Virus record (IMG/VR): IMGVR_UViG_3300045007_000064
Location: 60,236-124,235 of that record
Strand: one strand, 5' to 3'
Length of the DNA stretch: 64,000 nucleotides
Origin: a virus
Lineage: Duplodnaviria; Heunggongvirae; Uroviricota; Caudoviricetes
The first letter of the stretch is position 1; each line of letters starts with the position of its first letter. This document shows positions 1 through 64,000 of the stretch, one piece after another. Both the position numbers and the translations under genes were made by a program. Under the pieces are notes generated by a model. It made no database searches. It was not told the origin of the DNA and saw nothing but the letters and a program-made list of their open reading frames with translations.

Positions 1-1201
1 GCGTGTAGTAACGCTCAGCAGGCTTGGCGCTGTGAACGATCACGAGACGTCGATAGTCGGACGACCAATCCCACGGCGTCACGTGGGAAAGCTCGCGGTG
101 AACCTTCTCGACCAGCCAGCCGGTCTTCGTGTGACCGACCCACTGCGGGGAGCACCAGGTTCCGATGGGGTTAGGAAGCTTGTTGCCCCGGAACTTAGTG
201 CCAGGAAGAAGGATGTACTTCCCCTTGTACTTAATGTCGTCGGCGGGGTAGCCGCTCCGAGCCATCCGGTCACGCTCTCGGAGTGCCGTCTTGATGTTCG
301 GGGCGTTGTTGATTGCCTCCTCGAAATCGACACGGGCGACCTGAAGAGCCTCCTGCATCCGCTTCTGAAGCGCTTCCTTCGTCGGGGTGTTGTAGATCAG
401 GTCCTCACGGCTCGGTGCGATCTTGACCGACCCGTTGTCCACCTTGATGATGTACCCCTTGAGGTTCGACCATTCGTTGAACGAGATACCGATCTTGTTG
501 TAGTGCAGGAGGTAGGAGACCTGGTTGATGACCACACGCACCATGTCACGAGGGGAGGTGGTGCCGGTGAGGTCCTTCCAACCCGAGCCGTTCTTCAGCG
601 GGCGGTAGTAGTTCTCGTCGTGCAGCGAGTACTTCGGCTGCTCGCCGTCGATGGTGATGGTACCCGGCTTCCAGCCGAGGAAGAAGTTGTCCAGGTTCCC
701 CAGACGGTCGCGAGAGGCGATGGGAATGGTGATGAGGGTCCCGGAGTCGTCGTCGGTCTCGGCTTCCGCGAGGAAGTTCATGTGCGGGCGGTTCTGCTCG
801 TCACGCGCCACGACAACCGTGTTGCGCTTGCCGTCCTTGATGGACGTGACGATGAACTGGCTCGCGACCGCCAGGCCCGACTTCGAGCCGAGACCGAAGC
901 CTCCCGTCAGCTCGTTCGTGTCGCGCTTGGTGGACTGACCAAACTGCCCAAAGCCCTTCAGCTCCTCACGGCTGAGACCCACACCGTAGTCGCGGATGCG
1001 GAGGTTGGCGGCGAGTGGGGACGGCAGTTCGACCTCGACCGGGCGGGTGACGCCCTGCTCCACATGCACGTCATAGGCGTTCGACGTGTACTCACGGAGA
1101 ACGGCCTGCTCGGGGAAGTTGTATGCCGAAATGAGTCGTTCGATCACCATGGGGATCGCATCGTGACCGATGCCCATCTCCACGGACTCGTCGTACTGCA
1201 T
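1..1201 (-). CDS. GHKL-superfamily ATPase (HATPase_c-like); 3' end cut off by the window edge
   Basis: Minus-strand reading frame with strong GC3 bias runs off position 1 (the plus ORF 32..1261 is its antisense). The translation carries the Bergerat-fold motifs E-x3-NAYD (N box), DYGVGLS (G1) and GGFGLGSKS (G2). The ATG at 1201 is preceded by AAGGA. Confidence 0.6.
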   Translation of the reverse strand, partial: MQYDESVEMGIGHDAIPMVIERLISAYNFPEQAVLREYTSNAYDVHVEQGVTRPVEVELPSPLAANLRIRDYGVGLSREELKGFGQFGQSTKRDTNELTGGFGLGSKSGLAVASQFIVTSIKDGKRNTVVVARDEQNRPHMNFLAEAETDDDSGTLITIPIASRDRLGNLDNFFLGWKPGTITIDGEQPKYSLHDENYYRPLKNGSGWKDLTGTTSPRDMVRVVINQVSYLLHYNKIGISFNEWSNLKGYIIKVDNGSVKIAPSREDLIYNTPTKEALQKRMQEALQVARVDFEEAINNAPNIKTALRERDRMARSGYPADDIKYKGKYILLPGTKFRGNKLPNPIGTWCSPQWVGHTKTGWLVEKVHRELSHVTPWDWSSDYRRLVIVHSAKPAERYYT

Positions 1202-1311
1202 GTTCGACTGGACTTCAACAGCGTTCACTTCGAGCTTCAAAACGGTTCCTTACGTGTCTAGGGGGCGCTCCCTGCGCCATATCTACAGCGTAGCAGGGTC
1301 TCACACCCGTG

Positions 1312-2373
1312 TCAAGACAGACTTCCGATACGGGCAGGCTTCATCTCGATGCTAGGCCAGACGTTACGCGCCTGCGTGCGGACATCATCGAGGTCCTGCT
1401 CCGGGCACAGGCGCAGGAGGTTGCGGATCGCGAAGCGCAGACCCCAAAGCTCCTCCTGCCGGTTGAACGTCAGCATCTCTCGCATCTGCGGTGCCCAGGA
1501 GATTGACGGTTGAGAGCCGCTGGCGCGAGCCGCGAGGGACTGACAGAAGGTGACGACTCGGCTGTCCACACCGAGGCTCAGCGCCAGGTCCCAGTCCGTG
1601 ACGACCTCCACCTGGAGCGGGAATCGCGAGGACAGCGCTCGGCTCATCTTAGCTCCGGGGACGCCTGGGTTTCCGGTACCGATAATGAAGAACCCTTCCT
1701 TGGCGGGGACGACGCCGATCTTCGGGTTCTCCGTCACGTCCAGGAACCCTCGGTCGTCCATGAGCGGGTACAGCACAGACAGAACCTTGGGGTCACCGAG
1801 GAGGATTTCGTCTAGAAGAATCGGTCGTCCTTCTCGAACGGCTACCAGCAACGGACCGTCAACCCAGACATACCCGCCCTTGCCGTCCGGGATGAAGGAG
1901 CCGACCAGTTCGCTCACCGTGGTCTCACCCGTGATGACGATAGTGACCAGCTCGTCTCCGAACGCGGCTTCCGCCATGGCGGTCTTACCGGTTCCCGGAG
2001 GACCCTGGAGTAGCGGGAACTGGCCTGCCTCTCGGGCCTCCTTGAGAAGTTCCACATCCCAGTAGTCGTCCCACTTTCGGGCGTAGTAGAGGCTGCCGTT
2101 CGGTCGCTTGTATTCCGGTCGAGTATTGTCGGGAACGGGATCGCTCTTAGCTGGGGCGGTGGTGGTCGCTTCGGGGTCGCCCGCCAGGTACTCACGGAAC
2201 TTCGGGTCACGTTCCTGCATGAGCACCGCGAGCAGAAGTTCACCGAGTTCGCGGCGGGCGGCGGCCTGAGAGGTGCCCAGGCCAGAAAAGAGACGACCGG
2301 CATTGTCGTCCTTAAACTCCTGAGCCGCAGCAACGAGGGTGTTCTGTACGAAGAACTGATGGGGCCGAGTCAC
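1312..2373 (-). CDS. AAA+ ATPase (MoxR/AAA_5-like)
   Basis: Walker A LLQGPPGTGKT and Walker B ILLDEI. Sits directly downstream of the GHKL gene on the same strand and overlaps the next gene by 4 nt. Confidence 0.7.
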   Translation of the reverse strand: MTRPHQFFVQNTLVAAAQEFKDDNAGRLFSGLGTSQAAARRELGELLLAVLMQERDPKFREYLAGDPEATTTAPAKSDPVPDNTRPEYKRPNGSLYYARKWDDYWDVELLKEAREAGQFPLLQGPPGTGKTAMAEAAFGDELVTIVITGETTVSELVGSFIPDGKGGYVWVDGPLLVAVREGRPILLDEILLGDPKVLSVLYPLMDDRGFLDVTENPKIGVVPAKEGFFIIGTGNPGVPGAKMSRALSSRFPLQVEVVTDWDLALSLGVDSRVVTFCQSLAARASGSQPSISWAPQMREMLTFNRQEELWGLRFAIRNLLRLCPEQDLDDVRTQARNVWPSIEMKPARIGSLS

Positions 2374-2822
2374 TTTGCGTCCTCCCCGGGTAGAGCCGGA
2401 AGTTCGAGAGCCTTACGCTGAATACGAATTTCAGTCAAAATGGAGGTCGGTACGCGGTTCGACTTTAGCTCCTGGATTTCAAGAATCTCCGCCACCGCTG
2501 ACTCCGACAGTAGGAAGGGGAAAGCGATGCGAAGGTCGGAAGAGGTATCCACAAGGGCCTCTCGCATGTGCGAAGACAGCCCCTCAAGCTGCTTTAGCTC
2601 TTCCCGGATAGCGGTATCGAGACTACCAAAGGGGGAGGGCGGGAAGGGATCGTAGTCAGAACGTACTGACCGGCTCCACGTCCTCTTCGGGCGCTCCGGT
2701 GTGATCGTCCGGGACCAGTAGCTAGGCCAGACGGAAGCTGTGCCGACACGGAACGCGGGACTGAAGATGTTCTGCCGAACGGCGTCCCCGGAGACGAGTT
2801 CGAAGTAAAGGGCGTAAGTCAT
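2370..2822 (-). CDS. hypothetical protein
   Basis: ORF with GC3 bias, translationally coupled to its neighbours. Confidence 0.5.
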   Translation of the reverse strand: MTYALYFELVSGDAVRQNIFSPAFRVGTASVWPSYWSRTITPERPKRTWSRSVRSDYDPFPPSPFGSLDTAIREELKQLEGLSSHMREALVDTSSDLRIAFPFLLSESAVAEILEIQELKSNRVPTSILTEIRIQRKALELPALPGEDAK

Positions 2823-2844
2823 GGTGACTCCACCTTATACAGGA

Positions 2845-3231
2845 TCAAGCCCAGTTGTCAACCTGTTCGGGGATACGGGTCAGAAGCTCCCGGGGGACGC
2901 GACCCGCAACGAGGTCACCGAAGTCCCAGCCCTCGGTGTTGACGTGGCCGCGCGCCTCGGTGATGAGGCCTTCCGGGGCCATCCACGGAGACTCGAAAAC
3001 TTCCTTCATCGCCACGTCGGCAACGAATTCGTCCAAGCCGTCAAACTTCAGACTCAAACGCATTCCCACAATGGGAATGACGCGCCACCCCTCGGTCGGG
3101 TCCAGACGGTCCCGAGCCGAGGAGAAGCGCATAAGTGCTGCGGCGCTCACATTGAACGACCAAGGCAGCACGATAAGCTGGAGACGCTTTCCGCCCCGGC
3201 GTCGATACTGGAGTACAAGCATTTCATCCAC
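2845..3231 (-). CDS. hypothetical protein
   Basis: Minus-strand ORF fits the surrounding gene order; the overlapping plus-strand ORFs look like antisense artefacts. Confidence 0.45.
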   Translation of the reverse strand: MDEMLVLQYRRRGGKRLQLIVLPWSFNVSAAALMRFSSARDRLDPTEGWRVIPIVGMRLSLKFDGLDEFVADVAMKEVFESPWMAPEGLITEARGHVNTEGWDFGDLVAGRVPRELLTRIPEQVDNWA

Positions 3232-3247
3232 GGCGGGCCTCCTCTAG

Positions 3248-3889
3248 CTACGCGATGATGTGATCTACCTTGCGGTACAGGTCTTCCAGTGTACCATCAT
3301 TGCGGATGGTTCTGTCAAAGTCGGTCTCGCGAACGCTGTTCTCGCTAGAGTGCTCGGAGTTGGCTCCGGCCTGGAGCGAGGGACGAACGACCCACCACAG
3401 CTCACCCTCTAGCTCGTCGGTGATCATGTCCAGCTCGTTCGGGTACCGGATACCGGTGATGATGACACCTGGTGCCGTTTTTGCGGCTTCCTTTGCACGA
3501 CGAACAACGATGTCGGTCCACACGGACTCGCTGATGATCTTCCGACCTACCTCAGTGCCGAGCTTCTGGAGCAGGCGGCGGACCTCCTCATTCGTCTTCG
3601 CTTCCACATAGCCGACCTCATCGAAGAGGTCCGAGTAGCGCTGGAAGTCCGCGATTTCCACAGTACGCTTCTTGCGATCCAGGAACCGGGAGAGCATGCC
3701 CTTCAGACCTGTTTCGGTCTTCGGGTCCGGAAGGTGGATCGGAACGTACGGGTCCAGGATGTAGAGCGCTTCCGCGAGGGCGTCACTCATTCCGAGCTTC
3801 ACCCATCCGTGCTTCTCCACGAGGTGGTCGGAGATTGCGTCCTTGCCGGAGGCGAGCTTGCCTCCGATGCCGATGATGTTGTTTACCAT
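3248..3889 (-). CDS. deoxynucleoside monophosphate kinase (T4 gp1-like)
   Basis: N-terminal P-loop GIGGKLASGKD, as in the phage dNMP kinase family. Confidence 0.6.
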   Translation of the reverse strand: MVNNIIGIGGKLASGKDAISDHLVEKHGWVKLGMSDALAEALYILDPYVPIHLPDPKTETGLKGMLSRFLDRKKRTVEIADFQRYSDLFDEVGYVEAKTNEEVRRLLQKLGTEVGRKIISESVWTDIVVRRAKEAAKTAPGVIITGIRYPNELDMITDELEGELWWVVRPSLQAGANSEHSSENSVRETDFDRTIRNDGTLEDLYRKVDHIIA

Positions 3890-4497
3890 GGATTGGTTCC
3901 TAGGGTTGCGAGTAGTTCCTGTCGTTCAGCCTCTTCGGCTTTGTCCTCTGCGATTTCCTCTAGAACGATCTTCCACTGATCCGAGGTCCAGTCCGTGATA
4001 CGGTAGCCAGGCTGGTCCCGGTTGTAGGGTGCGTCAACGTACACCTGAGTCCAGGTGGCGTTTTCCTTGTTCGGGATCGGGTGCTTGTCGTCAAAGAGGA
4101 CATCACCCGCAACGATGGTCTTATCACGCGCGAGAATGAGCTTCTTCGCCAGGTCGAGGCCGAAGTGCTCCTCCACCCAGGCGTACTTGTCCGAGGCTCC
4201 GGTGGGGTTGGTGATCCACGGCGCAGACAGGAAGAAGACCTCGTGGCCCATAGCCACAGCCTCGTGAACGGCGTCCACGGCTCCCTCGTACGGCTCCAGG
4301 TCTCGGTAGAAACCCTTGTGGTTCATGAGGGCGTCGATAGCCGCAACCTCTTCCGGCGTGCGATTCTGCCAGAGATTGAAGCTCGCGTGGTTTTCGAGTA
4401 CGATACTCGTCAGTAGAGGATACTGCTCGGCACGCAGCGCATCAAAGCGACGGCGGAAGTGCGCGACTGTATCGTCTAGGTCAAATAGAATTCGCAT
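3883..4497 (-). CDS. 5'(3')-deoxyribonucleotidase (HAD superfamily, NT5C-like)
   Basis: HAD motif I DLDDTV near the N-terminus; length and later motifs match NT5C nucleotidases. Confidence 0.6.
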   Translation of the reverse strand: MRILFDLDDTVAHFRRRFDALRAEQYPLLTSIVLENHASFNLWQNRTPEEVAAIDALMNHKGFYRDLEPYEGAVDAVHEAVAMGHEVFFLSAPWITNPTGASDKYAWVEEHFGLDLAKKLILARDKTIVAGDVLFDDKHPIPNKENATWTQVYVDAPYNRDQPGYRITDWTSDQWKIVLEEIAEDKAEEAERQELLATLGTNPW

Positions 4498-4537
4498 AGG
4501 GGCGAGTGTATCAGTACACCCGCCCCGTATGCAAGTC

Positions 4538-5812
4538 TTATCGCATGATGTTCAGAAGGTCCGGACGCTCAACACCGTTGATGATGAGCTTGATGTCCGA
4601 GACGATCTGCTTGTTGGGGTTACCCTGGTAGCCGCCACCCGTGCGGAGGTTGAACTTCTCTCCGGTGAAAATCGGGTCGATGATCTTCACGACAGCGCTG
4701 GTCGTGTCCGACTGGAGCATCATGTGAGCCTGTCGTCCTCCGGAGCCAAAGTCGCACTTCTCCAGGATGACCGTGCCCGCCATGCGCTCGAAGTTGGCGC
4801 AGACCTCGCCACCGATGCTGCGGAACTTGACGTTACGCATCGTGGCGTTGTTGCAGGTAAACCAGGCGATACCGTGACCGTACTTGGTGTCGTGGAGGTA
4901 GGAGTTCTCGATGAGCACGTTGTCGGAGAAGTTGACACCGATAGCCGCAGCCGCGACCGCTACACCATCACGGCGACCATCGATTTCGATGTCCCGAGCC
5001 GTGGTCTTGTGGGAGCGGAAGATGTTGATGCTGAATGTCTCGCCGGGATTGGCACTGGCGCTACCGGGGATGCCGGTTACCTTGACGCGCTCCAGCAGGG
5101 ACTCTGGAGCCTCGTAAATCTGGAGACCGTTGTAGTCGTGGCCCTGGTCGGTGCCCTGAATAGTCAGGTCAGTAACCGCTACCGCGCCGTCCGTGTTGCC
5201 TAGACGGACGTAGTAGAGGTTGTTGGTACCGGCATTCAGGTAGTTCACGGTTCCGGCAGGCGGATTGGGCGGAACCTGGCTCTTACGAGTCGAGACGCCC
5301 GGAGTCTGACGAACGATGCTACGGTCAATACCCGAACCGCGAAGACCGCGAAGACCTCGGACCAGGTAAACTCCGATACCGTATGCACCTACCGTACGGG
5401 TGTCGTACATAGTGAAGTCGCCAAACTCGGCAACCTCAGCAGGGAGAGTGATCTGAGAACCTGCCGGTGCGGCTGCATAGGTAGCGGTAAGTGTGGCCTT
5501 CTTCGTGAGGCTTTCTGCCTTGACGAATCCAGAACCTTCCGGGCGAGGGGGCGGCGCGGGGGTAGGCGTCTGAGCCTCAAGCTCCTTGATCCGAGCCTGA
5601 AGTGTATTGATCTTGTTCAGAAGCGAGGTCACCTGGTCGGTCGCTGTAGTCAGTAGGTCCGTTGCCTTGTCTAGCTCAGCGCGAGTGGTGTCTCGGTCGA
5701 TCTTTAGATCACTGATGATTCGTGTCTGATCCTCGATCACAGCCTTCAGCTCGTTGATCTTGTCGTCATACACCTTGTAGTACGCAGCGCGCGCATCTTC
5801 ATGGATTGTCAT
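4538..5812 (-). CDS. tail fibre or tailspike protein with a right-handed beta-helix domain
   Basis: N-terminal coiled coil followed by repetitive parallel-beta-helix-like sequence (NVLIENSYLHDTKYGHGIAWF). Start chosen at the internal M (MTIHED), which abuts the upstream gene. Confidence 0.55.
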   Translation of the reverse strand: MTIHEDARAAYYKVYDDKINELKAVIEDQTRIISDLKIDRDTTRAELDKATDLLTTATDQVTSLLNKINTLQARIKELEAQTPTPAPPPRPEGSGFVKAESLTKKATLTATYAAAPAGSQITLPAEVAEFGDFTMYDTRTVGAYGIGVYLVRGLRGLRGSGIDRSIVRQTPGVSTRKSQVPPNPPAGTVNYLNAGTNNLYYVRLGNTDGAVAVTDLTIQGTDQGHDYNGLQIYEAPESLLERVKVTGIPGSASANPGETFSINIFRSHKTTARDIEIDGRRDGVAVAAAAIGVNFSDNVLIENSYLHDTKYGHGIAWFTCNNATMRNVKFRSIGGEVCANFERMAGTVILEKCDFGSGGRQAHMMLQSDTTSAVVKIIDPIFTGEKFNLRTGGGYQGNPNKQIVSDIKLIINGVERPDLLNIMR

Positions 5813-5813
5813 G

Positions 5814-6038
5814 TTAGTCGTCGTCCTCCGGGACAATACCGTGCTCGTTATATAGAGACACGCCGTAGCTCTGCATGAAAAGTTCAAAGAACTCTTCGGG
5901 GGAGAGATTCATGTTCTGATTCGAGACACACCATCTATCTGCGTACTCGAAGAGAGCGCTGTCATCATCTCTGGAATACCCGTGGGTCTCCATGTTTTCG
6001 AATAGAAGACTACGCAACTGTTCCAGGGGTGTAGGCAC
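5814..6038 (-). CDS. hypothetical protein
   Basis: Small ORF lying between tail genes. Confidence 0.45.
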   Translation of the reverse strand: MPTPLEQLRSLLFENMETHGYSRDDDSALFEYADRWCVSNQNMNLSPEEFFELFMQSYGVSLYNEHGIVPEDDD

Positions 6039-8070
6039 TGCCCTTGTCCTCTCGGGTCCATAGTCGAGTGTTTCCCATAGCTACAAACTCTGCCTGGGTT
6101 GTTCCCATGTAGGCGTTCTCGATGTCGGTGCCGTAGCTCCGCTCGAAGAACGCGATGGTATCTTCAGTATAGCTGGTTGTGCCCGTCTGATGAACTCGCT
6201 TGGCCTCCCAGCGGAATCGCAGCTCCTTGCCGTTGTCCGTGATCGTCAGTAGGCTGTAAGCGCCCCATCCCTGTTCCGGCGTGTTGGTAACGGTGATCGC
6301 GCCGTTGGCGATGTCCCAGCCGGTAGAGCCATCCCCGGTCCAACTGTTGCGGTTGAACCCCGAGATATTCAGGGACGGAATGCCCTTGAAGCGGTACTGA
6401 GTTCCGGTGCGTGTACCGGAGTCCGCCTGAAGGGAATGCGAGTCTCCTCCGATAATGACCATCTTCTTCTTTAGAGCGGGTCGAGCATCGATGAAGTTCT
6501 CTAGCTCCGTAGTCTCCGAGTTGAATGAGGCCCAACGACCGTTACCGTTGTTCATGGCTGTCCACGAGCACCACCACACAACCAGAGCTACGTCTGAGGA
6601 GTCGTTCGCGGCCTGTAGAGCGTCCTTGAATGCCTGCTTCTGGGCAGCACCTAGGAATGTCCTAGGCTCCGCCACAGCGTCCGGGTCGTCCTTGTTGGTC
6701 CAGTTGTCGGTCTGGATGAACATGACGCGTCCGACCTGCCACATGCGCCCCGCAGAGTCATTCGAGAGGTAGTCGGGAACCGCACCCGAGAATGTCCGCC
6801 ACTGCGTGTTGGTCGCAGGGTCGGTGTAGCCCATGTTCAGAGGGGACGCCGATGCACCCGCATCGAGGATGATGCGGTCGTGATTGTCCCACGTCCAATG
6901 GAAAGGAATGCGGTCGAGCATGTACTGGAAGTTCGATGCCGTGAGACTAGAATTGACCGCTGTGCGCCATGCCGTGTCGGTGGTAGGGTCGGCGTAGTGG
7001 AGGTCACCCATGTGGCTGATGAATTCAGGATTCTTGTCAGCCATTGCACGGAACACGGGATTATTGGACGCCGTGAACTGACAGGAGCCACCAATAGCGA
7101 TGAAGGAGGAGGGGGTGCCTGCCGCCTTCTTGGTCTTCGCACGGACGATGTTCACGTCCGTCTGGAGAACGCCGTCAACTTCGAACTTGACCGTGTAAAC
7201 CGTATCAACTGTCAGCCCCGTGAATGCCGCGTTACCCCAAGATGTGGTCGCATTCACCGTCATAGTGGTACGCTGAAGCTCCGTGGTTCCGGCTGCGTCA
7301 TATAGCACCGCTACAACGCTGGAGCCACCAAGTCGTGCCGCGCCCACCGTGAGAGCGGTAGTACCGGCGTGAGTGACCGCGTGTCCACCGATCCGACCCG
7401 TAGACACCGGCTGGTTTGCGGTGCCAATGGCGTAGAGGAATGCGCTGGAGTTGGAGGCGTGGCTGTTGGTGAATGTTCCAGTGGTGTCGCCCACAGCTCC
7501 CGCCGTAGGCATGGGCTTCTCGGCAAGGACGATAGCGTTGGGGTTAGCGTCTCCGGATGTGTTGTGCGCTTCAAAAACGAGGCTGAATCCGTTGTTGATG
7601 GTAGGCGCATTGTCAATCGCATTGGTACGCTCCATCGCGATGTACATTGCCGTGTAATCATTTGCGGGGGTAGTAATACTCGGTGCGGTGGTAGAAAAGG
7701 CTCCACCAGATGCCGCACGGGTACCGATAGCACCGACGACAGGAGTCGCAGAGGAGTTCCATCCTGAGATGGTGATAGGAACTACTCGCCATCCGTCTGA
7801 TCCGCTACGAGTCAGAGTATAAGTCGTATCCCCGGCCTCGAATGTCTTTGTAAAGGCGGTCAGTTTACCCGTACCGGTAGCCGGAGCATTCATGATCCGG
7901 GTCCACGGCGAGGGCATTGTCCAGTTGGAGGATGCCGTGTCAGCCGCCGCAACGATGACCAGGATGAGGTCACCCACCTTCGAGGAGGCATGCGGAGTAA
8001 CGGTCAGGGTACCGGCTGAGGCCTGACCGACTGCCCCGAGAAGCGTACCGGCTGAATAAGAAAGTGCCAT
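6010..8070 (-). CDS. minor tail protein with a C-terminal PhoD-like metallophosphatase domain
   Basis: The Thr/Ala/Gly-rich N-terminal half resembles tail fibre shafts. The C-terminal half carries metallophosphatase motifs GDLHYAD and WDNHD. Confidence 0.55.
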   Translation of the reverse strand: MALSYSAGTLLGAVGQASAGTLTVTPHASSKVGDLILVIVAAADTASSNWTMPSPWTRIMNAPATGTGKLTAFTKTFEAGDTTYTLTRSGSDGWRVVPITISGWNSSATPVVGAIGTRAASGGAFSTTAPSITTPANDYTAMYIAMERTNAIDNAPTINNGFSLVFEAHNTSGDANPNAIVLAEKPMPTAGAVGDTTGTFTNSHASNSSAFLYAIGTANQPVSTGRIGGHAVTHAGTTALTVGAARLGGSSVVAVLYDAAGTTELQRTTMTVNATTSWGNAAFTGLTVDTVYTVKFEVDGVLQTDVNIVRAKTKKAAGTPSSFIAIGGSCQFTASNNPVFRAMADKNPEFISHMGDLHYADPTTDTAWRTAVNSSLTASNFQYMLDRIPFHWTWDNHDRIILDAGASASPLNMGYTDPATNTQWRTFSGAVPDYLSNDSAGRMWQVGRVMFIQTDNWTNKDDPDAVAEPRTFLGAAQKQAFKDALQAANDSSDVALVVWWCSWTAMNNGNGRWASFNSETTELENFIDARPALKKKMVIIGGDSHSLQADSGTRTGTQYRFKGIPSLNISGFNRNSWTGDGSTGWDIANGAITVTNTPEQGWGAYSLLTITDNGKELRFRWEAKRVHQTGTTSYTEDTIAFFERSYGTDIENAYMGTTQAEFVAMGNTRLWTREDKGSAYTPGTVA

Positions 8071-8399
8071 TACGGAAGTACCACGTAGTAAACGTTAGGG
8101 TCCTTGGTCGGGATTGCGTCATACTGAGCCTTTGTGCCCTTCCACAAACCAGTAACACCATTCAGGCCAGTGACCTTAGAGGTGGCAATCCCAAAGACGT
8201 TATCGAGGTCGGCAGCATTCGCCTTCTGAGCGAGCTGATTGTTGACGTTGGATTCTGTAGCCTTGGTCGCAACTACGTCTGAGAGCGCGTCAATTTCACC
8301 CTGAAGAGATACCCCTCCAGCGGCAATTTCCGAGCGGACCGCCTTGAATTCGGCAGCGATTCGCTGGACTACGAGAAGAATATTGGTCGCGAGACCCAT
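8070..8399 (-). CDS. tail fibre-like protein (short paralogue)
   Basis: Its N-terminus MGLATNILLVVQRIAAEFKAVRSEI is paralogous to the N-terminus of the adjacent tail fibre. Confidence 0.5.
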   Translation of the reverse strand: MGLATNILLVVQRIAAEFKAVRSEIAAGGVSLQGEIDALSDVVATKATESNVNNQLAQKANAADLDNVFGIATSKVTGLNGVTGLWKGTKAQYDAIPTKDPNVYYVVLP

Positions 8400-8425
8400 C
8401 GCGCCTCCTTAAAGTGGTGTTGGAT

Positions 8426-9070
8426 TTAGGCGAGGGCTGTGTTGAATGCTGTTACAAAGTCCGTGGTGGAGTCTCCGGCGACAGCCATGAGGTTAGCGGG
8501 GGTGACAGCGCGCACGGGGTCCGTACCGGCGATAGCCTCGGCGTCCGTAGCAAGCTCGACCTTACCCTGAGTGGTGGCGGAAGCCGCAGGGACGGCCCCA
8601 GCTACACGGGCGTCTACCGCCGTGGCGAAGTCCGTGATCTGAGATGCGGTGTGGGTGTGGCTCGTGCTGGCCTTTCCGGCGAGCGCATTGGTGATCGTGG
8701 TGGCGAAGTTCGGATCGTCACCGAGAGCCGCAGCCAGCTCGTTCAGCGTGTCGAGTGCGCCGGGAGCCGAGTCGGTGATCGCAGCGATAGCGGCCTGAAC
8801 CGCAGCGTCAATCTCCGCGTCCGTCTTGGACGAGGACCATACGCTGGTCGTGGTAGGCGCACCGTCAACGATGGTGGCACCACCCTCGGCGCTGGACAGG
8901 GCCTCGATAGCGGCGTCCAGCTCGTTGATAGCGGCGACCAGATTGCCCTTGGCGGTCGTGGTCAGCCCTGCGAGAGAGCCGGAGTTGTTGCCTGTGATCT
9001 GCGTGCGAAGAGTCTTGAACTCAGTCGCCACGCGAATGAAGGCGGAGGATACATTTGTAGCGAGTGACAT
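8426..9070 (-). CDS. tail fibre protein
   Basis: N-terminus MSLATNVSSAFIRVATEFKTLRTQI. Contains the segment TQGKVELATDAEAIAGTD, typical of phage tail fibre repeats, and is Ala/Thr-rich. Confidence 0.6.
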   Translation of the reverse strand: MSLATNVSSAFIRVATEFKTLRTQITGNNSGSLAGLTTTAKGNLVAAINELDAAIEALSSAEGGATIVDGAPTTTSVWSSSKTDAEIDAAVQAAIAAITDSAPGALDTLNELAAALGDDPNFATTITNALAGKASTSHTHTASQITDFATAVDARVAGAVPAASATTQGKVELATDAEAIAGTDPVRAVTPANLMAVAGDSTTDFVTAFNTALA

Positions 9071-9759
9071 TAGACTAGTCCATTCTCAAACATGACGGAT
9101 AGGGAGGGGATATCAAGGTCGTAGGCCTTGTGAGGCTCCGGGTCATTCTCGTGGTCCTGAATTGCTGCCGCGAGACTTGCCGGGGATACAACACTTTCGG
9201 GATGATCCTGGAACCACTGATCCACCGAGTCGCCCACAAACTCATCGAGATTTTGCAGAGCTGACGCGACTTCCTCAGCGGACGTAGCCGCTGCGTCTGC
9301 CGCAGCCTGAGCGGCTACAACCGCATCAGACCAGGTATCCGGCACCGAGACCGTGCCACCCGCCGACTTAGCCGTGTAGGACAACATCTCATCGATGTCA
9401 ACCGGGCCAGTACCCGCAGGAAGCAGTGCGCGGATGGGAGTGTTCTTGGAGTGAACAGACCCATTCCGCAGGTAGTACACGTCAATCTTGTAGTAGAAAG
9501 CGTGCTCACCCGGCTCCAGCTCAATCAGGTTCCCGCGGGTGTCGCGGTATCCCTCCTGGTCTGTAACCGGAAGTTCAATAAGGCCCTCATCGCCAGCCTT
9601 GATGCTGTATGTATTGAGGGTTGGAAGGACGGGAGTGCCGTCCCAGACGAGTGTGCGAGAGGGCGCAACCATCACTCGAATTGTGTAGTAGGCACCAGAA
9701 ACGAGGTCGGTAGCTGGACCAACCTTGATTTCTCGTGTAGTGACTCCTGCTGGGAACAC
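9070..9759 (-). CDS. minor tail protein
   Basis: ORF 9070..9915 trimmed to an internal GTG so it does not overlap the upstream gene; the start is uncertain. Confidence 0.45.
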   Translation of the reverse strand: MFPAGVTTREIKVGPATDLVSGAYYTIRVMVAPSRTLVWDGTPVLPTLNTYSIKAGDEGLIELPVTDQEGYRDTRGNLIELEPGEHAFYYKIDVYYLRNGSVHSKNTPIRALLPAGTGPVDIDEMLSYTAKSAGGTVSVPDTWSDAVVAAQAAADAAATSAEEVASALQNLDEFVGDSVDQWFQDHPESVVSPASLAAAIQDHENDPEPHKAYDLDIPSLSVMFENGLV

Positions 9760-9826
9760 AAACACCCCCGGTGTTATAGAGCGGAATTCTCCACATCTAT
9801 AGTACCAGGGGTGTTCGTGGGTGATG

Positions 9827-10417
9827 TTACGAGTGCTTCGCGATGTATTCGCGCATCTGCTCGATGTGCTTCGGTTCAAGTCCGAAGTTGAAGGTCGGGC
9901 TGATAACCAGACCACCAGCGTCCGTCAGCGAGCGCCAGATCATCGGGTGGATGTTGGCCCACTCATCGTCCACCGCGATAAATGGGGAGGGGTCCTTCTC
10001 CTGATCGGCTATGATCGCCTCGTACTTCCAATGGATGGAAGGGAACTCGGTCTTGCCGTTGATCGGGTGAAGTACTCGCTGCGGGTCATGGAGGAGCTTC
10101 ATGGCGGTGCCAACCTTCAGGGCGTCCTCACGCCAGGTGGTTGTCCAAACCCACTCGACATTCTCCAGACTGTTCAGGGCGTCGATGAGGCGAGAGTTCC
10201 ACACCATCTTGAAGCCCTGGAATGAGCGGTAGCCACCCCATCCAGCGGGAACGTTCTCATCTTTCCTCTTACCGAAATCATCGAACTCTGGCATGACGTA
10301 CTCACTCAGAAGACCCGCGTCGTCCGTGTCTCCCTCCTGACGCCACTTGACGGCGTTCCAGTCGGCATTGAGGCATCCATCGATGTCCTCGTATATTCGA
10401 ATCAGCTTATTCACCAT
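9827..10417 (-). CDS. HAD-family phosphatase (possibly a polynucleotide 3'-phosphatase)
   Basis: Motif I YEDIDGCL (DxDG) and a later FIAVDDE segment. Confidence 0.45.
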   Translation of the reverse strand: MVNKLIRIYEDIDGCLNADWNAVKWRQEGDTDDAGLLSEYVMPEFDDFGKRKDENVPAGWGGYRSFQGFKMVWNSRLIDALNSLENVEWVWTTTWREDALKVGTAMKLLHDPQRVLHPINGKTEFPSIHWKYEAIIADQEKDPSPFIAVDDEWANIHPMIWRSLTDAGGLVISPTFNFGLEPKHIEQMREYIAKHS

Positions 10418-11277
10418 GATCGGTTTCCGTTCAGTTCACCGCGGAACTCCGTGAGGAGGTCGTTGTGGTCGATGTTTCGGGCGGTGCGGGTCTCGGTATC
10501 GAGAACGGCCATGGAGTAGTTGTTGAACTCACAGTTGAGACCGATCACGTGGGTGATGTCGCCGTACTGGCCACCGGGCCGCTGGATGTTCTCGTTCACT
10601 GCCGTGTGGTAGTGCCCGTGGAAGAAGAACTCCGGAGCTACACCCCGGAATGCTTCGGTCATCAGCAGACGACCCTCCTCGGCGTACAATAGGTCCGCCA
10701 TATGGAACCCGTGAGGGTTGCCTTGGATGGCCCTCTCGATGCCTCGAATTCCGTGGGGTGCGTCGTGTCCGATCATCACGTCCGCGTAGCCGCCAGCCAC
10801 CACGTAGTCCACGTCAGCCTGCGTAATCTGCTCCTCAGCGTACCAGAGCTGATTCGCCTTGTACTTATCCTTGGAGCGATTGTCAAGCTGGAGACGCCAG
10901 GTGCGGTCCACACTAGGAGCACCGCCGAGAGCGAGGAAGGACATACTCCACCAGTCCCAGCGGTACCCACGAGGCGCGATGAAGATGTTCGACCGATATG
11001 CCACCAGGTTCTCGCGGTCATCGCCCACCATCTCGTTGATGACGCGCCAGTTCTCGTGGTTACCTGGCACCACAATGAGCGTGATGCCGTACTCCTTGGC
11101 GTACTCGTTGACCTTCGAGGCGAACTTCATGCTCTTGTTGTCCGTGTAGATACCGAAGTCGCCTACGTGGATGACTCGCTGGACGCCCATGCGGTGCATA
11201 GACCACAGCATGAACCGGGCCGCTGCGGTGTTGCCGTGGAGGTCACCGAGGATGCCGACGAGGAGTTGAGTAGTCAT
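10411..11277 (-). CDS. calcineurin-like metallophosphoesterase
   Basis: Motifs GDLHGN, GDF and GNHE. Start chosen at the internal M (MTTQLL). Confidence 0.6.
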   Translation of the reverse strand: MTTQLLVGILGDLHGNTAAARFMLWSMHRMGVQRVIHVGDFGIYTDNKSMKFASKVNEYAKEYGITLIVVPGNHENWRVINEMVGDDRENLVAYRSNIFIAPRGYRWDWWSMSFLALGGAPSVDRTWRLQLDNRSKDKYKANQLWYAEEQITQADVDYVVAGGYADVMIGHDAPHGIRGIERAIQGNPHGFHMADLLYAEEGRLLMTEAFRGVAPEFFFHGHYHTAVNENIQRPGGQYGDITHVIGLNCEFNNYSMAVLDTETRTARNIDHNDLLTEFRGELNGNRSW

Positions 11278-11602
11278 TAGAGTCCTGTAGTTTCTGTCTG
11301 TAGTCGAAAGTCCATCTCTCACCAAACACTGGATTGTAGAGGGGTGCGATTCTTCTGACCCCGGAGGTGTCATCGATAGCTCCCTCTGGGGTGAGCTTCG
11401 CCATCATCACTCCACCAGCGGAGAGAGGCTTCTTCTGCGGTTTCCTGCTCTCTTCCAGCTCGGATTCGTACTCTAGGAGTTGTTCCTTCAGCACAGCCTC
11501 CCGCTCCTGACCGAGAGCAAGACTGGTTTTCAGTGCACTGTTTTCGGCCAGGAGACGGTTATACTGCCGCAAGAGCTTATCCAGATCGTCTTCTGCGGTC
11601 AT
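11243..11602 (-). CDS. hypothetical coiled-coil protein
   Basis: Start placed at an ATGA overlap with the upstream stop codon. Confidence 0.45.
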   Translation of the reverse strand: MTAEDDLDKLLRQYNRLLAENSALKTSLALGQEREAVLKEQLLEYESELEESRKPQKKPLSAGGVMMAKLTPEGAIDDTSGVRRIAPLYNPVFGERWTFDYRQKLQDSNDYSTPRRHPR

Positions 11603-12270
11603 GGCAGGTAGTCCAGCCACTCAACGATGGTGGCCTCGGAGACAAGCTCCATGTCCCAGGCGTCGGGGCCGACGTGGAACATCGGCGTGCCCTCCAGGGA
11701 TGTGTGGGCCTTGTGACGACCGTGGGTGTGTCCGTGCAGTAGAGGGATGCCCTCGTCCCGCAGACGGACCTCCAGCAGACGGTCTCCACCCTCGAACTCG
11801 CGGTCACCCTCCCCGTCATACGGGTAGTGGCTCAGCGCGACCCGGCGACCGCCGATCTTCAGGAAGGCGAAGTCGGTGACGGTCTCAAAGGTGCCCGCCC
11901 ACTCAGGCCGCATGCGAGCGTTCAGCCCCTTGGAACGAAAGCCTGCAACCTCGTCGTGGTTTCCGGCGATCAGAATCTTCTTCCCGGGGCGCTCACGGAA
12001 CCACTCGAAGGCACCCTTCTTCGGGTTCATCGCGATGTCCCCCAGGACGTAGACCGTATCATCCGGACCTACGACGCGATCCCAGTTTGCTGCCAGCTCA
12101 GCGGCATGCTCAGCGACGAACAGAGCGATCTGTCCAGGGGTCAGGTCTTCCTTCCGCAGAAGGGGGCGACCAGCAGCGGCACGTTCTTGATTCCTCCGGC
12201 GCAACATGCGCTCCACCGACACCAACTCGTGGTTGATGTGGGGGTCGGAAGTGAAGTGTCTCTTGGTCAT
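11599..12270 (-). CDS. calcineurin-like metallophosphoesterase
   Basis: Motifs FTSDPHINH, GDI and GNHD. Confidence 0.6.
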   Translation of the reverse strand: MTKRHFTSDPHINHELVSVERMLRRRNQERAAAGRPLLRKEDLTPGQIALFVAEHAAELAANWDRVVGPDDTVYVLGDIAMNPKKGAFEWFRERPGKKILIAGNHDEVAGFRSKGLNARMRPEWAGTFETVTDFAFLKIGGRRVALSHYPYDGEGDREFEGGDRLLEVRLRDEGIPLLHGHTHGRHKAHTSLEGTPMFHVGPDAWDMELVSEATIVEWLDYLP

Positions 12271-12306
12271 AGGACCAGCCTATCAGTTAGAGTACGAACT
12301 GTCAAG

Positions 12307-12519
12307 TCACTCTCCCAGGATGAGATTCAGTCGGTCGCGCAGGAGAGTCGCCTCTTCGAACGTCATGCTGAATCCAAAGTCCTGATCGGCTGGATTGCCA
12401 TAGATATGCACCCACATTGAGGGAGTAAACGACGAATCGGAGTCCACATCGACGGAAATCGGCTCTCCATCATACATGGACAGAGGAATGTTCTCGTTAG
12501 TACGGTCTTCTAGTGACAT
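12307..12519 (-). CDS. hypothetical protein
   Basis: Small acidic ORF. Confidence 0.4.
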   Translation of the reverse strand: MSLEDRTNENIPLSMYDGEPISVDVDSDSSFTPSMWVHIYGNPADQDFGFSMTFEEATLLRDRLNLILGE

Positions 12520-13061
12520 CAGTCATCTCCGTAGTTGTAGCCGGTAACCTCGTACGTCTTGCCGCCGAAGACCTCATCCATGCGGGTGATCCACGTCTGG
12601 AGGTCTGCGCTGCCCTTGACATAGGCGAGGGTAATGTGGGGCTTGAAATCGTACTGGTTCGTGTGATCAAGTACCTGGAGTCGGGCGTTACCCTCGATTA
12701 GATTCGGCTGAGGTGAAACCTTGGCGATGACCGTGTTGTAGTCCTGACCTTCGATCCGGCTCGGGAAGAAGCTTACGTGGTCCACGAACAGGTCTTCCGG
12801 CTTCCAGCCCCGTAGAACGGCATCCACCATCCGCTTGTAGTCGGGGGATGGGTGAATACCGCCCAGCAGGGTCATGTGCGCCTTCGTCTCCGCGACTGCC
12901 CCCTGTGCGTATTTCAGCTCGGGGATATCCCCGTAGAAGAAGTCGTCCTCGTTGAGGTCCGGACCGTACGCCTGGTGGATGTCCAGCGGAGCGACATTCA
13001 GCATGAAGTATTTGAGGTCGGTGCTCTCGACCCCCTCGGGTAGAGGAATGTTAGGCACCAT
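12519..13061 (-). CDS. 2H phosphoesterase (LigT-like 2'-5' RNA ligase / cyclic phosphodiesterase family)
   Basis: Two H-x-T-x motifs (HMTL and HITL) at the spacing seen in LigT. Confidence 0.6.
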   Translation of the reverse strand: MVPNIPLPEGVESTDLKYFMLNVAPLDIHQAYGPDLNEDDFFYGDIPELKYAQGAVAETKAHMTLLGGIHPSPDYKRMVDAVLRGWKPEDLFVDHVSFFPSRIEGQDYNTVIAKVSPQPNLIEGNARLQVLDHTNQYDFKPHITLAYVKGSADLQTWITRMDEVFGGKTYEVTGYNYGDD

Positions 13062-13227
13062 TCACCTCTTCGCTGAAGGTCACGACCTGCGCCATGATCT
13101 TCTCGTGCAGCTCGAACGTGGCCGGGTGTCCCGCCACGATGAGGGAGGCAGACACCAGGGTCCACTCATCGAAGGTGAGCGTCACAGGGACCTCAACATT
13201 CGTGAATTCTGGCTGGTTATCGTCCAT
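13051..13227 (-). CDS. small hypothetical protein (58 aa)
   Basis: Not in the ORF track (under 60 aa). Strong GC3 bias, GGAG ribosome-binding site, and it fills the gap between the flanking genes. Confidence 0.4.
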   Translation of the reverse strand: MDDNQPEFTNVEVPVTLTFDEWTLVSASLIVAGHPATFELHEKIMAQVVTFSEEVNGA

Positions 13228-13960
13228 GGTTGTAACTCCAATCTGACTTGTAGATGTAATGCAGAAGACCGCTCATTCGGTCGCGGTCCCCCTTCTCAGG
13301 CAGACCGCTGGCTTCGATTTGGCCTTCGAGGTCGGACTGAAGCCGGTTGATGAGGTCGAGACCTTCATCCTTGGTGACCAGGCCAGAGCGGATTGCGCGG
13401 CAGGTTTCCAGAGCCTCGCCTTCCATGGGGAGCTTGATCTGGCCTGTACGCATGAGTTCCACGCCCTGGAATCCAAGGCGGACGGCGTGCGCGCCGAACT
13501 TCGTATCCCAGCCGTGCAGCTCGACCAGCTCCGGACGGTTCGTGGATCGATTCTTCTCGCCCGTGATCCGCATCTTCTGCGAGGTCATGTAGCCGAGGTA
13601 CTTCCGACCGGCCTGCTTGGACACGCACATATCGCGCTGCCCCTTCAGGATGTCGAAGTACTTCGAGGATTCGATGAGGTCGTCCATCCACAGGGTCGCC
13701 ATGACCTGGGGGTTGCCCTCAACGGCGAGCGTAGCGTAGTGCTTGAGGCCGTACTGCACCACGTCCGTATCCCACTTCTGAGAACGTTCGCCGTCAGTCG
13801 CGGTGCTGGTGTGCTTGGGGCGGAACTCACTGAGACCAGTGATGAAAATGGGCGGCTCGATGACAACCTGGATGATGTCTCGGTCGCTCTCGGGGGTGTT
13901 CGTGCCGTAGGCGCGAGACCCCCATTCAGCCTTGAAAAGTGTCGTCGGGTCTTCTGTCAT
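13217..13960 (-). CDS. Pol-beta-superfamily nucleotidyltransferase
   Basis: N-terminal GSRAYGTNTPESDRDI matches the nucleotidyltransferase signature hG[GS]x9-13Dh[DE]. Confidence 0.55.
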   Translation of the reverse strand: MTEDPTTLFKAEWGSRAYGTNTPESDRDIIQVVIEPPIFITGLSEFRPKHTSTATDGERSQKWDTDVVQYGLKHYATLAVEGNPQVMATLWMDDLIESSKYFDILKGQRDMCVSKQAGRKYLGYMTSQKMRITGEKNRSTNRPELVELHGWDTKFGAHAVRLGFQGVELMRTGQIKLPMEGEALETCRAIRSGLVTKDEGLDLINRLQSDLEGQIEASGLPEKGDRDRMSGLLHYIYKSDWSYNHGR

Positions 13961-14067
13961 TTCTCGGTCTCATTCCTAGGGAGTGGTAGTCCCCATCGGG
14001 GTTGTCGCACCAGCAGTATCCTTGGGCGATAAGGATGTTATCGGCCATGATTACTCGCCAGTGTGGT

Positions 14068-14274
14068 TTAGTCATCGAGGGGTGTCCAGTTCGCGTCGAG
14101 TACGTACTTCTTCAGCTCGTACTGCTGTCCGCTCTTTTCAGCCCGGATTTTGATCGTGTCGATACGCTGATTCATATCGCGTTCGGTGCGGAAGATACCA
14201 CCACCTGGGCCTCTGTAATAGGTTCGGTTGGTGAACTTCACTTCCAGGAGGAAAATCTGCTTAGGCTTTGGCAC
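14068..14274 (-). CDS. hypothetical protein
   Basis: Small ORF. Confidence 0.4.
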   Translation of the reverse strand: MPKPKQIFLLEVKFTNRTYYRGPGGGIFRTERDMNQRIDTIKIRAEKSGQQYELKKYVLDANWTPLDD

Positions 14275-14644
14275 GGATGGGTCCTCGCTTCAGGTCTCGG
14301 GGGTCGTCCATATCATCGCAAGGGCAGCCCGGACGCCCCATGCCGCCGCGGTTACCCATCTTCGGGTGCCAGATGACGGTGCAGGTTCCGTAGACGCACC
14401 GGTACTGCTCGGACTCGTCATGCGCGCGCCCCGCGCAGGCCGAGAAGAATTCGACCGCCTTGTCCTTCGGGAAGCCGAGGACGGTATCTACCCCCGTATC
14501 CTCTGCCTTGCGGTAGGCGTTGATGAGCCAGAGCCACCCGAACGGGTAGCGGCGGTGGGCGTAGATGACGACCGACCAAGGGAACGCCTTGTAGATGACG
14601 TTGTTGATCGGGACGTAGTACTTGTTATAGAGTTTCTTCAGCAT
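14261..14644 (-). CDS. hypothetical protein
   Basis: ORF that overlaps the ORFs on either side. Confidence 0.45.
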   Translation of the reverse strand: MLKKLYNKYYVPINNVIYKAFPWSVVIYAHRRYPFGWLWLINAYRKAEDTGVDTVLGFPKDKAVEFFSACAGRAHDESEQYRCVYGTCTVIWHPKMGNRGGMGRPGCPCDDMDDPRDLKRGPIRAKA

Positions 14645-14889
14645 CAGATGGGGCGACCTGCCTTCTTCATCCGCTTCCGGAAGCGCTCCTCGAAGCCGTC
14701 ACGGCTGTAGGGACGGCCTCCCAGCTCCGTCATTCGAGAGAAGTAGGCGTTGTACGCCTCCTGCATCCGGCTCTCCTGGTTCAGCCGATCCGAGTAGAAC
14801 CACGCGAACTCAGCCTGAAGCATGGCGCTCTGGTTGAGCACCTTGCCCTTGTCCCGCTCCGCGCGGTCTCTACGCTTGAAAGTAGCCAT
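14644..14889 (-). CDS. hypothetical protein
   Basis: Last ORF of the minus-strand block. Confidence 0.45.
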   Translation of the reverse strand: MATFKRRDRAERDKGKVLNQSAMLQAEFAWFYSDRLNQESRMQEAYNAYFSRMTELGGRPYSRDGFEERFRKRMKKAGRPI

Positions 14890-14937
14890 GAGGACACCCT
14901 ACCGGAACCGCCTGCTTTCGTCAACTTGAACTTTCGT

Positions 14938-14969
14938 CTTGACTTGGTAGGACGGACATGTCTATAATC
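14938..14969 (+). promoter_or_regulatory. sigma-A-type promoter giving a leaderless transcript
   Basis: TTGACT, an 18-nt spacer, then TATAAT ending 7 nt before the ATG at 14976. Confidence 0.55.
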
Positions 14970-14975
14970 GTAGGC

Positions 14976-15440
14976 ATGACCCAAGACCCTGATCGCCTGG
15001 AGCGATACGCGCTGCTCATCGAGCCGCTGTTGCCGCTGGCCAAGCGAGCTTACGGGTCCCGAGACACCATCTCACCTCAGCACGATGCCAGCCGTGAGTA
15101 CACCCGGCTGCTGTGTGAGTTCTATAATGATGGACAGGGGTCCCTCCTCGACATGGCGAAGCGCCTCGGTGTCCAGTATGCCGGGGTTCGCCGCCGAGTT
15201 GTCAACAAGGATGTCCCGGCATCCAGTCATCGCCCTCGCAAGAAGTTCCCGGAGGCCGTCTACGATGAGGCCGTCAAGGATATTCTTGCTGCCAAGGAGC
15301 AGGACACCTACACGTACCACCTGACCCTCCACAAGTACTACGAGGAGGGGCTGTCCATGGCGAAGATCGCTAAGAAGATGGGCCTGTCCAGCGCTAACCC
15401 GCTGTACTACGGCATCAATCGAATCAAGAAGGGAAAGTAG
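14976..15440 (+). CDS. helix-turn-helix DNA-binding protein
   Basis: C-terminal segment GLSMAKIAKKMGLS looks like a helix-turn-helix; first gene of the plus-strand block. Confidence 0.55.
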   Translation: MTQDPDRLERYALLIEPLLPLAKRAYGSRDTISPQHDASREYTRLLCEFYNDGQGSLLDMAKRLGVQYAGVRRRVVNKDVPASSHRPRKKFPEAVYDEAVKDILAAKEQDTYTYHLTLHKYYEEGLSMAKIAKKMGLSSANPLYYGINRIKKGK

Positions 15441-15454
15441 AGTAGACTATACAC

Positions 15455-15721
15455 ATGGAGCCAGTACTCGCAGAAGTGGGTCCGAGCGAAGGCGCTACAC
15501 AGGTGGAGCGTCCTCTGTCCGACACACTCAACAACTCTGACCGATGTGATGCATGCGGCGCGCAGGCGTTTGTGTGGATCAACATGCCCAATTCGAAGGC
15601 GGGACTGCTCTACTGCTCCCACCACTTCAACAAGTACGAGGTAAAGCTCCGTGAGCACGCCATCGACATTGTTGATGAGAGATACAAGATCAACAAAAAG
15701 GCGTCACAGTCGAGTTTCTGA
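15455..15721 (+). CDS. hypothetical zinc-ribbon protein
   Basis: Cysteine and histidine pattern CDACG...CSHH. Confidence 0.45.
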   Translation: MEPVLAEVGPSEGATQVERPLSDTLNNSDRCDACGAQAFVWINMPNSKAGLLYCSHHFNKYEVKLREHAIDIVDERYKINKKASQSSF

Positions 15722-15812
15722 CTGTACAAACCTGTAATATAATAACCTTGCAATTGCCGTAGTCTGGTAGTGTACAGGACATTTCCTGTGCTTCACCCTT
15801 GCAAGGAGAATC

Positions 15813-16298
15813 ATGGTACTCTCGCACTACTCCAAGGCGATCACATACATCGCCATGGCTGCGCTGACGTTCCTGGTCACTGCACTGTCTGACAACGCGC
15901 TGAGCACAGAAGAGATTCTGAACCTCGTCGTCATTGTCCTCGGTGCAATTGGTGTCTACCTCATCCCCAACTTCCCGGATGGAGTCGCGAAGGTCGCTAA
16001 GACCGGCGTGGCATTCTTCACGGCGGCTGTGGTTGCTGCCCTGTCGTTCCTGACAGGCGGTATCGAGGTCACCGAGTGGATTCAGATCGTCCTCGCCGCG
16101 TTCGCTGCCGTAGGTGTCTACATCGTCCCGAACGGCCCGGAGAATCCCGAGCCTGCACCGGTCGAGGTTGTCAACACCGAGGCCACGGCTGGCCCCGTCA
16201 CCACCACTAATGTGTTCGTGGCTGACCCAAAGGAGGCCGCTGACGTACTGAAGGCGACCGCCGAAGCCACTGTTGATCAGGGCTATCACGGAATCTAA
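15813..16298 (+). CDS. membrane protein with an internal tandem repeat
   Basis: About four predicted transmembrane segments. The segments VLGAIGVYLIPNFPDG and AAFAAVGVYIVPNGPEN are duplicated. Strong ribosome-binding site AAGGAG. Confidence 0.55.
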   Translation: MVLSHYSKAITYIAMAALTFLVTALSDNALSTEEILNLVVIVLGAIGVYLIPNFPDGVAKVAKTGVAFFTAAVVAALSFLTGGIEVTEWIQIVLAAFAAVGVYIVPNGPENPEPAPVEVVNTEATAGPVTTTNVFVADPKEAADVLKATAEATVDQGYHGI

Positions 16299-16305
16299 GT
16301 TCTGA

Positions 16306-16340
16306 AAACGAAACCCCGGGTCTCACGGCCCGGGGTTTTG
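16306..16340 (+). terminator. rho-independent terminator
   Basis: Hairpin CCCCGGG...CCCGGGG followed by TTTTGCTTTG. Confidence 0.6.
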
Positions 16341-16371
16341 CTTTGCCAAGTTGCAACTTCATTATAGAAAC

Positions 16372-16405
16372 CACTTGCTCGAACCCTGGTTCATCTGCTA
16401 GGATG
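16372..16405 (+). promoter_or_regulatory. candidate promoter of the nrd operon
   Basis: TTGCTC, an 18-nt spacer, then TAGGAT, upstream of nrdH. Confidence 0.4.
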
Positions 16406-16499
16406 GACGAACACTAAACACGCTTCACCAGCGAACAGATCATGGGTCTTCATGGTCTGTTTTCGTGTCTCTGGAGCCATTCTACACAAGGAGTCCACT

Positions 16500-16754
16500 G
16501 TGACCATTACCGTTCTCTCAAAGCCTTCCTGCGTTCAGTGCACCGCTACGTACCGGAAGCTTGACGCTGAGAAGCTGGAGTACAGCCCCGATGACATCTA
16601 CGAAGAGTCAAACCTCGCCGTCATCACCGAGCTTGGATACAAGGCTGCTCCTGTCGTTCTCGTCCGTGACGAGGCCGGAACCATCATCGACCACTGGGCC
16701 GGATTCCGCCCGGACAAGATTTCTGGACTTGCGTCTGAGCTGAAGGCTGCGTAA
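16500..16754 (+). CDS. nrdH: glutaredoxin-like protein NrdH
   Basis: CVQC redox motif, about 84 aa, GTG start after AAGGAG, directly upstream of nrdI and nrdE. Confidence 0.75.
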   Translation: MTITVLSKPSCVQCTATYRKLDAEKLEYSPDDIYEESNLAVITELGYKAAPVVLVRDEAGTIIDHWAGFRPDKISGLASELKAA

Positions 16755-16766
16755 GCTCGATGTGTA

Positions 16767-17156
16767 ATGAAAATCGTCTACTTCTCATCAGTCTCGGAGA
16801 ACACGCACAGGTTCGTCCAGAAGACGGGGATTCCGGCTCTACGGATTCCCCTACGTGCTGCGGAAACTCCTGCTCTCGCAACTGAGCCATACGTCCTCAT
16901 CACACCCACCTACGGCGGTGGCAGTAGACGAGGCGCAGACGTTCCCAAGCAGGTTATCCGGTTCCTCAACAACCAGGACAACCGAGCTTTGCTACGAGGG
17001 GTCATAGCCTCGGGGAACACCAATTTCGGTGCAGACTTCTGTCGCGCCGGAGAAATCGTGAGCGAGAAGTGCCAGGTACCGCTGTTGTACCGGTTCGAAC
17101 TTCTAGGCACCCCGCTCGATGTAACCGAAGTCCAATCACTAATGGAAAAGATATAA
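16767..17156 (+). CDS. nrdI: ribonucleotide reductase flavodoxin-like protein NrdI
   Basis: N-terminus [16 protein letters not shown] is typical of NrdI, and the gene sits between nrdH and nrdE. Confidence 0.8.
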
Positions 17157-17160
17157 TACA

Positions 17161-19314
17161 ATGGTCGTTGCTGAGGTCGAATCCGACATCAAGGTCACGA
17201 GCGAGAAGCTCGATTACCACTCCCTGAATGCTATGCTGAACCTGTATGACGCAAACGGCAACATTCAGTTCGAGGCGGACAAGAAGGCTGCCCGCGAATA
17301 CATCATCAACCATGTCAACGCGAACCTGGTGACGATGGAATCGCTGGAGGAAAAGTTGGAGTTCCTGGTGGAGGAGGGCTACTACGAGAAGGAAGTTCTC
17401 GACCAGTACGACCCGGCGTTCATCAAGAGCCTCTACAAGAAGGTCTATGACGCGAAGTTCCGTTTCCCCACCTTCATGAGCGCGTTCAAGTTCTACCAGA
17501 GCTACGCGCTGCGCACCTTCGACGGCAAGCGCTACCTGGAGCGCTACGAGGACCGCATCGCCATCACGGCGCTGTACCTGGCTCGTGGCGATGACCTTCT
17601 GGCGGAGACGCTGGCATTCGAGATGCTGAATGGGCGCTACCAGCCCGCCACCCCCACATTCTTGAACGCTGGAAAGGCTCGCCGTGGTGAACTCGTCTCG
17701 TGCTTCCTGGTACGCACGGAGGACTCGATGGACTCGATTTCTCGGTCGGTCAACGCGGTTCTTCAGCTCAGTAAGCGCGGCGGTGGTGTCGCGATTTCGC
17801 TGACCAACCTGCGCGAGGCGGGCGCACCGATTAAGGGCATGGAGGATCAGGCTGCGGGTCTCATCCCCGTTGCCAAGATGATCGAGGACGCCGTGTCCTA
17901 TGCCAACCAGCTCGGTCAGCGTGACGGTGCTGCGGCGATCTACATCTCGGCTCACCACCCTGACGTGCTCACGGTCCTGGACTCGAAGCGTGAGAATGCC
18001 GACGCACGTATCCGCCTGAACCGCCTCTCGATTGGTCTGGTCGTTACCGACATCGTGATGCAGAAGTTCAAGTCGGGTGAAACCTTCTACACCTTCTCGC
18101 CGTACGATATCGAGAAGGAGTACGGCGTACCCATGTCGGACATCTCCATCACGGAGAAGTACGACGAGCTAATGGCGAACCCGAACATCAAGAAGACCTC
18201 CATCGATGCCCGTAAGTTCATGAAGCTCGTGGCTGAGGTCCAGTTCGAGTCCGGCTACCCGTACATCATGTTCGAGGACACGGTGAACGGCGCATCCAAC
18301 ATCGATGGCCGTGTGTCCATGTCGAATCTCTGCTCGGAAATCCTCCAGGTCTCGACTCCCTCCACGTTCAAGGAAAACCTGAACTACGATGTGATCGGCA
18401 AGGACATCTCCTGCAACCTCGGCTCGATGAACATCGCCCAGGCGATGAAGGGGCGAGACCTTGAACGTACTGTAAGGTCGGCTATTCGTGCCCTCACGGC
18501 GGTTTCGGACCTGTCCAACATCGAATCGGTCCCTTCGGTCGCACGAGGCAATGATGAGAGCCATGCAATCGGTCTAGGGCAGATGAACCTCCACGGCTTC
18601 CTGGCCAGTGAGGGCATCCACTATGACTCGCCCGAGGCCGTAGACTTCACGTCGGCCTACTTCGCAATCATCGCGTACCACGCTGTCAATGCTTCCAGGG
18701 AGATTTCGTGGGAAACCGGCAAGAAGTTTGTCGGATTCGAGAAGAGCAAGTACGCCTCGGGTGAGTACTTCGAGAAGTACATCACCAAGAGCTTCGCACC
18801 TAAGACCGAGAAGGTCCAGGCTCTCTTTGAGAAGTACGGAATCTATGTTCCGGACGAGGCAGATTGGAGCATTCTTCGAGACAGCGTGATGGATCACGGC
18901 ATGTACAACGCCTATCTCCAGGCTGTGCCGCCCACGGGATCGATTTCCTACCTGTCCAATGCAACCTCGTCCATCCACCCCATCGTGGCGCAGGTCGAGA
19001 GCCGTAAGGAGGGCAAGATCGGTCGTGTCTACGTGGCTGCGTACGGACTCACCAACGAAAACCGTGAGTTCTACAAGGATGCGTACGAGATTGGTGCGAA
19101 GGCTGTCATCGATGTGTACGCCGCCGCAACCGAGCACGTTGACCAGGGTCTTTCTTGCACCCTGTTCTTCACGGACGAGGCAACCACCAAGACGATCAAC
19201 ATGGCCCAGGGTTACGCCTGGTCCAAGGGCATCAAGACGATCTACTACATCCGCTTGCGTCAGACAGTACTTGAAGGCGTGGACATGAGTGAGTGCGTCA
19301 GTTGCGCTTTGTGA
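17161..19314 (+). CDS. nrdE: class Ib ribonucleotide reductase alpha subunit
   Basis: 717 aa with the NLCSEI active-site region and the C-terminal CxxC pair. Confidence 0.9.
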
Positions 19315-19329
19315 GCGTTTGAGCTACGA

Positions 19330-19360
19330 TGAAAGGGCGGGTCTTCGGACTCGCCCTTTC
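19330..19360 (+). terminator. stem-loop after nrdE
   Basis: AAAGGGCGGGTCTTCGGACTCGCCCTTTC. Confidence 0.45.
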
Positions 19361-19376
19361 TTGACAGGAGAACCCA

Positions 19377-19544
19377 ATGACAACCACAGAATTCCCCCCG
19401 GGAATCGAGCTGATCCCTGGAGACACCCGCACACAGTGTGACGGCGGTCTGGTGATCCGAGGTGAGTACTTCCAGTGCGACTACGCCGAGGATCACAGCG
19501 GGTGGGCGCACTCCAACAAGAAGGCAGAGGCCATCTGGTCATGA
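19377..19544 (+). CDS. small hypothetical protein (55 aa)
   Basis: Under 60 aa so not in the ORF track. AGGAG ribosome-binding site and an ATGA overlap with the next gene. Confidence 0.4.
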   Translation: MTTTEFPPGIELIPGDTRTQCDGGLVIRGEYFQCDYAEDHSGWAHSNKKAEAIWS

Positions 19545-19849
19545 CAAAGTACATGAAGAAGCCCCTCGTCATCGAGGCAGTCCGGTTCGACCCGGAAGGT
19601 CTCGGTTTTGAGGCCGCAGTCGAGGCTCTGGATGAGTTTCTGCCTTCGGGGTATCTGGATGTGACGGACCCCGAGGACTGGGAGGACCCCAACGTCCGAC
19701 AGCTCGCGGTGTTCGATACTCTGCACAATACCTGGGTCACCTTCTATGACGGGGACTGGATCATCAAGGGCATCAAGGGCGAGTACTACCCGCACAACGG
19801 AGAGATTTTCTTCGATGTCTACGAGGAGTACGACGATGGGTCTGTGTGA
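19541..19849 (+). CDS. hypothetical protein
   Basis: Start chosen at MTKYMKK. Confidence 0.5.
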   Translation: MTKYMKKPLVIEAVRFDPEGLGFEAAVEALDEFLPSGYLDVTDPEDWEDPNVRQLAVFDTLHNTWVTFYDGDWIIKGIKGEYYPHNGEIFFDVYEEYDDGSV

Positions 19850-20015
19850 CCATATCCGAGAGGATGCTTTTGAGTGTAATCAGAAGGCCACCTGGGTGTT
19901 CTCGCTAGAAGACGAGCCGAATACCCTCATCCGGTCATGTAGCAATCATATTGCTTCAATGTTGCCTAGAAACCAGGCATCAACCACATACTACCTAGGA
20001 GACAGCAGTGAGTAG
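19836..20015 (+). CDS. small cysteine/histidine-containing hypothetical protein
   Basis: Lower-GC segment; the start overlaps the upstream stop codon. Confidence 0.35.
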   Translation: MGLCDHIREDAFECNQKATWVFSLEDEPNTLIRSCSNHIASMLPRNQASTTYYLGDSSE

Positions 20016-20307
20016 CCGTGGAGCCGACCTCATCGCCGCGGAGCGAGAGCGTCAAATGGACGAAGAGGGGTACAGCACCCGAGATGATGTAGACCGCGTT
20101 CAGGAGCTATTGGCCGCTGCCGGTGCATACATCAACTTCACTGATGCCCTGGACAACTGGGGTGTTCTTCTCACTCAGGATGAGGCCGGATTCCCCTGGC
20201 ACCATTCGTGCTGGAAGCCCTCTGACGATTCCGAACGAAACCTAACCAAGGCGGGCGCACTAATCGCCGCCGCAATCGATGCACTAGAGATGGAAAACGA
20301 GCAGTGA
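20008..20307 (+). CDS. hypothetical protein
   Basis: GTG start after AGGAG. Confidence 0.5.
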   Translation: MSSRGADLIAAERERQMDEEGYSTRDDVDRVQELLAAAGAYINFTDALDNWGVLLTQDEAGFPWHHSCWKPSDDSERNLTKAGALIAAAIDALEMENEQ

Positions 20308-21263
20308 GAGATAACGAGGACCTGGTTCTCCCCGTCAACTGGAACAACGTTGACGAGTTCAATAAGTCGATCTGGGAAACCTTGACGACAAACTTCTGGG
20401 TGCCTGAGCGTGTGAACATGTCAGGAGACCTGGCTTCGTGGCGCAAGCTGTCGGATGCCGAGAAGACGCTCGTTCTGCGCGTGTTCGCGGGTCTGACGCT
20501 GCTGGATACCATCCAGGGCACGGTAGGCGCTGTACGGCTCCTTCAGGACGCTAACAGCCCCTTCGAAGAGGCAGTGCTCGCCAACATTGTCTTCATGGAA
20601 CAGGTGCACGCCAAGTCCTACTCGAACATCTTCTCGACGCTCTCGAACACCGAGGACATCAACGAGGCGTTCGAATGGTCGCACGAGAATGAGTTCCTGC
20701 GCTACAAGCAGAAGCGAATCCTCGAAGCCTATGACGGTGACGACCCGCTGAAGCGCAAGATCGCCAGCGTCATGCTGGAATCCGGTCTGTTCTTCTCCGG
20801 GTTCGGTCTGCCGTTCCATTTGGCGGGACGCGGCAAGCTGCCCAACACTGCCGACATGATCCGTCTGATTCTGCGTGACGAGGCGGTTCACGGCTACGCA
20901 ATCGGATTCTATTTCCAGGAAGAGATGCGCAAGCTCTCTGAGGCGGAGCAGTTCGACTACCAGATGTGGGCTATTGACTTTGCCACCGATCTGTACGAGA
21001 ATGAGGAGAAGTACACGCGCTCGCTGTATGATGAAGCCGGTCTGACCGACATCATCCTGCCGTACGTGCGTTACAACTGGAGCAAGGCTTTCCAAAATTT
21101 GGGGTTCGACCCGATCTTCCCGGACACCCTGCGTGACATCGACCCGGTTCTTGCAGCCAGCATGAGCCAGCAGGAAAACGGAGACTTCTTCTCCGGCACC
21201 ACCACTTACGCCATTGGGAAGACAGAAGACGTGGACGGCGAAATCGAAGACTGGGACTTCTAA
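20304..21263 (+). CDS. nrdF: class Ib ribonucleotide reductase beta subunit
   Basis: Carries the ferritin-like di-iron motifs characteristic of NrdF. Confidence 0.9.
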   Translation: MRDNEDLVLPVNWNNVDEFNKSIWETLTTNFWVPERVNMSGDLASWRKLSDAEKTLVLRVFAGLTLLDTIQGTVGAVRLLQDANSPFEEAVLANIVFMEQVHAKSYSNIFSTLSNTEDINEAFEWSHENEFLRYKQKRILEAYDGDDPLKRKIASVMLESGLFFSGFGLPFHLAGRGKLPNTADMIRLILRDEAVHGYAIGFYFQEEMRKLSEAEQFDYQMWAIDFATDLYENEEKYTRSLYDEAGLTDIILPYVRYNWSKAFQNLGFDPIFPDTLRDIDPVLAASMSQQENGDFFSGTTTYAIGKTEDVDGEIEDWDF

Positions 21264-21286
21264 CCCTCTTCTGGTAAGGTGCAGCT

Positions 21287-21817
21287 ATGCTATACATGAG
21301 CCTGACTAGAGCAGAGCAGAGAGACCTGATTGACTCACACATTAGATCGAGTGAGCTTCCGTTGGCGGGCTGGGAATCGATGAGAGATGTTCGCAGAGAT
21401 TCGCTGCCCTCGCGTCAGAAGATTATAGATTGCTGGGCAGATACACTTCAGCTAATCGACAGATTCGACAGTAAGTTCGAGATTGAAGAGGGGGCCTGCT
21501 GGGCATGTGGTTTTTACTACGGGGGGAGCGCCTTGGCTAGGTGCCACATACTGTCGTGGCAACAAGGAGGCTCCTGGTCCGAGACTAATCTTCATCTTCT
21601 GTGCGATATGTGCCATAAAATGTCAGAAAATCTCTGGGGCGAAGACTACTGGGTGTGGTTCGCGGGAGGGGCGAAGATTTTTTCTCCGCATCGAAAGTAC
21701 TTTGAAGATCGGGCCAAGGGACTAGATAGGGGCGCAACTCCGACACTAGAGGAGGTCTTACCAGATGAGCCTGATTGCATTCGAGACTTGATTATCGAAG
21801 AAAGAAAGAAGCCATGA
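21287..21817 (+). CDS. HNH homing endonuclease
   Basis: HNH core with the cysteine/histidine pattern CWACG...CH...NLHLLCDMCH; this segment has lower GC than its surroundings. Confidence 0.7.
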   Translation: MLYMSLTRAEQRDLIDSHIRSSELPLAGWESMRDVRRDSLPSRQKIIDCWADTLQLIDRFDSKFEIEEGACWACGFYYGGSALARCHILSWQQGGSWSETNLHLLCDMCHKMSENLWGEDYWVWFAGGAKIFSPHRKYFEDRAKGLDRGATPTLEEVLPDEPDCIRDLIIEERKKP

Positions 21818-21996
21818 TCACACTTAATCTAGTCGGAGGCGGTCCTCTTGACGGACCCCTCCGGGTGGACCACCCCGAGGGCGCTCCAGTCCCGGACATC
21901 ACTTTGACCAACAACGACACTGGCGAGACATGGACATACCTGCCCACAGATGACCCTCAAGTGTTCCGATTCCAGAAAGTAGTGCACGATGCCTAG
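21814..21996 (+). CDS. hypothetical protein
   Basis: ATGA overlap with the upstream stop codon. Confidence 0.4.
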   Translation: MITLNLVGGGPLDGPLRVDHPEGAPVPDITLTNNDTGETWTYLPTDDPQVFRFQKVVHDA

Positions 21997-22258
21997 CGCT
22001 GGACTTGAAGAGGCTCAGGACTGGAAAGAGCGGACCCTGAAGCAGAACCGCAAGCCCGATCTTGTGGAAGCGCTGGAGGGGGAGTACACTGATGTGATGC
22101 TCATCTCGGCTTTCAACGCCTGGTGGGAGGTGTACTCGATGTACGTTCGGTATGCCCCCTCCAACCGGAGAGGGCAGGGAATCTCCGCCGATCACGCAGC
22201 AAGAGCGGGTCTGGCGGCTGACCACTTTGCGGTCATGATCCTGAGGAACTGGAAGTAG
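21989..22258 (+). CDS. hypothetical protein
   Basis: ORF in series with its neighbours. Confidence 0.45.
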   Translation: MPSAGLEEAQDWKERTLKQNRKPDLVEALEGEYTDVMLISAFNAWWEVYSMYVRYAPSNRRGQGISADHAARAGLAADHFAVMILRNWK

Positions 22259-22539
22259 TGGAAGACAACAATGCCCAGATGATCAAGTACATTGATCACA
22301 TTGCTCACTCGCTGCGCATTCAGGCTGCCGCTATGCTCACGGTCGAAGGCGATCCCAACTGGGATATGCACGACCAGTACGTCTACATGGCGGAGACAAT
22401 CGAAGACAGCGCCGACTACTTCCGGCGAAATGACCCGGAGCTTCCGGAAGCCCGTAAGTACCCCGACCCGGGGTACTACTACCCCAATGGCCAACTGGTT
22501 CTGGACCGGCTGGCAGAAAGACGGAAGACCAATGGCTGA
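22258..22539 (+). CDS. hypothetical protein
   Basis: ORF in series with its neighbours. Confidence 0.45.
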   Translation: MEDNNAQMIKYIDHIAHSLRIQAAAMLTVEGDPNWDMHDQYVYMAETIEDSADYFRRNDPELPEARKYPDPGYYYPNGQLVLDRLAERRKTNG

Positions 22540-22735
22540 AATCAGCAAGGGACGCGCCTCTCTGGACCTGGAGCGCGCACGAGAGAATCTGGCCCGAGTG
22601 CAGGACCTTCCCTCTTCCTCTCGCGTGAGGCGCGAGGCGGAGCTAGCCTACGCAGAGGCTCGTATGCAGGCAGCCCCGGTTGCCGCTCCCCTGGAGGAGC
22701 AGACCGACTTCGGCGGGTGGGAAGACCACTGATGA
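22532..22735 (+). CDS. hypothetical protein
   Basis: Only the well-biased tail of ORF 22292..22732 is kept; it starts at an ATG that overlaps the upstream stop. Confidence 0.4.
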
Positions 22736-22986
22736 CGTACAACGTCTATCCGGTGTTCGTCGGCGCGGACTGGAACCAGTTCAGCGGCGGAACCGCGTGG
22801 GTGAATGTCCCTCTGGAGCCGTATTCCGATCCCCGATTCCCCTTTGATGTCAAGGTGGGAGAGCGCTGCATCATTATAGAGAACGAAGAGATGCTGGGGG
22901 CGTTCGGTACGGTCGAAGAGATTCACCCGAAGACCGACGACAACGGCACCCCCAAATACGTAAAGGTTCGACTCGATGACCGCTGA
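22732..22986 (+). CDS. hypothetical protein
   Basis: ATGA overlap with the upstream stop codon. Confidence 0.45.
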   Translation: MTYNVYPVFVGADWNQFSGGTAWVNVPLEPYSDPRFPFDVKVGERCIIIENEEMLGAFGTVEEIHPKTDDNGTPKYVKVRLDDR

Positions 22987-23389
22987 GACCGTATTCGGCC
23001 TGATCCTCGCGCACTTTGTCGGTGACTACATCCTCCAGTCCGGGTGGATGGCTAACGAAAAGACCAAGCGTTGGCTGCCTGCCATCGCTCACGGTCTAGC
23101 GTACACTTTGCCCTTCATCTTCGTGACCCAGAACCCGTGGGCGCTGTTGATCATCGGCGGAACCCATATCGTGATCGACCGCTACCGGCTAGCGAAGTAC
23201 GTCACGTTCGCTAAGGAGTTCATCGCTCCAAAGCGTACGTGGCCAACATGGAACGACGCCAAGGACAACGCAGGACTCCCTAGCACGGTGCCGCCGTGGC
23301 TGAGCTTCTGGCTCATGTTCATCGCAGACAACACGATCCATGTAGCGATCAACTTCGGAGCTGTTGCGCTTTTCGGGACAACGTGGTAG
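22976..23389 (+). CDS. DUF3307-like membrane protein
   Basis: Motif HFVGDYILQ and several predicted transmembrane segments. Confidence 0.5.
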   Translation: MTAETVFGLILAHFVGDYILQSGWMANEKTKRWLPAIAHGLAYTLPFIFVTQNPWALLIIGGTHIVIDRYRLAKYVTFAKEFIAPKRTWPTWNDAKDNAGLPSTVPPWLSFWLMFIADNTIHVAINFGAVALFGTTW

Positions 23390-23398
23390 CGTGTAGGT

Positions 23399-23806
23399 AT
23401 GACAAACCACACAGACGCACTCAATCGGATCATCGCCCTCTCCAACCTCGCCCACGAGCAGTCCCTGCTCGTTCGTGAGCCGTCCCTGGTGAGCACGATC
23501 CACGCGCTGACGCTCGACATGGTGACCAGTGTCGCAGCCGAAGCTCTCTCTTCCGGTTCCAAGGAGGAGGCTTCCGAGCCGACCGCCGAAGCGCCGAAGA
23601 GCGATGCTGACGAGAAGTCCGATGACCTCATCGAAGGCCTCATCGCGGACCTGCTCGGCGGGAACCTGTCCTCGATCAAGAACATCAACCTCAACCTCCC
23701 CGGAGGCGGCGGCTTCATCGGCGGCATCCTCCCCGATGACACTCCCATCGCGGACCTCCTGAGCAAGGGGTACGACTTCCTCAACAAGCGCAACCCCAAG
23801 GCGTAA
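23399..23806 (+). CDS. hypothetical protein
   Basis: ORF. Confidence 0.5.
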   Translation: MTNHTDALNRIIALSNLAHEQSLLVREPSLVSTIHALTLDMVTSVAAEALSSGSKEEASEPTAEAPKSDADEKSDDLIEGLIADLLGGNLSSIKNINLNLPGGGGFIGGILPDDTPIADLLSKGYDFLNKRNPKA

Positions 23807-23821
23807 GCCCTCAAGGCGCGC

Positions 23822-23865
23822 GTCCACCACTCGGTGGGCGCGCGTCTTTCGTTATTTGGGACTTG
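23822..23865 (+). terminator. rho-independent terminator
   Basis: GC-rich hairpin GCGCGCGTCCACC...GGTGGGCGCGCG followed by a T-rich tract. Confidence 0.55.
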
Positions 23866-23897
23866 ATTCCTCTCCCTGAAAGTGTTATCCTTTTACT

Positions 23898-24131
23898 ATG
23901 ACACCTACACCTGAACTTACGATCTACATCAAGATGGGCGCTATCGGTCTCACCGAGGAGCGCCAGGAGACCTTCACGATCACCTGGGACCCGAACCTTT
24001 CCGACGAGCAGAACCAGCAGATCATGCTTCTGCGTGCACAGGTCATGCAGTCTCGCCTCCAGGCAAACATGCTGGAGATTCTGGCGGCTGCTGGCCCTGA
24101 ATTCCTGAAGGCAATGGGCACCGAGGAATGA
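23898..24131 (+). CDS. hypothetical protein
   Basis: ORF. Confidence 0.45.
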   Translation: MTPTPELTIYIKMGAIGLTEERQETFTITWDPNLSDEQNQQIMLLRAQVMQSRLQANMLEILAAAGPEFLKAMGTEE

Positions 24132-24132
24132 C

Positions 24133-24576
24133 ATGAAGCGGTGGACAAAGCGATCCCGCCTCGACGCAATCAGTCTCGTGATTCTGGTTGTGGGAGCTGT
24201 GCTGTTCGTTTTGTCCGCTGGCTTCTTCCTTGCGTCCGTCCTCATGATTGAACTCAATGACGGAATCGTACCACGATTCACCCTCGGTGAAATTGCCACT
24301 TTCCTCGGCCTCTGTGGTATGGTTATCGTCCCGCTCTTCATTCCGGCTACGATTTTGGCGGGAGTTCGAGAACGCCGAAAGCAGACTGGAAACGAAATTG
24401 ACGATCAAGCTCAGCAGCGAGCAGCAGGCCGTCGTGGACCTGATGGAGAAGACCAACGAACCGATCTTCATCACGGGACGAGCCGGTACCGGCAAGACGG
24501 CTGTGCTGAGAGCATTCGCCAAGACTACGAAGAAGAAGCACGTGGTCGCGGCATCCACGGGCATCGCCGCGCTTAA
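24133..24576 (+). CDS. membrane protein (3' end uncertain)
   Basis: N-terminal transmembrane segments are credible. After about 24360 the frame turns arginine-rich while the overlapping helicase frame gains GC3 bias. Confidence 0.35.
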   Translation: MKRWTKRSRLDAISLVILVVGAVLFVLSAGFFLASVLMIELNDGIVPRFTLGEIATFLGLCGMVIVPLFIPATILAGVRERRKQTGNEIDDQAQQRAAGRRGPDGEDQRTDLHHGTSRYRQDGCAESIRQDYEEEARGRGIHGHRRA

Positions 24577-25660
24577 CGCGGGAGGACAGACCCTCCACCG
24601 CCTCGTAGGCGTAGGCACAGCGCTACCCGCAGACCTCGGCGTGGACCTACACAAGGTCAAGGCTAAGCGCCATTGGCTCAAGAACATTCGGACCATCATT
24701 ATCGATGAGGTCTCGATGGTCTCCGCAGACCTCATGGATTCTATGGACCGCAACCTGCGATTCATCACCGACATTCACGACCAGCCGTTCGGCGGTATCC
24801 AGATCATCATGTTCGGGGACCCCTATCAGCTTCCGCCTGTGGTGACCAAGGAAGACGCCCGCTGGTATGCGGCACACAAGTACGCCTCGCCGTGGTTCTT
24901 TGATGCCAAGGTCTTCCATCGGAACCCGTTTCTGACGGTAGAACTCCAGACGATCTTCCGCCAGGAGGACGACACCTACAAGGACCTCCTGAACGGCGTG
25001 CGAGACGCTTCCCTGGACCGCGAAGGGCTGCTCATGCTCAACGCCCTAGGCGCTCGCGAGGGACGTACAGAGCAGGCGCTTCTTCTCGGCTCGACCAACA
25101 AGATCGTGCTGGACAGAAACCGCACGCGCCTCGCTAAGCTCCCCGGACGCACCCATGTGTACACGGCCCGGGTCAACACCGGATTTGGGCGTGGAGAGCC
25201 TGCCGAGCGCCGTCTGGAGCTGAAGATCGGCGCGCACATCATGATGCTCAATAACGACGACCAGGACCGCTGGGTAAACGGTTCTCGCGGAGAGATTGAG
25301 TACTGCGGTCCGGAGGATATTCAGGTCCGTATCTGGGACACCGATGAGGTCCACACAATCGAGCGCCACGCCTGGGTACCGGACGGCACGCCGCCCAACG
25401 CCTACCAGGCCGCGCCGAAGTACTGGCAGCTCCCGGTGAAGCTCGCGTGGGCCGTCTCGATCCACAAGAGCCAGGGACTTTCCCTCCCGGAAATCGAAAT
25501 CGACATGGGTCAGTTTGGCGCATTCGAGGGCGGTATGACATATGTCGCCCTGAGTCGCGCTACGGACCCGTGGGGTGTATACTTCAACCAGCCACTCCAG
25601 ATGGATGACATCATGGTCAACCCTCACGTGGCTAAATTCTTCGACAGACTAAGGGGGTGA
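24398..25660 (+). CDS. PIF1/RecD-like superfamily 1 DNA helicase
   Basis: Walker A GRAGTGKT, Walker B IIIDEVSM, QIIMFGDPYQLPPV, and a C-terminal VSIHKSQGLS...YVALSRA segment. TTG start chosen to keep the conserved LSSEQQAVVDL N-terminus. Confidence 0.75.
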   Translation: MTIKLSSEQQAVVDLMEKTNEPIFITGRAGTGKTAVLRAFAKTTKKKHVVAASTGIAALNAGGQTLHRLVGVGTALPADLGVDLHKVKAKRHWLKNIRTIIIDEVSMVSADLMDSMDRNLRFITDIHDQPFGGIQIIMFGDPYQLPPVVTKEDARWYAAHKYASPWFFDAKVFHRNPFLTVELQTIFRQEDDTYKDLLNGVRDASLDREGLLMLNALGAREGRTEQALLLGSTNKIVLDRNRTRLAKLPGRTHVYTARVNTGFGRGEPAERRLELKIGAHIMMLNNDDQDRWVNGSRGEIEYCGPEDIQVRIWDTDEVHTIERHAWVPDGTPPNAYQAAPKYWQLPVKLAWAVSIHKSQGLSLPEIEIDMGQFGAFEGGMTYVALSRATDPWGVYFNQPLQMDDIMVNPHVAKFFDRLRG

Positions 25661-25664
25661 CATA

Positions 25665-25838
25665 ATGGCATCAGAAAAGAACCAGTCGATTCGTCTAAAC
25701 GCGCTGGACATCGCTCGTGACACCCTGAAGCGGGGCGTAACTACCCGCGAAGGGGTAACCCTCGTTGACGCGGGAGAGTACACCACGGAAGACCTGATCG
25801 CGGAAGCTAAGAAGATCGAGGCGTACCTCAACGAATAA
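25665..25838 (+). CDS. small hypothetical protein (57 aa)
   Basis: Under 60 aa. Ribosome-binding site AAGGGGG; its C-terminus is paralogous to that of the next ORF. Confidence 0.4.
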   Translation: MASEKNQSIRLNALDIARDTLKRGVTTREGVTLVDAGEYTTEDLIAEAKKIEAYLNE

Positions 25839-25868
25839 CCCATCCAAACAAGAAGAGAAATACCTATA

Positions 25869-26066
25869 ATGACAGACAACAACGACAACGACCTCGCATT
25901 CACCGACGCGGTGGACCCGTATCAGGCTCGCAACGGACGCCGCGAGGCGCTTCAGTTCGCGCTTCCTCTCATCGAGCGAGGCATCGACACCGCGGAGACT
26001 CTGATCAAGTACGCCGACCAGATCGACGCATACCTCGAAGACGGCTCGCTGCCCGAGTCCGAGTAA
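25869..26066 (+). CDS. small hypothetical protein
   Basis: C-terminal pattern I..A..IDAYLEDG, shared with the preceding small ORF. Confidence 0.45.
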   Translation: MTDNNDNDLAFTDAVDPYQARNGRREALQFALPLIERGIDTAETLIKYADQIDAYLEDGSLPESE

Positions 26067-26230
26067 GCTATAATGGGAGAGTAACTACAACTCTCGGCCT
26101 GCGGGCCAGATTACGGAGGCCAAATGCCTAGACTAAAGTTCATCCGTTCGAGCAGCACTGCTGCGTTCTGGTACGAAATTCCGCAGGCGACCACCGCCAT
26201 GATTTAGGGGGTGGTCCCAAATCTCTGAGA

Positions 26231-26275
26231 AAGCCTCAGTCCTTCGGGACCGAGGCTTTCTTGGTTTCTAGGCGG
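26231..26275. terminator. bidirectional terminator between convergent blocks
   Basis: Perfect hairpin AAAGCCTC-A-GTCC-TTCG-GGAC-C-GAGGCTTT with A-runs and T-runs on both sides. Confidence 0.6.
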
Positions 26276-26338
26276 TAGATGTATTGGACACGGGCAATAA
26301 AGAGGCGTGGGATAACGTCCCGGACAAATGCGTAGGCC

Positions 26339-26485
26339 GCAACTCCGCTAGCCAGCAGTATCAGCGTCTTCATGACAGGTACACACGCATCCTCGCGAGT
26401 AGTCTTGCTTCAGGTAGAAATCGGTGCAGATTTCGTGCTGACCGGTAATGCACCAACCGGTCGGAAGTCGGTCTCCCTTGGTCAT
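26339..26485 (-). CDS. small cysteine-rich hypothetical protein (48 aa)
   Basis: ATGA coupling to the upstream gene; cysteine pattern C..C..CxCxC. A membrane-peptide ORF at 26237..26373 in another frame is an alternative. Confidence 0.3.
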
Positions 26486-26805
26486 GCTGCGTCCAGTACC
26501 CAGAGAGATGCCCAGATTGTGGCGGCTTCCACGGCCTCAGCTACGCTGCTCAGGTCTTCTCGGGGAATCTGCACCATGCGCTCGACACCGTTATCCCCGA
26601 ATACGACGAAGCGGACCCCAGCAGGCCCTCTCACGGTCGGATTGTGGTCGGGTCGGGCGAAGGTCCGCTCAAAGGGAAAGAGGCCGGGAAACAGGCTCGT
26701 GAGCGTGCTGAGAGCTGTCAGAGCGTTATCGGCTTCGTCATCGGAAAGTTCATCAATCAATACCGAACGCATGTACTGGTCGGTCGCATGAGGCGTGTAA
26801 TTCAT
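26482..26805 (-). CDS. hypothetical protein
   Basis: A TAGAAT -10 box sits 7 nt before the ATG, so the transcript is probably leaderless. Confidence 0.5.
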   Translation of the reverse strand: MNYTPHATDQYMRSVLIDELSDDEADNALTALSTLTSLFPGLFPFERTFARPDHNPTVRGPAGVRFVVFGDNGVERMVQIPREDLSSVAEAVEAATIWASLWVLDAA

Positions 26806-26837
26806 GATTACATTCTACCTCAGTTATAGAGAAAACA

Positions 26838-26872
26838 AAAGCGCCCCTCTTCGAAAAGAGGGGCGCTTCTGC
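26838..26872 (-). terminator. rho-independent terminator of rsr
   Basis: 12-bp stem AGCGCCCCTCTT / AAGAGGGGCGCT with a CGAA loop, then a T-tract on the minus strand. Confidence 0.65.
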
Positions 26873-26877
26873 TTAAG

Positions 26878-28581
26878 TCAGAACTCGCCGCGAGCGAAGG
26901 CCGACACGAGGGCCGGAGCCGCCGAGTCGAATCCTGCGATGTCCAGGCTGTTCTTGTCGTTCGGGTCGATCAGCGTGTTCGGTGTCGCCTCCGTGGAGAG
27001 GAAGATCACCTTGGCGTCGATTCCCGTCTCCCGTCGATACTTCTCCAGGGCCTCGAAGGGCTGGATGTCTCCGGCCCAGGTCTCGTTGTCCGTGAGGATA
27101 AGGAAGACCTCGGGGCGCAGACCCTTCTCCAGGGCGTACATGATCGGCACGGCGATGTCAGTACCGCCCATCGGCAGACGGCGAACGTCGTTGATCACGT
27201 CATCGAGACGCCGGTTGGGCGAAACGATGCGGTCGAGGTCCGTGACCGCCTGGCTGTAGTGATCCTTCTCCTTGGCCTCGGGGACCTGGTTCCGACGACC
27301 GTAGCCGTAGCGGTACCCGCCGCGTCCGCCAGCGTAGCTGGTGAAGCCGACGATGTGAGTCTCCGGCTCGGTTGCAGCCGTCACGAGGGCGATTGCAGCC
27401 GTGGCCTCACGGGGAGTCAGTACAGGGCGATCCTTGCCGTAGCCGTAGCCGTAGAAGCCGTCCATGGAACCGGACACGTCCAGGCCGATCAGGTACTTCT
27501 TGCCCGCGGGCACAACGTTCTTGAACGCCAGGTAGAAGGCCTTGTCCAGGGCGTCGATGACCTCGCGGCTCGGCGTCCAGACGGTGGAACCCTTCTGGGA
27601 CTTGCCCGCCGCGTAGGTCTTCAGCGCGGTCAGCACGGCGATGGGGTGGATACGAGCGCGCTCGATTTCCTCCTTGCTCGTGAGACGCTTGACGACCTCG
27701 CCCAGACGAGAGCCATCCTTCAGCTTCTCGAAGAAGCCGAGGTTGGTCAGTCGCGGGAGCTGGCGCAGCAGCGCACCGAGCGGCAGGTTGCCGTCCAGAA
27801 GCGCGTCCCACGTCTCACGCTTGTTCAGCGCCTCGGTGGGCAGCATCTCCCAGGTCAGGCCGTACTCACGAATGAGTGCCGGAACATCGGCATCGGCAGC
27901 CTGCGCAAGCAGGAAGCCCTTGACCAGCTCCGGAGCCTTGGAGGCGTCATCGTGCAGGAACCACTCACCCAGGCCCTGCCACGCGGCATCCTGAGTCTTC
28001 GGGTGGGTCGTGCGGAAGATGTCACGGTGCGTCCAGCCCTCACGCTGACGGTACTTGACGATCTGGTAGGCAGCCTTGTCGGCGTCCTTACCCACGTACC
28101 AGTCTCCGACAGCGGTCTTCAGAGCGCGGCCCCAGCCACGGAACTGAAGCGCGAAGTTGACGAACTGAATCAGCGTGGTGCCCGTACGAGCAACCGCGTT
28201 CAGCTTGGACAGCGCGTACCGGCGTGCCTCAACCGATCCTGTGGACGCGGCGATGGCAAGCGCGAACAGTCCGGCGTCCTGCTTGGGAGCGCGACCCTGG
28301 GTCGAGTACTCCACGATGAGGTCCACGAGCTGGCGTGAACCCTCGTCGGTGGAGGCAACGCGCTGGACAGCCTGCGCGTTCTCCAGAGCGAGCTTGGCAC
28401 CGGGCGTGTAGAAGTTGCTCTCAGCGCCGAGGATCAGGAACCGCTTGACGCGCTCGATGTCCTCCAGCTTGAAGGTGTACCCTCCGGCAGCGTTCTTGAT
28501 CTGCTCCGGGCGTGCCTTCTGGCTCTGCGGGGTTGCCGTCATGCCCTTGCGGGTGACAACCGTCTTCAGGGATGATCCCAT
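26878..28581 (-). CDS. rsr: Ro60-related protein Rsr (TROVE domain plus vWA/MIDAS domain)
   Basis: The TROVE-like N-terminal region and the C-terminal vWA MIDAS motif GLDVSGSM match the layout of bacterial Rsr. Start taken at MGSSLKTVV. Confidence 0.75.
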   Translation of the reverse strand: MGSSLKTVVTRKGMTATPQSQKARPEQIKNAAGGYTFKLEDIERVKRFLILGAESNFYTPGAKLALENAQAVQRVASTDEGSRQLVDLIVEYSTQGRAPKQDAGLFALAIAASTGSVEARRYALSKLNAVARTGTTLIQFVNFALQFRGWGRALKTAVGDWYVGKDADKAAYQIVKYRQREGWTHRDIFRTTHPKTQDAAWQGLGEWFLHDDASKAPELVKGFLLAQAADADVPALIREYGLTWEMLPTEALNKRETWDALLDGNLPLGALLRQLPRLTNLGFFEKLKDGSRLGEVVKRLTSKEEIERARIHPIAVLTALKTYAAGKSQKGSTVWTPSREVIDALDKAFYLAFKNVVPAGKKYLIGLDVSGSMDGFYGYGYGKDRPVLTPREATAAIALVTAATEPETHIVGFTSYAGGRGGYRYGYGRRNQVPEAKEKDHYSQAVTDLDRIVSPNRRLDDVINDVRRLPMGGTDIAVPIMYALEKGLRPEVFLILTDNETWAGDIQPFEALEKYRRETGIDAKVIFLSTEATPNTLIDPNDKNSLDIAGFDSAAPALVSAFARGEF

Positions 28582-28614
28582 GATGTATGTCCTTTCTTCG
28601 GCTCGTCCATAGAC

Positions 28615-28650
28615 GAACATTGCCCCTAACCTATCACGAAGGCAGGGGCA
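28615..28650 (-). promoter_or_regulatory. proximal promoter of rsr
   Basis: Minus-strand TTGACA, a 17-nt spacer, then TAGGTT. The leader continues AAUGUUCG...GAGCCGAAG...AAAGGAC before the ATG. Confidence 0.5.
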
Positions 28651-28734
28651 TGTCAAGTGTTAAAGCTGAACATGTTGTTGCGCATGGGGTTCGTTCAAAG
28701 AGATAACCCATACACTTCGGCTCGGCTTCGTGAT

Positions 28735-28775
28735 GATCTTAGGGTACCACACATCTGCGCTATGTGCAAACGAGA
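28735..28775 (-). promoter_or_regulatory. distal promoter of rsr; copy A of the repeated promoter-and-leader module
   Basis: Minus-strand TTGCAC, a 17-nt spacer, then TACCCT, followed by the leader motif CGAAGCCGAGCCGAAG...GGGTTATC. Confidence 0.45.
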
Positions 28776-28834
28776 GTCCCACCCGTACTTAGGTTTCGGG
28801 GTGGGACTCTCTGGCTCGCATTACGCACTTACTA

Positions 28835-30655
28835 CTATGGCAGAAGCTCGCGGAACTTGTCAAGTAGACCAGCGAGAGCGATGGCTTCATCCTTCGAGAG
28901 GGTGATCGTCCACTGATCCTTCGGGGTCTCGGGCTTCGGGTCAACCGGAGTGGTCGGCTTCTCGGCAGCGAATCCCTTTGCCAGTTCGACAATACGATCC
29001 AGGTTCATGCTCGGACCCGGGCAAGCCGTAGCTGCACCGGGGGTCTCGCGGTGACCGATGACGTGCGTGCGGTCAATCGGGAATCCGTAGCGCTTGGATG
29101 CCCAGGCTACCAACTTAGCGATGGCGATGTGGCTCGCTTCCGAGATTCCCCAGTTCGGGTCTCCGGAGGTGTTCTGGGTCTCCACCGTGACGGCGTTGTA
29201 GTCGAACGCACCCGAGGTCCATGCGCGGAAGTTGTCGGGCGGTACAATCTCAGACACCGATCCGTCCGCACCGATCAGCCAGTTGGGGCTGACCTTGCGG
29301 TCGTTTGCGTTCATGAACCGATCACGCAAGCCAACAACCGAGGTGGTTGCAGCCGCGTGGTGGATGACAAAGTACTGAACCTTATCTCCCGGTCGGCGCG
29401 GGCTGGAGTTGGAGGAGTGATCCCACCACACGGATTCCGGATACGTCGCCTTGACAGGCTTCGGGTACTGAACCGGCTTCGGGTCCGCGGGGATCGAAAC
29501 CGACGTGAACTTCTTGTCCGTGTTCAAGAACTCCTGGAGCTTGCGGATTGTGTCGGGGCCAATGGCACCGTCAACAGTAGCGCCAACGTTGATCTGGAGA
29601 GCCTTCGCGGTGTTCGGACCAACCTGACCGTCCTGCGTGATACCTACGGCCTTCTGGAATGCCTTCCAGGTGTTCGGGCCTAGCTCGCCGTCCTCGGTCG
29701 ATCCTACACGCTTCTGGAACGCCTTGATCGTGAGCGGACCCCACTGACCGTCAACCGTCAGCTTGGTCGGCGTCGGAGTAGGTGTCGGGGCGGGGGTGGC
29801 AGGCTTAGGCTTGAAGCCTCCGTTGTTGAGGCTCGTCTGTAGGGCCTTGATCGTGTTGGGACCCATCTGGCCGTCTACAGTCGTGCCGATGGCCTGCTGG
29901 AGGGCGCTGTAGGTCTTCGGACCCAGCTCGCCGTCAACCGCCACACCAAGCCACTTCTGGAGGGCCTTGGTGGTCGCAGGACCCCACTGACCGTCAGCCG
30001 TAACGCCGAGGCGCTGCTGTAGAACCTTCACGGTCGCAGGACCGAGCTTGCCGTCAACAGTGAGCTTGGCCTTGCCAGCCTGAACCTCGTTGTAGTACTT
30101 CTGGTGTGCGGTCTGCGTACCGGCACCCCACTGTCCGTCAATCGCTCCCGAGTATCCGTAGGCACGGAGGAATGTCTGGTAGCGCTTGTAGGCTGCGGTG
30201 GTGGCTGCACCCTGCTGACCGTCCACAGCCAGCTTCTCGCCGCGAGACTGGTTGAGCCATGCCTGACGGTTCTTCGTGTCCTGGTTACCGGCAGACGCTC
30301 CGCCTCCGCTGGTGCGGTAGCGGTCCTCGTTCGGGAAGTACTCGAAGTGCCACGGCTCGACAAGCTTTCCGTTACGGTAAACGGTACGACGCCAGCCGTG
30401 AGACTGAAGCATCGCTACGTGGTTCTGGCCTTCGTTCGTGTCGATAGCCGAACCCTTCTCGTGGAGAGAGGTTCCGGGGCGCGCAGCGATGGGGTAGCCG
30501 TAGCGCTGGTAGCGGTCCCAGTGGGCCTGCTGCTGAGCGCGGGTACGGCCCGCCTCGGTGATCTGCATGCGGTGGCCCAGGGCCTTGTCGATGCGGAAGA
30601 GGGACTGTGCGGGGGCGTCATTCAGCCAGCCGCGTCCGCCGCCAAGATCAGTCAT
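28835..30655 (-). CDS. endolysin (lysin A) with M15 peptidase, peptidoglycan-binding repeats and amidase-2 domains
   Basis: N-terminal VanY/M15-like region (SLHEKGSAID). Six or more LGxxxDGxxGPxT peptidoglycan-binding repeats. C-terminal N-acetylmuramoyl-L-alanine amidase-like region. Confidence 0.85.
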   Translation of the reverse strand: MTDLGGGRGWLNDAPAQSLFRIDKALGHRMQITEAGRTRAQQQAHWDRYQRYGYPIAARPGTSLHEKGSAIDTNEGQNHVAMLQSHGWRRTVYRNGKLVEPWHFEYFPNEDRYRTSGGGASAGNQDTKNRQAWLNQSRGEKLAVDGQQGAATTAAYKRYQTFLRAYGYSGAIDGQWGAGTQTAHQKYYNEVQAGKAKLTVDGKLGPATVKVLQQRLGVTADGQWGPATTKALQKWLGVAVDGELGPKTYSALQQAIGTTVDGQMGPNTIKALQTSLNNGGFKPKPATPAPTPTPTPTKLTVDGQWGPLTIKAFQKRVGSTEDGELGPNTWKAFQKAVGITQDGQVGPNTAKALQINVGATVDGAIGPDTIRKLQEFLNTDKKFTSVSIPADPKPVQYPKPVKATYPESVWWDHSSNSSPRRPGDKVQYFVIHHAAATTSVVGLRDRFMNANDRKVSPNWLIGADGSVSEIVPPDNFRAWTSGAFDYNAVTVETQNTSGDPNWGISEASHIAIAKLVAWASKRYGFPIDRTHVIGHRETPGAATACPGPSMNLDRIVELAKGFAAEKPTTPVDPKPETPKDQWTITLSKDEAIALAGLLDKFRELLP

Positions 30656-30803
30656 CGGTCGGCTCCACTTCTACAATGTCGGTTCCGTCCTCAGTCAGCG
30701 CAACGTAGACCGCTTCGCCGTCCTTACGGGTGGTCAGGATGCGTGGGACACCGGTCGTCTGTAGCGTGTACAGAAGGGTGTCATCTGTGTATGGATAAGT
30801 CAT
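30652..30803 (-). CDS. small hypothetical protein (49 aa)
   Basis: Its stop overlaps the lysin start as ATGA; good GC3 bias; no transmembrane segment. Confidence 0.4.
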
Positions 30804-30868
30804 ACTACTATCATACTACTCGCACAAATTCTGAGTTCTGGGCTGGTATGATACTGTCGGCGGACACG

Positions 30869-30902
30869 AAAAAGCCCCGATCAGCAATGACCGGGGCTTT
30901 TC
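30869..30902. terminator. bidirectional rho-independent terminator
   Basis: AAAAGCCCCG-loop-CGGGGCTTTT. Confidence 0.6.
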
Positions 30903-30992
30903 TAGAGGATCGTGAACATGTTGTGAAGATCGGTGTTTGAGCTAGGTTCCGGACCAGCGCACGAGTCGAACGTGCTTTCGCCTGTGTTTGAG

Positions 30993-31025
30993 ACAGATAA
31001 CCGATACCTCTTCGGCTCACGAAGT
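30993..31025 (-). repeat. copy B of the leader motif
   Basis: Plus strand reads GATAACCGATACCTCTTCGGCTCACGAAG; the reverse complement is GAGCCGAAGAGGUAUCGGUUAUC. Confidence 0.5.
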
Positions 31026-31085
31026 AAATCGCGAAGATGGTGTGGGAGTCGGAGAGCAGCCGTAGCTGCGATTGCGACCTATTCG

Positions 31086-31120
31086 TAAGATAACCGACTG
31101 TCCCTTCGCCTCGCGAAGTC
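31086..31120 (-). repeat. copy C of the leader motif
   Basis: Plus strand reads GATAACCGACTGTCCCTTCGCCTCGCGAAG. Confidence 0.45.
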
Positions 31121-31192
31121 TATGTGTAGTTTTCAAAGTAGTGGAGAACGAACATGGGGTGCAAGTGGGGATTGGATTCATTTACAGTGAAG

Positions 31193-31258
31193 GATAACCC
31201 ACGAGCTTCGGCTCGCTCTCGATAAATCTATAGTACCACAGCTAGAAGCTGTGTGCAA
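31193..31258 (-). promoter_or_regulatory. promoter D plus leader (third copy of the module)
   Basis: Minus-strand TTGCAC at 31253-31258, a 17-nt spacer, TACTAT at 31230-31235, then the leader GAGCGAGCCGAAGCUCGUGGGUUAUCC. Confidence 0.5.
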
Positions 31259-31261
31259 GTC

Positions 31262-31441
31262 CTAGGCGAACTTTTCTTGGAGATAGGCGAGGTACGCGCG
31301 GGCGTCCTCTTCCGGCAGGGTGACCGTCTCCGCACCCACGGTGATGATCAGGTCTGTGACGGTAGGCTCACCCGAGCCAGCCGTGGTGCGCGTGTGAGAT
31401 AGGAACCGCTTCGGGTTCAGGGGGCTGCGTGTGAATGTCAT
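31262..31441 (-). CDS. small hypothetical protein (59 aa)
   Basis: Under 60 aa. Very strong GC3 bias; lies between the SPFH-protein gene and promoter D. Confidence 0.45.
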   Translation of the reverse strand: MTFTRSPLNPKRFLSHTRTTAGSGEPTVTDLIITVGAETVTLPEEDARAYLAYLQEKFA

Positions 31442-31461
31442 GGGGCAAGCATAGCAAAGGA

Positions 31462-31493
31462 CCCAGAGTTTTACAACCCTGGGTCCTTCACTT
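31462..31493 (-). terminator. hairpin downstream of the SPFH-protein gene
   Basis: AAGGACCCAG...CTGGGTCCTT. Confidence 0.4.
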
Positions 31494-31504
31494 ACTGCTG
31501 GGTG

Positions 31505-32470
31505 TTACTTGCGGGTGTCCAGGAGGAGGTCTCCGTTGCCGCCATCGATGATGTAGTTGCCGTTCTTGCTGGCCTCGATGATACCCTCGATGCGGCGAAG
31601 CTCCACGACCTCGGGCGTCAGCGACTCGGAGAGCAAGCGGTTGGCCTCAGCCTCACCGCGGGCCTTCTCGATGTCGGCGTTCGCCTGACCCTGCGCCTCG
31701 ATCAGCTTCTTCTCGGCGTTGACCTCAGACGTGCGCTTCTCGGCCTCAGCCTTCTGCGCGGCCTGGTTCGCCTCCTCGATCTGCGTCAGAGCGGTCTCGA
31801 CCGACTCGGGGTAACGCACATCCTGGATGGTGATGGTCGTGAACTCGACACCGTACTGCTTCAGCTTCTCGTTGAGCTTGGTGCGGATCGCCTCTTCCGC
31901 CTCACCGCGCTGGGTACCGCGGAACTCGACCGCCGTGTACTCGGCAGGGACCTGGCGAGCGATGGAGAGGAGCTGCTTCTGGACGATCTGCTCCGTGAAA
32001 CGCTCCTGCGAGCGGAAGTCGGAGTAGATGTCCTCCAGGTACTCGGTACCCAGGGAGTAGGTCGCCACGAGGTCGATGTTGGCGCGGGTCGAGCCGCCGT
32101 CCACACCACCGACGTTGACGGTGATTTCCTTGCCGCTCACCGAGCCACCGGAGTAGCTAGGGGTCTCGCTGCCGTTACCGGCGAACGTGAGCTGCTGGGA
32201 GAAGAGGTCGAAGTCCACGAAGTCGTTGAGCGGAGACTTGAAGCCCGCACCCGGCGTCTCGATGGTTCCGACGATGGTCTTGTCCACGGAGTTGACGACG
32301 ACCTTCGCCTCACCGACGCCGTTCTGATAGAACGTGCCGAAGAAGAGGAAGATCGCACCGAGGACCGCGAGGCCCGCCGTGGCAAGCCCGGCGACCTTGA
32401 TCTTGCCGAAGATCGCCACAAGAAGCGCGATTGCCGCAAGGACGAACGCGATGACTGCAAGTACGAACAT
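31505..32470 (-). CDS. SPFH/band-7 family membrane protein (HflK/stomatin-like)
   Basis: N-terminal transmembrane segment, an SPFH core, and a Glu/Ala/Lys-rich coiled-coil tail. Confidence 0.75.
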   Translation of the reverse strand: MFVLAVIAFVLAAIALLVAIFGKIKVAGLATAGLAVLGAIFLFFGTFYQNGVGEAKVVVNSVDKTIVGTIETPGAGFKSPLNDFVDFDLFSQQLTFAGNGSETPSYSGGSVSGKEITVNVGGVDGGSTRANIDLVATYSLGTEYLEDIYSDFRSQERFTEQIVQKQLLSIARQVPAEYTAVEFRGTQRGEAEEAIRTKLNEKLKQYGVEFTTITIQDVRYPESVETALTQIEEANQAAQKAEAEKRTSEVNAEKKLIEAQGQANADIEKARGEAEANRLLSESLTPEVVELRRIEGIIEASKNGNYIIDGGNGDLLLDTRK

Positions 32471-32556
32471 GTCTGTCTTTCTGTCGTTGGATGTTCAGGC
32501 TAGTGCCTTGACATCTACGATCTAAGCACAAGGTTGCTCGCCCTGTCAAGTCTGAT

Positions 32557-32937
32557 CTACCACTTTCTCCCAGCGGCTCTAGTGGCCTTAGCTAGAGCGG
32601 CGTGAGCATCCCTACAGAGCTGGCAACGACACTTACCCTTCGTGTACCTGCTGTGCGTCCCGTGAGGGGAGGCCTTTTCCAGATTCGTCTTCTCCAGATG
32701 ATGGTCGTAGCACAGCACCTGACAATTGGCAAGCTCTCTATCTCTGAACGCCTGCCCTCGGGACCAAATACCGGAAGGCTCAACCGTTTTCAGCTTACGA
32801 TCTATGTGGTCAACTTCCAGTCGATCATCGGAGCCGCAGACAGCACAAACGCCGCCCTGACTGTCAATCCAGTCCTGACGGCGCTTAGCAACCCACTTGC
32901 GCTGATACTCGCGCTTGGCATCTCCTGTGTAACCCAT
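32557..32937 (-). CDS. HNH endonuclease
   Basis: CAVCG...LEVDHID...CQVLCYDHH. Start trimmed to MGYTGD so that it does not overlap the tRNA-Ala gene. Confidence 0.7.
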   Translation of the reverse strand: MGYTGDAKREYQRKWVAKRRQDWIDSQGGVCAVCGSDDRLEVDHIDRKLKTVEPSGIWSRGQAFRDRELANCQVLCYDHHLEKTNLEKASPHGTHSRYTKGKCRCQLCRDAHAALAKATRAAGRKW

Positions 32938-32967
32938 GGTTCGATGGTACCATATCCACAGAGATTT

Positions 32968-33043
32968 TGGTGGAAGATAGGAGATTCGAACTCCTGACAT
33001 CCTGCTTGCAAAGCAGGCGCTCTACCAACTGAGCTAATCCCCC
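32968..33043 (-). tRNA. tRNA-Ala (anticodon TGC), CCA encoded
   Basis: GGGGGAT acceptor with the G3·U70 wobble pair, D-arm GCTCAGTTGGTAGAGC, anticodon loop CTTTGCAA, T-arm AGGAGTTCGAATCTCCT. Confidence 0.75.
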
Positions 33044-33104
33044 AAACTAACCAACATGCATGCGTGGTGCCTCGAAAGACGCTTACGTTGCAGCGGTTGG
33101 TAGC

Positions 33105-33177
33105 GTGGACCAGACGTGATTCGAACACGCAACCTTCACTATGCCATAGTGTTGCTCTACCGTTGGAGCTACAGGCC
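33105..33177 (-). tRNA. tRNA-Ala (anticodon GGC)
   Basis: G3·U70 pair, T-loop TTCGAAT, anticodon loop ATGGCAT; one mismatch in the acceptor stem. Confidence 0.5.
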
Positions 33178-33196
33178 CATATGTTGTTCAGTTGTT

Positions 33197-33273
33197 TGGT
33201 GGAGACGAGCGGAATCAAACCCCTCACACTCTGCTTGCAAAACAAAGTCGCCATTCTTGGTACATGCGCCCCC
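33197..33273 (-). pseudogene. degenerate tRNA-Ala(TGC)-like element, CCA encoded
   Basis: Acceptor, T-arm (TTTGATT loop) and CCA are intact. The anticodon region CTTTGTTTTGCAAGCAG cannot form a proper stem, and the D-arm is aberrant. Confidence 0.35.
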
Positions 33274-33291
33274 GTAGGATGTTCAGTTATA

Positions 33292-33368
33292 TGGTGCCCA
33301 CACCTAGAGTTGAACTAGGACTTACGAGTTATCAGCTCGTCGTGCAGAGACCGCTACACCATGCGGGC
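33292..33368 (-). tRNA. tRNA-Ile (anticodon GAT), CCA encoded
   Basis: Perfect cloverleaf with anticodon loop CTGATAA and T-loop TTCAACT. Confidence 0.75.
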
Positions 33369-33579
33369 AGACAACATACAGGGCGAACATGGGGTGCCAA
33401 CGGAGATTCCATTCTTTCATGGTGTCATACGGGCCTTTCCCCGTCAGGTCATTCACTCTGACCCGAAGGCCATTCACCGGAGTGACACGTCCCAGATTAC
33501 CCTCTGGGAGGTTACTGCAAAGTTACGTGGACCTACGTCCACGGTTTGTGGTGGTTACATTACCTATTAGTGTGATAAC

Positions 33580-33647
33580 CGTATAGCTTCGGCTCGCCCT
33601 GTTGAGTTGTTGGTATCTATCGTAGCACACTTTCTCGGAGTGTGCAA
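33580..33647 (-). promoter_or_regulatory. promoter E plus leader, driving the first tRNA array
   Basis: Minus-strand TTGCAC at 33642-33647, a 17-nt spacer, TACGAT at 33619-33624, then the leader GAGCCGAAGCUAUACGGUUAUCAC. Confidence 0.5.
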
Positions 33648-33653
33648 CTTTTC

Positions 33654-33992
33654 TTACTCGTCTGCTCCGTAGGCTGCGTCACGTGCGCGGCGCAGGAGCT
33701 TGATGAGCTTGTTGATCTGGTAGCGAGACAGGCTGTCCGTGTAGATCGCCCGCTTCGTCACCTGTGGATCATCCTTCAGCGATTCCGCGTTTGCGATCCA
33801 CTGCTCGCGCGGGAACTCGATGCTGAGTTGGACGTGACCCATGTCACGACTCCAGTTTAGCTCAACACCGGGGGCGTAGTCAATGTGACCGCCCTCTGGA
33901 ACTTCACCAGGTTCACCGACTCCGGCGTTGACCTGGTGGCCTTCCTTGTTGTAGATGTCCCACGATGAGGGGACGACAGTTTCCTTGGGCAC
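33654..33992 (-). CDS. hypothetical protein
   Basis: ORF. Confidence 0.45.
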   Translation of the reverse strand: MPKETVVPSSWDIYNKEGHQVNAGVGEPGEVPEGGHIDYAPGVELNWSRDMGHVQLSIEFPREQWIANAESLKDDPQVTKRAIYTDSLSRYQINKLIKLLRRARDAAYGADE

Positions 33993-34052
33993 GGTGGCCT
34001 CCTAGTCTCTACCGCATCACGCGGTCTACCCAGCCTCACGCCGGGGAGGAGA

Positions 34053-34454
34053 CTATTCTACCACGGAAAATGCGAGAGCGGCTTCACCAAGAATCTGCTT
34101 TGACAGGTTCTCGGCCTCGATCTTGTTGCCCAGGGCCACGAGGAAGCTCGGTAGCCAGGGCTGATTGCCGGTCGCGTCGTTCTCGTGGGTGAGAATAATC
34201 ACGTTGTTCAGGTTGGTGCGCTGCACCCAGACTGCCGGGTCCACATGGATTTCTTCGCGGTCCTCGTCCAGCACCATCATGTCCAGCTCTTCGCGGCGGA
34301 TGGGGGTGACGCTACTGGGTTCGTCGGTCTCCCGATTCGCCTGCTTGTTCTCCCAGCGCCACAGGTACGCGCCGACAGGCTTGATGGATCGGTTCTCGAA
34401 CCGGTCCCAGTAGGCCATCACCTTGCGGGGGTCGTTGAAAATCAGTACAGCCAT
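34053..34454 (-). CDS. hypothetical protein
   Basis: Start at MAVLIF, overlapping the upstream stop. Confidence 0.45.
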   Translation of the reverse strand: MAVLIFNDPRKVMAYWDRFENRSIKPVGAYLWRWENKQANRETDEPSSVTPIRREELDMMVLDEDREEIHVDPAVWVQRTNLNNVIILTHENDATGNQPWLPSFLVALGNKIEAENLSKQILGEAALAFSVVE

Positions 34455-34828
34455 TACTTGTCCTTTGTCTTCCAGCGGTCTTCGAAATCCTTGCCGTGTT
34501 CCTCTTCCCACGCAGCCCAGTCTTCGAGGGACTTCGGCTCCATGTAGGCAAGCCACAGCTCTATCTCGCCCATTTCGTAGGCGGTCCTGACCTGGAGGTA
34601 GGATTCGTATGCCTGTGTGGCCTTGCCTAGATCGAGGCCGAGCTTGAACGCGTCGGACTCGAAATCGTCGTCCTCCACCCAGGAGACGTACACCTCTTCA
34701 TCGGTGTAGTCATCGCCTTCCTGGAACACTCTGCGGGCGTACTCGCAGGCCTGTTCGACTGACTCGGGGTCGAGACCCTGGTCAGTGGCGTAGCTGCGGA
34801 AGCTATCCAGTCGGTTGTCGTTTGTCAT
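34454..34828 (-). CDS. acidic hypothetical protein
   Basis: ORF. Confidence 0.5.
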   Translation of the reverse strand: MTNDNRLDSFRSYATDQGLDPESVEQACEYARRVFQEGDDYTDEEVYVSWVEDDDFESDAFKLGLDLGKATQAYESYLQVRTAYEMGEIELWLAYMEPKSLEDWAAWEEEHGKDFEDRWKTKDK

Positions 34829-34829
34829 G

Positions 34830-34907
34830 CGCCCCAGGCAGGATTCGAACCCGCATTTTCATCCAGTTACGATTCTCGGAGGTAGAAGCTCCGGTCGGTA
34901 CTGAGGC
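34830..34907 (-). pseudogene. tRNA-like element with an Arg(TCT)-like anticodon hairpin and aberrant architecture
   Basis: Intact 7-bp acceptor stem, T-arm GCGGG-TTCGAAT-CCTGC and hairpin CGGAG-CTTCTAC-CTCCG, but no D-arm and a 22-nt insert before the T-arm. Confidence 0.3.
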
Positions 34908-34914
34908 ATGTCGG

Positions 34915-35223
34915 TCAGTTGCCGATATCGTCCTTCTTCAGGCGATCAACGATTTCGGAAACCATCTTTTCAATTCTCGCGTCTTCCTGTTCTTCCTGTT
35001 CTGCCTGACGCACTTCAACTCGTGCGGCCTGCCAAGCGGCCCAGTGACCGGAGACGAGCGCCCAAACGGAGAGCGCTGATACATATACTACACTAGAGAC
35101 CCATCCGAACGCAAGAGAGGGGATGATCATAACCACCCAGAAGACCGTTGCCCACCCGTTGAATCGGCGCATGAAGACCGGATCACCGATCTTTTCCATC
35201 ATCCAGTCGTAGGTCTTGCGCAT
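34915..35223 (-). CDS. membrane protein (two transmembrane segments)
   Basis: Hydrophobic N-terminal half. Confidence 0.5.
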   Translation of the reverse strand: MRKTYDWMMEKIGDPVFMRRFNGWATVFWVVMIIPSLAFGWVSSVVYVSALSVWALVSGHWAAWQAARVEVRQAEQEEQEDARIEKMVSEIVDRLKKDDIGN

Positions 35224-35235
35224 GAGGTGTTCCTT

Positions 35236-35330
35236 GTTTGGGAGGCGGCGATATGCGGGGGCGAAATAAGAAGTGGCCTACCTCTGCCACTCCCCGCACA
35301 TTCTTCTGTGGGGTACGCGCCGCCTCCCAT
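35236..35330 (-). promoter_or_regulatory. large structured element in the 5' UTR of the membrane-protein gene
   Basis: 11-bp inverted repeat GGGAGGCGGCG / CGCCGCCTCCC enclosing about 75 nt that contain an inner GCGGGGG / CCCCGC stem. Confidence 0.4.
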
Positions 35331-35354
35331 TTGGGAGACGGCTAAGGTCTGAAG

Positions 35355-35535
35355 CTATGCCGTCTGGTCATACGCTCCTCGAATCCGTGCGTACGCATCG
35401 ACATCGAGGATAAACGAAATCCACTGATTGCTGGCCCAGCCGTGTGACCGCGCAAGGGTCTGTGCCTCCGAGAGGCTTCTGGCGTAAATCGAGTAGATCA
35501 TCTCCATCAGTTTAGCACTGATTCTGATGTTCATA
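35355..35535 (-). CDS. small hypothetical protein (59 aa)
   Basis: Under 60 aa. Moderate GC3 bias; begins 4 nt after the tRNA-Cys gene. Confidence 0.3.
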
Positions 35536-35538
35536 AAG

Positions 35539-35616
35539 TGGAGACCCTGGTCGGAATCGAACCGACAAATTCATTCGCTTTGCAGGCGAAGCGCTTGACC
35601 ACTCACGCACAGGGCC
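35539..35616 (-). tRNA. tRNA-Cys (anticodon GCA), CCA encoded
   Basis: Anticodon arm TTCGC-CTGCAAA-GCGAA and T-arm GTCGG-TTCGATT-CCGAC. Confidence 0.7.
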
Positions 35617-35617
35617 G

Positions 35618-35693
35618 TGGTAGGGTGTGTGGGACTCGAACCCACGCTCGTCAGATTATGAGTCTGGTGCCTTTACCAGCTTGGCTAACACCC
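35618..35693 (-). tRNA. tRNA-Met or tRNA-Ile2 (anticodon CAT), CCA encoded
   Basis: Anticodon loop CTCATAA and T-arm GTGGG-TTCGAGT-CCCAC. Confidence 0.6.
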
Positions 35694-35694
35694 C

Positions 35695-35769
35695 GTCGCT
35701 CGGGTGGGGCACGATCCCACCTACACTCCTTATGAGGGAGGGCCGGAACCATCTCCGGTCTACCGAGCG
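35695..35769 (-). tRNA. tRNA with anticodon CAT and a non-canonical T-loop (ATCGTGC)
   Basis: Acceptor CGCTCGG / CCGAGCG, anticodon loop CTCATAA, A in place of T54. Confidence 0.4.
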
Positions 35770-35809
35770 TCTGCCCCGAAGGGCTATTCAGTTGTTCTAG
35801 TTTAGCACA

Positions 35810-36526
35810 TCACCACCAGGACTGCCCAGCCTTGCGGCGCGGGGTGATGTTCTCACGGTCGAAGGAATCCTCCCAGAACTCCTCTCCCGAGTTGAACTGC
35901 TTGGCGACTTCCTTCAGCGTGTCGCGGGCGATTGCACGCTTAGCGGCGTTGTATCCCTGAGGGGAGCAGCAGGAGCAGCGGTACTTGTAGACGTTGCGGT
36001 CTGCGCCGTACCAGTCTGCTTCCATGTAGCAGGGGTTGGCGTTGCTCCAACGGCTCACCATGAGCGGCTTCTCATCGATGGTGCAGTGATCGGGCACGGT
36101 GTACGCGAGGTAGCGCTCCTGCTTCGGGCGGCGGTAGGTGCCACCCTCCACGAGGGCGCTGTCCGGGTAACCGTGAGCGCGGAGCCACATGGCCTCGGAG
36201 CGGACCTTCGCGTAGTCGCGGGAGCGTGCCACGGAGTAGTCGCGGTTCCAACGCCAGTAGCGAATCTCCTCACCGGATTCCGAGCGCTTGGGGATCGAGA
36301 GTCCCTTGTCGGTGACCCAGGCCCACGAGTACATGGTTTCCGGCTTGGCGAGGAGGTCTCCCACGGTGTGGAAGTACGGAACCTCTTCGAGAACGGTCTT
36401 GCCGTCCTCATCCTTTACATCACGGGTGTACCAGACCTCTTCGCCCAGGCGAGAGTGGTCGTGGTGCTCCACACCGTGATCGTTGACCTTCACCCAGTAG
36501 GGTCGGGTCTTGTCAGTGCGAGACAT
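35810..36526 (-). CDS. hypothetical protein
   Basis: Long ORF rich in Trp, Tyr, Arg and His. Confidence 0.55.
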   Translation of the reverse strand: MSRTDKTRPYWVKVNDHGVEHHDHSRLGEEVWYTRDVKDEDGKTVLEEVPYFHTVGDLLAKPETMYSWAWVTDKGLSIPKRSESGEEIRYWRWNRDYSVARSRDYAKVRSEAMWLRAHGYPDSALVEGGTYRRPKQERYLAYTVPDHCTIDEKPLMVSRWSNANPCYMEADWYGADRNVYKYRCSCCSPQGYNAAKRAIARDTLKEVAKQFNSGEEFWEDSFDRENITPRRKAGQSWW

Positions 36527-36737
36527 TGTGTTCCTATCCGGAACACAGGTGCTAGGCCTTTCCTAGCTCTGGTCCTGTGTTCCTAACACCTGAACAGCGT
36601 TGGGCTGCTCATAGTGACTAGGAACGCGGTGTTGTCGAATTCGTTGCTCATGGGTCCAGTGTAGCACACCTTCCGGGATAACGCAAACGGAGCTTGATCC
36701 TATTCGGGTTAGGATCAAGCTCCGTTGATCTTACAGG

Positions 36738-37964
36738 TCAGCCCTTGACGCAGAGGATCGTCTGAAGGTGCGCGACCTTCTCGACCAGGTTGCTCTGAGC
36801 CTCGACCACCGCGTGTAGGTCCTTGTAGGCGTGAGAGATTTCGTCAATCACACCCGCGTCCTTGCGCGACTCGATGCCCTTCATGGTCTCAGCCACGTCC
36901 GCCACCGTGAAGCGGCGCTTGGCCTCACCACGGCTCATCTTCCGACCGGCACCGTGAGATGCGGAGGTCAGAGACGCCTCGTTACCGAGACCACGGACGA
37001 TGTACGAGCCGGTTGCCATCGATCCGGGGATCAACGCCAGCTCGCCCTTCTTCGCGGAGATTGCGCCCTTACGGGTCACGATCATGTCCACCGGCTTGCC
37101 ATCCACGAGGTGAGTCTCCTCCGCCACGTAGTTGTGGTGGCAGTTGATTTCGTCCTCGAAGCGCACCTTGGAGATGACGCGAGCCAGCTCACGCTTCACG
37201 AGGGACATCATCACCGTACGGCTGGTCGCCGCGTAGTTCTGCGCCCACATGAGGTCGTGCCGGTACTCCAGCATCTCCGGGGTGTCCTTCAGGAAGACCG
37301 CCAGCTCCTTGATCGGAAGGTCCTGGTTGTGATCCAGGGTCTTCGCGATGGAGATGTGGCGCTCTGCCAGCTCCTTGCCGATGTTCCGCGAACCGGAATG
37401 CAGCGTGATCCAGATGTTGTCATCCTCGTCCGTGCACAGTTCGATGAAGTGGTTACCTCCACCGAGGGTACCGAGCTGCTTACCGGCACGCTCCTCCAAC
37501 TTGTCCGCACCCGGGGCGCGGAGAGAGTCGAAGCCGTTCTTCAGCTTGGTGACCTCGGAGTTCAGGCCGTTACCGCCGATGTCTCGGAGGTCCTTCGAGG
37601 ACAGCGCCTCACCGTGGGAGTTGAAGCCGACCGGCACCGCGCGCTCGATGGCGCTACGGAGCTTGTGGAGGATGCCGTCAACGTCCTCACGAGTGAGGTT
37701 CGTCTTCACGGCGTTCACACCACAGCCGATGTCCACACCCACAGCGGACGGACAGATCGCGCTCGTGGAGCCGATCACCGTACCGATGGTCGCGCCAGCG
37801 CCCAGGTGAACGTCGGGCATCACGCGCAGCTCGTCAACCCACGGCAGCGCGCCGACGTTGCGAATCTGCTGAACCGCCTGCGGTTCGATTTCCCACTCGT
37901 TCGCCCACATGAGTGTGCGAGTCTTTGCACCCGGCAATTCAACCGGGAAGTTGTTGTCAGTCAT
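36738..37964 (-). CDS. rtcB: RtcB-family RNA 3'-phosphate ligase
   Basis: VMPDVHLGAGATIG, part of the metal-binding histidine signature, in a 408-aa protein. Confidence 0.9.
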   Translation of the reverse strand: MTDNNFPVELPGAKTRTLMWANEWEIEPQAVQQIRNVGALPWVDELRVMPDVHLGAGATIGTVIGSTSAICPSAVGVDIGCGVNAVKTNLTREDVDGILHKLRSAIERAVPVGFNSHGEALSSKDLRDIGGNGLNSEVTKLKNGFDSLRAPGADKLEERAGKQLGTLGGGNHFIELCTDEDDNIWITLHSGSRNIGKELAERHISIAKTLDHNQDLPIKELAVFLKDTPEMLEYRHDLMWAQNYAATSRTVMMSLVKRELARVISKVRFEDEINCHHNYVAEETHLVDGKPVDMIVTRKGAISAKKGELALIPGSMATGSYIVRGLGNEASLTSASHGAGRKMSRGEAKRRFTVADVAETMKGIESRKDAGVIDEISHAYKDLHAVVEAQSNLVEKVAHLQTILCVKG

Positions 37965-38254
37965 TTCGTGTCCTCGTAGTGGAAGAAGATTTCGGTGTCG
38001 GGTCGAAGGTAAATCTTGTACCCGTTTTGGTTGATCAGAATCGTCCCGTTCTGGTGAACGTAGATCGACTCAATGGTGTAGACATGCGGCTTGGTGATCC
38101 AGGCCTTAGCGGTATCATCCCAGTGTCGGGAAGGCTTAGCCTTCCCCCGGCGACTACCGTAGACGATGGACTCTACCGTACGCCCTAGGTCGCTGATCCG
38201 TAGTTCGGATGCTGGAACTGGAATCTTCGAGACGGTCATGCGTTGTACGTCCAC
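37961..38254 (-). CDS. hypothetical protein
   Basis: ATGA coupling to the rtcB start. Confidence 0.45.
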   Translation of the reverse strand: MDVQRMTVSKIPVPASELRISDLGRTVESIVYGSRRGKAKPSRHWDDTAKAWITKPHVYTIESIYVHQNGTILINQNGYKIYLRPDTEIFFHYEDTK

Positions 38255-38697
38255 AGCTCGATGTCTGCTCGATACCGCAGGGCAACTTCGGTGAGGACGA
38301 CCTCGACCATACGTTGGTCCAGACCGCCGATACCGCTGCCGATCCGAGGCAGGGCCAGAGTCTCGATGCCCACCTCATCACACTTCTGGAGGGCCGCAGC
38401 CACACCGCCGATGAGCAGGTCGTAGGAGGCGTTCGCCCCGGGAAGCTCCTGCGAGGCGATGTTCAGAACGAGCGCAGGCTGTCCCCACGGGGTCTTCAGG
38501 CTCCAGGAGAACACGCCTCCCGGCTCCAGGGTGCGGTTGCTGCACGCCTCCCGGTAGGCCTCGAACATCTCAGGGAACCGCTTGCTGAACTGCGCAGCGA
38601 TCCCCGCGCCCATAACGCCCACGGTGTTGACGCCGTGGCCGATGGCTCGCGAAGTCGTGGTGAAGATGTCGCCGTAGCGGTGGATAAGCTTTGTCAT
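38236..38697 (-). CDS. macro-domain protein (ADP-ribose or ADP-ribose-1''-phosphate processing)
   Basis: GDIF...GVNTVGVMGAGIAAQF and LPRIGSGIGG are macro-domain signatures. Confidence 0.7.
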   Translation of the reverse strand: MTKLIHRYGDIFTTTSRAIGHGVNTVGVMGAGIAAQFSKRFPEMFEAYREACSNRTLEPGGVFSWSLKTPWGQPALVLNIASQELPGANASYDLLIGGVAAALQKCDEVGIETLALPRIGSGIGGLDQRMVEVVLTEVALRYRADIELWTYNA

Positions 38698-38736
38698 GGT
38701 CTCAGCCTAACAGGTGTCGCCTGCTGTGTCAAGGCG

Positions 38737-39012
38737 TCAGTACGCCGTGTTGTCCTCGTGACCGCAGGAACCCTTGTGATTGACGGGCTTCTTGCATGGT
38801 TTCCATGTCCAGTCACTCGCATCCCATGCGTCCACGTCCCGGTAGGCCTGACCGCACTCATAGCTGTCGCTGTGGGTGTGGTAGAACCCGGCTCGACTGT
38901 TCGGGAGCTTGCCCAGCTCGGGTCCCGTCAGCTTCTTGATTCCTTGCTGCACTTCCGATAGCTCGTGGAGTAGTCTCTCCTCTTCGCGCTGAAGATCGCT
39001 GAGGGCGCTCAT
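38737..39012 (-). CDS. hypothetical cysteine/histidine-containing protein
   Basis: Start taken at MSALSDL. Confidence 0.4.
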   Translation of the reverse strand: MSALSDLQREEERLLHELSEVQQGIKKLTGPELGKLPNSRAGFYHTHSDSYECGQAYRDVDAWDASDWTWKPCKKPVNHKGSCGHEDNTAY

Positions 39013-39386
39013 TCGCTGTCTCCCTTGCTCAGGTGGTCGTAGATGACGCTGATCTTGACCCACTCGGGGGCCTCGGCGTTCGCGGCGGCGAGCATCTGCT
39101 TGCGCGCGGGAGGGTTGGACGTGTGGATGGTCAGCTCCTCAGGCCAGACCTCGTGCTCGATCATCCAGTTCAGCACCTTCATGCCGGTGTCGTCACCGCC
39201 GAGGTCGTGATCCAGGCTGACCTCCTCGATCCCGCCACCAAGAGGGCGTCCACGCTTGTCGTTGTTTCGACGCCACGTCTCCAGCCAGTCGATGGCCTCA
39301 GCGCTTGTCCGCGCGTGAACGTGCCATGGAATGCTATTGGAGTCCCACGGCATGGGACGCTCGTCGTCTACCCAAATCTTCATCAC
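39009..39386 (-). CDS. hypothetical protein, WVDDERP paralogue 1
   Basis: N-terminus MMKIWVDDERPMP...VSLDHDLG. Confidence 0.5.
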   Translation of the reverse strand: MMKIWVDDERPMPWDSNSIPWHVHARTSAEAIDWLETWRRNNDKRGRPLGGGIEEVSLDHDLGGDDTGMKVLNWMIEHEVWPEELTIHTSNPPARKQMLAAANAEAPEWVKISVIYDHLSKGDSE

Positions 39387-39694
39387 TTACCGTCCTGGTT
39401 GTCGTCGTCTACGAGGATCAGACCCTCCGGCCCTGCTTCCTTGGCGTAGGAGAGAATCTGGTAGCGACCGGTGCCACCGCCCGAGTGGGAGTGAAGTTCA
39501 CGAGGCCAGATGCCACGGCTTTCCATCCACTGGAGAACGTCGAAGCCGGAGTCCCAGCCGATCAGCACGTAGTCCAGCGAGACCACATCGTAGTCATTCT
39601 CCTGGAGCAGGCTGCGCGCATCGTCGGCGGTCTTGGCTACGTCCCAGTTCTCGTCCGGAGCGGGGCGCTCATCGTCTACCCAGAGTTTCTTCAT
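39383..39694 (-). CDS. hypothetical protein, WVDDERP paralogue 2
   Basis: N-terminus MKKLWVDDERPAP...VVSLDYVL; tandem duplicate of the neighbouring gene. Confidence 0.5.
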   Translation of the reverse strand: MKKLWVDDERPAPDENWDVAKTADDARSLLQENDYDVVSLDYVLIGWDSGFDVLQWMESRGIWPRELHSHSGGGTGRYQILSYAKEAGPEGLILVDDDNQDGK

Positions 39695-39744
39695 ACTGCC
39701 AGGGTACACGAGAAAGGCCCCGCTGTCAAGCGAGGCCTTTCCGG

Positions 39745-40818
39745 TCAGCGGTCGTGCTTCAGGAGGTACCGCTGGGAGATTGCCTTCCACGAGGCCCGAG
39801 CACCGTTCGGGAACGTTGCTACCTCGGTGTTCCGCCAGACGACACCCTCGACAGGCCGCTGAGGGTTGATCAGGCTCTTCAGGTTCTCGACCTGAGCCAG
39901 AGCCTCGTCCTGGTCCTTCGGGTAGGGCAGGTCGTGGATCGGCACGGCGATGTCGAGCGCCCACTGTGGCCAGGAGGCACGAGGAAGCTCCTCGCGGTCA
40001 ACCTGGATCGTGAAGAGTCGGAACTGGACTTGCTTGACCTGGAGAGGGTTGCCCTGGATTCCAGGACCAAAAATCTCCCCCTGGAGAGCGATTTCAGCCT
40101 CCACCAGGTAATCCTGAGCGGGGTACCAGTTGGTCATCTTCTCGTGGAGGTCCAGCTCGCGAGCCAGCTTCCACATGGAGTTGTGGCTGGTGTCCTCGAT
40201 GTCCCAGTTGCGCGAGGCCACGCCGTTCTCGTTGTTGGCGTAGAAGACGGTCATTGACGAGCCGTCAATCTTCTCGGTGGCGACCCAGGCATCCGGAGTC
40301 GGCTGAGAGCCGTCGAAGAGCCAGGAGAGGTTCTGCACGCGCTCCTCGTCGGTCTTGCGGAAGATGGACGGGAAGGCACCCTTGGCGCTTCCTGCAAGCT
40401 CGGCGGGGATGGGCGGGTCCCACTTCTCCAGTCCGGGAATGGCGGACGTGATATCCATACCGAGCAGAGCAATGCCCTGAGCCACGGCGAAAGCTTCATC
40501 CTCGAACTGAGCGAAGGGAAGCACGAGGCCCTGGCTGTAGACGCCACGGAGCTTCGCAGTCTTCAGGACGTGGCCCTCCACGCCCTCCTGGTTCTTCCGC
40601 GCTCCACGAGGCGCGAGGAAGGTGAATCGGGGGTCGTCCAGCGGCAGGAACGAGTCGATTTCGAAGTAGACCACAAGGTCTCCAACCTCGAACTCTCCGA
40701 TGCGCACGACGACATCCCAGCCGCGCACACGCGCGACCTCGATGCTGTCGGCTCCCTCGATGGGACGCAGCTCTGTGATTTCCTCGACCGTTGCGAGGGC
40801 GCGTTCTTCTGTAGTCAT
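39745..40818 (-). CDS. ATP-dependent RNA ligase (nucleotidyltransferase KxDG family)
   Basis: Motif I EKIDGSS with the covalent-adenylation lysine, an N-terminal OB-like region, and later ligase motifs. Confidence 0.65.
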   Translation of the reverse strand: MTTEERALATVEEITELRPIEGADSIEVARVRGWDVVVRIGEFEVGDLVVYFEIDSFLPLDDPRFTFLAPRGARKNQEGVEGHVLKTAKLRGVYSQGLVLPFAQFEDEAFAVAQGIALLGMDITSAIPGLEKWDPPIPAELAGSAKGAFPSIFRKTDEERVQNLSWLFDGSQPTPDAWVATEKIDGSSMTVFYANNENGVASRNWDIEDTSHNSMWKLARELDLHEKMTNWYPAQDYLVEAEIALQGEIFGPGIQGNPLQVKQVQFRLFTIQVDREELPRASWPQWALDIAVPIHDLPYPKDQDEALAQVENLKSLINPQRPVEGVVWRNTEVATFPNGARASWKAISQRYLLKHDR

Positions 40819-40872
40819 GAGTCCAGCGTATACGAAAAAAGCCTCGCTGTCAACGCCAGCGAGGCTATGTTC

Positions 40873-40946
40873 TTGGTGGGTCCTGCGGGGATCGAACCCG
40901 CGCTTGAAGGGTAAAAGCCAACAGTGCTCCCGCTACACCAAAGACC
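40873..40946 (-). tRNA. tRNA (anticodon not resolved), CCA encoded
   Basis: Good acceptor stem and T-arm GCGGG-TTCGATC-CCCGC; the anticodon stem is ambiguous. Confidence 0.45.
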
Positions 40947-40947
40947 C

Positions 40948-41019
40948 GCACTCCCACCTGAAATCGAATCAGGACTTCGAGGACCAAAATCTCGCGTGGC
41001 TACCGTTACACTATGGGAG
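40948..41019 (-). tRNA. tRNA-Gln (anticodon TTG)
   Basis: A1-U72 pair, T-arm CCTGA-TTCGATT-TCAGG, anticodon loop TTTTGGT. Confidence 0.5.
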
Positions 41020-41079
41020 TATGTGGAAGCTTTAAGGACTCGAACGTGCGCACGTTTGTCCCACGGTTTTCCAACCTCC

Positions 41080-41150
41080 GCTCCCCAGCCTGGATTCGAA
41101 CCAAGACGAGCAGATTCAGAGTCTGCCATGCTACCGTTACATCACCGGGG
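41080..41150 (-). tRNA. tRNA-Gln (anticodon CTG)
   Basis: U1-A72 pair, anticodon arm GCAGA-CTCTGAA-TCTGC, T-arm CTTGG-TTCGAAT-CCAGG. Confidence 0.7.
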
Positions 41151-41266
41151 AATACGCCTGCCGCATCTACACATACGCTTTGAGGCCGTGACCCAGGCCA
41201 GCAGGACTTCTGTGGAGGTCTCGACTTCGATTTCGCCCCGAAGGATACGCATATCGACTCCACATT

Positions 41267-41337
41267 GCTCCCCAGCCTGGTTACGATCCAAGTCTTCGAT
41301 GTTCAGAGCATCGCGTGCTGCCAGTACACTACCGGGG
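41267..41337 (-). tRNA. tRNA-Gln(CTG)-like paralogue with T-loop ATCGTAA
   Basis: Same acceptor as the preceding gene, anticodon arm CGATG-CTCTGAA-CATCG, A in place of T54. Confidence 0.4.
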
Positions 41338-41346
41338 AATAGATGG

Positions 41347-41466
41347 GCTACATGCCCACCAAGATTGCTGCTACGAGAATGATCAGTCCAAGACCGATGG
41401 TGGCGAGGGTGATCTTCACGTCTGAGGGCGACTTGAACTGGCCCTCTTCTTCTGCGTCGAATGTCA
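41347..41466 (-). CDS. small membrane protein (39 aa)
   Basis: Under 60 aa. AGGA ribosome-binding site, strong GC3 bias, one predicted transmembrane helix; lies between tRNA genes. Confidence 0.35.
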
Positions 41467-41483
41467 TGCTGACATCCTACCAC

Positions 41484-41558
41484 ATGGTGTCCCCGGAGGG
41501 GATCGAACCCTCGACCAAGGTCTTAGGAGGACCTGATTCTGCCACTGAACTACGGAGA
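41484..41558 (-). tRNA. tRNA-Arg (anticodon CCT), CCA encoded
   Basis: Anticodon arm AGGTC-CTCCTAA-GACCT and T-arm CGAGG-GTTCGATC-CCCTC. Confidence 0.75.
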
Positions 41559-41774
41559 CATATGCTGACCTGTAAGCCGGGTTCTGTCGTTGAAGACGCA
41601 CATCTACCTTCGCCACATACCCGCTCATCATCGGGGAATGACACCCTAGAACTGTTTGTGTTGCACCCACGGCCTCACCGCTGCTTCATTAGTCTGTGCT
41701 TAGTGGACGTACCACACGGCTATCATTCGGGTGCCCGGACTTTCCTCAGCTTGCGCCGCGTGCGTCCAGTCAGC

Positions 41775-41847
41775 GTGCCAACACCGGGATTCGAACCCGG
41801 AACCTTCAGCCTCGGAAGCTGCTGCTCTATCCATTGAGCTATGTCGG
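41775..41847 (-). tRNA. tRNA-Arg (anticodon CCG)
   Basis: Anticodon loop TTCCGAG and T-arm CCGGG-TTCGAAT-CCCGG. Confidence 0.6.
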
Positions 41848-41848
41848 C

Positions 41849-41923
41849 GTGGTCTCCCCGGCAAGAATCGAACTTGCATCGCCTGGTTCGTAGCCAGACA
41901 TCGTATCCATTGGAACACGAGGA
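41849..41923 (-). tRNA. tRNA-Arg (anticodon ACG), CCA encoded
   Basis: Anticodon arm TCTGG-CTACGAA-CCAGG. Confidence 0.7.
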
Positions 41924-41973
41924 GTTACCTGCGACTTAAACAGAGCACCGACTTTACGATGTTGCGCCGCATT

Positions 41974-42046
41974 GTACCCCAAGAGGGATTCGAACCCCCG
42001 ACCTCTGCATCCGTAGTGCAGCGCTCTATCCACTGAGCTATTGAGG
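41974..42046 (-). tRNA. tRNA-Arg (anticodon ACG), second copy
   Basis: Anticodon arm CTGCA-CTACGGA-TGCAG and T-arm GGGGG-TTCGAAT-CCCTC. Confidence 0.55.
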
Positions 42047-42047
42047 C

Positions 42048-42120
42048 GCATGGGTGGCAGGATTTGAACCCGCGACACGTCGGGTTGGAGCCGACTGCTC
42101 TGGCCTCTGAGCTACACCCA
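42048..42120 (-). tRNA. tRNA-Trp (anticodon CCA)
   Basis: A1-U72 and G73, anticodon arm GTCGG-CTCCAAC-CCGAC, T-loop TTCAAAT. Confidence 0.7.
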
Positions 42121-42564
42121 TATAGTGGTCGAAGAGCGTCTGAGATATTCAAGCGCTCTGAGAAGACCTGTTTCGTTGTCGCCTAGCATTCCGATCCCAG
42201 TGTTGCAGGGAGCGCAGAGTAGGCCTCGTACACACTTACCGCACGAGTGAGGCCCCGGGCAGCAACTGTGGTCATGGTCCACAACCTTAGCAGGTCTTGC
42301 CTGGCAAGACCAGCACATCCCGTTGAACATGGCAAGGAGTTCCTGCCATCGTTCGACCGAGATACCATGACGAGTATGTGAAGGACCATTCTTCTTGTGA
42401 ATGGCTTGCGCCTTGTCAATGTACTTCTGACGGTTGGCTTGGTAGTGCGACTTTCGATAGGCGCGGTGGCAATCCTTGCACTGGGCAGCGCGTCTGACGT
42501 TCTTCACTCGCCAGCTATAGTTCTCTTCTGGCTGAGTCACGCCACACTTGGTACACTTCTTCAT
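42112..42564 (-). CDS. HNH endonuclease
   Basis: VVDHDHS...CGKCVRGLLCAPCN. AT-rich. A TATAAT box lies 7 nt upstream of the ATG. Its 3' end overlaps the tRNA-Trp gene by a few nt. Confidence 0.7.
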   Translation of the reverse strand: MKKCTKCGVTQPEENYSWRVKNVRRAAQCKDCHRAYRKSHYQANRQKYIDKAQAIHKKNGPSHTRHGISVERWQELLAMFNGMCWSCQARPAKVVDHDHSCCPGPHSCGKCVRGLLCAPCNTGIGMLGDNETGLLRALEYLRRSSTTIWV

Positions 42565-42737
42565 ACTCACATTATAGCACTCCAAAATATTTCGTTTGGA
42601 GACCGCACCCCACCGACGAATCGAACGCCGCACGCAGAGGGTTGGAATCTCTACTGGTACCCAGACCGTGGGATATATGACGACCAACGCACTACAGTCC
42701 AGTTCGCGACCATTGCCGTAGGTGAATTGATCATCCG

Positions 42738-42809
42738 CTCCCCCGCCTGGATTCGAACCAGGGACCTTAGAGTTAACAGCTCTCTGCTCTGCCGCTGAGC
42801 TACAGGGGA
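42738..42809 (-). tRNA. tRNA-Asn (anticodon GTT)
   Basis: Anticodon loop CTGTTAA and T-arm CCTGG-TTCGAAT-CCAGG. Confidence 0.65.
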
Positions 42810-42877
42810 ATACGCTACACATTCGCTAATCAACATGCTTTCGCACCGTTAGCCTAAAAGGACAGTAGCCTTCCTCG

Positions 42878-42950
42878 CTCCCCCGCCTGGTGACGATCCA
42901 AGCTCACGCGGTTAACAGCCGCGGGTTTTACCAACATAAACTACAGGGGA
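42878..42950 (-). tRNA. tRNA-Asn(GTT)-like paralogue with T-loop ATCGTCA
   Basis: Anticodon arm CGCGG-CTGTTAA-CCGCG, A in place of T54. Confidence 0.4.
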
Positions 42951-43021
42951 ATATGGGGACCGTTCCTTTTACGGATTCGTTGGTTACCCCAGCACGGTCC
43001 TACACCGGGGGTTGTTACGTC

Positions 43022-43501
43022 TTAGAGCCAGTCTGCCTCTGGGTGGCTCCACCTGTAGGCTTCCTCGAAAGTCGGCTTGTAAGGCTGGAATGCCAGGGTC
43101 ATGCCGCTCTGTTCAAGCGACTTGTCACCCTTCTTGTTGTTGCAGGGCTGGCAAGCGGCAATCGAGTTCTCCCACGATGCGGGGTTACCCTTGGACTTGG
43201 GCTTGATGTGGTCCACCGTGGTAGCCTTGCCGCCACAGTAGGCACAGACGAAGCCGTCTCGCCTCAGGACGCCACGCTTAGAGAACGGGATGACGCCTGT
43301 GCGGTTGTACTTCCACTTGGCGAAGACGTACCGGACCAGCTCGACAGCCGTAGGCCGCTCGTAGGGGCCGAACATCTCACCAGCAATGCTCTTCAGAATA
43401 CGAGCCTTGCCCTGGTGGACCATCTTGATTGCGTGGGTCAGACTGACGCGGTTCAGCGCTTCCTTACCACCTAGGTTGTAAACGATAACTGTTGCGCTCA
43501 T
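43022..43501 (-). CDS. HNH endonuclease
   Basis: CAYCGG...TVDHIKP...CQPCNNKKG. Start taken at MSATVIV. Confidence 0.7.
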   Translation of the reverse strand: MSATVIVYNLGGKEALNRVSLTHAIKMVHQGKARILKSIAGEMFGPYERPTAVELVRYVFAKWKYNRTGVIPFSKRGVLRRDGFVCAYCGGKATTVDHIKPKSKGNPASWENSIAACQPCNNKKGDKSLEQSGMTLAFQPYKPTFEEAYRWSHPEADWL

Positions 43502-43574
43502 GAGTCTGACCTCCAATCACATTCTATCACAGCGTCATGAGTTTTAGGGGGCAGTAGGTTGCCAGCCCGTCAAT

Positions 43575-43871
43575 TTAGACGATCAGAGCCATTGCCTTAG
43601 CGAATGCCTCGGGGTCGTAACCTCCGGCGTAAGCGCCTGCCCAGAGAGAAGTTGCCTCCTCACGAGCCTGCTCTGCCGTCAGAGGACCGGTTAGGTCATC
43701 ATCCGAGTGGGATTCCCAAGGGCTGTAGCAGGAGCACCCGCTGTCCGTAGACAACCAGTATCCGTCCTCAGTCTTCCAGATTCCCACAAGGTCGTAGGAG
43801 TAGTAAGGCTCAGCCAAATCTACTTCCACGATCATTTCGAACTTGTCACTGATCTTGCTTCCGTACATCAT
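43575..43871 (-). CDS. hypothetical protein
   Basis: ORF. Confidence 0.45.
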   Translation of the reverse strand: MMYGSKISDKFEMIVEVDLAEPYYSYDLVGIWKTEDGYWLSTDSGCSCYSPWESHSDDDLTGPLTAEQAREEATSLWAGAYAGGYDPEAFAKAMALIV

Positions 43872-44042
43872 GATTCTCCATTCGTTGTTATAGCGAAACC
43901 ATTCTTGGAGAACCTATGCACTTGTAGCGTAGACCGCCAGGGAATCGAACCCTGCACAACTTCCGTGTAAAGGATGTCTGCGTACCCAGCGCGCAGTCCG
44001 TATGAGTAGTACTCTAGCAGACACTCGGATGAATGTCAACTG

Positions 44043-44114
44043 TGTTCGCGAGAGGAATTGAACCTCCGACATCCGACGAGTCAGGTCGGCACTCTACCAC
44101 TGAGTTACGCGAAC
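44043..44114 (-). tRNA. tRNA-Val (anticodon GAC), tentative
   Basis: Perfect acceptor stem GTTCGCG / CGCGAAC and anticodon arm CCGAC-CTGACTC-GTCGG; position 37 is unusual. Confidence 0.45.
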
Positions 44115-44259
44115 GTGCGGGAACCTAAGAGTTAGCGACCTCTGACCATGACTCCCGAATACGTCAGCGGCTCTTGTGTTTTGGGCGACTGGTTACGGCC
44201 CGCAGGGTTTCTCGTGTGTTCCCATTTGTATACCGCCTCCAAACCCTTGTCGGCGGGAG

Positions 44260-44333
44260 TGCCGCGTCTGGGAATCGAACCCAGGACCTCTCCCGTACCA
44301 GGGGAGTGTTCTAAACCACTGAACTAACGCGGC
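44260..44333 (-). tRNA. tRNA-Thr (anticodon GGT)
   Basis: Anticodon arm CTCCC-CTGGTAC-GGGAG and T-arm CCTGG-GTTCGATT-CCCAG. Confidence 0.75.
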
Positions 44334-44420
44334 ATGGCATGAGACGGGCACCAACTCTCGCCCTTACTGAGGCTCACACACCCCAACGGATTTTGCTGTG
44401 CACAGCAGGCATTCCTACCT

Positions 44421-44494
44421 TGGTGCCGGAACTCAGAATCGAACTGAGGGCTGCTCGTTACGAAGGAGCTGCTTTACCACTAAGCGATACCGGC
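44421..44494 (-). tRNA. tRNA-Thr (anticodon CGT), CCA encoded
   Basis: Anticodon loop TTCGTAA; U6·U67 mismatch in the acceptor stem. Confidence 0.6.
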
Positions 44495-44575
44495 ATGCAG
44501 GGTTTTTCACTGACAGCCTCTACTGTCACTCGGATATTACCGAGACGCATTCCTAGGAAATGTCCCTTACGTTTG

Positions 44576-44648
44576 TGCCGGAGTTGGGAATCGAACCCAC
44601 GTTAATCCGCTTTACAAGAGCGGTGCAAAACCACTATGCATCACCGGC
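44576..44648 (-). tRNA. tRNA-Thr (anticodon TGT)
   Basis: Anticodon arm CCGCT-CTTGTAA-AGCGG; the same U6·U67 mismatch. Confidence 0.65.
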
Positions 44649-44656
44649 AAGAGTGC

Positions 44657-44766
44657 TGGAGGACTTGAACCTCTCGGACGCCGCATGGACCCTAGGCCTG
44701 TTTTACATGCGTTAGTGCGTGCCTGTTATTTTCTTCAGCCCGAATCATTACGGGTCTACAGCACCG
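44657..44766 (-). pseudogene. unresolved tRNA-like element of about 110 nt
   Basis: 7-bp acceptor stem (GGTGCTG / CAGCACT) and T-arm (TTCAAGT loop) with about 45 extra nt between the D region and the T-arm. Confidence 0.25.
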
Positions 44767-44840
44767 TGCGGAGAACGGGGATCGAACCCGCGACCTTCTC
44801 GTTGGCAACGAGACGCTCTGCCAGATTGAGCTACCTCCAC
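44767..44840 (-). tRNA. tRNA-Gly (anticodon GCC)
   Basis: Anticodon arm TCTCG-TTGCCAA-CGAGA and T-arm GCGGG-TTCGATC-CCCGT. Confidence 0.7.
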
Positions 44841-44962
44841 TTAGGTGCATGGGCATTACCCCCATGCTGGCCGACACCCCTGTAACGAAACTCAGTCGGA
44901 GAGACCCGGCACTGCGTTTTAGCCTCGTCAAGTGCGTTCGAGGGAGCCGTATGCATCCGGCT

Positions 44963-45036
44963 TGGAGCGACTAGCGGGAATCGAACCCGCGCGTACACCA
45001 TGGCAAGGTGTCAAGCTACCATTACATCATAGTCGC
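44963..45036 (-). tRNA. tRNA-Gly (anticodon GCC), second copy, CCA encoded
   Basis: Anticodon arm ACACC-TTGCCAT-GGTGT and T-arm CGCGG-GTTCGATT-CCCGC. Confidence 0.5.
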
Positions 45037-45142
45037 GTATGGACACGGCGTCCCCAGAGCGACTGCCCGAGGACAACAATAACGACTTCGCTATTCGCAT
45101 TCACATATCGTTACCGCTAAGCACCCGTATCCGGTTGCTCCG

Positions 45143-45213
45143 AGTGAGTGACGGGGATCGAACCCGCGACAACAGGGTGGAAGCCTGTCATGTTACCGCT
45201 ACACCACACTCAC
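45143..45213 (-). tRNA. tRNA-Gly (anticodon TCC)
   Basis: Anticodon arm ACAGG-CTTCCAC-CCTGT. Confidence 0.7.
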
Positions 45214-45362
45214 GTATCTGTACCATTCTAGCACAGAAGTGTTTAGGGCGCAACCATCGAAAGTTGCATCTGCCACGCGGGAAGTCATGACTTTCCCGGT
45301 TCCGCCTCGGGTAGTACTCCCCGATTTGGACAAGGCCGTGTTTCCATTGACACCAGCCCCCG

Positions 45363-45436
45363 TACCCCCACTCGGACTCGAACCGAGGACCCACCGCTTA
45401 AGAGGCGGTTGCTCTAACCAACTGAGCTATAGAGGC
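45363..45436 (-). tRNA. tRNA-Lys (anticodon CTT)
   Basis: Anticodon arm ACCGC-CTCTTAA-GCGGT and T-arm CTCGG-TTCGAGT-CCGAG. Confidence 0.7.
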
Positions 45437-45507
45437 AAATTGAGAAGGGACGTTTGTGCCACTCGTCCTGCCGTGATCATTCGGCCATGCCCTTCTCGGA
45501 CGCGACG

Positions 45508-45581
45508 TGGGTCCCACGGGATTCGAACCCGTATTCCGCTGGGTAAGAGCCAGGAGTAATAAGCCGTTATACCAGAGACCC
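45508..45581 (-). tRNA. tRNA-Lys (anticodon CTT), second copy, tentative
   Basis: Anticodon loop CTCTTAC and T-arm ACGGG-TTCGAAT-CCCGT. Confidence 0.45.
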
Positions 45582-45689
45582 AAATGCGAGGCGGCAAGAT
45601 TTGTGACCTTTGCGCTTCTCTCCGGTACGGTCATGCGGAGACCTCGTGCTATTACAGTACTACAAGTCGGGGCTATTGTCAACCCCTCG

Positions 45690-45775
45690 CGGCGAGCAGA
45701 GAAATCGAATCCCACAGCCTTGCGACTGCCGACTCCTTAGCAGGGAGCGCCCAGAACCATCGGGGATTACTCGCC
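45690..45775 (-). tRNA. tRNA-Ser (anticodon GCT), class II
   Basis: Anticodon arm GCTCC-CTGCTAA-GGAGT, long variable arm, T-loop TTCGATT. Confidence 0.55.
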
Positions 45776-46127
45776 AAAGATACCACCTAAGTAAAGGTAC
45801 GAGCAACCCTCCTGTGTCTCATGGACGTGTACCCCTGTCCCCGTAAGCCTACTTAGCAACATACAGGACTCGATACACCAAGGTTGCAACCCAAGCCGCA
45901 CAAAGACGACGTGTGGTAACGCGGAGAGCAGAGTAGTCGAAACCCATACCTTGCGGTACCAGCGGTGTTCAAAGCCGCGCCGTCATTCCCTGCCGGTTTA
46001 CTCTCCATGGCGGTGAGCAGAGTATTCGAAACCCATGCCCGGAGGCACCATCAGTTTTCGAGGCTGAGTCACGGAACCCCCGTGATTTACTCACCATGTG
46101 CCGGGATCAAGGCTCCCGGCGAGCCTA

Positions 46128-46302
46128 CTAGACGCGAGTGTCCGTCTTCTTGCCTGTGATGTAGCGCCACAGCCACGAGATAAGGGCAACGAGTGCCAGG
46201 GCCAGGGCGATCCAGAGCATCCACTTCACGGCCTCGACCAGAAGGCCGAATCCAAAGAAGATGATTGCAAGGACAATAAGCACGATCAATAGTGCGTTCA
46301 TG
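46128..46302 (-). CDS. small membrane protein (58 aa, two transmembrane segments)
   Basis: Under 60 aa. AGGAG ribosome-binding site 11 nt upstream; hydrophobic. Confidence 0.45.
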
Positions 46303-46323
46303 AGTTGTGTTACTCCTAGTTAA

Positions 46324-46641
46324 TTACCAATTGCGATCCGGGAACAGGTAAACCAAGTCAGCAGGGGTGATTGAGTAAATCTCAATTCCTCGCTTCCGGA
46401 ATTCCTTGATCAATTTCGCACCAGAATGGTCGTCCGACCACTCCAGGTCTCCATGATCCCCCGGGAACAGATAATCCTCCGGGTGAAGATCGTACACGAC
46501 CTCGTTGAACTTGTCAACCGTCAGGTCCCACGGGGCGTCAACAACCACCCAATGTCTCCACTTCTTTCGAAGGTCCTTCTTTGTCAAAGTACCTACGATT
46601 TCACCCACGAAGAAATTCTGCATGGGTACATCGTAGCACAA
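46324..46641 (-). CDS. hypothetical protein
   Basis: ORF with lower GC than its surroundings. Confidence 0.45.
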   Translation of the reverse strand: MCYDVPMQNFFVGEIVGTLTKKDLRKKWRHWVVVDAPWDLTVDKFNEVVYDLHPEDYLFPGDHGDLEWSDDHSGAKLIKEFRKRGIEIYSITPADLVYLFPDRNW

Positions 46642-46644
46642 AAC

Positions 46645-46744
46645 TGCACGGCCCGCTCACAGGATTCGAACCTGATTTCGGCGGGTGGGCTTATTTACCA
46701 TCGTCCCAAGTTCATCCATTCGGTAACCAACCGTTGGGCCGTGC
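46645..46744 (-). pseudogene. tRNA-like element with a 9-bp extended acceptor stem
   Basis: GCACGGCCC / GGGCCGTGC stem, D-arm-like CGG-TTGGTTA-CCG, T-arm (TTCGAAT loop), and no recognisable anticodon arm. Confidence 0.3.
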
Positions 46745-46748
46745 ATTG

Positions 46749-46834
46749 CGGTGGGCAGCGGAATCGAACCGCAAGGATTTTCACCCTCGACTATCTTTCC
46801 AGGATAGCTCCGTCACCATCAGGAGTTACCCACC
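46749..46834 (-). tRNA. tRNA-Ser (anticodon GGA), class II
   Basis: D-stem CTCC / GGAG, anticodon arm CTATC-CTGGAAA-GATAG, long variable arm. Confidence 0.6.
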
Positions 46835-46927
46835 ATTTTCCTCTGTGTACTTTTCACGTCTTGCTTCAAGCGACTCGCCCTGTCTGCATATCAACAGCTT
46901 CAGACGGTCTAGACCCACTATAACCAA

Positions 46928-46958
46928 AAACCCCCGGCTTGTCAACCGGGGGTTTCTA
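46928..46958. terminator. bidirectional terminator
   Basis: AAAAACCCCCGG-CTTGTCAA-CCGGGGGTTTCT. Confidence 0.55.
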
Positions 46959-47084
46959 GGGTAAGTAGTTTAGTCCTAGAGCGCCCCGATGATCCCGTTG
47001 ACGGATGATACCGTACGGGTCCACTGGTTGCGCTTCGAACTTGTCATACCGACAGTCTAGCACAGATTTGGATGGGTGTCTAGC

Positions 47085-47276
47085 TCAGAACAGAGGTTCC
47101 TGAGATTCGTCGTCCTGGCGGCGCTCTAGGAACTCCGCCCAAACGACCCACGCCTCGGCGGCGCGGCGGGCGAATTCGGGGCTTGAGTCATTCTCATCCG
47201 TGATGTCGAATGACCACTCACCAACGTCATACCAGTCCGGTAGTTCGTTGTGAGGTGTGACAGTTGGTCGTGTCAT
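47085..47276 (-). CDS. hypothetical acidic protein
   Basis: ATGA coupling to the thyX stop codon. Confidence 0.4.
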   Translation of the reverse strand: MTRPTVTPHNELPDWYDVGEWSFDITDENDSSPEFARRAAEAWVVWAEFLERRQDDESQEPLF

Positions 47277-47974
47277 GGTGCTACTCTTCCGTGCTCGTTC
47301 CACAGCTCGAACACGAGTGGGAACTGTTCTGAGAGCAGAGCTTCAATCTTCTTCGAGGCCTGCTGGATTTCATACTGGGGGTGGCCCTGGTAGGTGGACC
47401 ATTCTTCATTCGTCCGAAGACTCAGGAAGTGGAGCCAACCGCGAAGGTTGACCGAGGCGTACATCGACTTCTTGATTCCGGTGGGGATAACCGAACGCGC
47501 GGCTTCCTTGGACCATCCGATGTCAAGCAGCTCTTCGTAGGCGTTCCAGGCGTACGTGTACGCCTCGAACTGAACCTCGATACCGCGTTCGTACTGCTCC
47601 TGCGATGCGGGAGCCATTTTCGGGCGTGCGGAGGTTCCTACGTTGACCAGCGGGCGCTCGGGAGCCGGTTGCCAGAAGCGAGGGGTGGCCTTGGTGTAAC
47701 GGCCCGACTCCTCGTTGAAAGACTGGATGCGGTGGCGGTGCCATTCGTAGAAGGTGAATAGCTCTGCCTCTACGCGGATGGTAGCCCAGGCGTGCTCGAA
47801 CGGGGTACCGTGACGCTGCTCCATGAGGTAGTTGAGAAGACCGCGAATGCGACCTTCATCCTTCTCGCGCTCGTCAACCGTGGTGGAAATCCATGCGGCT
47901 CGTGCGATTGCAACGTCATCGCCTACGTGCTGGATCAGCTCGACCGTAGGCTCAGAGAATGTCTCGATGCTCAA
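47273..47974 (-). CDS. thyX: flavin-dependent thymidylate synthase
   Basis: ThyX motif RHRxxxxxxxS, seen here as WHRHRIQSFNEESGRY. Confidence 0.85.
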   Translation of the reverse strand: MSIETFSEPTVELIQHVGDDVAIARAAWISTTVDEREKDEGRIRGLLNYLMEQRHGTPFEHAWATIRVEAELFTFYEWHRHRIQSFNEESGRYTKATPRFWQPAPERPLVNVGTSARPKMAPASQEQYERGIEVQFEAYTYAWNAYEELLDIGWSKEAARSVIPTGIKKSMYASVNLRGWLHFLSLRTNEEWSTYQGHPQYEIQQASKKIEALLSEQFPLVFELWNEHGRVAP

Positions 47975-48363
47975 AAGCTCTTGACCCCCGAGTTCTTCGT
48001 GTCGGCGCGGCGAGCGTTGTATTCAATCTTGCCGACCAGGTGCGCGAGAGTATCCTCAGCATCGAGACCGTAGAACTCGATGATTTCGTAGATGGTGCCG
48101 AAGGATCGGATAATCGCATCGAACTTCTCGATGAGATAGCCTTCGAGCTTGTTGTCACCCGAGAGGTAAATCTCGTGGGGAGCCTTGCCCTTACGCAGCT
48201 CGTCCAACGCCTCAGCTAGCTCGCTGACCTCCAAGAGGTCCTTCTTGGCGAGGTAGTCCACGCCGTACCCGTCTGCCTCCGCTGCCGCGAATCCGTTGTA
48301 GCCGTTCTTGCCGTTCGTCTCGCCTGCAAGCACGACGAGTTCTGAGAGTGTCTGATTTGTCAT
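47971..48363 (-). CDS. hypothetical protein (possibly nucleoside 2-deoxyribosyltransferase-like)
   Basis: Start taken at MTNQTLS; the functional call rests on weak similarity only. Confidence 0.4.
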   Translation of the reverse strand: MTNQTLSELVVLAGETNGKNGYNGFAAAEADGYGVDYLAKKDLLEVSELAEALDELRKGKAPHEIYLSGDNKLEGYLIEKFDAIIRSFGTIYEIIEFYGLDAEDTLAHLVGKIEYNARRADTKNSGVKSF

Positions 48364-48457
48364 GAGGGATATCTTACACGAAGAAACCCCTCCGTGCAAC
48401 GTCGGAGGGGTTTCAATCAGGAGTAACAAGCGGTTGGAATGCGCTGAGACTAGTGTA

Positions 48458-48724
48458 TCACACCAGGCTCAGGTGGTCGTACTTACCGAGACCGCCGCGC
48501 TGGATCAGTCGCTCGGCAATGGCGTTGTTGATCACGTACGGCATCCGCACGACAGAAATGCCGAGCACTTTGGATGCGACCCGTTCGAGGTCCTTCTGCC
48601 TCATCTTGCCACCATGGTCCCGCAGCACATCGACCGTGGTGTTGATCCAGTCCCAGAGCTGACTCACACCGGGGCTGGAGACATCGCGCTCGATGTCAGG
48701 CATTTCGCTGAGGTAGTGACCCAT
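48458..48724 (-). CDS. hypothetical protein (MGHYLSEM family, member 1)
   Basis: N-terminus MGHYLSEMPD is shared with the ORF at 48985..49416. Confidence 0.45.
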   Translation of the reverse strand: MGHYLSEMPDIERDVSSPGVSQLWDWINTTVDVLRDHGGKMRQKDLERVASKVLGISVVRMPYVINNAIAERLIQRGGLGKYDHLSLV

Positions 48725-48985
48725 TTATCGCTCCTTCTGGGCTGCTTCGAGTGTTTGTGGTGGGGTGGGGGTGTTGTGGTTTGAGAAGAACTCGGTGTCA
48801 GGTCCGAAGTACGGGGGAGTACAATTCCCCTCGCTGTATAGCTCGATGATGTTTCCATCCTCGTCATAGACGTTCGTGATACACCGGCACGGACCCTCAT
48901 GTCCTGGATCGAGAGAGCACCCATGCGATCCCCAGAAGACATCGCAGTACAGCGGGTTGTCGTAGTCCCAGTCATCTCGTGGCAT
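48725..48985 (-). CDS. cysteine-rich hypothetical protein
   Basis: C..C...C.C...C pattern; the start position is uncertain. Confidence 0.4.
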   Translation of the reverse strand: MPRDDWDYDNPLYCDVFWGSHGCSLDPGHEGPCRCITNVYDEDGNIIELYSEGNCTPPYFGPDTEFFSNHNTPTPPQTLEAAQKER

Positions 48986-49416
48986 TAGTACCATCCCTCG
49001 CTGTGCTCGTTGCTCTCTGCGATGACTTCCCACGGCCCGTATGTGACGGTGCGCTTCATGACGCGGCCCGGGCGACCGGTACGGTCCTGGTTACCATGAG
49101 ACCGGATAGACTGCTCGCCCCACTTGATCTGCTCCTCTTCGGAGGCACCACTAGATGGGCTGTACAGATGCATGCGCTGAGGCTTCCACTCGCTGAGAGG
49201 CGGATCATCCGGGCGCTTCGGGAGATATCGAGCGCTGTAGTCGTACACGTCGTAATCAACCGCATACTCGACACGAACGGTGTCTTCGTCCATACTTCCG
49301 AGTACATCTTCGGGCTGGTTGACGGCTCGTCGGGCCTTATCCTCCAGACCAACTCTCTTCCGAGTCGGAGACACGCTTGGCCCGTCTGACATTTCGCTAA
49401 GATAGTGACCCATCAT
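48985..49416 (-). CDS. hypothetical protein (MGHYLSEM family, member 2)
   Basis: N-terminus MMGHYLSEMSD. Confidence 0.45.
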   Translation of the reverse strand: MMGHYLSEMSDGPSVSPTRKRVGLEDKARRAVNQPEDVLGSMDEDTVRVEYAVDYDVYDYSARYLPKRPDDPPLSEWKPQRMHLYSPSSGASEEEQIKWGEQSIRSHGNQDRTGRPGRVMKRTVTYGPWEVIAESNEHSEGWY

Positions 49417-49874
49417 TCCTCCGAGTCTTCAGGCCAGTTGGTACCGGCTGTCATGGTTCCGGGGTCGAGCTGCGTGTGACCGGCATCGTGGATCACGGTG
49501 GTCATCTGCTTGATCTTCGTGGGACCGGCGTCCAGCACCACGACCTTGCAGTCGGGATGCACGCCCAGCGCCACCAGGGCCGCGTGCACGGCGTGTGCGG
49601 CGAGCTTGTTGGGCGTGGCCTTGTCCTTCAGCGCCCGGTTGAGGTAGATGCGCATCTTGGGCTGTGGACGGTCCTGCGGCCCCTCAGCCGCCAGCTCAGC
49701 GCTGAGGCGGTTGCGGAGGAGGCGCTTCTCGTCATAGGACGAGGCAACGTTCGCTCGGAGCCGTTCAATCTCCTCCGCCGCCTCCAGGATCAGAGAGGCG
49801 GGCACGGAAGCACGACCCGTATCACTCGGGTAGGTGGCATGTGCTCGAAGCAGATCACTCAGGTTCTCAGTCAT
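49413..49874 (-). CDS. peptidyl-tRNA hydrolase, PTH2-like (tentative)
   Basis: KMRIYLNRALKDKATPNKLAAHAVHAAL resembles the PTH2 core motif. Start taken at MTENLS. Confidence 0.45.
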   Translation of the reverse strand: MTENLSDLLRAHATYPSDTGRASVPASLILEAAEEIERLRANVASSYDEKRLLRNRLSAELAAEGPQDRPQPKMRIYLNRALKDKATPNKLAAHAVHAALVALGVHPDCKVVVLDAGPTKIKQMTTVIHDAGHTQLDPGTMTAGTNWPEDSEE

Positions 49875-49878
49875 GACT

Positions 49879-49917
49879 CCAACATACACGAAAAAGCCCC
49901 CGACCGCAAGGCCGGGG
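49879..49917 (-). terminator. rho-independent terminator
   Basis: Minus-strand hairpin AGCCCCCGG...CGGGGGCT followed by TTTTT, just upstream of the PTH2-like gene start. Confidence 0.55.
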
Positions 49918-49996
49918 GCTAATTGTCCAACGTAGCTCATCCCGTTGGATCGACAGTTACGGATGACCGAGAGCTTCAGGGGTTCCGTTGTCGTCG

Positions 49997-50071
49997 TCTC
50001 GCAGAGGGGATTCGAACCCCCAGCATCGCGGACTCTCATTCCACGTGGTCTACCAGATTGCCTACCGCGAG
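49997..50071 (-). tRNA. tRNA (anticodon not resolved)
   Basis: Acceptor CTCGCGG / CTGCGAG and T-arm GGGGG-TTCGAAT-CCCCT; the D and anticodon arms are ambiguous. Confidence 0.45.
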
Positions 50072-50081
50072 ATAAAGGAGA

Positions 50082-50152
50082 CGAGAAGTCAGGACTCGAA
50101 CCCGATCCAACGCCCATAACGGCGCTGTGCTGACCCTTACACTACATCTCTC
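50082..50152 (-). pseudogene. tRNA-like element (imperfect)
   Basis: T-arm TCGGG-TTCGAGT-CCTGA and D-arm are present, but the acceptor stem has mismatches and the loop that should hold the anticodon is 6 nt long. Confidence 0.3.
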
Positions 50153-50234
50153 AGGAGGCTAGTGAGACCTACCTGCTCCTGCACAGCGTCCAGCCCGATC
50201 AGGTCACTATCCCAATTTGACTTTCTGCTTTGCG

Positions 50235-50308
50235 TGCCCCTGGTGGGGTTCGAACCCACAGACCCCAAGGTTTGAGCTTGGTCCATATTCCTGTTCTGGT
50301 ACAAGGGC
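50235..50308 (-). tRNA. class-I-shaped tRNA with anticodon CAA (a leucine codon)
   Basis: 74 nt, 5-nt variable loop, A73. Anticodon arm CCAAG-CTCAAAC-CTTGG and T-arm GTGGG-TTCGAAC-CCCAC. Confidence 0.45.
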
Positions 50309-50309
50309 A

Positions 50310-50789
50310 TTACTTTCTGTACTTGTGAGGCATGTTACTGGTCTCTTCCTGCGAGTGGCAATTAGGACAGATGAATCTGAGGTTGTCCCGTCTGTTATCC
50401 TCCCACTTCCCATTGATGTGATCAATTTCTAGTGTAAGCTTCTTACCGTTCCAGGATGGGCCTAGACCGCAGCACGCGCACTCCTCGCTTCGACCGATTG
50501 ATATCAGTGCTCTGCGCAGCGCAGCGGTCTTTTCTTTGCCGCGAGAGATGTCTCTCAGTACAAGTACTTCGTCCGGAGTGCGTCTATTTCTAGCCGCTCG
50601 TCCCTTTGACCACCCCTGACCTCTGAAATGAGAAGTGTCAACCTCAAACTCCTTCAGCTTTTTGCTGATATGGGAGTGAGTGCCACCAGCCCGTCGAAGA
50701 CCGAGGTAGTCAAGAACTTCCATGATGCTGATGCTGTTGGCAGCAGCTTCTGTTAGAAGCTCTTTGGTATACTTGATGTGCTTTGCCAT
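50310..50789 (-). CDS. HNH endonuclease
   Basis: EIDHINGKWEDNRRDNLRFICPNCH. AT-rich. Start taken at MAKHIKY, which has a TATACT-like box close upstream. Confidence 0.7.
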   Translation of the reverse strand: MAKHIKYTKELLTEAAANSISIMEVLDYLGLRRAGGTHSHISKKLKEFEVDTSHFRGQGWSKGRAARNRRTPDEVLVLRDISRGKEKTAALRRALISIGRSEECACCGLGPSWNGKKLTLEIDHINGKWEDNRRDNLRFICPNCHSQEETSNMPHKYRK

Positions 50790-50806
50790 ATACCAAGTAT
50801 ACCATT

Positions 50807-50880
50807 GTATCCGTGGAGGGATTCGAACCCACACTGCACAGGACCTAAACCTGTTGCCTCCTACCGTTGGGCTACACGGA
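50807..50880 (-). tRNA. class-I-shaped tRNA with anticodon TAG (a leucine codon)
   Basis: 74 nt, anticodon arm ACAGG-TTTAGGT-CCTGT, T-loop TTCGAAT. Confidence 0.45.
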
Positions 50881-50944
50881 CATACAGCGCCAGGGAAGAG
50901 CGTGGCAACCCTTCACAAGTCGGCCTTCCACCGAACCCTGACTC

Positions 50945-51017
50945 GTAGCGCAGACCGGATTCGAACCGGCAGCATCTGATGTTCTGGGCATCAGTGGTCT
51001 TCCGTTGCCTACCGCGC
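50945..51017 (-). tRNA. class-I-shaped tRNA with anticodon CAG (a leucine codon)
   Basis: 73 nt, anticodon arm TGATG-CCCAGAA-CATCA, T-arm GCCGG-TTCGAAT-CCGGT. Confidence 0.45.
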
Positions 51018-51128
51018 CATATCGGATACGCTCGCGGGGTATCCCTCCCAGTCTAACAAACTGCAAGAGAGCACTCACGCATCCTCAGACCTTGCGACAG
51101 ATACCCTCTGTCAGGCGAGTCACTCCTT

Positions 51129-51200
51129 GTGGGACCGAGGGGAATCGAACCCCTGCCATTCGGGCTTCAACCGAACGCTCTACCTACTAAGCTACAGCCC
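51129..51200 (-). tRNA. tRNA-Phe (anticodon GAA)
   Basis: D-arm GCTTAGTAGGTAGAGC, anticodon arm TTCGG-TTGAAGC-CCGAA, T-arm AGGGG-TTCGATT-CCCCT. Confidence 0.75.
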
Positions 51201-51224
51201 CGTTGCCCCGAAGGGCTGTCCCGG

Positions 51225-51396
51225 CCTACGCCGAGACGACTACGAGAGTGACCTTGCGATCATTCTCCAGCGCTCGCTTGCCCATGCGGGCCAGCTCACG
51301 CGACGAATACACGAACGGCTCGCCGTTCTTCTGACGGACGATCTGACGATCTTCCTTTGTCACCAGGGTGAACTTCTCATTCTTGTTATTTGTCAT
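51225..51396 (-). CDS. small hypothetical protein (57 aa)
   Basis: Under 60 aa. Moderate GC3 bias; starts 2 nt downstream of the tRNA-Tyr gene. Confidence 0.3.
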
Positions 51397-51397
51397 G

Positions 51398-51472
51398 TGG
51401 CGAGACTGAGAATCGAACTCAGAGGGGCTACTGTTTTACAGACAGCGCAGGGACCCAGCCCTAGACCTCGCC
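51398..51472 (-). tRNA. tRNA-Tyr (anticodon GTA) with a short variable arm
   Basis: Anticodon arm GCTGT-CTGTAAA-ACAGT and T-arm CTGAG-TTCGATT-CTCAG; 75 nt. Confidence 0.5.
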
Positions 51473-51601
51473 ATATCTGCGTTTGCTTTCATCCTGTACC
51501 GTAGTATTCCACCAGGCAATCCAGGTCCCGCAGGTTCCGTGCTGTGTCTAAGTTACCACGTAGGTCCTGGCACGTCAAGCCCTACGATCTTTTGTTTCAA
51601 G

Positions 51602-51675
51602 TGATGCGGACGGGAATCGAACCCGCGACGCCCGGATTGAAAGTCCAGGTTGCAACTACCAGCGTACACCGCACC
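51602..51675 (-). tRNA. tRNA-Glu (anticodon TTC)
   Basis: Anticodon arm CTGGA-CTTTCAA-TCCGG and T-arm GCGGG-TTCGATT-CCCGT. Confidence 0.55.
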
Positions 51676-51760
51676 ATTCGGCAGGGGAGAAGTGGTGAAC
51701 GTCCTCCATTTTCCTGCCTAAGTCCAGAAGGCTTATCCACCAACAACCTTTCCTGACTTG

Positions 51761-51832
51761 TACTCCCACGGGGAATTGAACCCCGACCTCATGACTGAGA
51801 ATCACGTGTACTAACCATTATACTATGAGAGC
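51761..51832 (-). tRNA. tRNA-Glu (anticodon CTC)
   Basis: Anticodon loop TTCTCAG and T-arm CGGGG-TTCAATT-CCCCG. Confidence 0.6.
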
Positions 51833-51844
51833 ATATTTCATGCG

Positions 51845-51916
51845 TCCTCGCGAAGGGAGTTGAACCCTCTCTACAAGCTTGACAAGCTTGCGTGCGCACC
51901 GGTACACTACGCGAGG
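51845..51916 (-). tRNA. tRNA-Asp (anticodon GTC)
   Basis: Anticodon arm CAAGC-TTGTCAA-GCTTG; perfect acceptor stem. Confidence 0.7.
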
Positions 51917-52161
51917 AAAGGTGAGTAGTGGGATCGCCCCACACTGACAGGTAGACATTCGCTAAAATGAATTGCTGTCAGACCATGCGTTAGCCGCTAA
52001 GCAAATCCCGTTCATGACCGCTAAGTCGTTCCGGTTGACCCAGACTCACCGATTGGCTCTGCCTGTGACCTCCGATTGAGATTCCACATGTGCGTTTCGT
52101 CTCCCGCATCTACTACGGGATTTCGTTCCGCCATACTCCAGTCGAGTGCCCCCGACTGTTG

Positions 52162-52236
52162 CGATCCTGACCGGATTTGAACCGGCGACCTCCTGCTTGA
52201 CGGGCAGGCGAACACTCCAAACTGTTCTACAAGACC
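52162..52236 (-). tRNA. tRNA-Asp (anticodon GTC), second copy
   Basis: Discriminator G73, anticodon arm CCTGC-CCGTCAA-GCAGG, T-arm GCCGG-TTCAAAT-CCGGT. Confidence 0.5.
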
Positions 52237-52303
52237 AATCTCCGTCATATCCTGGACGGCCAGGCCCGACTGTCGGGCTAGAGCTAGAAATACTCTAGGT
52301 TCG

Positions 52304-52377
52304 TTGCGGGAGTTGGAGTCGAACCAACGTCGTCAGGTTATGAGCCTGCACCGGAACCACCTCCGGGTTACCCCGCA
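52304..52377 (-). tRNA. tRNA with anticodon CAT (third copy; Met, fMet or Ile2)
   Basis: Anticodon loop CTCATAA and T-arm GTTGG-TTCGACT-CCAAC. Confidence 0.5.
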
Positions 52378-52417
52378 ATACCACTGTATCACACGTTCAG
52401 AGTACGTGTCAACTCCG

Positions 52418-52491
52418 GGTGACCGACGGGGTTCGAACCCGCAAAAAACAGGTCCACAACCTGCCGCATTTTCCGCCTCTGCCACGGCCAC
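52418..52491 (-). tRNA. tRNA-His (anticodon GTG)
   Basis: Discriminator C73 and anticodon arm GCAGG-TTGTGGA-CCTGT. Confidence 0.65.
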
Positions 52492-52529
52492 ACTTAGGGA
52501 GGATATAGACCAGGGGTCCACTCCTCTTG

Positions 52530-52605
52530 TCGGGATAACAGGATTTGAACCTGCGACCTCACGCCCCCCAGGCGCGCGCTCTAAACCAAACTGAGCTATA
52601 TCCCG
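52530..52605 (-). tRNA. tRNA-Pro (anticodon GGG)
   Basis: Perfect acceptor stem CGGGATA / TATCCCG and anticodon arm CGCGC-CTGGGGG-GCGTG. Confidence 0.7.
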
Positions 52606-52671
52606 TTACGTAGGTTCCTCATTCGTCGGAGTCTATACCGAGCACGGGAGTTTACCCACAACTAACCTGCG

Positions 52672-52745
52672 TCTAGGTGACAGGATTTGAACCTGCGACT
52701 TCTCCCGTCCGAGGGGAGCGACCTACCAAGCTGGCCTACACCTAG
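52672..52745 (-). tRNA. tRNA-Pro (anticodon CGG)
   Basis: Acceptor CTAGGTG / CACCTAG and anticodon arm CTCCC-CTCGGAC-GGGAG. Confidence 0.65.
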
Positions 52746-52835
52746 TCAGGTTGTTTCAACGAAGGCTCCTCAGCCTCTCCCTCGGATGTGCCGTCTGTGA
52801 CGATAGGCTCCCAGGACCGATCCTGCGTTAGTTAG

Positions 52836-52876
52836 ACTCTAGCAGACCGAATCTGCCGTTGTCAAGTGTCGAAGCT
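52836..52876 (-). promoter_or_regulatory. strong sigma-A-type promoter driving the second tRNA array
   Basis: Minus-strand TTGACA, an 18-nt spacer, then TAGAGT; the leader contains a UUCG-loop hairpin. Confidence 0.55.
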
Positions 52877-52944
52877 CCTACCCACCTGGCACATCGACTT
52901 TAGGCACGTAACTGCCCACTCTCCGCTTCCCCGAAGGGAAGAAT

Positions 52945-52985
52945 TAGACTCTAGCAGACGCATCTGCCAGTGTCAAGCACGTACG
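52945..52985 (-). promoter_or_regulatory. second tandem promoter driving the tRNA array
   Basis: Minus-strand TTGACA, a 17-nt spacer, then TAGAGT. It lies inside a roughly 50-nt direct repeat shared with the promoter at 52836-52876. Confidence 0.55.
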
Positions 52986-53055
52986 GTGTTCTACCTTAAA
53001 CTACCAGACGAACCAACGCCCGGGCGGGACTACGATACCCCCATCTCCGTACTCG

Positions 53056-53126
53056 TCAAGCTGGGGAGAATCGAACTCCCACCTCAAGGTCCCAAACCCC
53101 GTGCGCTACCATTACGCTACAGCCTG
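53056..53126 (-). tRNA. tRNA-Pro (anticodon TGG)
   Basis: D-stem GCGT / GCGC, anticodon loop TTTGGGA, T-arm GGGAG-TTCGATT-CTCCC. Confidence 0.5.
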
Positions 53127-53377
53127 ATGATTTCCTCTATTGTCTTGTCAGTGTTCTTGCCCGTGCTCGCTACCGAATCTCTCCGGCTCCTGAGCGGGAC
53201 TACCCATCTAAACAGAAGACCCCCACTTTGTCAAGTGAGGGTCGTGAAGACGGTTTTTACGCGCGTTCGACCCCTACCTAGGCTCTAGGTGGAAATCGAG
53301 TTCATAAGTACGCATGCGTCTATGGTAGCACACTTCCAGAGGGGTGTCAAAACGGATTTCGGGTGTAGAATGGACGC

Positions 53378-53641
53378 ATGGATGACAAGCCCGAACTCCC
53401 CACGCTCCGCACGGAGATTTCCTTCCTCCGCGAGATTGCGCTGGAGGGCCGTGAACTCCTGGACGAGCTACTCGATGTAGGCTTCTCCGACAAGCAGGCG
53501 ACCTTCGTAGTTGCGCAGATGATTGTTGATGCGGTAAACTCTCGGGACGAGGATGCCTACTCCATCGAGTTTGTCTCCTCGTATGAAGAAGACGAAGACG
53601 ATGATGATGAGGACTACTATGGCGACGGATACCCAGGTTAA
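53378..53641 (+). CDS. hypothetical acidic protein
   Basis: A TAGAAT box 6 nt upstream suggests a leaderless transcript; the C-terminus is rich in Asp and Glu. Confidence 0.45.
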   Translation: MDDKPELPTLRTEISFLREIALEGRELLDELLDVGFSDKQATFVVAQMIVDAVNSRDEDAYSIEFVSSYEEDEDDDDEDYYGDGYPG

Positions 53642-55490
53642 TGAAGGACTAGGGTCACCAAACCTCCATCTTGTCGATAGTGTAGCCGAAGCGCAGAACT
53701 TTCTGAGCTGGCTTGGCGAGCGCCGTCCCCACGACGCTGTAGCTATCGACTTGGAGACCGGCGAGCACAAGGGCCGGGACAAGTCCGGGGCACTTTCGCC
53801 CTGGCACGGACGCATCCGTCTGGCACAGGTTGGTGACGGACAGACGGGTTGGGCCATTCCGTGGGAGATGTGGTCTGGAGTCTTCTATGAAGGCATGAAC
53901 AACTATCAGGGTCCGGTTATCGCGCACAACATCGCGTTCGAGTCGAAGTGGCTCGCGGTCAACTCGGACTACAAGCTGCCGTGGGATCGCGCGCACGACA
54001 CGATGATCATGAGCCAGGTCTTCCAGCCCGCGTCCCCGACGCACGCGCTGAAGTCTTTGACGGATATCTACATCGATCCGCGAGCTTCCGCGCTCCAGGG
54101 CTTCCTCGACCAGACCATGGTCAAGAACGGCTGGACCTGGGGCACCATCCCGGTGAACTTCCCGATCTACTGGCAGTATGGCGCGCTCGACACCGTGATC
54201 ACGGCTCGTCTTTTCACTGAGCATTTCTACCAGCACGTCAAGCCGGGTACGCAGCTCAACCGCGCGTACGAGCTTGAGATGTCCAACCGCCGTATTTGCA
54301 CGCAGATGGAAATCAACGGCGCTCGCGTGGACCTGGAGTACTCTGCTCAGAAGTTCCAGCAGCTTATGGACTACGAGGAGCAGGCGAAGACCATGGCCAT
54401 GCAGCGCTATGGCTACAACATCGGCTCCCCGTCCCAGCTTGCGCAGGCGGTCCTCTCCCTCGGTGGTGAGATTGTCAAGCAGACAAAGGGCGGCTCTCCT
54501 TCCATGGACAAGGAGGCGATGGACATCTACATGCGTGACGGCAACAAGGACGTACGCGAACTGGCTGAGCTGGTGAACAACGTCCGCAAGGCACGCAAGC
54601 TCGCGATGAGCTACTTCCACAACTTCCAGAAGGACGCTGTGGATGGATTCCTTCACCCTGAAATCCGTACGCTCGAAGCTCGTACCGGTCGTATGTCGAT
54701 CACGAACCCGGCGCTCCAGACGCTGCCCTCGGGCGATCCTCTGGTGCGTCACGCCTTCCTCCCGCGTAACGAGAACGAGCGCATCGTCTCGTCCGACCTC
54801 GACCAGGTGGAGTTCCGCCTCACGGCAAACTTCTCCAAGGATCAGGCCCTCATCAACCTGTTCCTGGAGGCTGACCGCACGGGCGGTGACGTGTTCACCG
54901 AGATTATGCGCCAGGTCTACAAGGACGACTCGCTCCAGAAGTCGGACCCCCGACGCAAGCTCATCAAGGGAACCGTTTACGGAAAGCTCTATGGCGCGGG
55001 TGTCCCGAAGATGGCCCTGACCTCCAAGGTTTCGGAATCCGACATGCAGGAGGTCGTGGACGCCTTCGACCGCACCTACCCCGGTGTCAAGCAGTTCCAG
55101 AAGCGTGTTGAGCGTGAGGGACAGGAGCGCCTGGATCGTGAGGGCGTCGGATACGTTCTTACGGAAACGGGACGCCGCCTGCCCGCGGATGACGACAAGA
55201 TGTACGCACTGACCAACTACAAGATTCAGGGCACCGCTGCGGAGCTGTTCAAGCAGAACCTCATCGACCTGGATGCGGCTGGTCTCACCCAGTACATGCT
55301 CGTCCCCGTGCACGACGAAATCGTCTTCTCCATTCCGGAGGAGATGATCAAGGACGCCGCCCCGGTCATCCAGGAGTGCATGACCACTTCCAAGGGCTGG
55401 GATGTCCCCCTCACTGCTGGATGCGATTACGTGAACAGTAAGGGCGAGTACTTCCACACCTGGGGTCAGAAGTACGAAGAGGATCACTGA
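53619..55490 (+). CDS. family-A (Pol I-like) DNA polymerase with a 3'-5' exonuclease domain
   Basis: Exo I motif AIDLETGE, polymerase motif A region DYSQIELR-like, motif B KxxxYG, and C-terminal HDE. Start at the first in-frame ATG that has an AGGA upstream. Confidence 0.85.
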   Translation: MATDTQVNEGLGSPNLHLVDSVAEAQNFLSWLGERRPHDAVAIDLETGEHKGRDKSGALSPWHGRIRLAQVGDGQTGWAIPWEMWSGVFYEGMNNYQGPVIAHNIAFESKWLAVNSDYKLPWDRAHDTMIMSQVFQPASPTHALKSLTDIYIDPRASALQGFLDQTMVKNGWTWGTIPVNFPIYWQYGALDTVITARLFTEHFYQHVKPGTQLNRAYELEMSNRRICTQMEINGARVDLEYSAQKFQQLMDYEEQAKTMAMQRYGYNIGSPSQLAQAVLSLGGEIVKQTKGGSPSMDKEAMDIYMRDGNKDVRELAELVNNVRKARKLAMSYFHNFQKDAVDGFLHPEIRTLEARTGRMSITNPALQTLPSGDPLVRHAFLPRNENERIVSSDLDQVEFRLTANFSKDQALINLFLEADRTGGDVFTEIMRQVYKDDSLQKSDPRRKLIKGTVYGKLYGAGVPKMALTSKVSESDMQEVVDAFDRTYPGVKQFQKRVEREGQERLDREGVGYVLTETGRRLPADDDKMYALTNYKIQGTAAELFKQNLIDLDAAGLTQYMLVPVHDEIVFSIPEEMIKDAAPVIQECMTTSKGWDVPLTAGCDYVNSKGEYFHTWGQKYEEDH

Positions 55491-55948
55491 TGGTTGCTCG
55501 CCGGATCATCGCTATTGACCCCGGTAAGATGACAGGCCTCTCCTGCTTTTCCTTGGAGAAGGGGGGAGAGCCTGTCCTCGAATGGTCAGCAGAAGTTGAC
55601 GAGGATACCTATGCGATCCCGCTCCGAACGGAGTTCGCCAAGTACCCCCATCTGGAGGTCGTCTGTGAGCGATTCGTCATCACAGTTCAGACCGCGAAGA
55701 ATACTCAGGCCCCTTATTCGCTTGAACTTATTGGAGTGCTGAAGCAGATCGTCCGTGACCACGGTCGCCCGGTCTCTTCCATCCACTTCCAGAGTCCTAG
55801 TGACGTGATGAAGCTCTTCCCCAATCCCGCCCTCAAGAAGCTGGGCTACTGGCACAAGGGAGGCGCGGACCACGCCAACGACTCGATTCGTCATGGCCTT
55901 GCATACCTCTCCGGAAATGGTTGGATGCCAACCCGCCTTCTCGATTGA
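55490..55948 (+). CDS. RuvC-like Holliday-junction resolvase
   Basis: N-terminal IIAIDPGKMTG and a later acidic residue spaced as in RuvC-family resolvases. Confidence 0.55.
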   Translation: MVARRIIAIDPGKMTGLSCFSLEKGGEPVLEWSAEVDEDTYAIPLRTEFAKYPHLEVVCERFVITVQTAKNTQAPYSLELIGVLKQIVRDHGRPVSSIHFQSPSDVMKLFPNPALKKLGYWHKGGADHANDSIRHGLAYLSGNGWMPTRLLD

Positions 55949-56000
55949 CAGGCGTAAGGGAAACTGCTAGGCTATATACCCTAGCCAGAAGGATACATCA

Positions 56001-57944
56001 ATGCCCGTAACCGCCACCATCGAACCCGATGGCGAGTACATCTTCCTGAAGTCCGAGCCTCGGTTCTATGACGCTATCCGTGCGCTCCCGGGAGCCAACT
56101 TCAAGTCGGCTCGCCAGGGATTCCGCATGCCTCTTTCGTGGGCTACGTGCCTCATGATCAAGAACACGCTGACACACAACCTAGAACCGGATGCGGAGCT
56201 TACCGCGTGGCTTCAGAAGGAGTATGCCGAGCGAGTTTACCCCGCCATGCTCCTGCGCGATGTCACAGAGCTGGCGGAGGGGGAGGGGGACCCCGATTTG
56301 TTCCCGCACCAGCGAGCCGGTGTGAAGTTTCTCACGACCGCTCGTCGTGCCCTGCTGGCTGATGAGCCGGGTCTGGGTAAGACGGCTCAGGCTATCCGCT
56401 CGATGACGGAGCTGGTGCGACAGGGCGTGGACACACTGCCCGCGCTCGTTGTGTGCCCGAACACGCTGAAGCCAAACTGGAAGCGTGAAATCGAAAAGTG
56501 GTGGCCCGGAATACGTGTCCACATCATCGAGGGCACCCCCACCGACCGACGCAAGCAGTTCGAGAAGTTCAAGGGCAACCCTGACCGTAGCCAGTGCCCC
56601 ATCCACGGCACCGAGGAGGCAAAGGCTGAAGCTCTCAAGGCAAAGCCGAAGGGCCGAGGTAAGAAGGCCTCTACAGAGCCGGAATGCTCGTGCCCGGGTC
56701 ACGTGCTCATCATCAACTGGGAGAACCTGAAGAACCACTCGAAGCTAGAGTGGCACGGCGGTACGGCTCTCAAGAAGTGCGAGGAGCACGGCGGAGCCGA
56801 CCCCAAGATCACACCCGCACGCTGCGAGGTGCACGAGAAGGAACTCAACGGCATCACCTTCCACACGGTTATCGCGGACGAGATTCACCGAGCCAAGAAC
56901 CCGAAGTCTGCACAGACGCGCGCTCTGTGGGCTGCCACGGGCGACGCAGGCAACCGGTTTGCCCTCACAGGCACACCGCAGTCTGGAGATGTCTCAGACC
57001 TGTGGTCGATCATGCACTGGGTCAGCCCGGAAGAGTGGCCCAGCAAGTCGAAGTGGCAGGACCGCACGGTCGTGACCCAGACTAACGCTTTCGGTGGGAC
57101 CATGATTCTCGGTCTTCAGCCTGAGCGTATGCAGGAGTTCTTTGACATTCTGAACCCCCGAATGCGTCGAATGCTGAAGAAGGTTGTGCTTCCGTTCCTC
57201 CCTCCGGTCCTCAACCAGGTCCGTACGGTAGAGATGAGCGCGAAGCAGAAGACCGCCTACAAGCAGATGGAAGAGAACATGATCGCGCAGGTCGATGGTG
57301 GTCACCTCTTGGTGAAGACACCTCTGACACGCGCAAAGCGCCTCCAGCAGTTCGCCACTGCGTACGCGGAGCTTCATGAAGACGGCGTGACGGACCAGGG
57401 CGAGACCAAGTACAAGGTCAAGCTCTCCGAGCCGTCCAGCACCGCTGAGGCCATCGCAAACGACATCATCGAGGGTGACTTCGGTACGCAGTCCATCGCG
57501 GTCATGGCCGTGTCTAGCCAGCTCCTTGAGCTAATTTCTGCTAGACTTACTAAGGCAAAGGTTCCCCATGGAATGATCACCGGAGACTACTCTGTCGATG
57601 TGCGTCAGAACGCAATTGATGCATTCCAGGCGGGGCATACAAAGGTCATCCTGTACACGGCTCAGGCCGGTGGTGTGGGTGTGACCCTCACGGAAGCCAG
57701 CGTGCTTCTCCGTGCTGAAATCCCCTTCTCCTTCATCGACTACATCCAGGCGAACGACCGCGTACACCGAATCGGCTCCGAAAAGCACGAGAGCATTCTG
57801 ATCGTGGACTACTTCGTCAAGGACACGGTGCAGTACAAGGTATTCGAGGCCATCAACAGAAAGGGCCTCAACTTCGAAGAGGTCGTACGAGACCAGGACC
57901 AGCTAGCCAAGCTGCTAGCAGAGGAGCAGATCGTACCGTGGTAG
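56001..57944 (+). CDS. SNF2-family helicase
   Basis: Motif I LADEPGLGKT, motif II DEIHRAKN, and C-terminal helicase motifs. Confidence 0.8.
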   Translation: MPVTATIEPDGEYIFLKSEPRFYDAIRALPGANFKSARQGFRMPLSWATCLMIKNTLTHNLEPDAELTAWLQKEYAERVYPAMLLRDVTELAEGEGDPDLFPHQRAGVKFLTTARRALLADEPGLGKTAQAIRSMTELVRQGVDTLPALVVCPNTLKPNWKREIEKWWPGIRVHIIEGTPTDRRKQFEKFKGNPDRSQCPIHGTEEAKAEALKAKPKGRGKKASTEPECSCPGHVLIINWENLKNHSKLEWHGGTALKKCEEHGGADPKITPARCEVHEKELNGITFHTVIADEIHRAKNPKSAQTRALWAATGDAGNRFALTGTPQSGDVSDLWSIMHWVSPEEWPSKSKWQDRTVVTQTNAFGGTMILGLQPERMQEFFDILNPRMRRMLKKVVLPFLPPVLNQVRTVEMSAKQKTAYKQMEENMIAQVDGGHLLVKTPLTRAKRLQQFATAYAELHEDGVTDQGETKYKVKLSEPSSTAEAIANDIIEGDFGTQSIAVMAVSSQLLELISARLTKAKVPHGMITGDYSVDVRQNAIDAFQAGHTKVILYTAQAGGVGVTLTEASVLLRAEIPFSFIDYIQANDRVHRIGSEKHESILIVDYFVKDTVQYKVFEAINRKGLNFEEVVRDQDQLAKLLAEEQIVPW

Positions 57945-58873
57945 CACAGAATATCGGAGAACCGTACAAGGTCTCCAACTCAGAAATCCAGGCGTTCAAG
58001 GATTGCCGTCGAAAGTGGTATCTCAACTACTATCGCCACTTGATGCCCAAGAAGGTGAAGGTCTCCGGACCCCTCGCCTTGGGTACTCGCATTCACGCTG
58101 CACTGGAGGCCTTCTATAATGGTGAAGACCTCATCGCAACCTACATGGAGCTGCTGAAGCAGGACGAGATTATCGCTATCACGAATGATCTTGACGTGGA
58201 CGCGCTGCTTTCCGAGGGCGATATGGGCCGCATCATGCTGGAAGGCTACATCGAGTGGATTGAGGAAGAGGCTATCGACTCCAAGTACGAGATTATCTCG
58301 AACGAGGAGACGCTGGAAATGCCTATGCTCGATGGACGTGTTGCTCTGCGAGGTAAGATCGACATGCGTCTGCGGCGTAAGTCTGACGGTACCCGTCTCA
58401 TCCGAGACTTCAAGACCGTAGGACAGACGTTCCAGCAGTATGCCGCAACCCTGAACCTCAACGAGCAGGCGCTCACGTACATGACGCTGGACGCCTACCA
58501 CAACACCCCGGAGGACCGCGCTGACGGTGCGATCTTCACCCTGCTCAAGAAGAACAAGCAGACGGCTCGGGCCAAGGGTCCGTTCTACGGTGAGGAAGAA
58601 GTTCTCCACAACATTTTCACACTTCGGTCGTTTTGGATTAGGCTAAACGCCACCCTGTCTGATATGATGGCTGTCAAGGACGCACTAGACGACGGGGCGG
58701 CTCACCAGAGCGTGGCCTATCCTCGACCGTCTAATGACTGCACTTGGAAGTGTCCGTTCTTCTCGATCTGCGGATCGATGGACGACGGTTCACCGGTCGA
58801 AGAGATGATCGCAGACCTTTACACAGTCGGAAACCCCGACGAACGATACGACGACAAGAAGGGCAACGAGTAA
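57938..58873 (+). CDS. PD-(D/E)xK nuclease of the Cas4/RecB family
   Basis: Nuclease core with a C-terminal cysteine cluster CTWKCPFFSIC. Confidence 0.65.
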   Translation: MVAQNIGEPYKVSNSEIQAFKDCRRKWYLNYYRHLMPKKVKVSGPLALGTRIHAALEAFYNGEDLIATYMELLKQDEIIAITNDLDVDALLSEGDMGRIMLEGYIEWIEEEAIDSKYEIISNEETLEMPMLDGRVALRGKIDMRLRRKSDGTRLIRDFKTVGQTFQQYAATLNLNEQALTYMTLDAYHNTPEDRADGAIFTLLKKNKQTARAKGPFYGEEEVLHNIFTLRSFWIRLNATLSDMMAVKDALDDGAAHQSVAYPRPSNDCTWKCPFFSICGSMDDGSPVEEMIADLYTVGNPDERYDDKKGNE

Positions 58874-59640
58874 TGTCCCTCGATAGAGGCCTTACCATCC
58901 TGGTACACGGTGAAACCGGTGCAGGAAAGAGCAGCTTTGCGGTTACCTCCCCGTACCCGCGTCTGCTTCTAGACATCGAGTCGGGATACCGATTCCTCCC
59001 CATCAAGACCGTCCGATGGGACCCCTCAATTGAGGCTCCCCCTGTAGCGGACGGAAGCTGGGACACGTGTGTTGTAGTTGTCCACAACTATGACACCGTG
59101 CTGAAGGTGTACGAGTGGCTGCGCTCGGGGCAGCACCAGTTCCGCTCGCTCATCATCGACTCCATCTCGGAGCTTCAGGTCCGATTCTTCGACCAGCTTG
59201 CCGGTGACGAGCAGCTCAAGATGCAGCAGTGGGGTGAAGTTCTCCGTAAGATGGGTGGACTTCTGCGTAACATCCGCGACCTCACGACTCACCCGACTAA
59301 CCCACTTGAGGCCATTGTGCTGACCGCTATGACGCGTCAGGACAAGGACGGCGTGTTCCGACCCTATCTTCAGGGTCAGCTCGCAGTTATGGCTCCATAT
59401 TTGTTCGACATTCTGGGTGCACTTGTGGTAGAGTCTTTCCAGCACCCCGATCCTACTCAGGGCCGTTATTCCGTCCGAAGAATGTACATCGAGCGGACAC
59501 CGACCCATGAGGCCAAGGAGCGGGTACAGGGCCGTCTTGGTTCCATTGTGGAGCAGGACAACCTGAACGTCGATCAAATGCTTGACCGAATCTTCGGCCC
59601 ACGGGAAGTTCCCGCGGCGACCGCGCAGACAACTGAATAA
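58873..59640 (+). CDS. AAA_24 / RecA-like ATPase (Sak4-like recombination protein)
   Basis: Walker A VHGETGAGKS. Start taken at MSLDRG, which overlaps the upstream stop as TAATG. Confidence 0.65.
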   Translation: MSLDRGLTILVHGETGAGKSSFAVTSPYPRLLLDIESGYRFLPIKTVRWDPSIEAPPVADGSWDTCVVVVHNYDTVLKVYEWLRSGQHQFRSLIIDSISELQVRFFDQLAGDEQLKMQQWGEVLRKMGGLLRNIRDLTTHPTNPLEAIVLTAMTRQDKDGVFRPYLQGQLAVMAPYLFDILGALVVESFQHPDPTQGRYSVRRMYIERTPTHEAKERVQGRLGSIVEQDNLNVDQMLDRIFGPREVPAATAQTTE

Positions 59641-59669
59641 CCTCTAACCGAAACACAGGAGAAACACTA

Positions 59670-60395
59670 ATGACCTCAACCAACTGGATCGACCTTCTCA
59701 ACGAGGCGAAGCAGAATGGTGGCCCCCAGGACTTCGGTCCCATTCCGGCCAACGACTACCACCTGAAGGTTCTTGAGGCGGAGACCCGCCAGACCCAGGC
59801 TGGCAAGACGAAGTACACCATCAAGGCGCAGGTCCAGACCGGACCCCACGCCTCTCGACTCATCTGGGACGACCTGATCGTTTCTCCTGAGTCCGCTGGA
59901 GCCATGGGCTTCTTCTTCCGCAAGATGAAGGCTCTCGGCCTGGACGAGGCGTTCTTCGCCACGGCCCCGACCGACGACCAGATCACTTCTGCCCTGAAGG
60001 ACCGTGAGTTCCTTGGCAAGGTAATCATCGACAACTACGGCGGCAAGAGCCGTAACAAGATCGACGGTTACAAGCCGTTCACCGCTGGCGCTGGTGGTGC
60101 GTTCCCGCCGTCCCCGCAGGCCGCAGCCACCCCCGCTGCTCCGTTCCCGCAGGCTGCACCCGCTCCTGCGGCTGCTCCTGCCCCGCAGGCAGCCCCGGCT
60201 CCTCAGGCAGCACCCGCGCCTGCTCCGGCCCCGCAGCAGCCTGCACAGGCCCCGTGGGACCAGGGTGGCGCACCGGCAGCACCCGCGGCTCCGGCAGCGC
60301 CCGCTCCGGGTGGAAACCCGTGGGACCAGGGTGCCGCTCCCGCACCGGCAGCTCCGGCTCCCGGCGCACCGCAGTTCCCCCAGCCCCCGTTCTAA
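59670..60395 (+). CDS. DUF669-like ssDNA-binding protein with a Pro/Ala-rich C-terminal tail
   Basis: Sits after the AAA_24 gene as in many phages; low-complexity PAPAA repeats with WDQG motifs. Confidence 0.5.
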   Translation: MTSTNWIDLLNEAKQNGGPQDFGPIPANDYHLKVLEAETRQTQAGKTKYTIKAQVQTGPHASRLIWDDLIVSPESAGAMGFFFRKMKALGLDEAFFATAPTDDQITSALKDREFLGKVIIDNYGGKSRNKIDGYKPFTAGAGGAFPPSPQAAATPAAPFPQAAPAPAAAPAPQAAPAPQAAPAPAPAPQQPAQAPWDQGGAPAAPAAPAAPAPGGNPWDQGAAPAPAAPAPGAPQFPQPPF

Positions 60396-60463
60396 GCCCT
60401 GATATAATGACATGTGGGTCAGGTTACTACAGCCTGGCCCACATTGTCAATAGGAGATAACCC

Positions 60464-60895
60464 ATGAATGAAGACGAGCTAGACCTGAGCTGGGTCAAGG
60501 ACCAGCTAGCCAATGCTCGCGTCCATGTCTCCGTGGGGGTCGCCGTGTTGGCGCTTCTCAAGGAGTGGGCTGAACTGCAATTCCCTAACGAAGAAACCCG
60601 AGATAAGGCGCTGGAGATTTTCTCCAAGCTGGCCAAGGACGAGGCTGTCTATGTTGAAGAGGAGCACCAGTACGCTCCCGTGATGGTCGGATTCAATGTC
60701 CAGGTCGGTAACATTGTCCGAGTCCGCTCGGATGCCTTCACGGGCGAGGCGGGTCGCCTCCACAACGGGCGTATCGGTCGAGTCACCGCTAAGCGCAACG
60801 GAGACATCATCGTTACGAGCATCGACGGACGAGAGCCGAAGCTAGAAATGGCTCACTATCCGCCCTCTGCACTAGAACTCCGCATCAACAGATGA
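60464..60895 (+). CDS. hypothetical protein
   Basis: ORF. Confidence 0.5.
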   Translation: MNEDELDLSWVKDQLANARVHVSVGVAVLALLKEWAELQFPNEETRDKALEIFSKLAKDEAVYVEEEHQYAPVMVGFNVQVGNIVRVRSDAFTGEAGRLHNGRIGRVTAKRNGDIIVTSIDGREPKLEMAHYPPSALELRINR

Positions 60896-60934
60896 CTAAA
60901 AACCCCTTCGGAACAATCCGGAGGGGTTTTCAGT

Positions 60935-61324
60935 TTGCTTTATTCAGGATCGTGTACTATGATAGAACTCGCGATCTTGACCAGGAGAACAATGACACCC
61001 TCACATTACTGGGAGCAGTGGGACGGCCTAGGCTTTCCTTCCGAGAAAACTGACCCCATCGTCTACTACACGCTTGACGTTGTAGATATCGAAAACCCGG
61101 ACAATCTTGATGACCTCATTGTCACGCTGCACCAGGACGGCGTAGCTGAGTCCAAAAAGGAAGCCCGAGAAATGCTCGACACCGCCACCGTTGTGCACGG
61201 TCAGGTCCTGAAGTCCGAAGGCGAGCTTCAGTGGTATTCCGGCACCGAATACGGCTATGGAGAAGAAGTACTAGAAGCAACCGCGGACGCAACGTGGATC
61301 GAAATGGACAGCACCGATGACTAA
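60935..61324 (+). CDS. hypothetical protein
   Basis: ORF; the start position is uncertain. Confidence 0.45.
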   Translation: MLYSGSCTMIELAILTRRTMTPSHYWEQWDGLGFPSEKTDPIVYYTLDVVDIENPDNLDDLIVTLHQDGVAESKKEAREMLDTATVVHGQVLKSEGELQWYSGTEYGYGEEVLEATADATWIEMDSTDD

Positions 61325-61880
61325 GGATCGTGAGCTATTCGAGCCAGATAGTGATTGGCGATCCAAGGCTGTATGCGCTACTCCAGAGAATAAGCAGAAG
61401 TACTTCATCGAACATGACGTGTGGTTCCATCCAGACGAAGATGATCCCGCCTACGATCCTGTACAAGAGGCCCGGGACGCTGGCGTAGCGCTTGCGATGT
61501 GCTTCCAGTGCCCTGTCCGCGATCTGTGTCTCCGGGACGCCCTGGAGGACCAGAGAATTGACGGGACCCGTGGAGGACAGACGGAGCGCGGCATCCGTAA
61601 GACCCTATCCGTAGACGAGACGGGCAAGGAAGTGCGTCGTGGAGACTACCCCATCTGCCCGTTCTGCGCGGCCCCTACGTCCCGTCTGAGACCTACCACC
61701 ATCGATCTAGACGGTGGAGGCCGTTGGTCTGTCGCGAAGGCTGTCCAGTGCGAGAGCTGCGGATTCGAGTGGAAGTCCAGGAGTTCTCACAATTCCGTCA
61801 CGGCCTTCTACAAGGAGAAGCACAAGCGCGAAGAACAAGAAAGACGTGAGCAAATAGCACGAGAGCGGCTGTCGAAGTGA
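61317..61880 (+). CDS. WhiB-family transcriptional regulator with a C-terminal zinc ribbon
   Basis: Four-cysteine WhiB pattern (C...CFQCPVRDLC) plus a second cluster CPFC...CESCG. Confidence 0.7.
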   Translation: MTKDRELFEPDSDWRSKAVCATPENKQKYFIEHDVWFHPDEDDPAYDPVQEARDAGVALAMCFQCPVRDLCLRDALEDQRIDGTRGGQTERGIRKTLSVDETGKEVRRGDYPICPFCAAPTSRLRPTTIDLDGGGRWSVAKAVQCESCGFEWKSRSSHNSVTAFYKEKHKREEQERREQIARERLSK

Positions 61881-61904
61881 CAGCCGCTCTCGCGGTTTCT
61901 GGAG

Positions 61905-62804
61905 TCAGTAACTCCGCTGGTTGGTTGTGCTGACGCGCTTGTAGCTGCGGGACCACTTTCCGCAGTTGCTACACAGCAGCTTCGGGAACTCTCCGGCACC
62001 GGTCTTGGTGGTGCCGTGGGCCTTCAGGTTGGTCGAGCCGCAGTTCGGGCAGCATTCTGCCTCACCGGAATACAGGCCGTAGTTCGGGTGGCCCTTGATC
62101 CACGGGAGCAGGCGCTTGTAGAGCGGGATGAGAAGGTCCACGTCCTGAATCTGGTATTCCTTCATCTGGTCCCAGGCCTGCTGGTCACCTGCCATGCACT
62201 TCACCCACAGGGTGTGTCCTTCGTGCTGGACCTTCGCGCCGAGTCCGAGCTGCTGGGCCACATAGTCCAGCTTGTTGCTCGGGAAACGGAAATTCGCCTT
62301 CACCGTGAGCATCAGATCAAGATCGATGACCGGGGAAGGCGGATTCATACCTGCTTCCAGGAACTCGCGATTCAGGTGCTTCATATCGAAGCCCTTGGAG
62401 TTCCAGCCCATAACTGCGTCAGCCTCGTTGATAAGCTCCCACGCGCGCTGAAGCATAGCTTCCTTGCCGTCGTGATGCACGGACCGGAACTCTACCGTGT
62501 CCTCGTGGAGCCACCGCGCGCCGAAACAGATGACCTCGGCTGAGGCCATGAGCTGGTTGAGTGAAACGTTCTGCTTGAAAAGTCCCCACACGTGCGCGAT
62601 GTTTGGGCTGTTCTCCAGGTCGAGCGCCAGAATCTTCGGAGCCTTCGCGATTGGTAGAACCGGAGGGAGGCTTGATTCGAGTGCCCGCTGTCGTGCCCGC
62701 GCGTCGTTGATGGTAGACTTTCCGCATCCGAGCACCTTCGCAGCCTTACGAGATGTAAGGTGTGCGACAGAGGCCAGGTCTGCGTCTGAAATGTACTTTG
62801 CCAT
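61905..62804 (-). CDS. DEDD-family 3'-5' exonuclease (RNase H-like fold) with an N-terminal helix-turn-helix and a C-terminal zinc ribbon
   Basis: ILALDLEN (Exo I), GWNSKGFD (Exo II) and YQIQDVD (Exo III); CPNCGS...CSNCGKW. Confidence 0.65.
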   Translation of the reverse strand: MAKYISDADLASVAHLTSRKAAKVLGCGKSTINDARARQRALESSLPPVLPIAKAPKILALDLENSPNIAHVWGLFKQNVSLNQLMASAEVICFGARWLHEDTVEFRSVHHDGKEAMLQRAWELINEADAVMGWNSKGFDMKHLNREFLEAGMNPPSPVIDLDLMLTVKANFRFPSNKLDYVAQQLGLGAKVQHEGHTLWVKCMAGDQQAWDQMKEYQIQDVDLLIPLYKRLLPWIKGHPNYGLYSGEAECCPNCGSTNLKAHGTTKTGAGEFPKLLCSNCGKWSRSYKRVSTTNQRSY

Positions 62805-62849
62805 GTCGTCCTAACGGATTGGAACGGAGGCATCGTAAACCTCCAGCGC

Positions 62850-63431
62850 CTATTCTACCTCATCCTGGCCGATAACAAAAGTTCCAGTCACAATCTTGGC
62901 CGCAGCCTCCTCGCGCTCGCGTGCCTTGTCGATCAGAACCGCAATCTCCTGCTGCTTCAGACGGAGCTGTTCCTTCTGTGCGAGAATACGTGCCTCGGCC
63001 CGCTCCAGAGCTGCCTGCGTGCGGTCGCGGTCATTGGTGAGCTGGCTAATGATGTCACCCTGCGCGGCATTTACATCCTTCATGAGGGCGATGGTGCCGT
63101 TCAGCGTTTCCACTGTGCTCTTCAGAGCCGCGATCTGTTCCTTGGACTCTCCTAGAAGCTCCTGGATGACGCGGACCGCGGACTCCTTGCCTTCACGCTC
63201 CTCACGAGCCTGGTCCTTGTACCGATTCACAACATCAGACTCAGCATCGAGTGTGTTCTTACGCTCGGTGATTCGGGAGTTACGGCGGTTGATGAGGTAC
63301 TGAACTAGTCCGGTGATGATCGCGCTAAAGACGGTAGCAGAAACAACGGATGTGATGACAAGGGACACCACATCCGCTGCGGGGCTTACCTCACCGACTG
63401 CCGCGGCGAGGATATGGAGCGCGTAGAACAT
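62850..63431 (-). CDS. coiled-coil membrane protein
   Basis: N-terminal transmembrane segments followed by a long Glu/Arg/Lys/Ala-rich coiled coil. Confidence 0.5.
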   Translation of the reverse strand: MFYALHILAAAVGEVSPAADVVSLVITSVVSATVFSAIITGLVQYLINRRNSRITERKNTLDAESDVVNRYKDQAREEREGKESAVRVIQELLGESKEQIAALKSTVETLNGTIALMKDVNAAQGDIISQLTNDRDRTQAALERAEARILAQKEQLRLKQQEIAVLIDKAREREEAAAKIVTGTFVIGQDEVE

Positions 63432-63434
63432 CGA

Positions 63435-63902
63435 TTACTTCAGCTCCTCGTCTGCTAGCGGAATCTTCTTCACCAGCTTCACACGCGCCTTGAGCTGACG
63501 GCGGCGCTTGTTGAGGAACAGGTAGGGCCATAGGGCGAAGAAAATGAGGTGGACACGGGCCATCGGGTCTCCGATGCCAGTGACGAGACCAAAGACAAGA
63601 AGACCGAGCTGAGTCAGGGCGAAGGCAAAAGGACCGATCATGAGTAGGTTGACGCCGAAGCGCTCGACCAGTAGATTGTCGTTGGTAACCAGGCCGAAGA
63701 CGCCAAGCGATCCGCCTAGAATCGTTACCCCTGTCCACAGGAAGACCAGCGTGGTGCTGAAGACCGTGAGAGTTGCGGTGGGGGTCGCGACGAGGTACAC
63801 TAGTGCCCACAACGCTCCCCACGAGTAGATGAAAAGGTAGTCCTTTTGCTCGGGAGGAGAGTTGCGCCAGAACTGTCGAATCGACTTCACGGTTACTCTC
63901 AA
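63435..63902 (-). CDS. membrane protein (about four transmembrane segments)
   Basis: Hydrophobic ORF. Confidence 0.5.
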   Translation of the reverse strand: MRVTVKSIRQFWRNSPPEQKDYLFIYSWGALWALVYLVATPTATLTVFSTTLVFLWTGVTILGGSLGVFGLVTNDNLLVERFGVNLLMIGPFAFALTQLGLLVFGLVTGIGDPMARVHLIFFALWPYLFLNKRRRQLKARVKLVKKIPLADEELK

Positions 63903-64000
63903 TCTAAAGGGTCTTACACTATTGTACTTGGCGTTTCATTGTTCTAATGGAAGGTAGTGTACGGCGGGCTGTGGTACCCTGGAGGGACCCCTTCTCCGCG

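What the first reader, a model, noticed from the sequence alone, without database searches (positions are those of the whole stretch)
30869..31258. An ORF-free locus of about 350 nt between a consensus promoter and a rho-independent terminator; candidate phage non-coding RNA, possibly a Y-RNA-like partner of Rsr
The minus strand has a near-consensus promoter (TTGCAC-17-TACTAT at 31230-31258) and a strong terminator at 30869-30902. No ORF in between exceeds 20 codons. The transcript would carry three copies of a conserved module (GAGCCGAAG stem-loop, 7-8 nt, then GGUUAUC), two short shared motifs (GCACCCCAUGUUCG and CAACAUGUUCA) and a 3'-proximal GCGCUGGUCCGG. That last segment resembles the conserved CUGGUCCGA of the Ro-binding helix in metazoan Y RNAs. 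The CCGAAG-N8-GUUAUC arrangement also recalls the 5' end of human Y1 RNA. The locus lies between the lysis cassette and the SPFH-protein gene, 2.3 kb upstream of rsr. The call is hypothesis-grade; no bacterial or phage Y RNA has been compared.
Basis: inference. Interest (0 to 1): 0.75.

Follow-up and report, generated by a model that had tools for sequence, protein, structure and literature searches.

The report
Three tandem phage Y RNAs
The gene-free stretch encodes three small Y RNAs in a row, the usual partners of the Ro/Rsr RNA-quality-control protein that this Microbacterium phage also encodes; the RNA type is known, but these copies are unannotated.

Summary
On the minus strand, a conserved promoter (31258-31230) and a strong terminator (30902-30869) frame about 355 nt. 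This stretch holds three separate modules, not one RNA: M1 31220-31144, M2 31118-31027, M3 31024-30908.

Each module has the same anatomy: a terminal helix with a bulged C, a G.U pair, GNCGAAG, a second helix, GGUUAUC, a variable loop, then CAU plus the return strand. GNCGAAG is the published Rsr-recognition motif of bacterial Y RNAs.

A covariance model built from 19 short modules scores the three at 72, 59 and 48 bits; M1 and M2 were in the seed, M3 was not. It finds two more modules in the window. It also finds 146 hits in 80 actinobacterial rsr loci, 145 on the rsr strand and nearly all just upstream of rsr. Covariation is strong.

Three details are wrong. Unconserved ORFs of 54 and 69 codons exist. 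GCGCUGGUCCGG is not the Ro site. GAGCCGAAG is not a conserved hairpin.

Rsr binding and expression are untested. Verdict: new members of a known kind (YrlB-like phage Y RNAs), missed by Rfam thresholds and by phage annotations.

The parts
31230..31258 (-). Promoter of the Y RNA unit: -35 TTGCAC (31258-31253), 17-nt spacer, extended -10 TGTGG-TACTAT (31240-31230). The likely transcription start is about A31223.
   Evidence: Sequence. The blocks are invariant in 5 phages (A5). TTGCAC-N12-TGTGNTA occurs 3 times in the window, each before a Y module, against 0.01 expected. The same rule holds in the relatives. The start site is inferred.
31144..31220 (-). Module M1 (77 nt), a minimal Y RNA: P1 GAGAGCGAGC/GUUCGUUCUC, bulged C, G.U pair, GAAG, P2 GCUCGUGGG/CCCACUUGC, UUAUC, 23-nt loop.
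   Evidence: R1 score 71.7 bits (M1 was in the seed). Minimum-free-energy fold gives the same structure, z = -3.44. Rfam RF01656 sbRNA 25.4 bits.
31027..31118 (-). Module M2 (92 nt): GGCGAAG variant. The pair next to the bulge is flipped from C-G to G-C. The loop carries a covarying GC hairpin (GCAGC-UACG-GCUGC).
   Evidence: R1 score 58.9 bits (M2 was in the seed). Fold z = -2.75. Orthologues listed.
30908..31024 (-). Module M3 (117 nt): the same core, with a loop holding a V hairpin, a T-arm mimic (30975-30959, GCACG-UUCGACU-CGUGC) and an AS hairpin. The D-arm is truncated.
   Evidence: R1 score 48.0 bits, E = 1e-10; M3 was not in the seed. Fold. T-stem covariation and an invariant GUUCGAYU loop in A4.
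30869..30902 (-). Intrinsic terminator: GAAAAGCCCCGGUCA-UUGC-UGAUCGGGGCUUUUU.
   Evidence: 15-bp hairpin in the fold of the whole transcript. Compensatory stem changes in relatives (A6).
33379..33647 (-). Fourth Y unit: promoter 33647-33619 and a long module 33601-33379 (223 nt, 170-nt multi-hairpin loop). It ends 10 nt before tRNA-Ile (33368-33292).
   Evidence: R1 score 41.1 bits, E = 3e-8. P1 pairs 10 of 10. Promoter. Fold z = -4.05. tRNA.
28662..28769 (-). Fifth Y unit: promoter 28769-28741 and a minimal module 28729-28662 (68 nt), between the endolysin terminator and the rsr promoter.
   Evidence: R1 score 58.9 bits (in the seed). Rfam sbRNA RF01656 30.1 bits. Promoter.
28590..28620 (-). 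rsr mRNA leader: AUGUUCGUC-UAUG-GACGAGC-C-GAAG followed by the Shine-Dalgarno sequence. It is a circularly permuted copy of the Y RNA Rsr-binding helix and a candidate autoregulatory operator.
   Evidence: Sequence. Conserved in 5 phages. The function is inferred.
26878..28581 (-). rsr (Ro60 orthologue). The likely start is ATG 28581, with its own promoter TTGACA-17-TAGGTT at 28656-28628.
   Evidence: Pfam TROVE 5.8e-43 and vWA_Ro60 1.3e-42. PDB 2NVO 5.9e-90 and 1YVP 2.2e-83.

Best explanation
The locus is a small transcription unit. A phage promoter drives a precursor of about 355 nt that holds three tandem Y RNAs (M1, M2, M3) and ends at an intrinsic terminator.

Each module folds on its own. 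Its 5' and 3' ends pair into a helix of about 8 bp that presents a bulged C, a G.U pair and the GAAG of the GNCGAAG motif. This is the platform that Ro60/Rsr rings recognise on Y RNAs. A second helix capped by GGUUAUC then carries a module-specific loop. M1 has a small loop, M2 has a GC hairpin, and M3 has a partial tRNA mimic with a T-arm.

Inferred mechanism:
- The precursor is cut into RNAs of about 77, 92 and 117 nt, as YrlA and YrlB are in M. smegmatis.
- Each RNA binds the phage Rsr encoded 2.3 kb downstream.
- The different loops gate the Rsr cavity or tether Rsr to different partners, such as host PNPase.
- Together with the phage RtcB ligase and its 43 tRNAs, this forms an RNA repair and decay module during infection.

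Shown here: sequence anatomy, covariation, family membership by model search, and linkage to rsr. Inferred: transcription, processing, Rsr binding and the downstream effect.
For: - Motif: CGAAG-N6-12-GGTTATC occurs 5 times in the window, all on the minus strand, against 0.02 expected. GNCGAAG equals the published Rsr motif.
- Structure: each module's minimum-free-energy fold gives P1, internal loop and P2 (z = -2.1 to -3.4). The whole transcript folds as three modules plus the terminator (z = -3.57).
- Covariation in A1: 87.7% of cells paired against 69.6% in shuffles, 13 of 18 pairs changed on both sides, 0 of 500 shuffles as high, slid partners 50% or less.
- Covariation in A2 (78 distinct sequences): 89.7% against 67.1%, and 361 against 117 double-change cells.
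- An independent swap test on the outer P1 pairs and the upper P2 pairs gave 0 of 10000 permutations as high.
- Model R1 scores M3, which was not in the seed, at 48 bits.
- R1 gives 85 hits across the window and 23 phage and viral-contig loci, including positions immediately upstream of Ro in mycobacteriophages Bonray and Farewell and Gordonia phage Sixama. In the loci fetched through the Ro gene, every hit lies on the Ro strand.
- R1 gives 146 hits in 80 actinobacterial rsr loci. Of these, 145 are on the rsr strand, almost all within about 650 nt upstream of rsr.
- One of these hits coincides with the Rfam YrlA hit in G. polyisoprenivorans (45.2 bits).
- A DNA-pattern search that ignored proteins recovered 12 viral loci with modules, and 7 of them carry Rsr next to the modules.
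- Synteny: in Cece the locus abuts Ro.
- The promoter and terminator are conserved.
- Precedents: M. smegmatis YrlA and YrlB come from one precursor. Thermus phage phiLo Ro60 binds two phage Yrl RNAs and host PNPase.
- The window also encodes Rsr and RtcB.
Against: - There are no expression or binding data.
- No Rfam family reaches its gathering score in the locus, and Rfam YrlA gives nothing even at E up to 10.
- None of the three modules has the complete tRNA-like domain that Chen 2014 found in at least one Y RNA per species.
- M1 and M2 were in the model seed, so their scores are partly by construction.
- Alignment A2 is fitted to the model, and many sequences are related. Both inflate the shuffle controls.
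- Processing into three RNAs is assumed by analogy only.
Confidence: 0.78

Rival explanations
1. One unprocessed RNA of about 355 nt acts as a multivalent scaffold. Its three Rsr-binding platforms hold up to three Rsr rings, and their partners, together.
For: The three modules share one promoter and one terminator. M2 and M3 are only 2 nt apart. The phiLo Ro60-Yrl complexes form higher-order and dimeric assemblies.
Against: M. smegmatis YrlA and YrlB are processed from one precursor. The number and order of modules in the locus vary between relatives, 3 to 5 per locus. This fits independent units better. Other modules in the window stand alone.
Confidence: 0.13
2. The modules are decayed tRNA-derived relics, or processing signals of the phage tRNA region, with no link to Rsr.
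For: The locus lies in a region with 43 tRNA genes. M3 has a T-arm mimic. Big4 annotators called part of a homologous module a tRNA-Ser. The module at 33601-33379 runs straight into tRNA-Ile.
Against: The conserved, covarying part is the terminal bulged helix with GNCGAAG, not a cloverleaf. No tRNA model hits the locus at E up to 10. The same core sits upstream of rsr in 80 bacterial genomes that lack tRNA arrays there.
Confidence: 0.04
3. The stretch is a cis-acting leader or attenuator that controls the downstream 51-aa ORF and endolysin through the terminator at 30902-30869.
For: The locus lies directly upstream of the lysis genes and ends in a terminator. A conserved promoter-like block (GCCGAnAGTATnATA) follows the terminator.
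Against: In Cece the endolysin is elsewhere and the locus sits next to Ro. Identical modules occur at two other sites in the window and in bacteria, unrelated to lysis genes.
Confidence: 0.03
4. The locus encodes small proteins: the 54-aa ATG ORF 31181-31017 or the 69-aa GTG ORF 31020-30811.
For: These ORFs exist. A3Wally annotators called a 42-aa CDS in the homologous stretch.
Against: tblastn matches in relatives are broken across different frames or absent. ORF positions differ in every relative. Pfam finds nothing for the flanking small ORFs. The substitution pattern follows RNA pairing.
Confidence: 0.02

Closest known systems
Bacterial and phage Y RNAs of the YrlA/YrlB class (Chen et al. 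2014, RNA 20:1715; Rfam RF02553 YrlA)
   Same: Encoded near rsr and in the same orientation. GNCGAA(N0-1)G lies near the 5' end, inside a stem formed by the two RNA ends. Several Y RNAs occur in tandem and can share one precursor. The loops are module-specific, and some mimic tRNA arms. The model built here hits the same place as Rfam YrlA in G. polyisoprenivorans.
   Different: None of the three has the full T, AS and D tRNA-like domain that defines YrlA, and M3 keeps only T and AS. They resemble the shorter YrlB type. Both helix strands and GGUUAUC are conserved, whereas the literature read here states that only the 5' strand is conserved across bacteria. The unit is separated from rsr by the endolysin gene and has its own promoter and terminator.
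Thermus phage phiLo Yrl1 and Yrl2 with phage Ro60 (NAR 2025, PMC12135203)
   Same: A phage encodes its own Ro60 together with more than one Y-like RNA carrying the CGAA motif. In that system binding to phage Ro60 and to host PNPase was shown experimentally.
   Different: phiLo has two RNAs directly upstream of Ro60. This phage has five modules in three transcription units spread over 5 kb.
Nematode stem-bulge RNAs (Rfam RF01656 ceN72-3_ceN74-2) and vertebrate Y RNAs (RF00019)
   Same: Bulged-C lower stem with CCG-AG on the 5' strand. G-GGUUAUC caps the upper stem. The 3' block is CACCAAC-(A/U)UG. RF01656 is the best non-tRNA Rfam hit for M1 (25.4 bits), for the module next to rsr (30.1 bits) and for Gordonia YrlA (27.5 bits). 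RF00019 gives 26.5 bits on a jumbo-phage module. UUAUC is a known conserved sbRNA and vertebrate Y motif.
   Different: All scores are below the gathering threshold of 38 bits. The stem sequence is GAGC/GUUC rather than GGUC/GACC. Transcription is from a bacterial-type promoter to an intrinsic terminator, not by Pol III. The La-binding role of the 3' U tail does not apply.
D. radiodurans Yrn1/Rsr/PNPase (RYPER)
   Same: It serves as the working model. The Y RNA stem binds Rsr and the loop tethers an exoribonuclease. Both helix strands are recognisable. The window Rsr matches D. radiodurans Rsr (2NVO) at 5.9e-90.
   Different: No evidence was obtained here for PNPase binding, and the loops share no evident similarity.

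Membership tests
Bacterial/phage Y RNA (Rsr-associated, Yrl class) | Encoded close to a Ro60/Rsr gene and on the same strand | tested here: met
   M3 ends 2.3 kb upstream of the rsr start, on the same strand. The homologous locus abuts Ro in Cece. 145 of 146 model hits in bacterial loci are on the rsr strand, nearly all upstream of rsr.
Bacterial/phage Y RNA (Rsr-associated, Yrl class) | GNCGAA(N0-1)G motif near the 5' end | tested here: met
   GCCGAAG in M1 and M3, GGCGAAG in M2. The motif definition comes from Chen 2014.
Bacterial/phage Y RNA (Rsr-associated, Yrl class) | Long stem formed by pairing of the 5' and 3' ends that contains the Rsr site | tested here: met
   P1 and P2 are recovered by single-sequence folding and supported by covariation.
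Bacterial/phage Y RNA (Rsr-associated, Yrl class) | Bound and stabilised by Rsr in vivo | not testable with these tools
   This needs Rsr immunoprecipitation or EMSA.
YrlA subfamily (Rfam RF02553) | tRNA-like effector domain with T-arm, acceptor-like stem and D-arm, scoring at or above 69 bits | tested here: not met
   No RF02553 hit in the locus at E up to 10. M3 has a T-arm and an AS hairpin but a truncated D-arm. Relatives do carry full T, AS and D modules, which score 30-45 bits.
Metazoan Y RNA / nematode sbRNA (RF00019, RF01656) | Match to the family covariance model at gathering score (38 bits) | tested here: not met
   M1 scores 25.4 bits and the 28729-28663 module 30.1 bits against RF01656. 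This is a resemblance, not membership.
Metazoan Y RNA / nematode sbRNA (RF00019, RF01656) | UUAUC motif at the top of the upper stem | tested here: met
   GGUUAUC is present in all five window modules, in 61 of 78 distinct sequences of the window-plus-phage hit set, and as UUAUC or UUACC in 84 of 91 bacterial hits (the hits are biased by the model). The motif in animals is described.
tRNA | Cloverleaf recognised by tRNA models | tested here: not met
   Neither ARAGORN nor Rfam tRNA hits 30869-31258.
Independent bacterial transcription unit | Promoter and intrinsic terminator conserved in relatives | tested here: met
   A5 and A6, promoter motif statistics, hairpin. Transcription itself was not tested.

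The most novel reading that the evidence does not exclude
Actinobacterial and phage Y RNAs may keep the same three sequence blocks as animal Y and sbRNAs: the 5' xxGxC-C-GRAG strand, GGUUAUC, and the 3' CACCAAC(A/U)UG strand. If so, bacterial and animal Y RNAs would be true homologues sharing one ancestral Ro60-binding platform. Reviews currently state the opposite. UUAUC would then be a Ro60/Rsr-related determinant rather than a DNA-replication-specific one.

The phage may also run a closed Rsr circuit. Five Y RNAs are made from promoters sharing one motif. The rsr mRNA begins with a circularly permuted copy of the Y RNA helix placed against its Shine-Dalgarno sequence. Free Rsr would therefore repress its own translation, and the Y RNAs would relieve that repression by titrating Rsr.
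Probability: 0.3. Interest if true: 0.7.

Novelty: new member of a known kind. Interest (0 to 1): 0.5.

Why it matters
Phage-encoded Ro60/Rsr is common: 355 phage records in the collection searched carry it. Its RNA partners are almost never annotated. In the records read here the modules were called hypothetical proteins or a tRNA, or were left blank.

This locus shows that one phage can carry five Y RNA modules with different effector loops. They sit next to RtcB and a large tRNA set, which points to a virus-run RNA repair and decay system.

The core model built here recovers Y RNAs upstream of rsr in 80 actinobacterial genomes. The Rfam YrlA model stayed below threshold wherever it was run on related loci, so the new model is a practical annotation tool.

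The shared GGUUAUC and 3'-strand blocks, and the Y-helix mimic in the rsr leader, give direct and cheap experiments on how Rsr recognises RNA and controls itself.

Tried and rejected
- Rfam at gathering thresholds found only tRNAs in the window and in five relatives.
- Rfam YrlA and Y_RNA gave nothing in the locus at E up to 10.
- The E. coli-style promoter and terminator scanner missed both signals.
It lies in the T-arm/AS hairpin of M3 and is not conserved.
- I rejected the 'GAGCCGAAG stem-loop'. A CGAGC-CGAA-GCUCG hairpin can form only in M1 and its closest orthologues.
- I rejected coding ORFs because the frames are not conserved.
- The viral contigs pattern scan was dominated by an unrelated terminator-like element, GGGAGCCGAAGCTCCC...GGTTATC, in prophage-sized contigs mostly of 20-50 kb. 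These hits were discarded because they lack a 3' partner.
- My first pairing scripts mis-assigned 3' partners in tandem arrays. Requiring the (C/U)(A/U)U anchor fixed this.
- MAFFT shifted the P2 3' strand by one column in a few rows of A1, which lowers the counts.
- One plus-strand regex hit at 14017 and weak model hits (under 14 bits) elsewhere in the window were treated as chance.
- The Chen 2014 supplements and two Wolin-lab reviews are not held, so the published alignments could not be compared.

Full report
**What the window is.** The locus has 70-81% DNA identity to 186-195 kb Microbacterium phages (Zooman, Big4, A3Wally, Cece and one masked record). All genes here run on the minus strand, in this order:
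- RtcB ligase, 37964-36738
- tRNA genes; the window holds 43 in all
- a Band-7/SPFH protein, 32470-31505
- a 59-aa ORF, 31441-31262
- the gene-free stretch
- a 51-aa ORF
- endolysin, 30655-28835
- a TROVE plus vWA Ro60/Rsr orthologue. It matches D. radiodurans Rsr (2NVO) at 5.9e-90 and Xenopus Ro60 (1YVP) at 2.2e-83.

**Checking the observation.**
- An E. coli-consensus scanner found neither signal. Comparison with relatives is more informative. The -35 block and TGTGnTAnnnT are invariant in five phages while the flanks diverge (A5).
- The terminator stem shows compensatory changes in relatives (A6).
- TTGCAC-N12-TGTGNTA occurs exactly three times in 64 kb against 0.01 expected.
- CGAAG-N6-12-GGTTATC occurs five times, all on the minus strand, against 0.02 expected.
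- The claim that no ORF exceeds 20 codons is wrong. ORFs of 54 aa (ATG) and 69 aa (GTG) overlap the locus. In relatives their matches break across frames or vanish, and no ORF position is shared. The stretch is therefore non-coding.

**Anatomy.** The locus holds three tandem modules, not one RNA with repeats: M1 31220-31144, M2 31118-31027 and M3 31024-30908. All three share one plan:
- Helix P1 is formed by the module's own 5' and 3' ends. About 8 bp are well paired.
- A bulged C follows, then a G.U pair and the rest of GAAG in an internal loop.
- Helix P2 ends in GG, followed by UUAUC and a variable loop.
- The return strand of P2 leads into an A/C-rich strand ending in CAU, then the return strand of P1.

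Folding each module alone recovers the plan (z = -2.1 to -3.4). Folding the whole 358-nt transcript gives three independent modules plus a 15-bp terminator hairpin (z = -3.57).

The loop of M3 contains three elements:
- a small hairpin
- a T-arm mimic (GCACG-UUCGACU-CGUGC, 30975-30959), whose stem covaries and whose GUUCGAYU loop is invariant in orthologues
- a further hairpin

**Is the structure real?** I collected 63 modules (51 distinct) from the window, five Microbacterium phages, three other Ro-encoding phages and metagenomic viral contigs.
- The three P1 positions just outside the conserved GAGC/GYUC core each show all four Watson-Crick pair types, with at most 4 unpaired cases in 51.
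- Swapping 3' strands between modules never reached the observed complementarity (0 of 10000).
- On a MAFFT alignment of 19 short modules, 87.7% of cells pair against 69.6% in shuffles. Thirteen of 18 pairs change on both sides. Sliding the partner by 1-3 columns drops pairing to 50% or below.
- On a model-fitted alignment of 78 distinct sequences the figures are 89.7% against 67.1%, and 361 against 117 double-change cells.
- Caveats: the second alignment leans towards the model, and relatedness among sequences inflates shuffle controls.

**What family is it?**
- GNCGAAG is the motif GNCGAA(N0-1)G that Chen et al. (2014) found near the 5' end of bacterial Y RNAs and linked to Rsr recognition.
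- Covariance model R1, built from the 19 short modules, scores M1 at 71.7 bits, M2 at 58.9 bits and the module next to rsr at 58.9 bits. All three were in the seed.
- R1 scores M3, which was not in the seed, at 48.0 bits (E = 1e-10). It scores a 223-nt module at 33601-33379 at 41.1 bits.
- In other phages R1 hits lie immediately upstream of Ro: mycobacteriophage Bonray (three hits), Farewell (two) and Gordonia phage Sixama.
- In 80 actinobacterial rsr loci fetched by protein similarity, R1 gives 146 hits. Of these, 145 are on the rsr strand, almost all within about 650 nt upstream of rsr and typically two to five in tandem.
- One of these hits, in Gordonia polyisoprenivorans, comes from a species whose YrlA appears in Chen's published alignment. 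It coincides with a full-length Rfam YrlA match of 45.2 bits and has the same architecture with a complete T, AS and D domain.
- A DNA-pattern scan of viral contigs that ignored proteins recovered 12 loci with genuine modules. Seven of them carry an Rsr gene beside the modules, and the other five stored stretches showed no Rsr match, four of them under 4 kb.
- In Cece the endolysin gene is elsewhere and the homologous locus abuts Ro.
- These results place M1-M3 in the Rsr-associated Y RNA family.

**Which subtype?** None of the three reaches any Rfam gathering score. Rfam YrlA does not hit the locus even at E up to 10, because no module here has the full tRNA-like domain. Relatives carry additional full YrlA-type modules in the same locus, giving Zooman, Big4 and A3Wally five modules each. 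M1 and M2 are minimal Y RNAs. M3, with a T-arm only, parallels M. smegmatis YrlB, which 'contains a possible T-arm'. I therefore file them as YrlB-like members, not as YrlA.

**How it most likely works.**
- Shown: a conserved promoter and terminator, three covarying Rsr-type platforms with different loops, and linkage to rsr and rtcB.
- Inferred from named precedents: the precursor is processed into separate RNAs, as M. smegmatis YrlA and YrlB are. Each RNA binds the phage Rsr ring through the bulged helix, as in Xenopus and D. radiodurans.
- Also inferred: the loops gate the Rsr cavity or tether Rsr to effectors such as host PNPase. This was shown for D. radiodurans RYPER and for Thermus phage phiLo Ro60 with its two phage Yrl RNAs.
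- With RtcB and 43 tRNAs alongside, a role in RNA repair or decay during infection is plausible. This echoes the Salmonella RtcB/RtcA RNA-repair operon that is regulated by damaged tRNAs. It remains speculative.

**Beyond the finding.**
1. The window has two more Y units with the same promoter motif. One is at 33647-33379 and runs straight into tRNA-Ile. The other is at 28769-28662, just before the rsr promoter.
2. The rsr mRNA probably starts near 28621 and begins with AUGUUCGUC-UAUG-GACGAGC-C-GAAG, directly followed by the Shine-Dalgarno sequence. This is the Y RNA helix with its strands joined at the opposite end. It is conserved in all five phages. It is a candidate Rsr autoregulation site.
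3. The best non-tRNA Rfam match of M1 (25.4 bits), of the 28729-28663 module (30.1 bits) and of Gordonia YrlA (27.5 bits) is the nematode stem-bulge RNA family RF01656. sbRNAs are described as homologues of vertebrate Y RNAs. A jumbo-phage module scores 26.5 bits on vertebrate Y_RNA. The alignments show shared blocks at CCG-AG, GGGUUAUC and CACCAAC-UG.
4. UUAUC is a known conserved sbRNA and vertebrate Y motif. The literature I could read says that bacterial Y RNAs are 'not homologous' with vertebrate Y RNAs and that only the 5' strand is conserved across bacteria. The resemblance is below threshold and may reflect convergence on Ro60 binding. It deserves a proper profile-to-profile test.

**Verdict.** The locus adds new, unannotated members to a known kind. 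Interest is moderate, because a specialist expects Y RNAs near a phage rsr. Four features were not expected:
- the number of modules
- their dedicated promoters
- the helix mimic in the rsr leader
- the animal-like sequence blocks

Noticed in passing
window 28590-28620 (minus); L001-L004 upstream of Ro: The rsr 5' leader begins with a circularly permuted copy of the Y RNA Rsr-binding helix (AUGUUCGUC-UAUG-GACGAGC-C-GAAG), directly abutting the Shine-Dalgarno sequence. It is conserved in five Microbacterium phages, with U.G to C-G and U-A to U.G changes. It is a candidate Rsr autoregulatory operator.
   Followed up: partly
window 33647-33623, 31258-31234, 28769-28745 (minus): The promoter motif TTGCAC-N12-TGTGNTA occurs only three times in the window, each 10-20 nt upstream of a Y RNA module (0.01 expected). 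The extended -10 TGTGNTANNNT is shared with 10 other minus-strand sites, all at 35809-53332 in the tRNA-rich part of the window; several have TTGACA-like -35 boxes.
   Followed up: partly
window 33379-33601 (minus): A 223-nt Y module carries a 170-nt multi-hairpin loop and ends 10 nt before tRNA-Ile, with no terminator between them. It would be co-transcribed with the tRNAs, and its 3' end could be set by tRNA processing. Orthologues occur in Zooman and Big4 (267 nt) and A3Wally (203 nt).
   Followed up: partly
L126 3597-3946 (Bonray); L002 5481-5548 (Big4); L003 5223-5351 (A3Wally): Deposited annotations overlap Y RNA modules. Bonray gp233 and gp234 'hypothetical proteins' cover three model hits just upstream of Ro. 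The Big4 'tRNA-Ser(cga)' is the tRNA-like core of a YrlA-type module. A3Wally gp192 lies inside the module array. These are likely mis-annotations.
   Followed up: partly
L010, L014, L060, L081, L084, L091, L035 (IMG/VR contigs; most of 297-436 kb, L060 59 kb): Metagenomic phage contigs, most of jumbo size (297-436 kb), carry one to five such modules, in L010 and L014 interleaved with tRNA genes. Their 3' strand reads CUUG(C/U)UC, closer to the animal CUUGAC than the actinophage CAUGUUC. Several have full T, AS and D tRNA-like domains.
   Followed up: partly
about 70 IMG/VR loci among L007-L124, e.g. L007 6805-6828: A very common unrelated element, AAAAGGGAGCCGAAGCTCCCTCTGGTTATCACGC, matched the search pattern by chance. 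It is a GGGAGC-CGAA-GCTCCC hairpin found in prophage-sized contigs, mostly of 20-50 kb. Its nature was not examined.
   Followed up: no
window 36738-37964 (minus): An RtcB RNA ligase (Pfam 1.6e-116) lies 5.5 kb upstream of the locus, on the same strand as rsr, the Y RNAs and the tRNA arrays. This mirrors the pairing of RtcB with Rsr and Y RNAs in Salmonella.
   Followed up: partly
window 50080-50153 (minus): ARAGORN calls a tRNA-His with anticodon AUG, next to a standard tRNA-His(GUG) at 52417-52491. Several other ARAGORN calls (for example 41267-41338 and 42877-42950) are absent from the Rfam tRNA list.
   Followed up: no

Follow-up and report, generated by a model that had tools for sequence, protein, structure and literature searches.

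Sequence analysis identifies a stripped-down bacterial RNase P RNA within a phage tRNA array

Bacterial type-A RNase P RNA (rnpB; RF00010) is 350–400 nt long and contains helices P1–P5 and P15–P17, the P4 and P6 pseudoknots, the conserved regions CR-I, CR-IV, and CR-V, a bulged U in P4, and an L15 GGU for pairing with the 3'-CCA of tRNA. All of these are common to the RNA described here, which at about 211 nt is without P18, P12–P14, and most of P7–P11, and which further differs from rnpB in being virus-encoded, in lying flush between tRNA genes, and in scoring below the family threshold. Engineered minimal RNase P RNAs and isolated C-domains were reportedly obtained by Waugh and Pace (Min1), Green and Vold, and Loria and Pan. 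In such constructs the bacterial catalytic domain, together with the protein subunit, cleaves pre-tRNA without the specificity domain; these are laboratory molecules, whereas the phage RNA is natural, conserved, and under selection. The type-T RNase P RNA of Pyrobaculum and other Thermoproteaceae, reportedly described by Lai et al. in 2010, is said to be likewise natural, about 200 nt long, and to keep the catalytic domain with almost no specificity domain, but, unlike the phage RNA, to have an archaeal core and proteins, to be the sole cellular RNase P, and to lie outside tRNA arrays. Loss of P12 in the type-T family is mentioned in PMC8172020, as are CPR bacteria whose RNase P RNAs, missing P12, P13, P14, and P18, do not reach Rfam thresholds. 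Like the phage RNA, those of CPR bacteria are reduced or diverged bacterial RNAs that score under Rfam thresholds, but they derive from essential, single-copy genes of cells, which lie outside tRNA arrays, and they belong to a different lineage of reduction; three reduced RNase P RNAs from Shapirobacteria were among the sequences recovered here.

The combination of tRNAs with RNA-repair genes has already been described in jumbo phages, including phages that carry RtcB and two other RNA ligase families, and their co-location is a signature tied to biological conflict (PMC7824862). Like the present locus, the jumbo-phage modules group tRNAs with phosphoesterases, Macro, a divergent receiver domain, and RNA ligases (RtcB, ATP-dependent enzymes, or both); the present locus differs in having no Ro/TROVE and no polynucleotide kinase identified in the window, and in the addition of an RNase P RNA. 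Phage tRNAs have been demonstrated to defeat tRNA-targeting defences, and other points of comparison are T4, which sets Pnkp/Rnl1 against PrrC, and phages whose tRNAs act against anticodon nucleases (PMC10264068, PMC11555353). GOLLD RNA, tmRNA, and HNH endonucleases are found in phage-derived tRNA arrays, so that large structured RNAs and homing endonucleases likewise lie among tRNA genes in phages and horizontally transferred arrays; GOLLD is unrelated to RNase P, with no known catalytic function, and RNase P RNA was not reported in arrays in either survey (PMC5966550, PMC6582537). A literature search returned no report of a virus encoding RNase P RNA.

The window, a stretch of 64,000 nt of viral DNA, is related to Microbacterium phages Big4, Zooman, and A3Wally. 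The layout is common to all of them, and the tRNA and repair genes are so arranged in at least six relatives. With ARAGORN, 43 tRNA genes rather than a handful were found at 32968–53126, every one on the minus strand, and 37 of these scored above the family threshold of the Rfam tRNA model. A relaxed run added two Ser tRNAs, which relatives carry as annotated genes at the equivalent position, to give 45 tRNA genes, or 46 when a non-canonical tRNA-like element is counted. An earlier note on this DNA had proposed about 50 tRNA or tRNA-like genes; the arrays are borne out by ARAGORN and Rfam, at the lower count. The very short gaps that it described were also seen (0–1 nt for Lys/Gln, Arg/Trp, Cys/Met, and Arg/Arg in ARAGORN coordinates), but its statement that many of the tRNAs encode their CCA end was too strong, as only 9 of 43 do so. 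All 20 amino acids are represented in a nearly complete set, with readers of G/C-ending as well as A/U-ending codons, and the Leu tRNAs at 49996–50308 have a short class-I shape. Strong sigma-70-like promoters are predicted within the arrays and hairpin terminators at their ends. In the tRNA-like element, an acceptor stem and a T-arm are accompanied by an anticodon loop of CUUCUAC (UCU, Arg); there is no D-arm, and a 21-nt stretch lies 3' of the anticodon arm. The element is 87–100% identical across five related phages, with two compensatory pairs.

Table 1. Positions of RNA and protein features in the window
Feature	Position	Strand	Support
HAD-like phosphatase	9827–10417	-	HAD_SAK_2, E = 1.8e-4; weak, below Pfam cut-off
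Calcineurin-like metallophosphoesterases (two)	10411–11373, 11599–12270	-	Pfam Metallophos
2H phosphoesterase (LigT-like)	12519–13061	-	Pfam; HMTL and HITL motifs
RlaP, pol-beta-family nucleotidyltransferase linked to RNA repair pathways	13217–13960	-	Pfam
tRNA-Ala(UGC), Ala(GGC), Ile(GAU)	32968–33368	-	ARAGORN, Rfam tRNA
Non-canonical tRNA-like RNA, conserved	34830–34907	-	Rfam tRNA, 29.6 bits
tRNA-Cys(GCA) and Met(CAU), 1 nt apart	35539–35694	-	ARAGORN, Rfam tRNA
RtcB 3'-phosphate/5'-OH RNA ligase	36738–37964	-	Pfam PF01139, 390 bits, full length
Macro-domain protein	38236–38697	-	Pfam PF01661, 48 bits
cREC (cyclic-phosphate-processing receiver) proteins, two adjacent	39009–39386, 39383–39964	-	Pfam PF20274, 82 and 59 bits
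ATP-dependent RNA ligase	39745–40818	-	N-terminal PHA02142 OB fold and RNA_ligase nucleotidyltransferase domain
Terminator-like hairpin (10-bp stem, T-run), just past the last tRNA of the array	40840–40866	-	
tRNA-Arg(CCU), Gln(CUG) x2, Gln(UUG), Lys(UUU)	40874–41559	-	ARAGORN
Mini RNase P RNA, about 211 nt, bacterial type-A descent	41564–41774	-	Rfam RF00010
tRNA-Arg(CCG), Arg(ACG) x2, Trp(CCA)	41775–42121	-	ARAGORN, Rfam tRNA
Endonuclease VII-domain ORF within array	42112–42822	-	Domain search
tRNA-Asn(GUU) x2	42737–42950	-	ARAGORN
HNH endonuclease within array	43022–43516	-	Domain search
tRNA-Val x2, Thr x3, Gly x3, Lys(CUU) x2	43929–45581	-	ARAGORN, Rfam tRNA
tRNA-Ser(GCU), Ser(UGA)	45689–45775, 45921–46006	-	Relaxed ARAGORN threshold only
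tRNA-Ser(GGA), class II, 87 nt	46748–46834	-	ARAGORN
PTH2-like protein, C-terminal part of ORF 49413–50117	49413–49790	-	Pfam PTH2, E = 0.006, below cut-off
tRNA-Leu(GAG), odd tRNA called His(AUG), Leu(CAA)	49996–50308	-	ARAGORN
HNH endonuclease within array	50310–50834	-	Domain search
tRNA-Leu(UAG), Leu(CAG), Phe, Tyr, Glu x2, Asp x2, Met, His, Pro x3	50807–53126	-	ARAGORN, Rfam tRNA

Among the proteins that had been named from the sequence, Pfam supported RtcB, the macro-domain protein, the KxDG ATP-dependent RNA ligase (in which a motif search placed motif I, KIDG, at K183), both calcineurin-like phosphoesterases, the 2H/LigT enzyme, and the nucleotidyltransferase, which belongs to the RlaP family. 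The HAD phosphatase and the PTH2-like hydrolase gave weak matches; the latter is 93% identical to Big4 gp127, annotated as "peptidyl tRNA hydrolase." Ro60/Rsr had to be withdrawn, with zero TROVE profile matches in the region and no ORF there long enough for Ro60 apart from those assigned to other families. The pair of cREC receiver-domain proteins beside RtcB had been missed. Enzymes of the LigT-type 2H class more commonly heal RNA ends, as phosphodiesterases, than provide a third route to ligation, which weakens the role proposed for this one. Because the Endonuclease VII ORF overlaps tRNA-Asn, its true start is probably downstream. Apart from Ro60, the gene content is consistent with the kit for tRNA supply and for healing and resealing RNA that had been suggested, and agrees with the published model (PMC7824862, PMC10264068, PMC11555353).

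One 215-nt gap, separating the Arg tRNAs CCG and CCU, is filled by a structured RNA, and the supposition that the arrays contain no RNA genes other than tRNAs fails at this point. Against Rfam RF00010 it scored 71.7 bits (E = 3e-20), which does not reach the gathering threshold of 100 bits, with the full model (1–367) fitted into 221 nt. Helices P1, P2, P3 (4 bp with a GNRA loop), P5, and P15-P16-P17 are present; the P4 pseudoknot is formed by CR-I (GAGGAAAGUCCGGGC) with CR-V (ACAGAACCCGGCUUAC), both exact matches to the Rfam model, and the P6 pseudoknot by GAAUGA with UCAUUC. The conserved elements GCAA (J5/15), CGGGUA (L15), and AGAUG (J18/2) are preserved in the alignment, the CCA-binding GGU of L15 is retained, and the specificity domain is cut to about 55 nt. 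The tRNA-Arg(CCG) discriminator (41776) precedes P1 by 2 nt, and tRNA-Arg(CCU) starts 4 nt past the end of P1 with a U at -1. The minimum free energy fold is no better than that of shuffled sequence (z = -0.41), as expected for a pseudoknotted RNA. By this alignment, the minus strand of 41564–41774 is a stripped-down bacterial type-A RNase P RNA. It is a new result, previously unannotated in the array, and the region's most unusual element, overlooked in the earlier note.

Across five phages differing by 9%, all 56 RNase P RNA pairs are kept and 12 have changed on both sides, including three in P4 and two in P6, a result matched by none of 500 shuffles; when the 3' partner was slid by 1–3 columns, pairing fell to 33–40%. 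Of 35 variable columns 26 are in helices, with no pair broken. Alignment of 18 sequences from the lineage gives pairing in 97% of cells and two-sided changes at 35 of 50 pairs, counts inflated by the fitting of this alignment to the model. P6 covaries across the 18 sequences, re-invented with 11 different sequences. These comparisons demonstrate purifying selection on the predicted RNase P RNA structure. In Zooman and Big4, two universally conserved P4 positions differ (A-U to G-C and G-C to U-G), changes that are compensated, yet unusual for a catalytic helix.

Relatives of this mini RNase P RNA occupy tRNA arrays in unrelated viral contigs from metagenomes. In IMG/VR contigs of 35–63% G+C they measure 207–269 nt and adjoin tRNAs, and two score above the Rfam threshold; further examples were recovered from metagenomes. 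At the level of sequence, both genomic placement and recurrence in other phages are shown. None was present in the tRNA arrays of Cece and Pumpernickel or of Streptomyces phage Comrade, and its absence from the first two indicates that the RNA is dispensable within the phage cluster.

Chance acquisition of a host rnpB fragment, now decaying, would explain the high identity of the core to bacterial type-A RNase P RNA. This reading is already effectively refuted by the lack of disrupted pairs among the five phages, by the same reduced architecture in distant phage lineages of different G+C with extensive covariation, and by deletions that remove whole helices cleanly. We also consider it unlikely that the RNA is no ribozyme but a decoy for host RnpA or pre-tRNAs, or a structured spacer guiding precursor processing. 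The missing specificity domain, the altered P4 in two phages, and the close relatives that manage without the RNA would fit such a role, but the strongest constraint falls on catalytic and substrate-binding parts (P4, the bulged U, J5/15, L15 GGU, J18/2, and P6), of which a spacer or sponge would need neither P6 nor L15, and a bacterial RNase P RNA reduced to its C-domain is active together with protein.

For the arrays as a whole, a possible though clearly less favoured account is that they mainly serve translational supply, matching codons or replacing host tRNAs lost in host shut-off, with no part in countering anticodon nucleases and with the repair genes as general RNA housekeeping. It draws on the near-complete set reading both codon classes, and on a GC3 of 0.76 in seven phage genes, within a genome of 58% G+C; set against it are the co-location with RtcB, Rnl-type ligase, 2H, cREC, and Macro, the conflict signature noted above (PMC7824862), and the known ability of phage tRNAs to defeat tRNA-targeting defences (PMC10264068, PMC11555353). 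Supply and anti-defence are not mutually exclusive purposes. Very improbable is a reading extended from the earlier note, with an exceptional repair kit of three routes (RtcB, Rnl, and LigT) and Ro60 that no other phage has, in arrays of tRNAs alone. RtcB, the ligase, 2H, the phosphoesterases, and the nucleotidyltransferase are all real, but the proposal is refuted on Ro60 and on uniqueness: the combination called unusual is shared by every relative, modules of this type and multi-ligase jumbo phages are known (PMC7824862), and one "gap" is an RNase P RNA.

The reading we favour, with a probability of about 70%, is that the region is a tRNA-supply and RNA-maintenance module carrying its own RNase P RNA, in a lytic Microbacterium phage of roughly 190 kb. 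About 45 tRNA genes would be transcribed from the minus strand as closely packed polycistronic precursors, from arrays interleaved with homing-endonuclease genes and flanked by enzymes for RNA end healing and sealing (RtcB with Macro and cREC partners, an Rnl-type ligase, 2H, phosphoesterases, and RlaP nucleotidyltransferase). The enzymes that mature the neighbouring tRNAs would release the mini RNase P RNA from the precursor, its 5' end arising by 3'-end processing of tRNA-Arg(CCG) and its 3' end by RNase P cleavage at the 5' end of tRNA-Arg(CCU). Since no phage RnpA was found (by motif regex and Bacillus query), host RnpA is the predicted protein partner, with which the RNA would probably process phage pre-tRNAs. 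We infer its expression, processing, RnpA partnership, and catalysis, and likewise the anti-defence role of the module. As a counterpoint, the retained L15 GGU would pair with CCA, which just 9 of 43 tRNAs encode. The mini RNase P RNA would expand the RNase P capacity available for the large supply of phage pre-tRNAs; its T-loop-reading specificity domain is largely gone, and therefore it may rely less on canonical tRNA elbow geometry, which would suit atypical phage tRNAs such as Leu and Tyr, with their short variable loops, and the tRNA-like RNA without a D-arm.

A permissive Rfam scan of the window returned a match to bacterial RNase P class A RNA (71.7 bits, E = 3e-20), in which the 367-position RF00010 model is compressed into 221 nt. 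The Rfam gathering threshold of 100 bits is not reached, and because of this shortfall the gene is invisible to standard annotation. The RNA, referred to below as mini RNase P RNA, fills the only long gap free of RNA genes, from tRNA-Arg(CCG) to tRNA-Arg(CCU). Its P1 helix begins 2 nt after the discriminator of the upstream tRNA and ends 4 nt before position +1 of the downstream tRNA, which has U at −1.

The conserved regions CR-I GAGGAAAGUCCGGGC and CR-V ACAGAACCCGGCUUAC are exact with respect to RF00010 and form the P4 pseudoknot with its bulged U, as in type-A RNAs. J5/15 (GCAA), J18/2 (AGAUG) and L15 (CGGGUA), which pairs with the CCA of tRNA, could all be recognized in the Rfam alignment. 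P1-P2-P3 and P5 follow in canonical order, P3 being just 4 bp with a GNRA loop, and P15-P16-P17 with the GGU of L15 are accompanied by the P6 pseudoknot between L17 and J5/7. The specificity domain (P7-P14 with the T-loop-binding module) was not found, approximately 140 model positions being unmatched; between the P5 strands there are only ~55 nt, comprising a 3-bp closing helix, a GUGG/CCAC hairpin and a conserved A-rich stretch. P18 is also missing, its 24 model positions aligning to 0 nt. Minimum free energy folding gave z = −0.41, a value that is uninformative because the RNA is pseudoknotted.

Coordinates of RNA features, array endonucleases and neighboring proteins in the window
Feature	Position	Strand	Context
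tRNA genes (ARAGORN)	32968-53126	minus	
Rfam match, bacterial RNase P class A	41557-41777	minus	
Mini RNase P RNA, type A, ~211 nt	41564-41774	minus	between tRNA-Arg(CCG) and tRNA-Arg(CCU)
Four tRNA-Leu (74-76 nt) and tRNA-Tyr (76 nt), short variable loops, class-I shape	49996-50071, 50234-50308, 50807-50881, 50945-51018, 51397-51472	minus	
Conserved tRNA-like RNA with acceptor stem, T-arm and CUUCUAC (UCU, Arg) loop, without D-arm	34830-34907	minus	
tRNA called His(AUG) by ARAGORN	50080-50153	minus	
Strong hairpin and T-run terminators	40866-40840, 49920-49895	minus	just after last tRNA of each block
Endonuclease VII ORF and two HNH endonuclease ORFs	42112-42822, 43022-43516, 50310-50834	minus	scattered among tRNA genes
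SPFH/Band-7 membrane protein	31505-32470	minus	just upstream of first tRNA block
238-aa protein	35810-36526	minus	beside Cys/Met tRNAs and RtcB

The corresponding 215-nt interval is also found in the Microbacterium phages A3Wally (99.5% identity), Zooman, Big4 and one further phage (each ~91%), and none of the GenBank records of these four isolated phages annotates it. For pair counts, a hand-written type-A structure with both pseudoknots was applied to the five phage sequences. All 56 pairs are preserved in every sequence; 26 of the 35 variable columns fall in helices, and none of them breaks a pair. Twelve pairs have changed on both sides, in P3, P4 (three), P5 (three), P6 (two), the helix closing the remnant of the specificity domain, P16 and P17. 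All 8 P4 pairs are preserved, 3 of them by compensatory change; in Zooman and Big4, two changes within this helix hit normally invariant nucleotides, yet are exactly compensated. None of 500 shuffled controls matched the real pairing and compensation, and sliding the 3′ partners by 1–3 columns lowered pairing to 33–40%.

A covariance model built from the five phages recovered 18 members of the lineage. Across these, pairing holds in 97% of cells, and both sides have changed in 35 of the 50 pairs; the two values are flattered by the fitting of the alignment to the covariance model. P4 pairing stands at 99.3%, and L15 CGGGUA is kept in 17 of the 18 sequences, with its CGGGU core in all 18. P6 is formed in the same place in every member, by 11 different sequence pairs. 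Judged by this comparison of sequences, all parts of the catalytic domain are kept and under selection in mini RNase P RNA.

The surrounding array was examined with ARAGORN, which placed 43 tRNA genes on a single strand, 37 of them exceeding the threshold of the Rfam tRNA model. Relaxed settings added Ser(GCU) and Ser(UGA), where relatives carry Ser genes, for a total of 43–45 genes in 20 kb. The set spans all 20 amino acids and several neighbors are separated by 0–1 nt, giving the many dense cloverleaf genes on one strand that mark a phage tRNA array. The large arrays described in the earlier note were therefore borne out by ARAGORN and Rfam, and that observation as a whole was largely confirmed; its statement that many of the tRNAs encode CCA was an overstatement, as only 9 of 43 do. 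A third CAU tRNA adjoining Cys/Met, which is found in Big4, was not seen in the window by relaxed ARAGORN. Promoter-like sites on the minus strand (TTGACA-17-TAnnnT) are enriched three-fold, with 19 observed against 6.2 expected; together with the terminators, they are consistent with polycistronic transcription of the arrays. The endonucleases within the array recall T4 SegB and similar homing endonucleases, whose activity favors the inheritance or amplification of tRNA regions.

Over the 22 kb surrounding the RNA, matches were obtained to the Microbacterium phages Big4, Zooman, A3Wally, Cece and Pumpernickel and to one further phage record, with genomes of 186–195 kb, at 79–85% identity over 12–43% of the query. 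The window and its annotated relatives share the same feature order: endolysin, tRNAs, RtcB, RNA ligase and a long tRNA array with ThyX and MazG in its middle, followed by DNA polymerase I on the opposite strand. On the strength of these matches and the shared order, the window is a new member of a known cluster of large lytic actinophages. Elsewhere, ribonucleotide reductase, a dNMP kinase and an AAA ATPase are encoded. Like the window with its SPFH/Band-7 protein, the tRNA region of Streptomyces phage Comrade contains a Band-7-like protein (L056:17450-18412; L-numbers are working handles for database sequences). The 238-aa protein is conserved, at the same place beside the Cys/Met tRNAs and RtcB, in Big4, Cece and Pumpernickel; it matched nothing when its sequence was searched against Pfam, PHROGs and PDB.

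Most of the RNA-repair proteins named in the earlier note were recovered by Pfam. RtcB gave a full-length domain match (PF01139, 390 bits, profile positions 1–426), and the ATP-dependent Rnl-type ligase matched RNA_ligase (PF09414, 73 bits) and the PHA02142 OB fold, its KxDG motif being KIDG at residue 183. The 2H phosphoesterase/LigT enzyme matched PF13563 at 31.5 bits and has two HxT motifs, HMTL and HITL; the Macro domain, two metallophosphoesterases and an RlaP nucleotidyltransferase were likewise confirmed. Two proteins beside RtcB, unmentioned in the earlier note, carry the cREC “cyclic-phosphate processing receiver” domain. The HAD assignment scored under the Pfam cut-off, as did PTH2 (PF01981; 17.3 bits, cut-off 23), for which only 25 residues were covered; the PTH2-like protein is the ortholog of Big4 gp127, annotated as a peptidyl tRNA hydrolase.

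Ro60/Rsr is a TROVE domain protein of ~500 aa, usually accompanied by Y RNA. Contrary to the earlier note, no such protein is encoded in the window: none of the 40 ORFs of the window scanned with Pfam matched TROVE, PHROGs and PDB searches of candidate ORFs, the 238-aa one among them, were also empty, and no unassigned ORF in the region reaches 300 aa, against the ~500 aa typical of a TROVE protein. The best hit to the YrlA (Y RNA) model was only 18.6 bits and fell on a tRNA. Ro in a phage tRNA region does have precedent, though not in the window, as a Ro-like protein is present in the analogous region of Comrade.

The combination of repair enzymes had been thought unusual. A conflict-related module of tRNAs, RtcB, ATP-dependent ligases, phosphoesterases, Macro and a divergent receiver domain has, however, been described in jumbo phages, some of which carry three ligase families (PMC7824862), and the tRNA-plus-repair module of the window is itself an ordinary member of this described kind. 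Phage tRNAs have also been shown to overcome tRNA-targeting defenses (PMC10264068, PMC11555353). Given these precedents, the anti-defense reading of the island is plausible but ordinary, and is partly supported. The interest of the region lies instead in the embedded, conserved and unannotated mini RNase P RNA.

To follow its distribution, IMG/VR was scanned for CR-I and CR-V only 90–181 nt apart. Two chance matches lying in coding sequence (L007 and L010) were removed, leaving eight contigs with six distinct sequences. These contigs range from 35 to 63% G+C, some being 124–203 kb, and each has a 207–269-nt RNase P RNA that lies within a tRNA array or at its margin. Rfam scores were 50–136 bits, with two above threshold (L013, 136; L009, 118). 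A metagenome scan added 14 mini RNase P RNAs, including two near-identical relatives of the window RNA in which P2 shows further compensatory changes. The RNA directly adjoins a tRNA in most contigs, frequently one for Arg. No isolated phage carrier of the L013, L012 and L009 lineages was found by blastn among 50,697 phage records.

At least two further phage-associated architectures were also observed (L037:3616-3814 and L042:3963-4178; L008:676-884, L045 and L048). One of them (~200 nt) has a single hairpin in place of the entire specificity domain, and the second is low in G+C; several lie within dense tRNA arrays. The 203-kb viral contig L014 has 29 tRNAs and a mini RNase P RNA, and its array opens with a tmRNA gene (L014:1-209).

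Carriers that have been isolated and sequenced are Big4, Zooman, A3Wally and one further phage, all growing on M. foliorum NRRL B-24224. No mini RNase P RNA was seen in the array regions examined in Cece and Pumpernickel, both of which grow on other Microbacterium species, nor in the tRNA array of Comrade; the RNA is therefore an accessory gene.

When contigs of species genomes were scanned, no mini RNase P RNA was found in a tRNA array, the matches being confined to normal genes with masked interiors, forms from CPR bacteria and a small number of unexplained short RNAs. Ordinary rnpB genes of the public collections mimic short RNase P RNAs in pattern scans when their interiors have been replaced by short N runs, as in L021, L023, L026, L030, L035, L043 and L051. 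The genome contigs L027 and L028 were chance matches, and matches in Microcystis phage MaAM05 and “Bacteriophage sp.” were set aside for their bacterial-looking or unannotated contexts. Type-A RNAs with the specificity domain reduced to nothing or to a P8 hairpin were noted on MAG and metagenome contigs (L024:7605-7778, L032:3425-3577, L039, L044, L050 and L055), one of them a Rhizobiales MAG contig, without nearby tRNA arrays; possible origins are a second gene copy, a gene of a mobile element or an error of assembly.

Several RNAs of the array depart from the usual tRNA forms. Bacterial Leu and Tyr tRNAs are normally class II, with a long variable arm. This arm is retained by the Ser tRNAs of the window and is shortened in its Leu and Tyr tRNAs; short Leu genes (74–83 nt) also occur in relatives, and short Tyr genes in Big4 and Cece. 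Septu is described as a defense that cuts the variable loop of tRNA-Tyr (PMC13096335), and by analogy the short loops of the phage Leu and Tyr tRNAs could permit escape from nucleases cutting there. The tRNA-like RNA was also located at L005:10227-10305, L001:4595-4675 and L006:3017-3099, and relatives leave it unannotated. Its anticodon helix is extended, with CGA and UCG covarying to CGG and CCG, and a 15-nt linker contains GG. In Cece it occupies the Arg(CCU)/Arg(CCG) gap, exactly where the window has its RNase P RNA. The gene called His(AUG) has its anticodon at position 37, and its loop GUUAUGG could instead read UAU (Ile); this same gene recurs in L014 (L014:3465-3540), the unrelated 203-kb contig with a mini RNase P RNA.

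In bacterial RNase P, the catalytic domain holds the active site, binds the acceptor stem and, through L15, the 3′-CCA, and together with the protein subunit binds the 5′ leader, while recognition of the T and D loops falls to the specificity domain. With the protein present, a catalytic domain on its own stays active. Since all parts of this domain are kept and under selection, we infer that the RNA of the window is an active ribozyme subunit using host RnpA. A six-frame regex for the RNR motif found no phage RnpA in the window, and tblastn with an approximate B. subtilis RnpA query returned only contaminated or unverified “phage” records, none from Microbacterium phages; together these searches are a weak negative.

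Both ends of mini RNase P RNA could be made by the tRNA-processing enzymes acting on its neighbors, after which the excised RNA would take over host RnpA. What the phage gains could be additional RNase P capacity, the ability to do without host RNase P during shut-off, or a tolerance for unusual substrates. In its full form, the reading that we propose is that large phages of several unrelated lineages carry in their tRNA arrays a minimal RNase P ribozyme, phage-specific and largely free of the specificity domain, which is excised by tRNA processing, co-opts host RnpA and matures dense, deviant phage tRNAs such as the short-variable-loop Leu and Tyr and the D-arm-less Arg. We hold this tentatively, at a probability of roughly 0.4. 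The unusual form of these tRNAs may in turn be a means of evading host tRNA nucleases.

Few ribozymes are universal. RNase P RNA is among them and, to our knowledge, has so far been treated as a strictly cellular or organellar gene. Reduced forms are known from Pyrobaculum and organelles, and also from CPR bacteria (PMC8172020). No report of a phage- or virus-encoded RNase P RNA was found in the freely searchable full-text literature, subscription papers lying outside this scope. RNase P goes unmentioned in a comparative review of jumbo phages, in a paper on phage tRNAs and in one survey of tRNA arrays in mycobacteria. A second array survey, from an RNase P laboratory, discusses cellular rnpB only; both surveys report a large structured RNA, named GOLLD in the second, along with tmRNA and HNH genes in arrays (PMC5966550, PMC6582537).

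The system is directly testable, as the isolated carriers (Big4, Zooman, A3Wally and one more) can be set against their close relatives Cece and Pumpernickel, which are without the RNA at least in the array regions examined. If the proposal is true, the RNA would be the first RNase P encoded by a virus and, at the same time, a naturally occurring bacterial ribozyme consisting of the catalytic domain only. It would represent a natural experiment on minimal bacterial RNase P, in which the specificity domain is discarded and selection keeps P1–P6, P15–P17, the L15 GGU and J18/2. A virus-encoded RNase P would add tRNA 5′ maturation to the translation-related functions that phages bring along.
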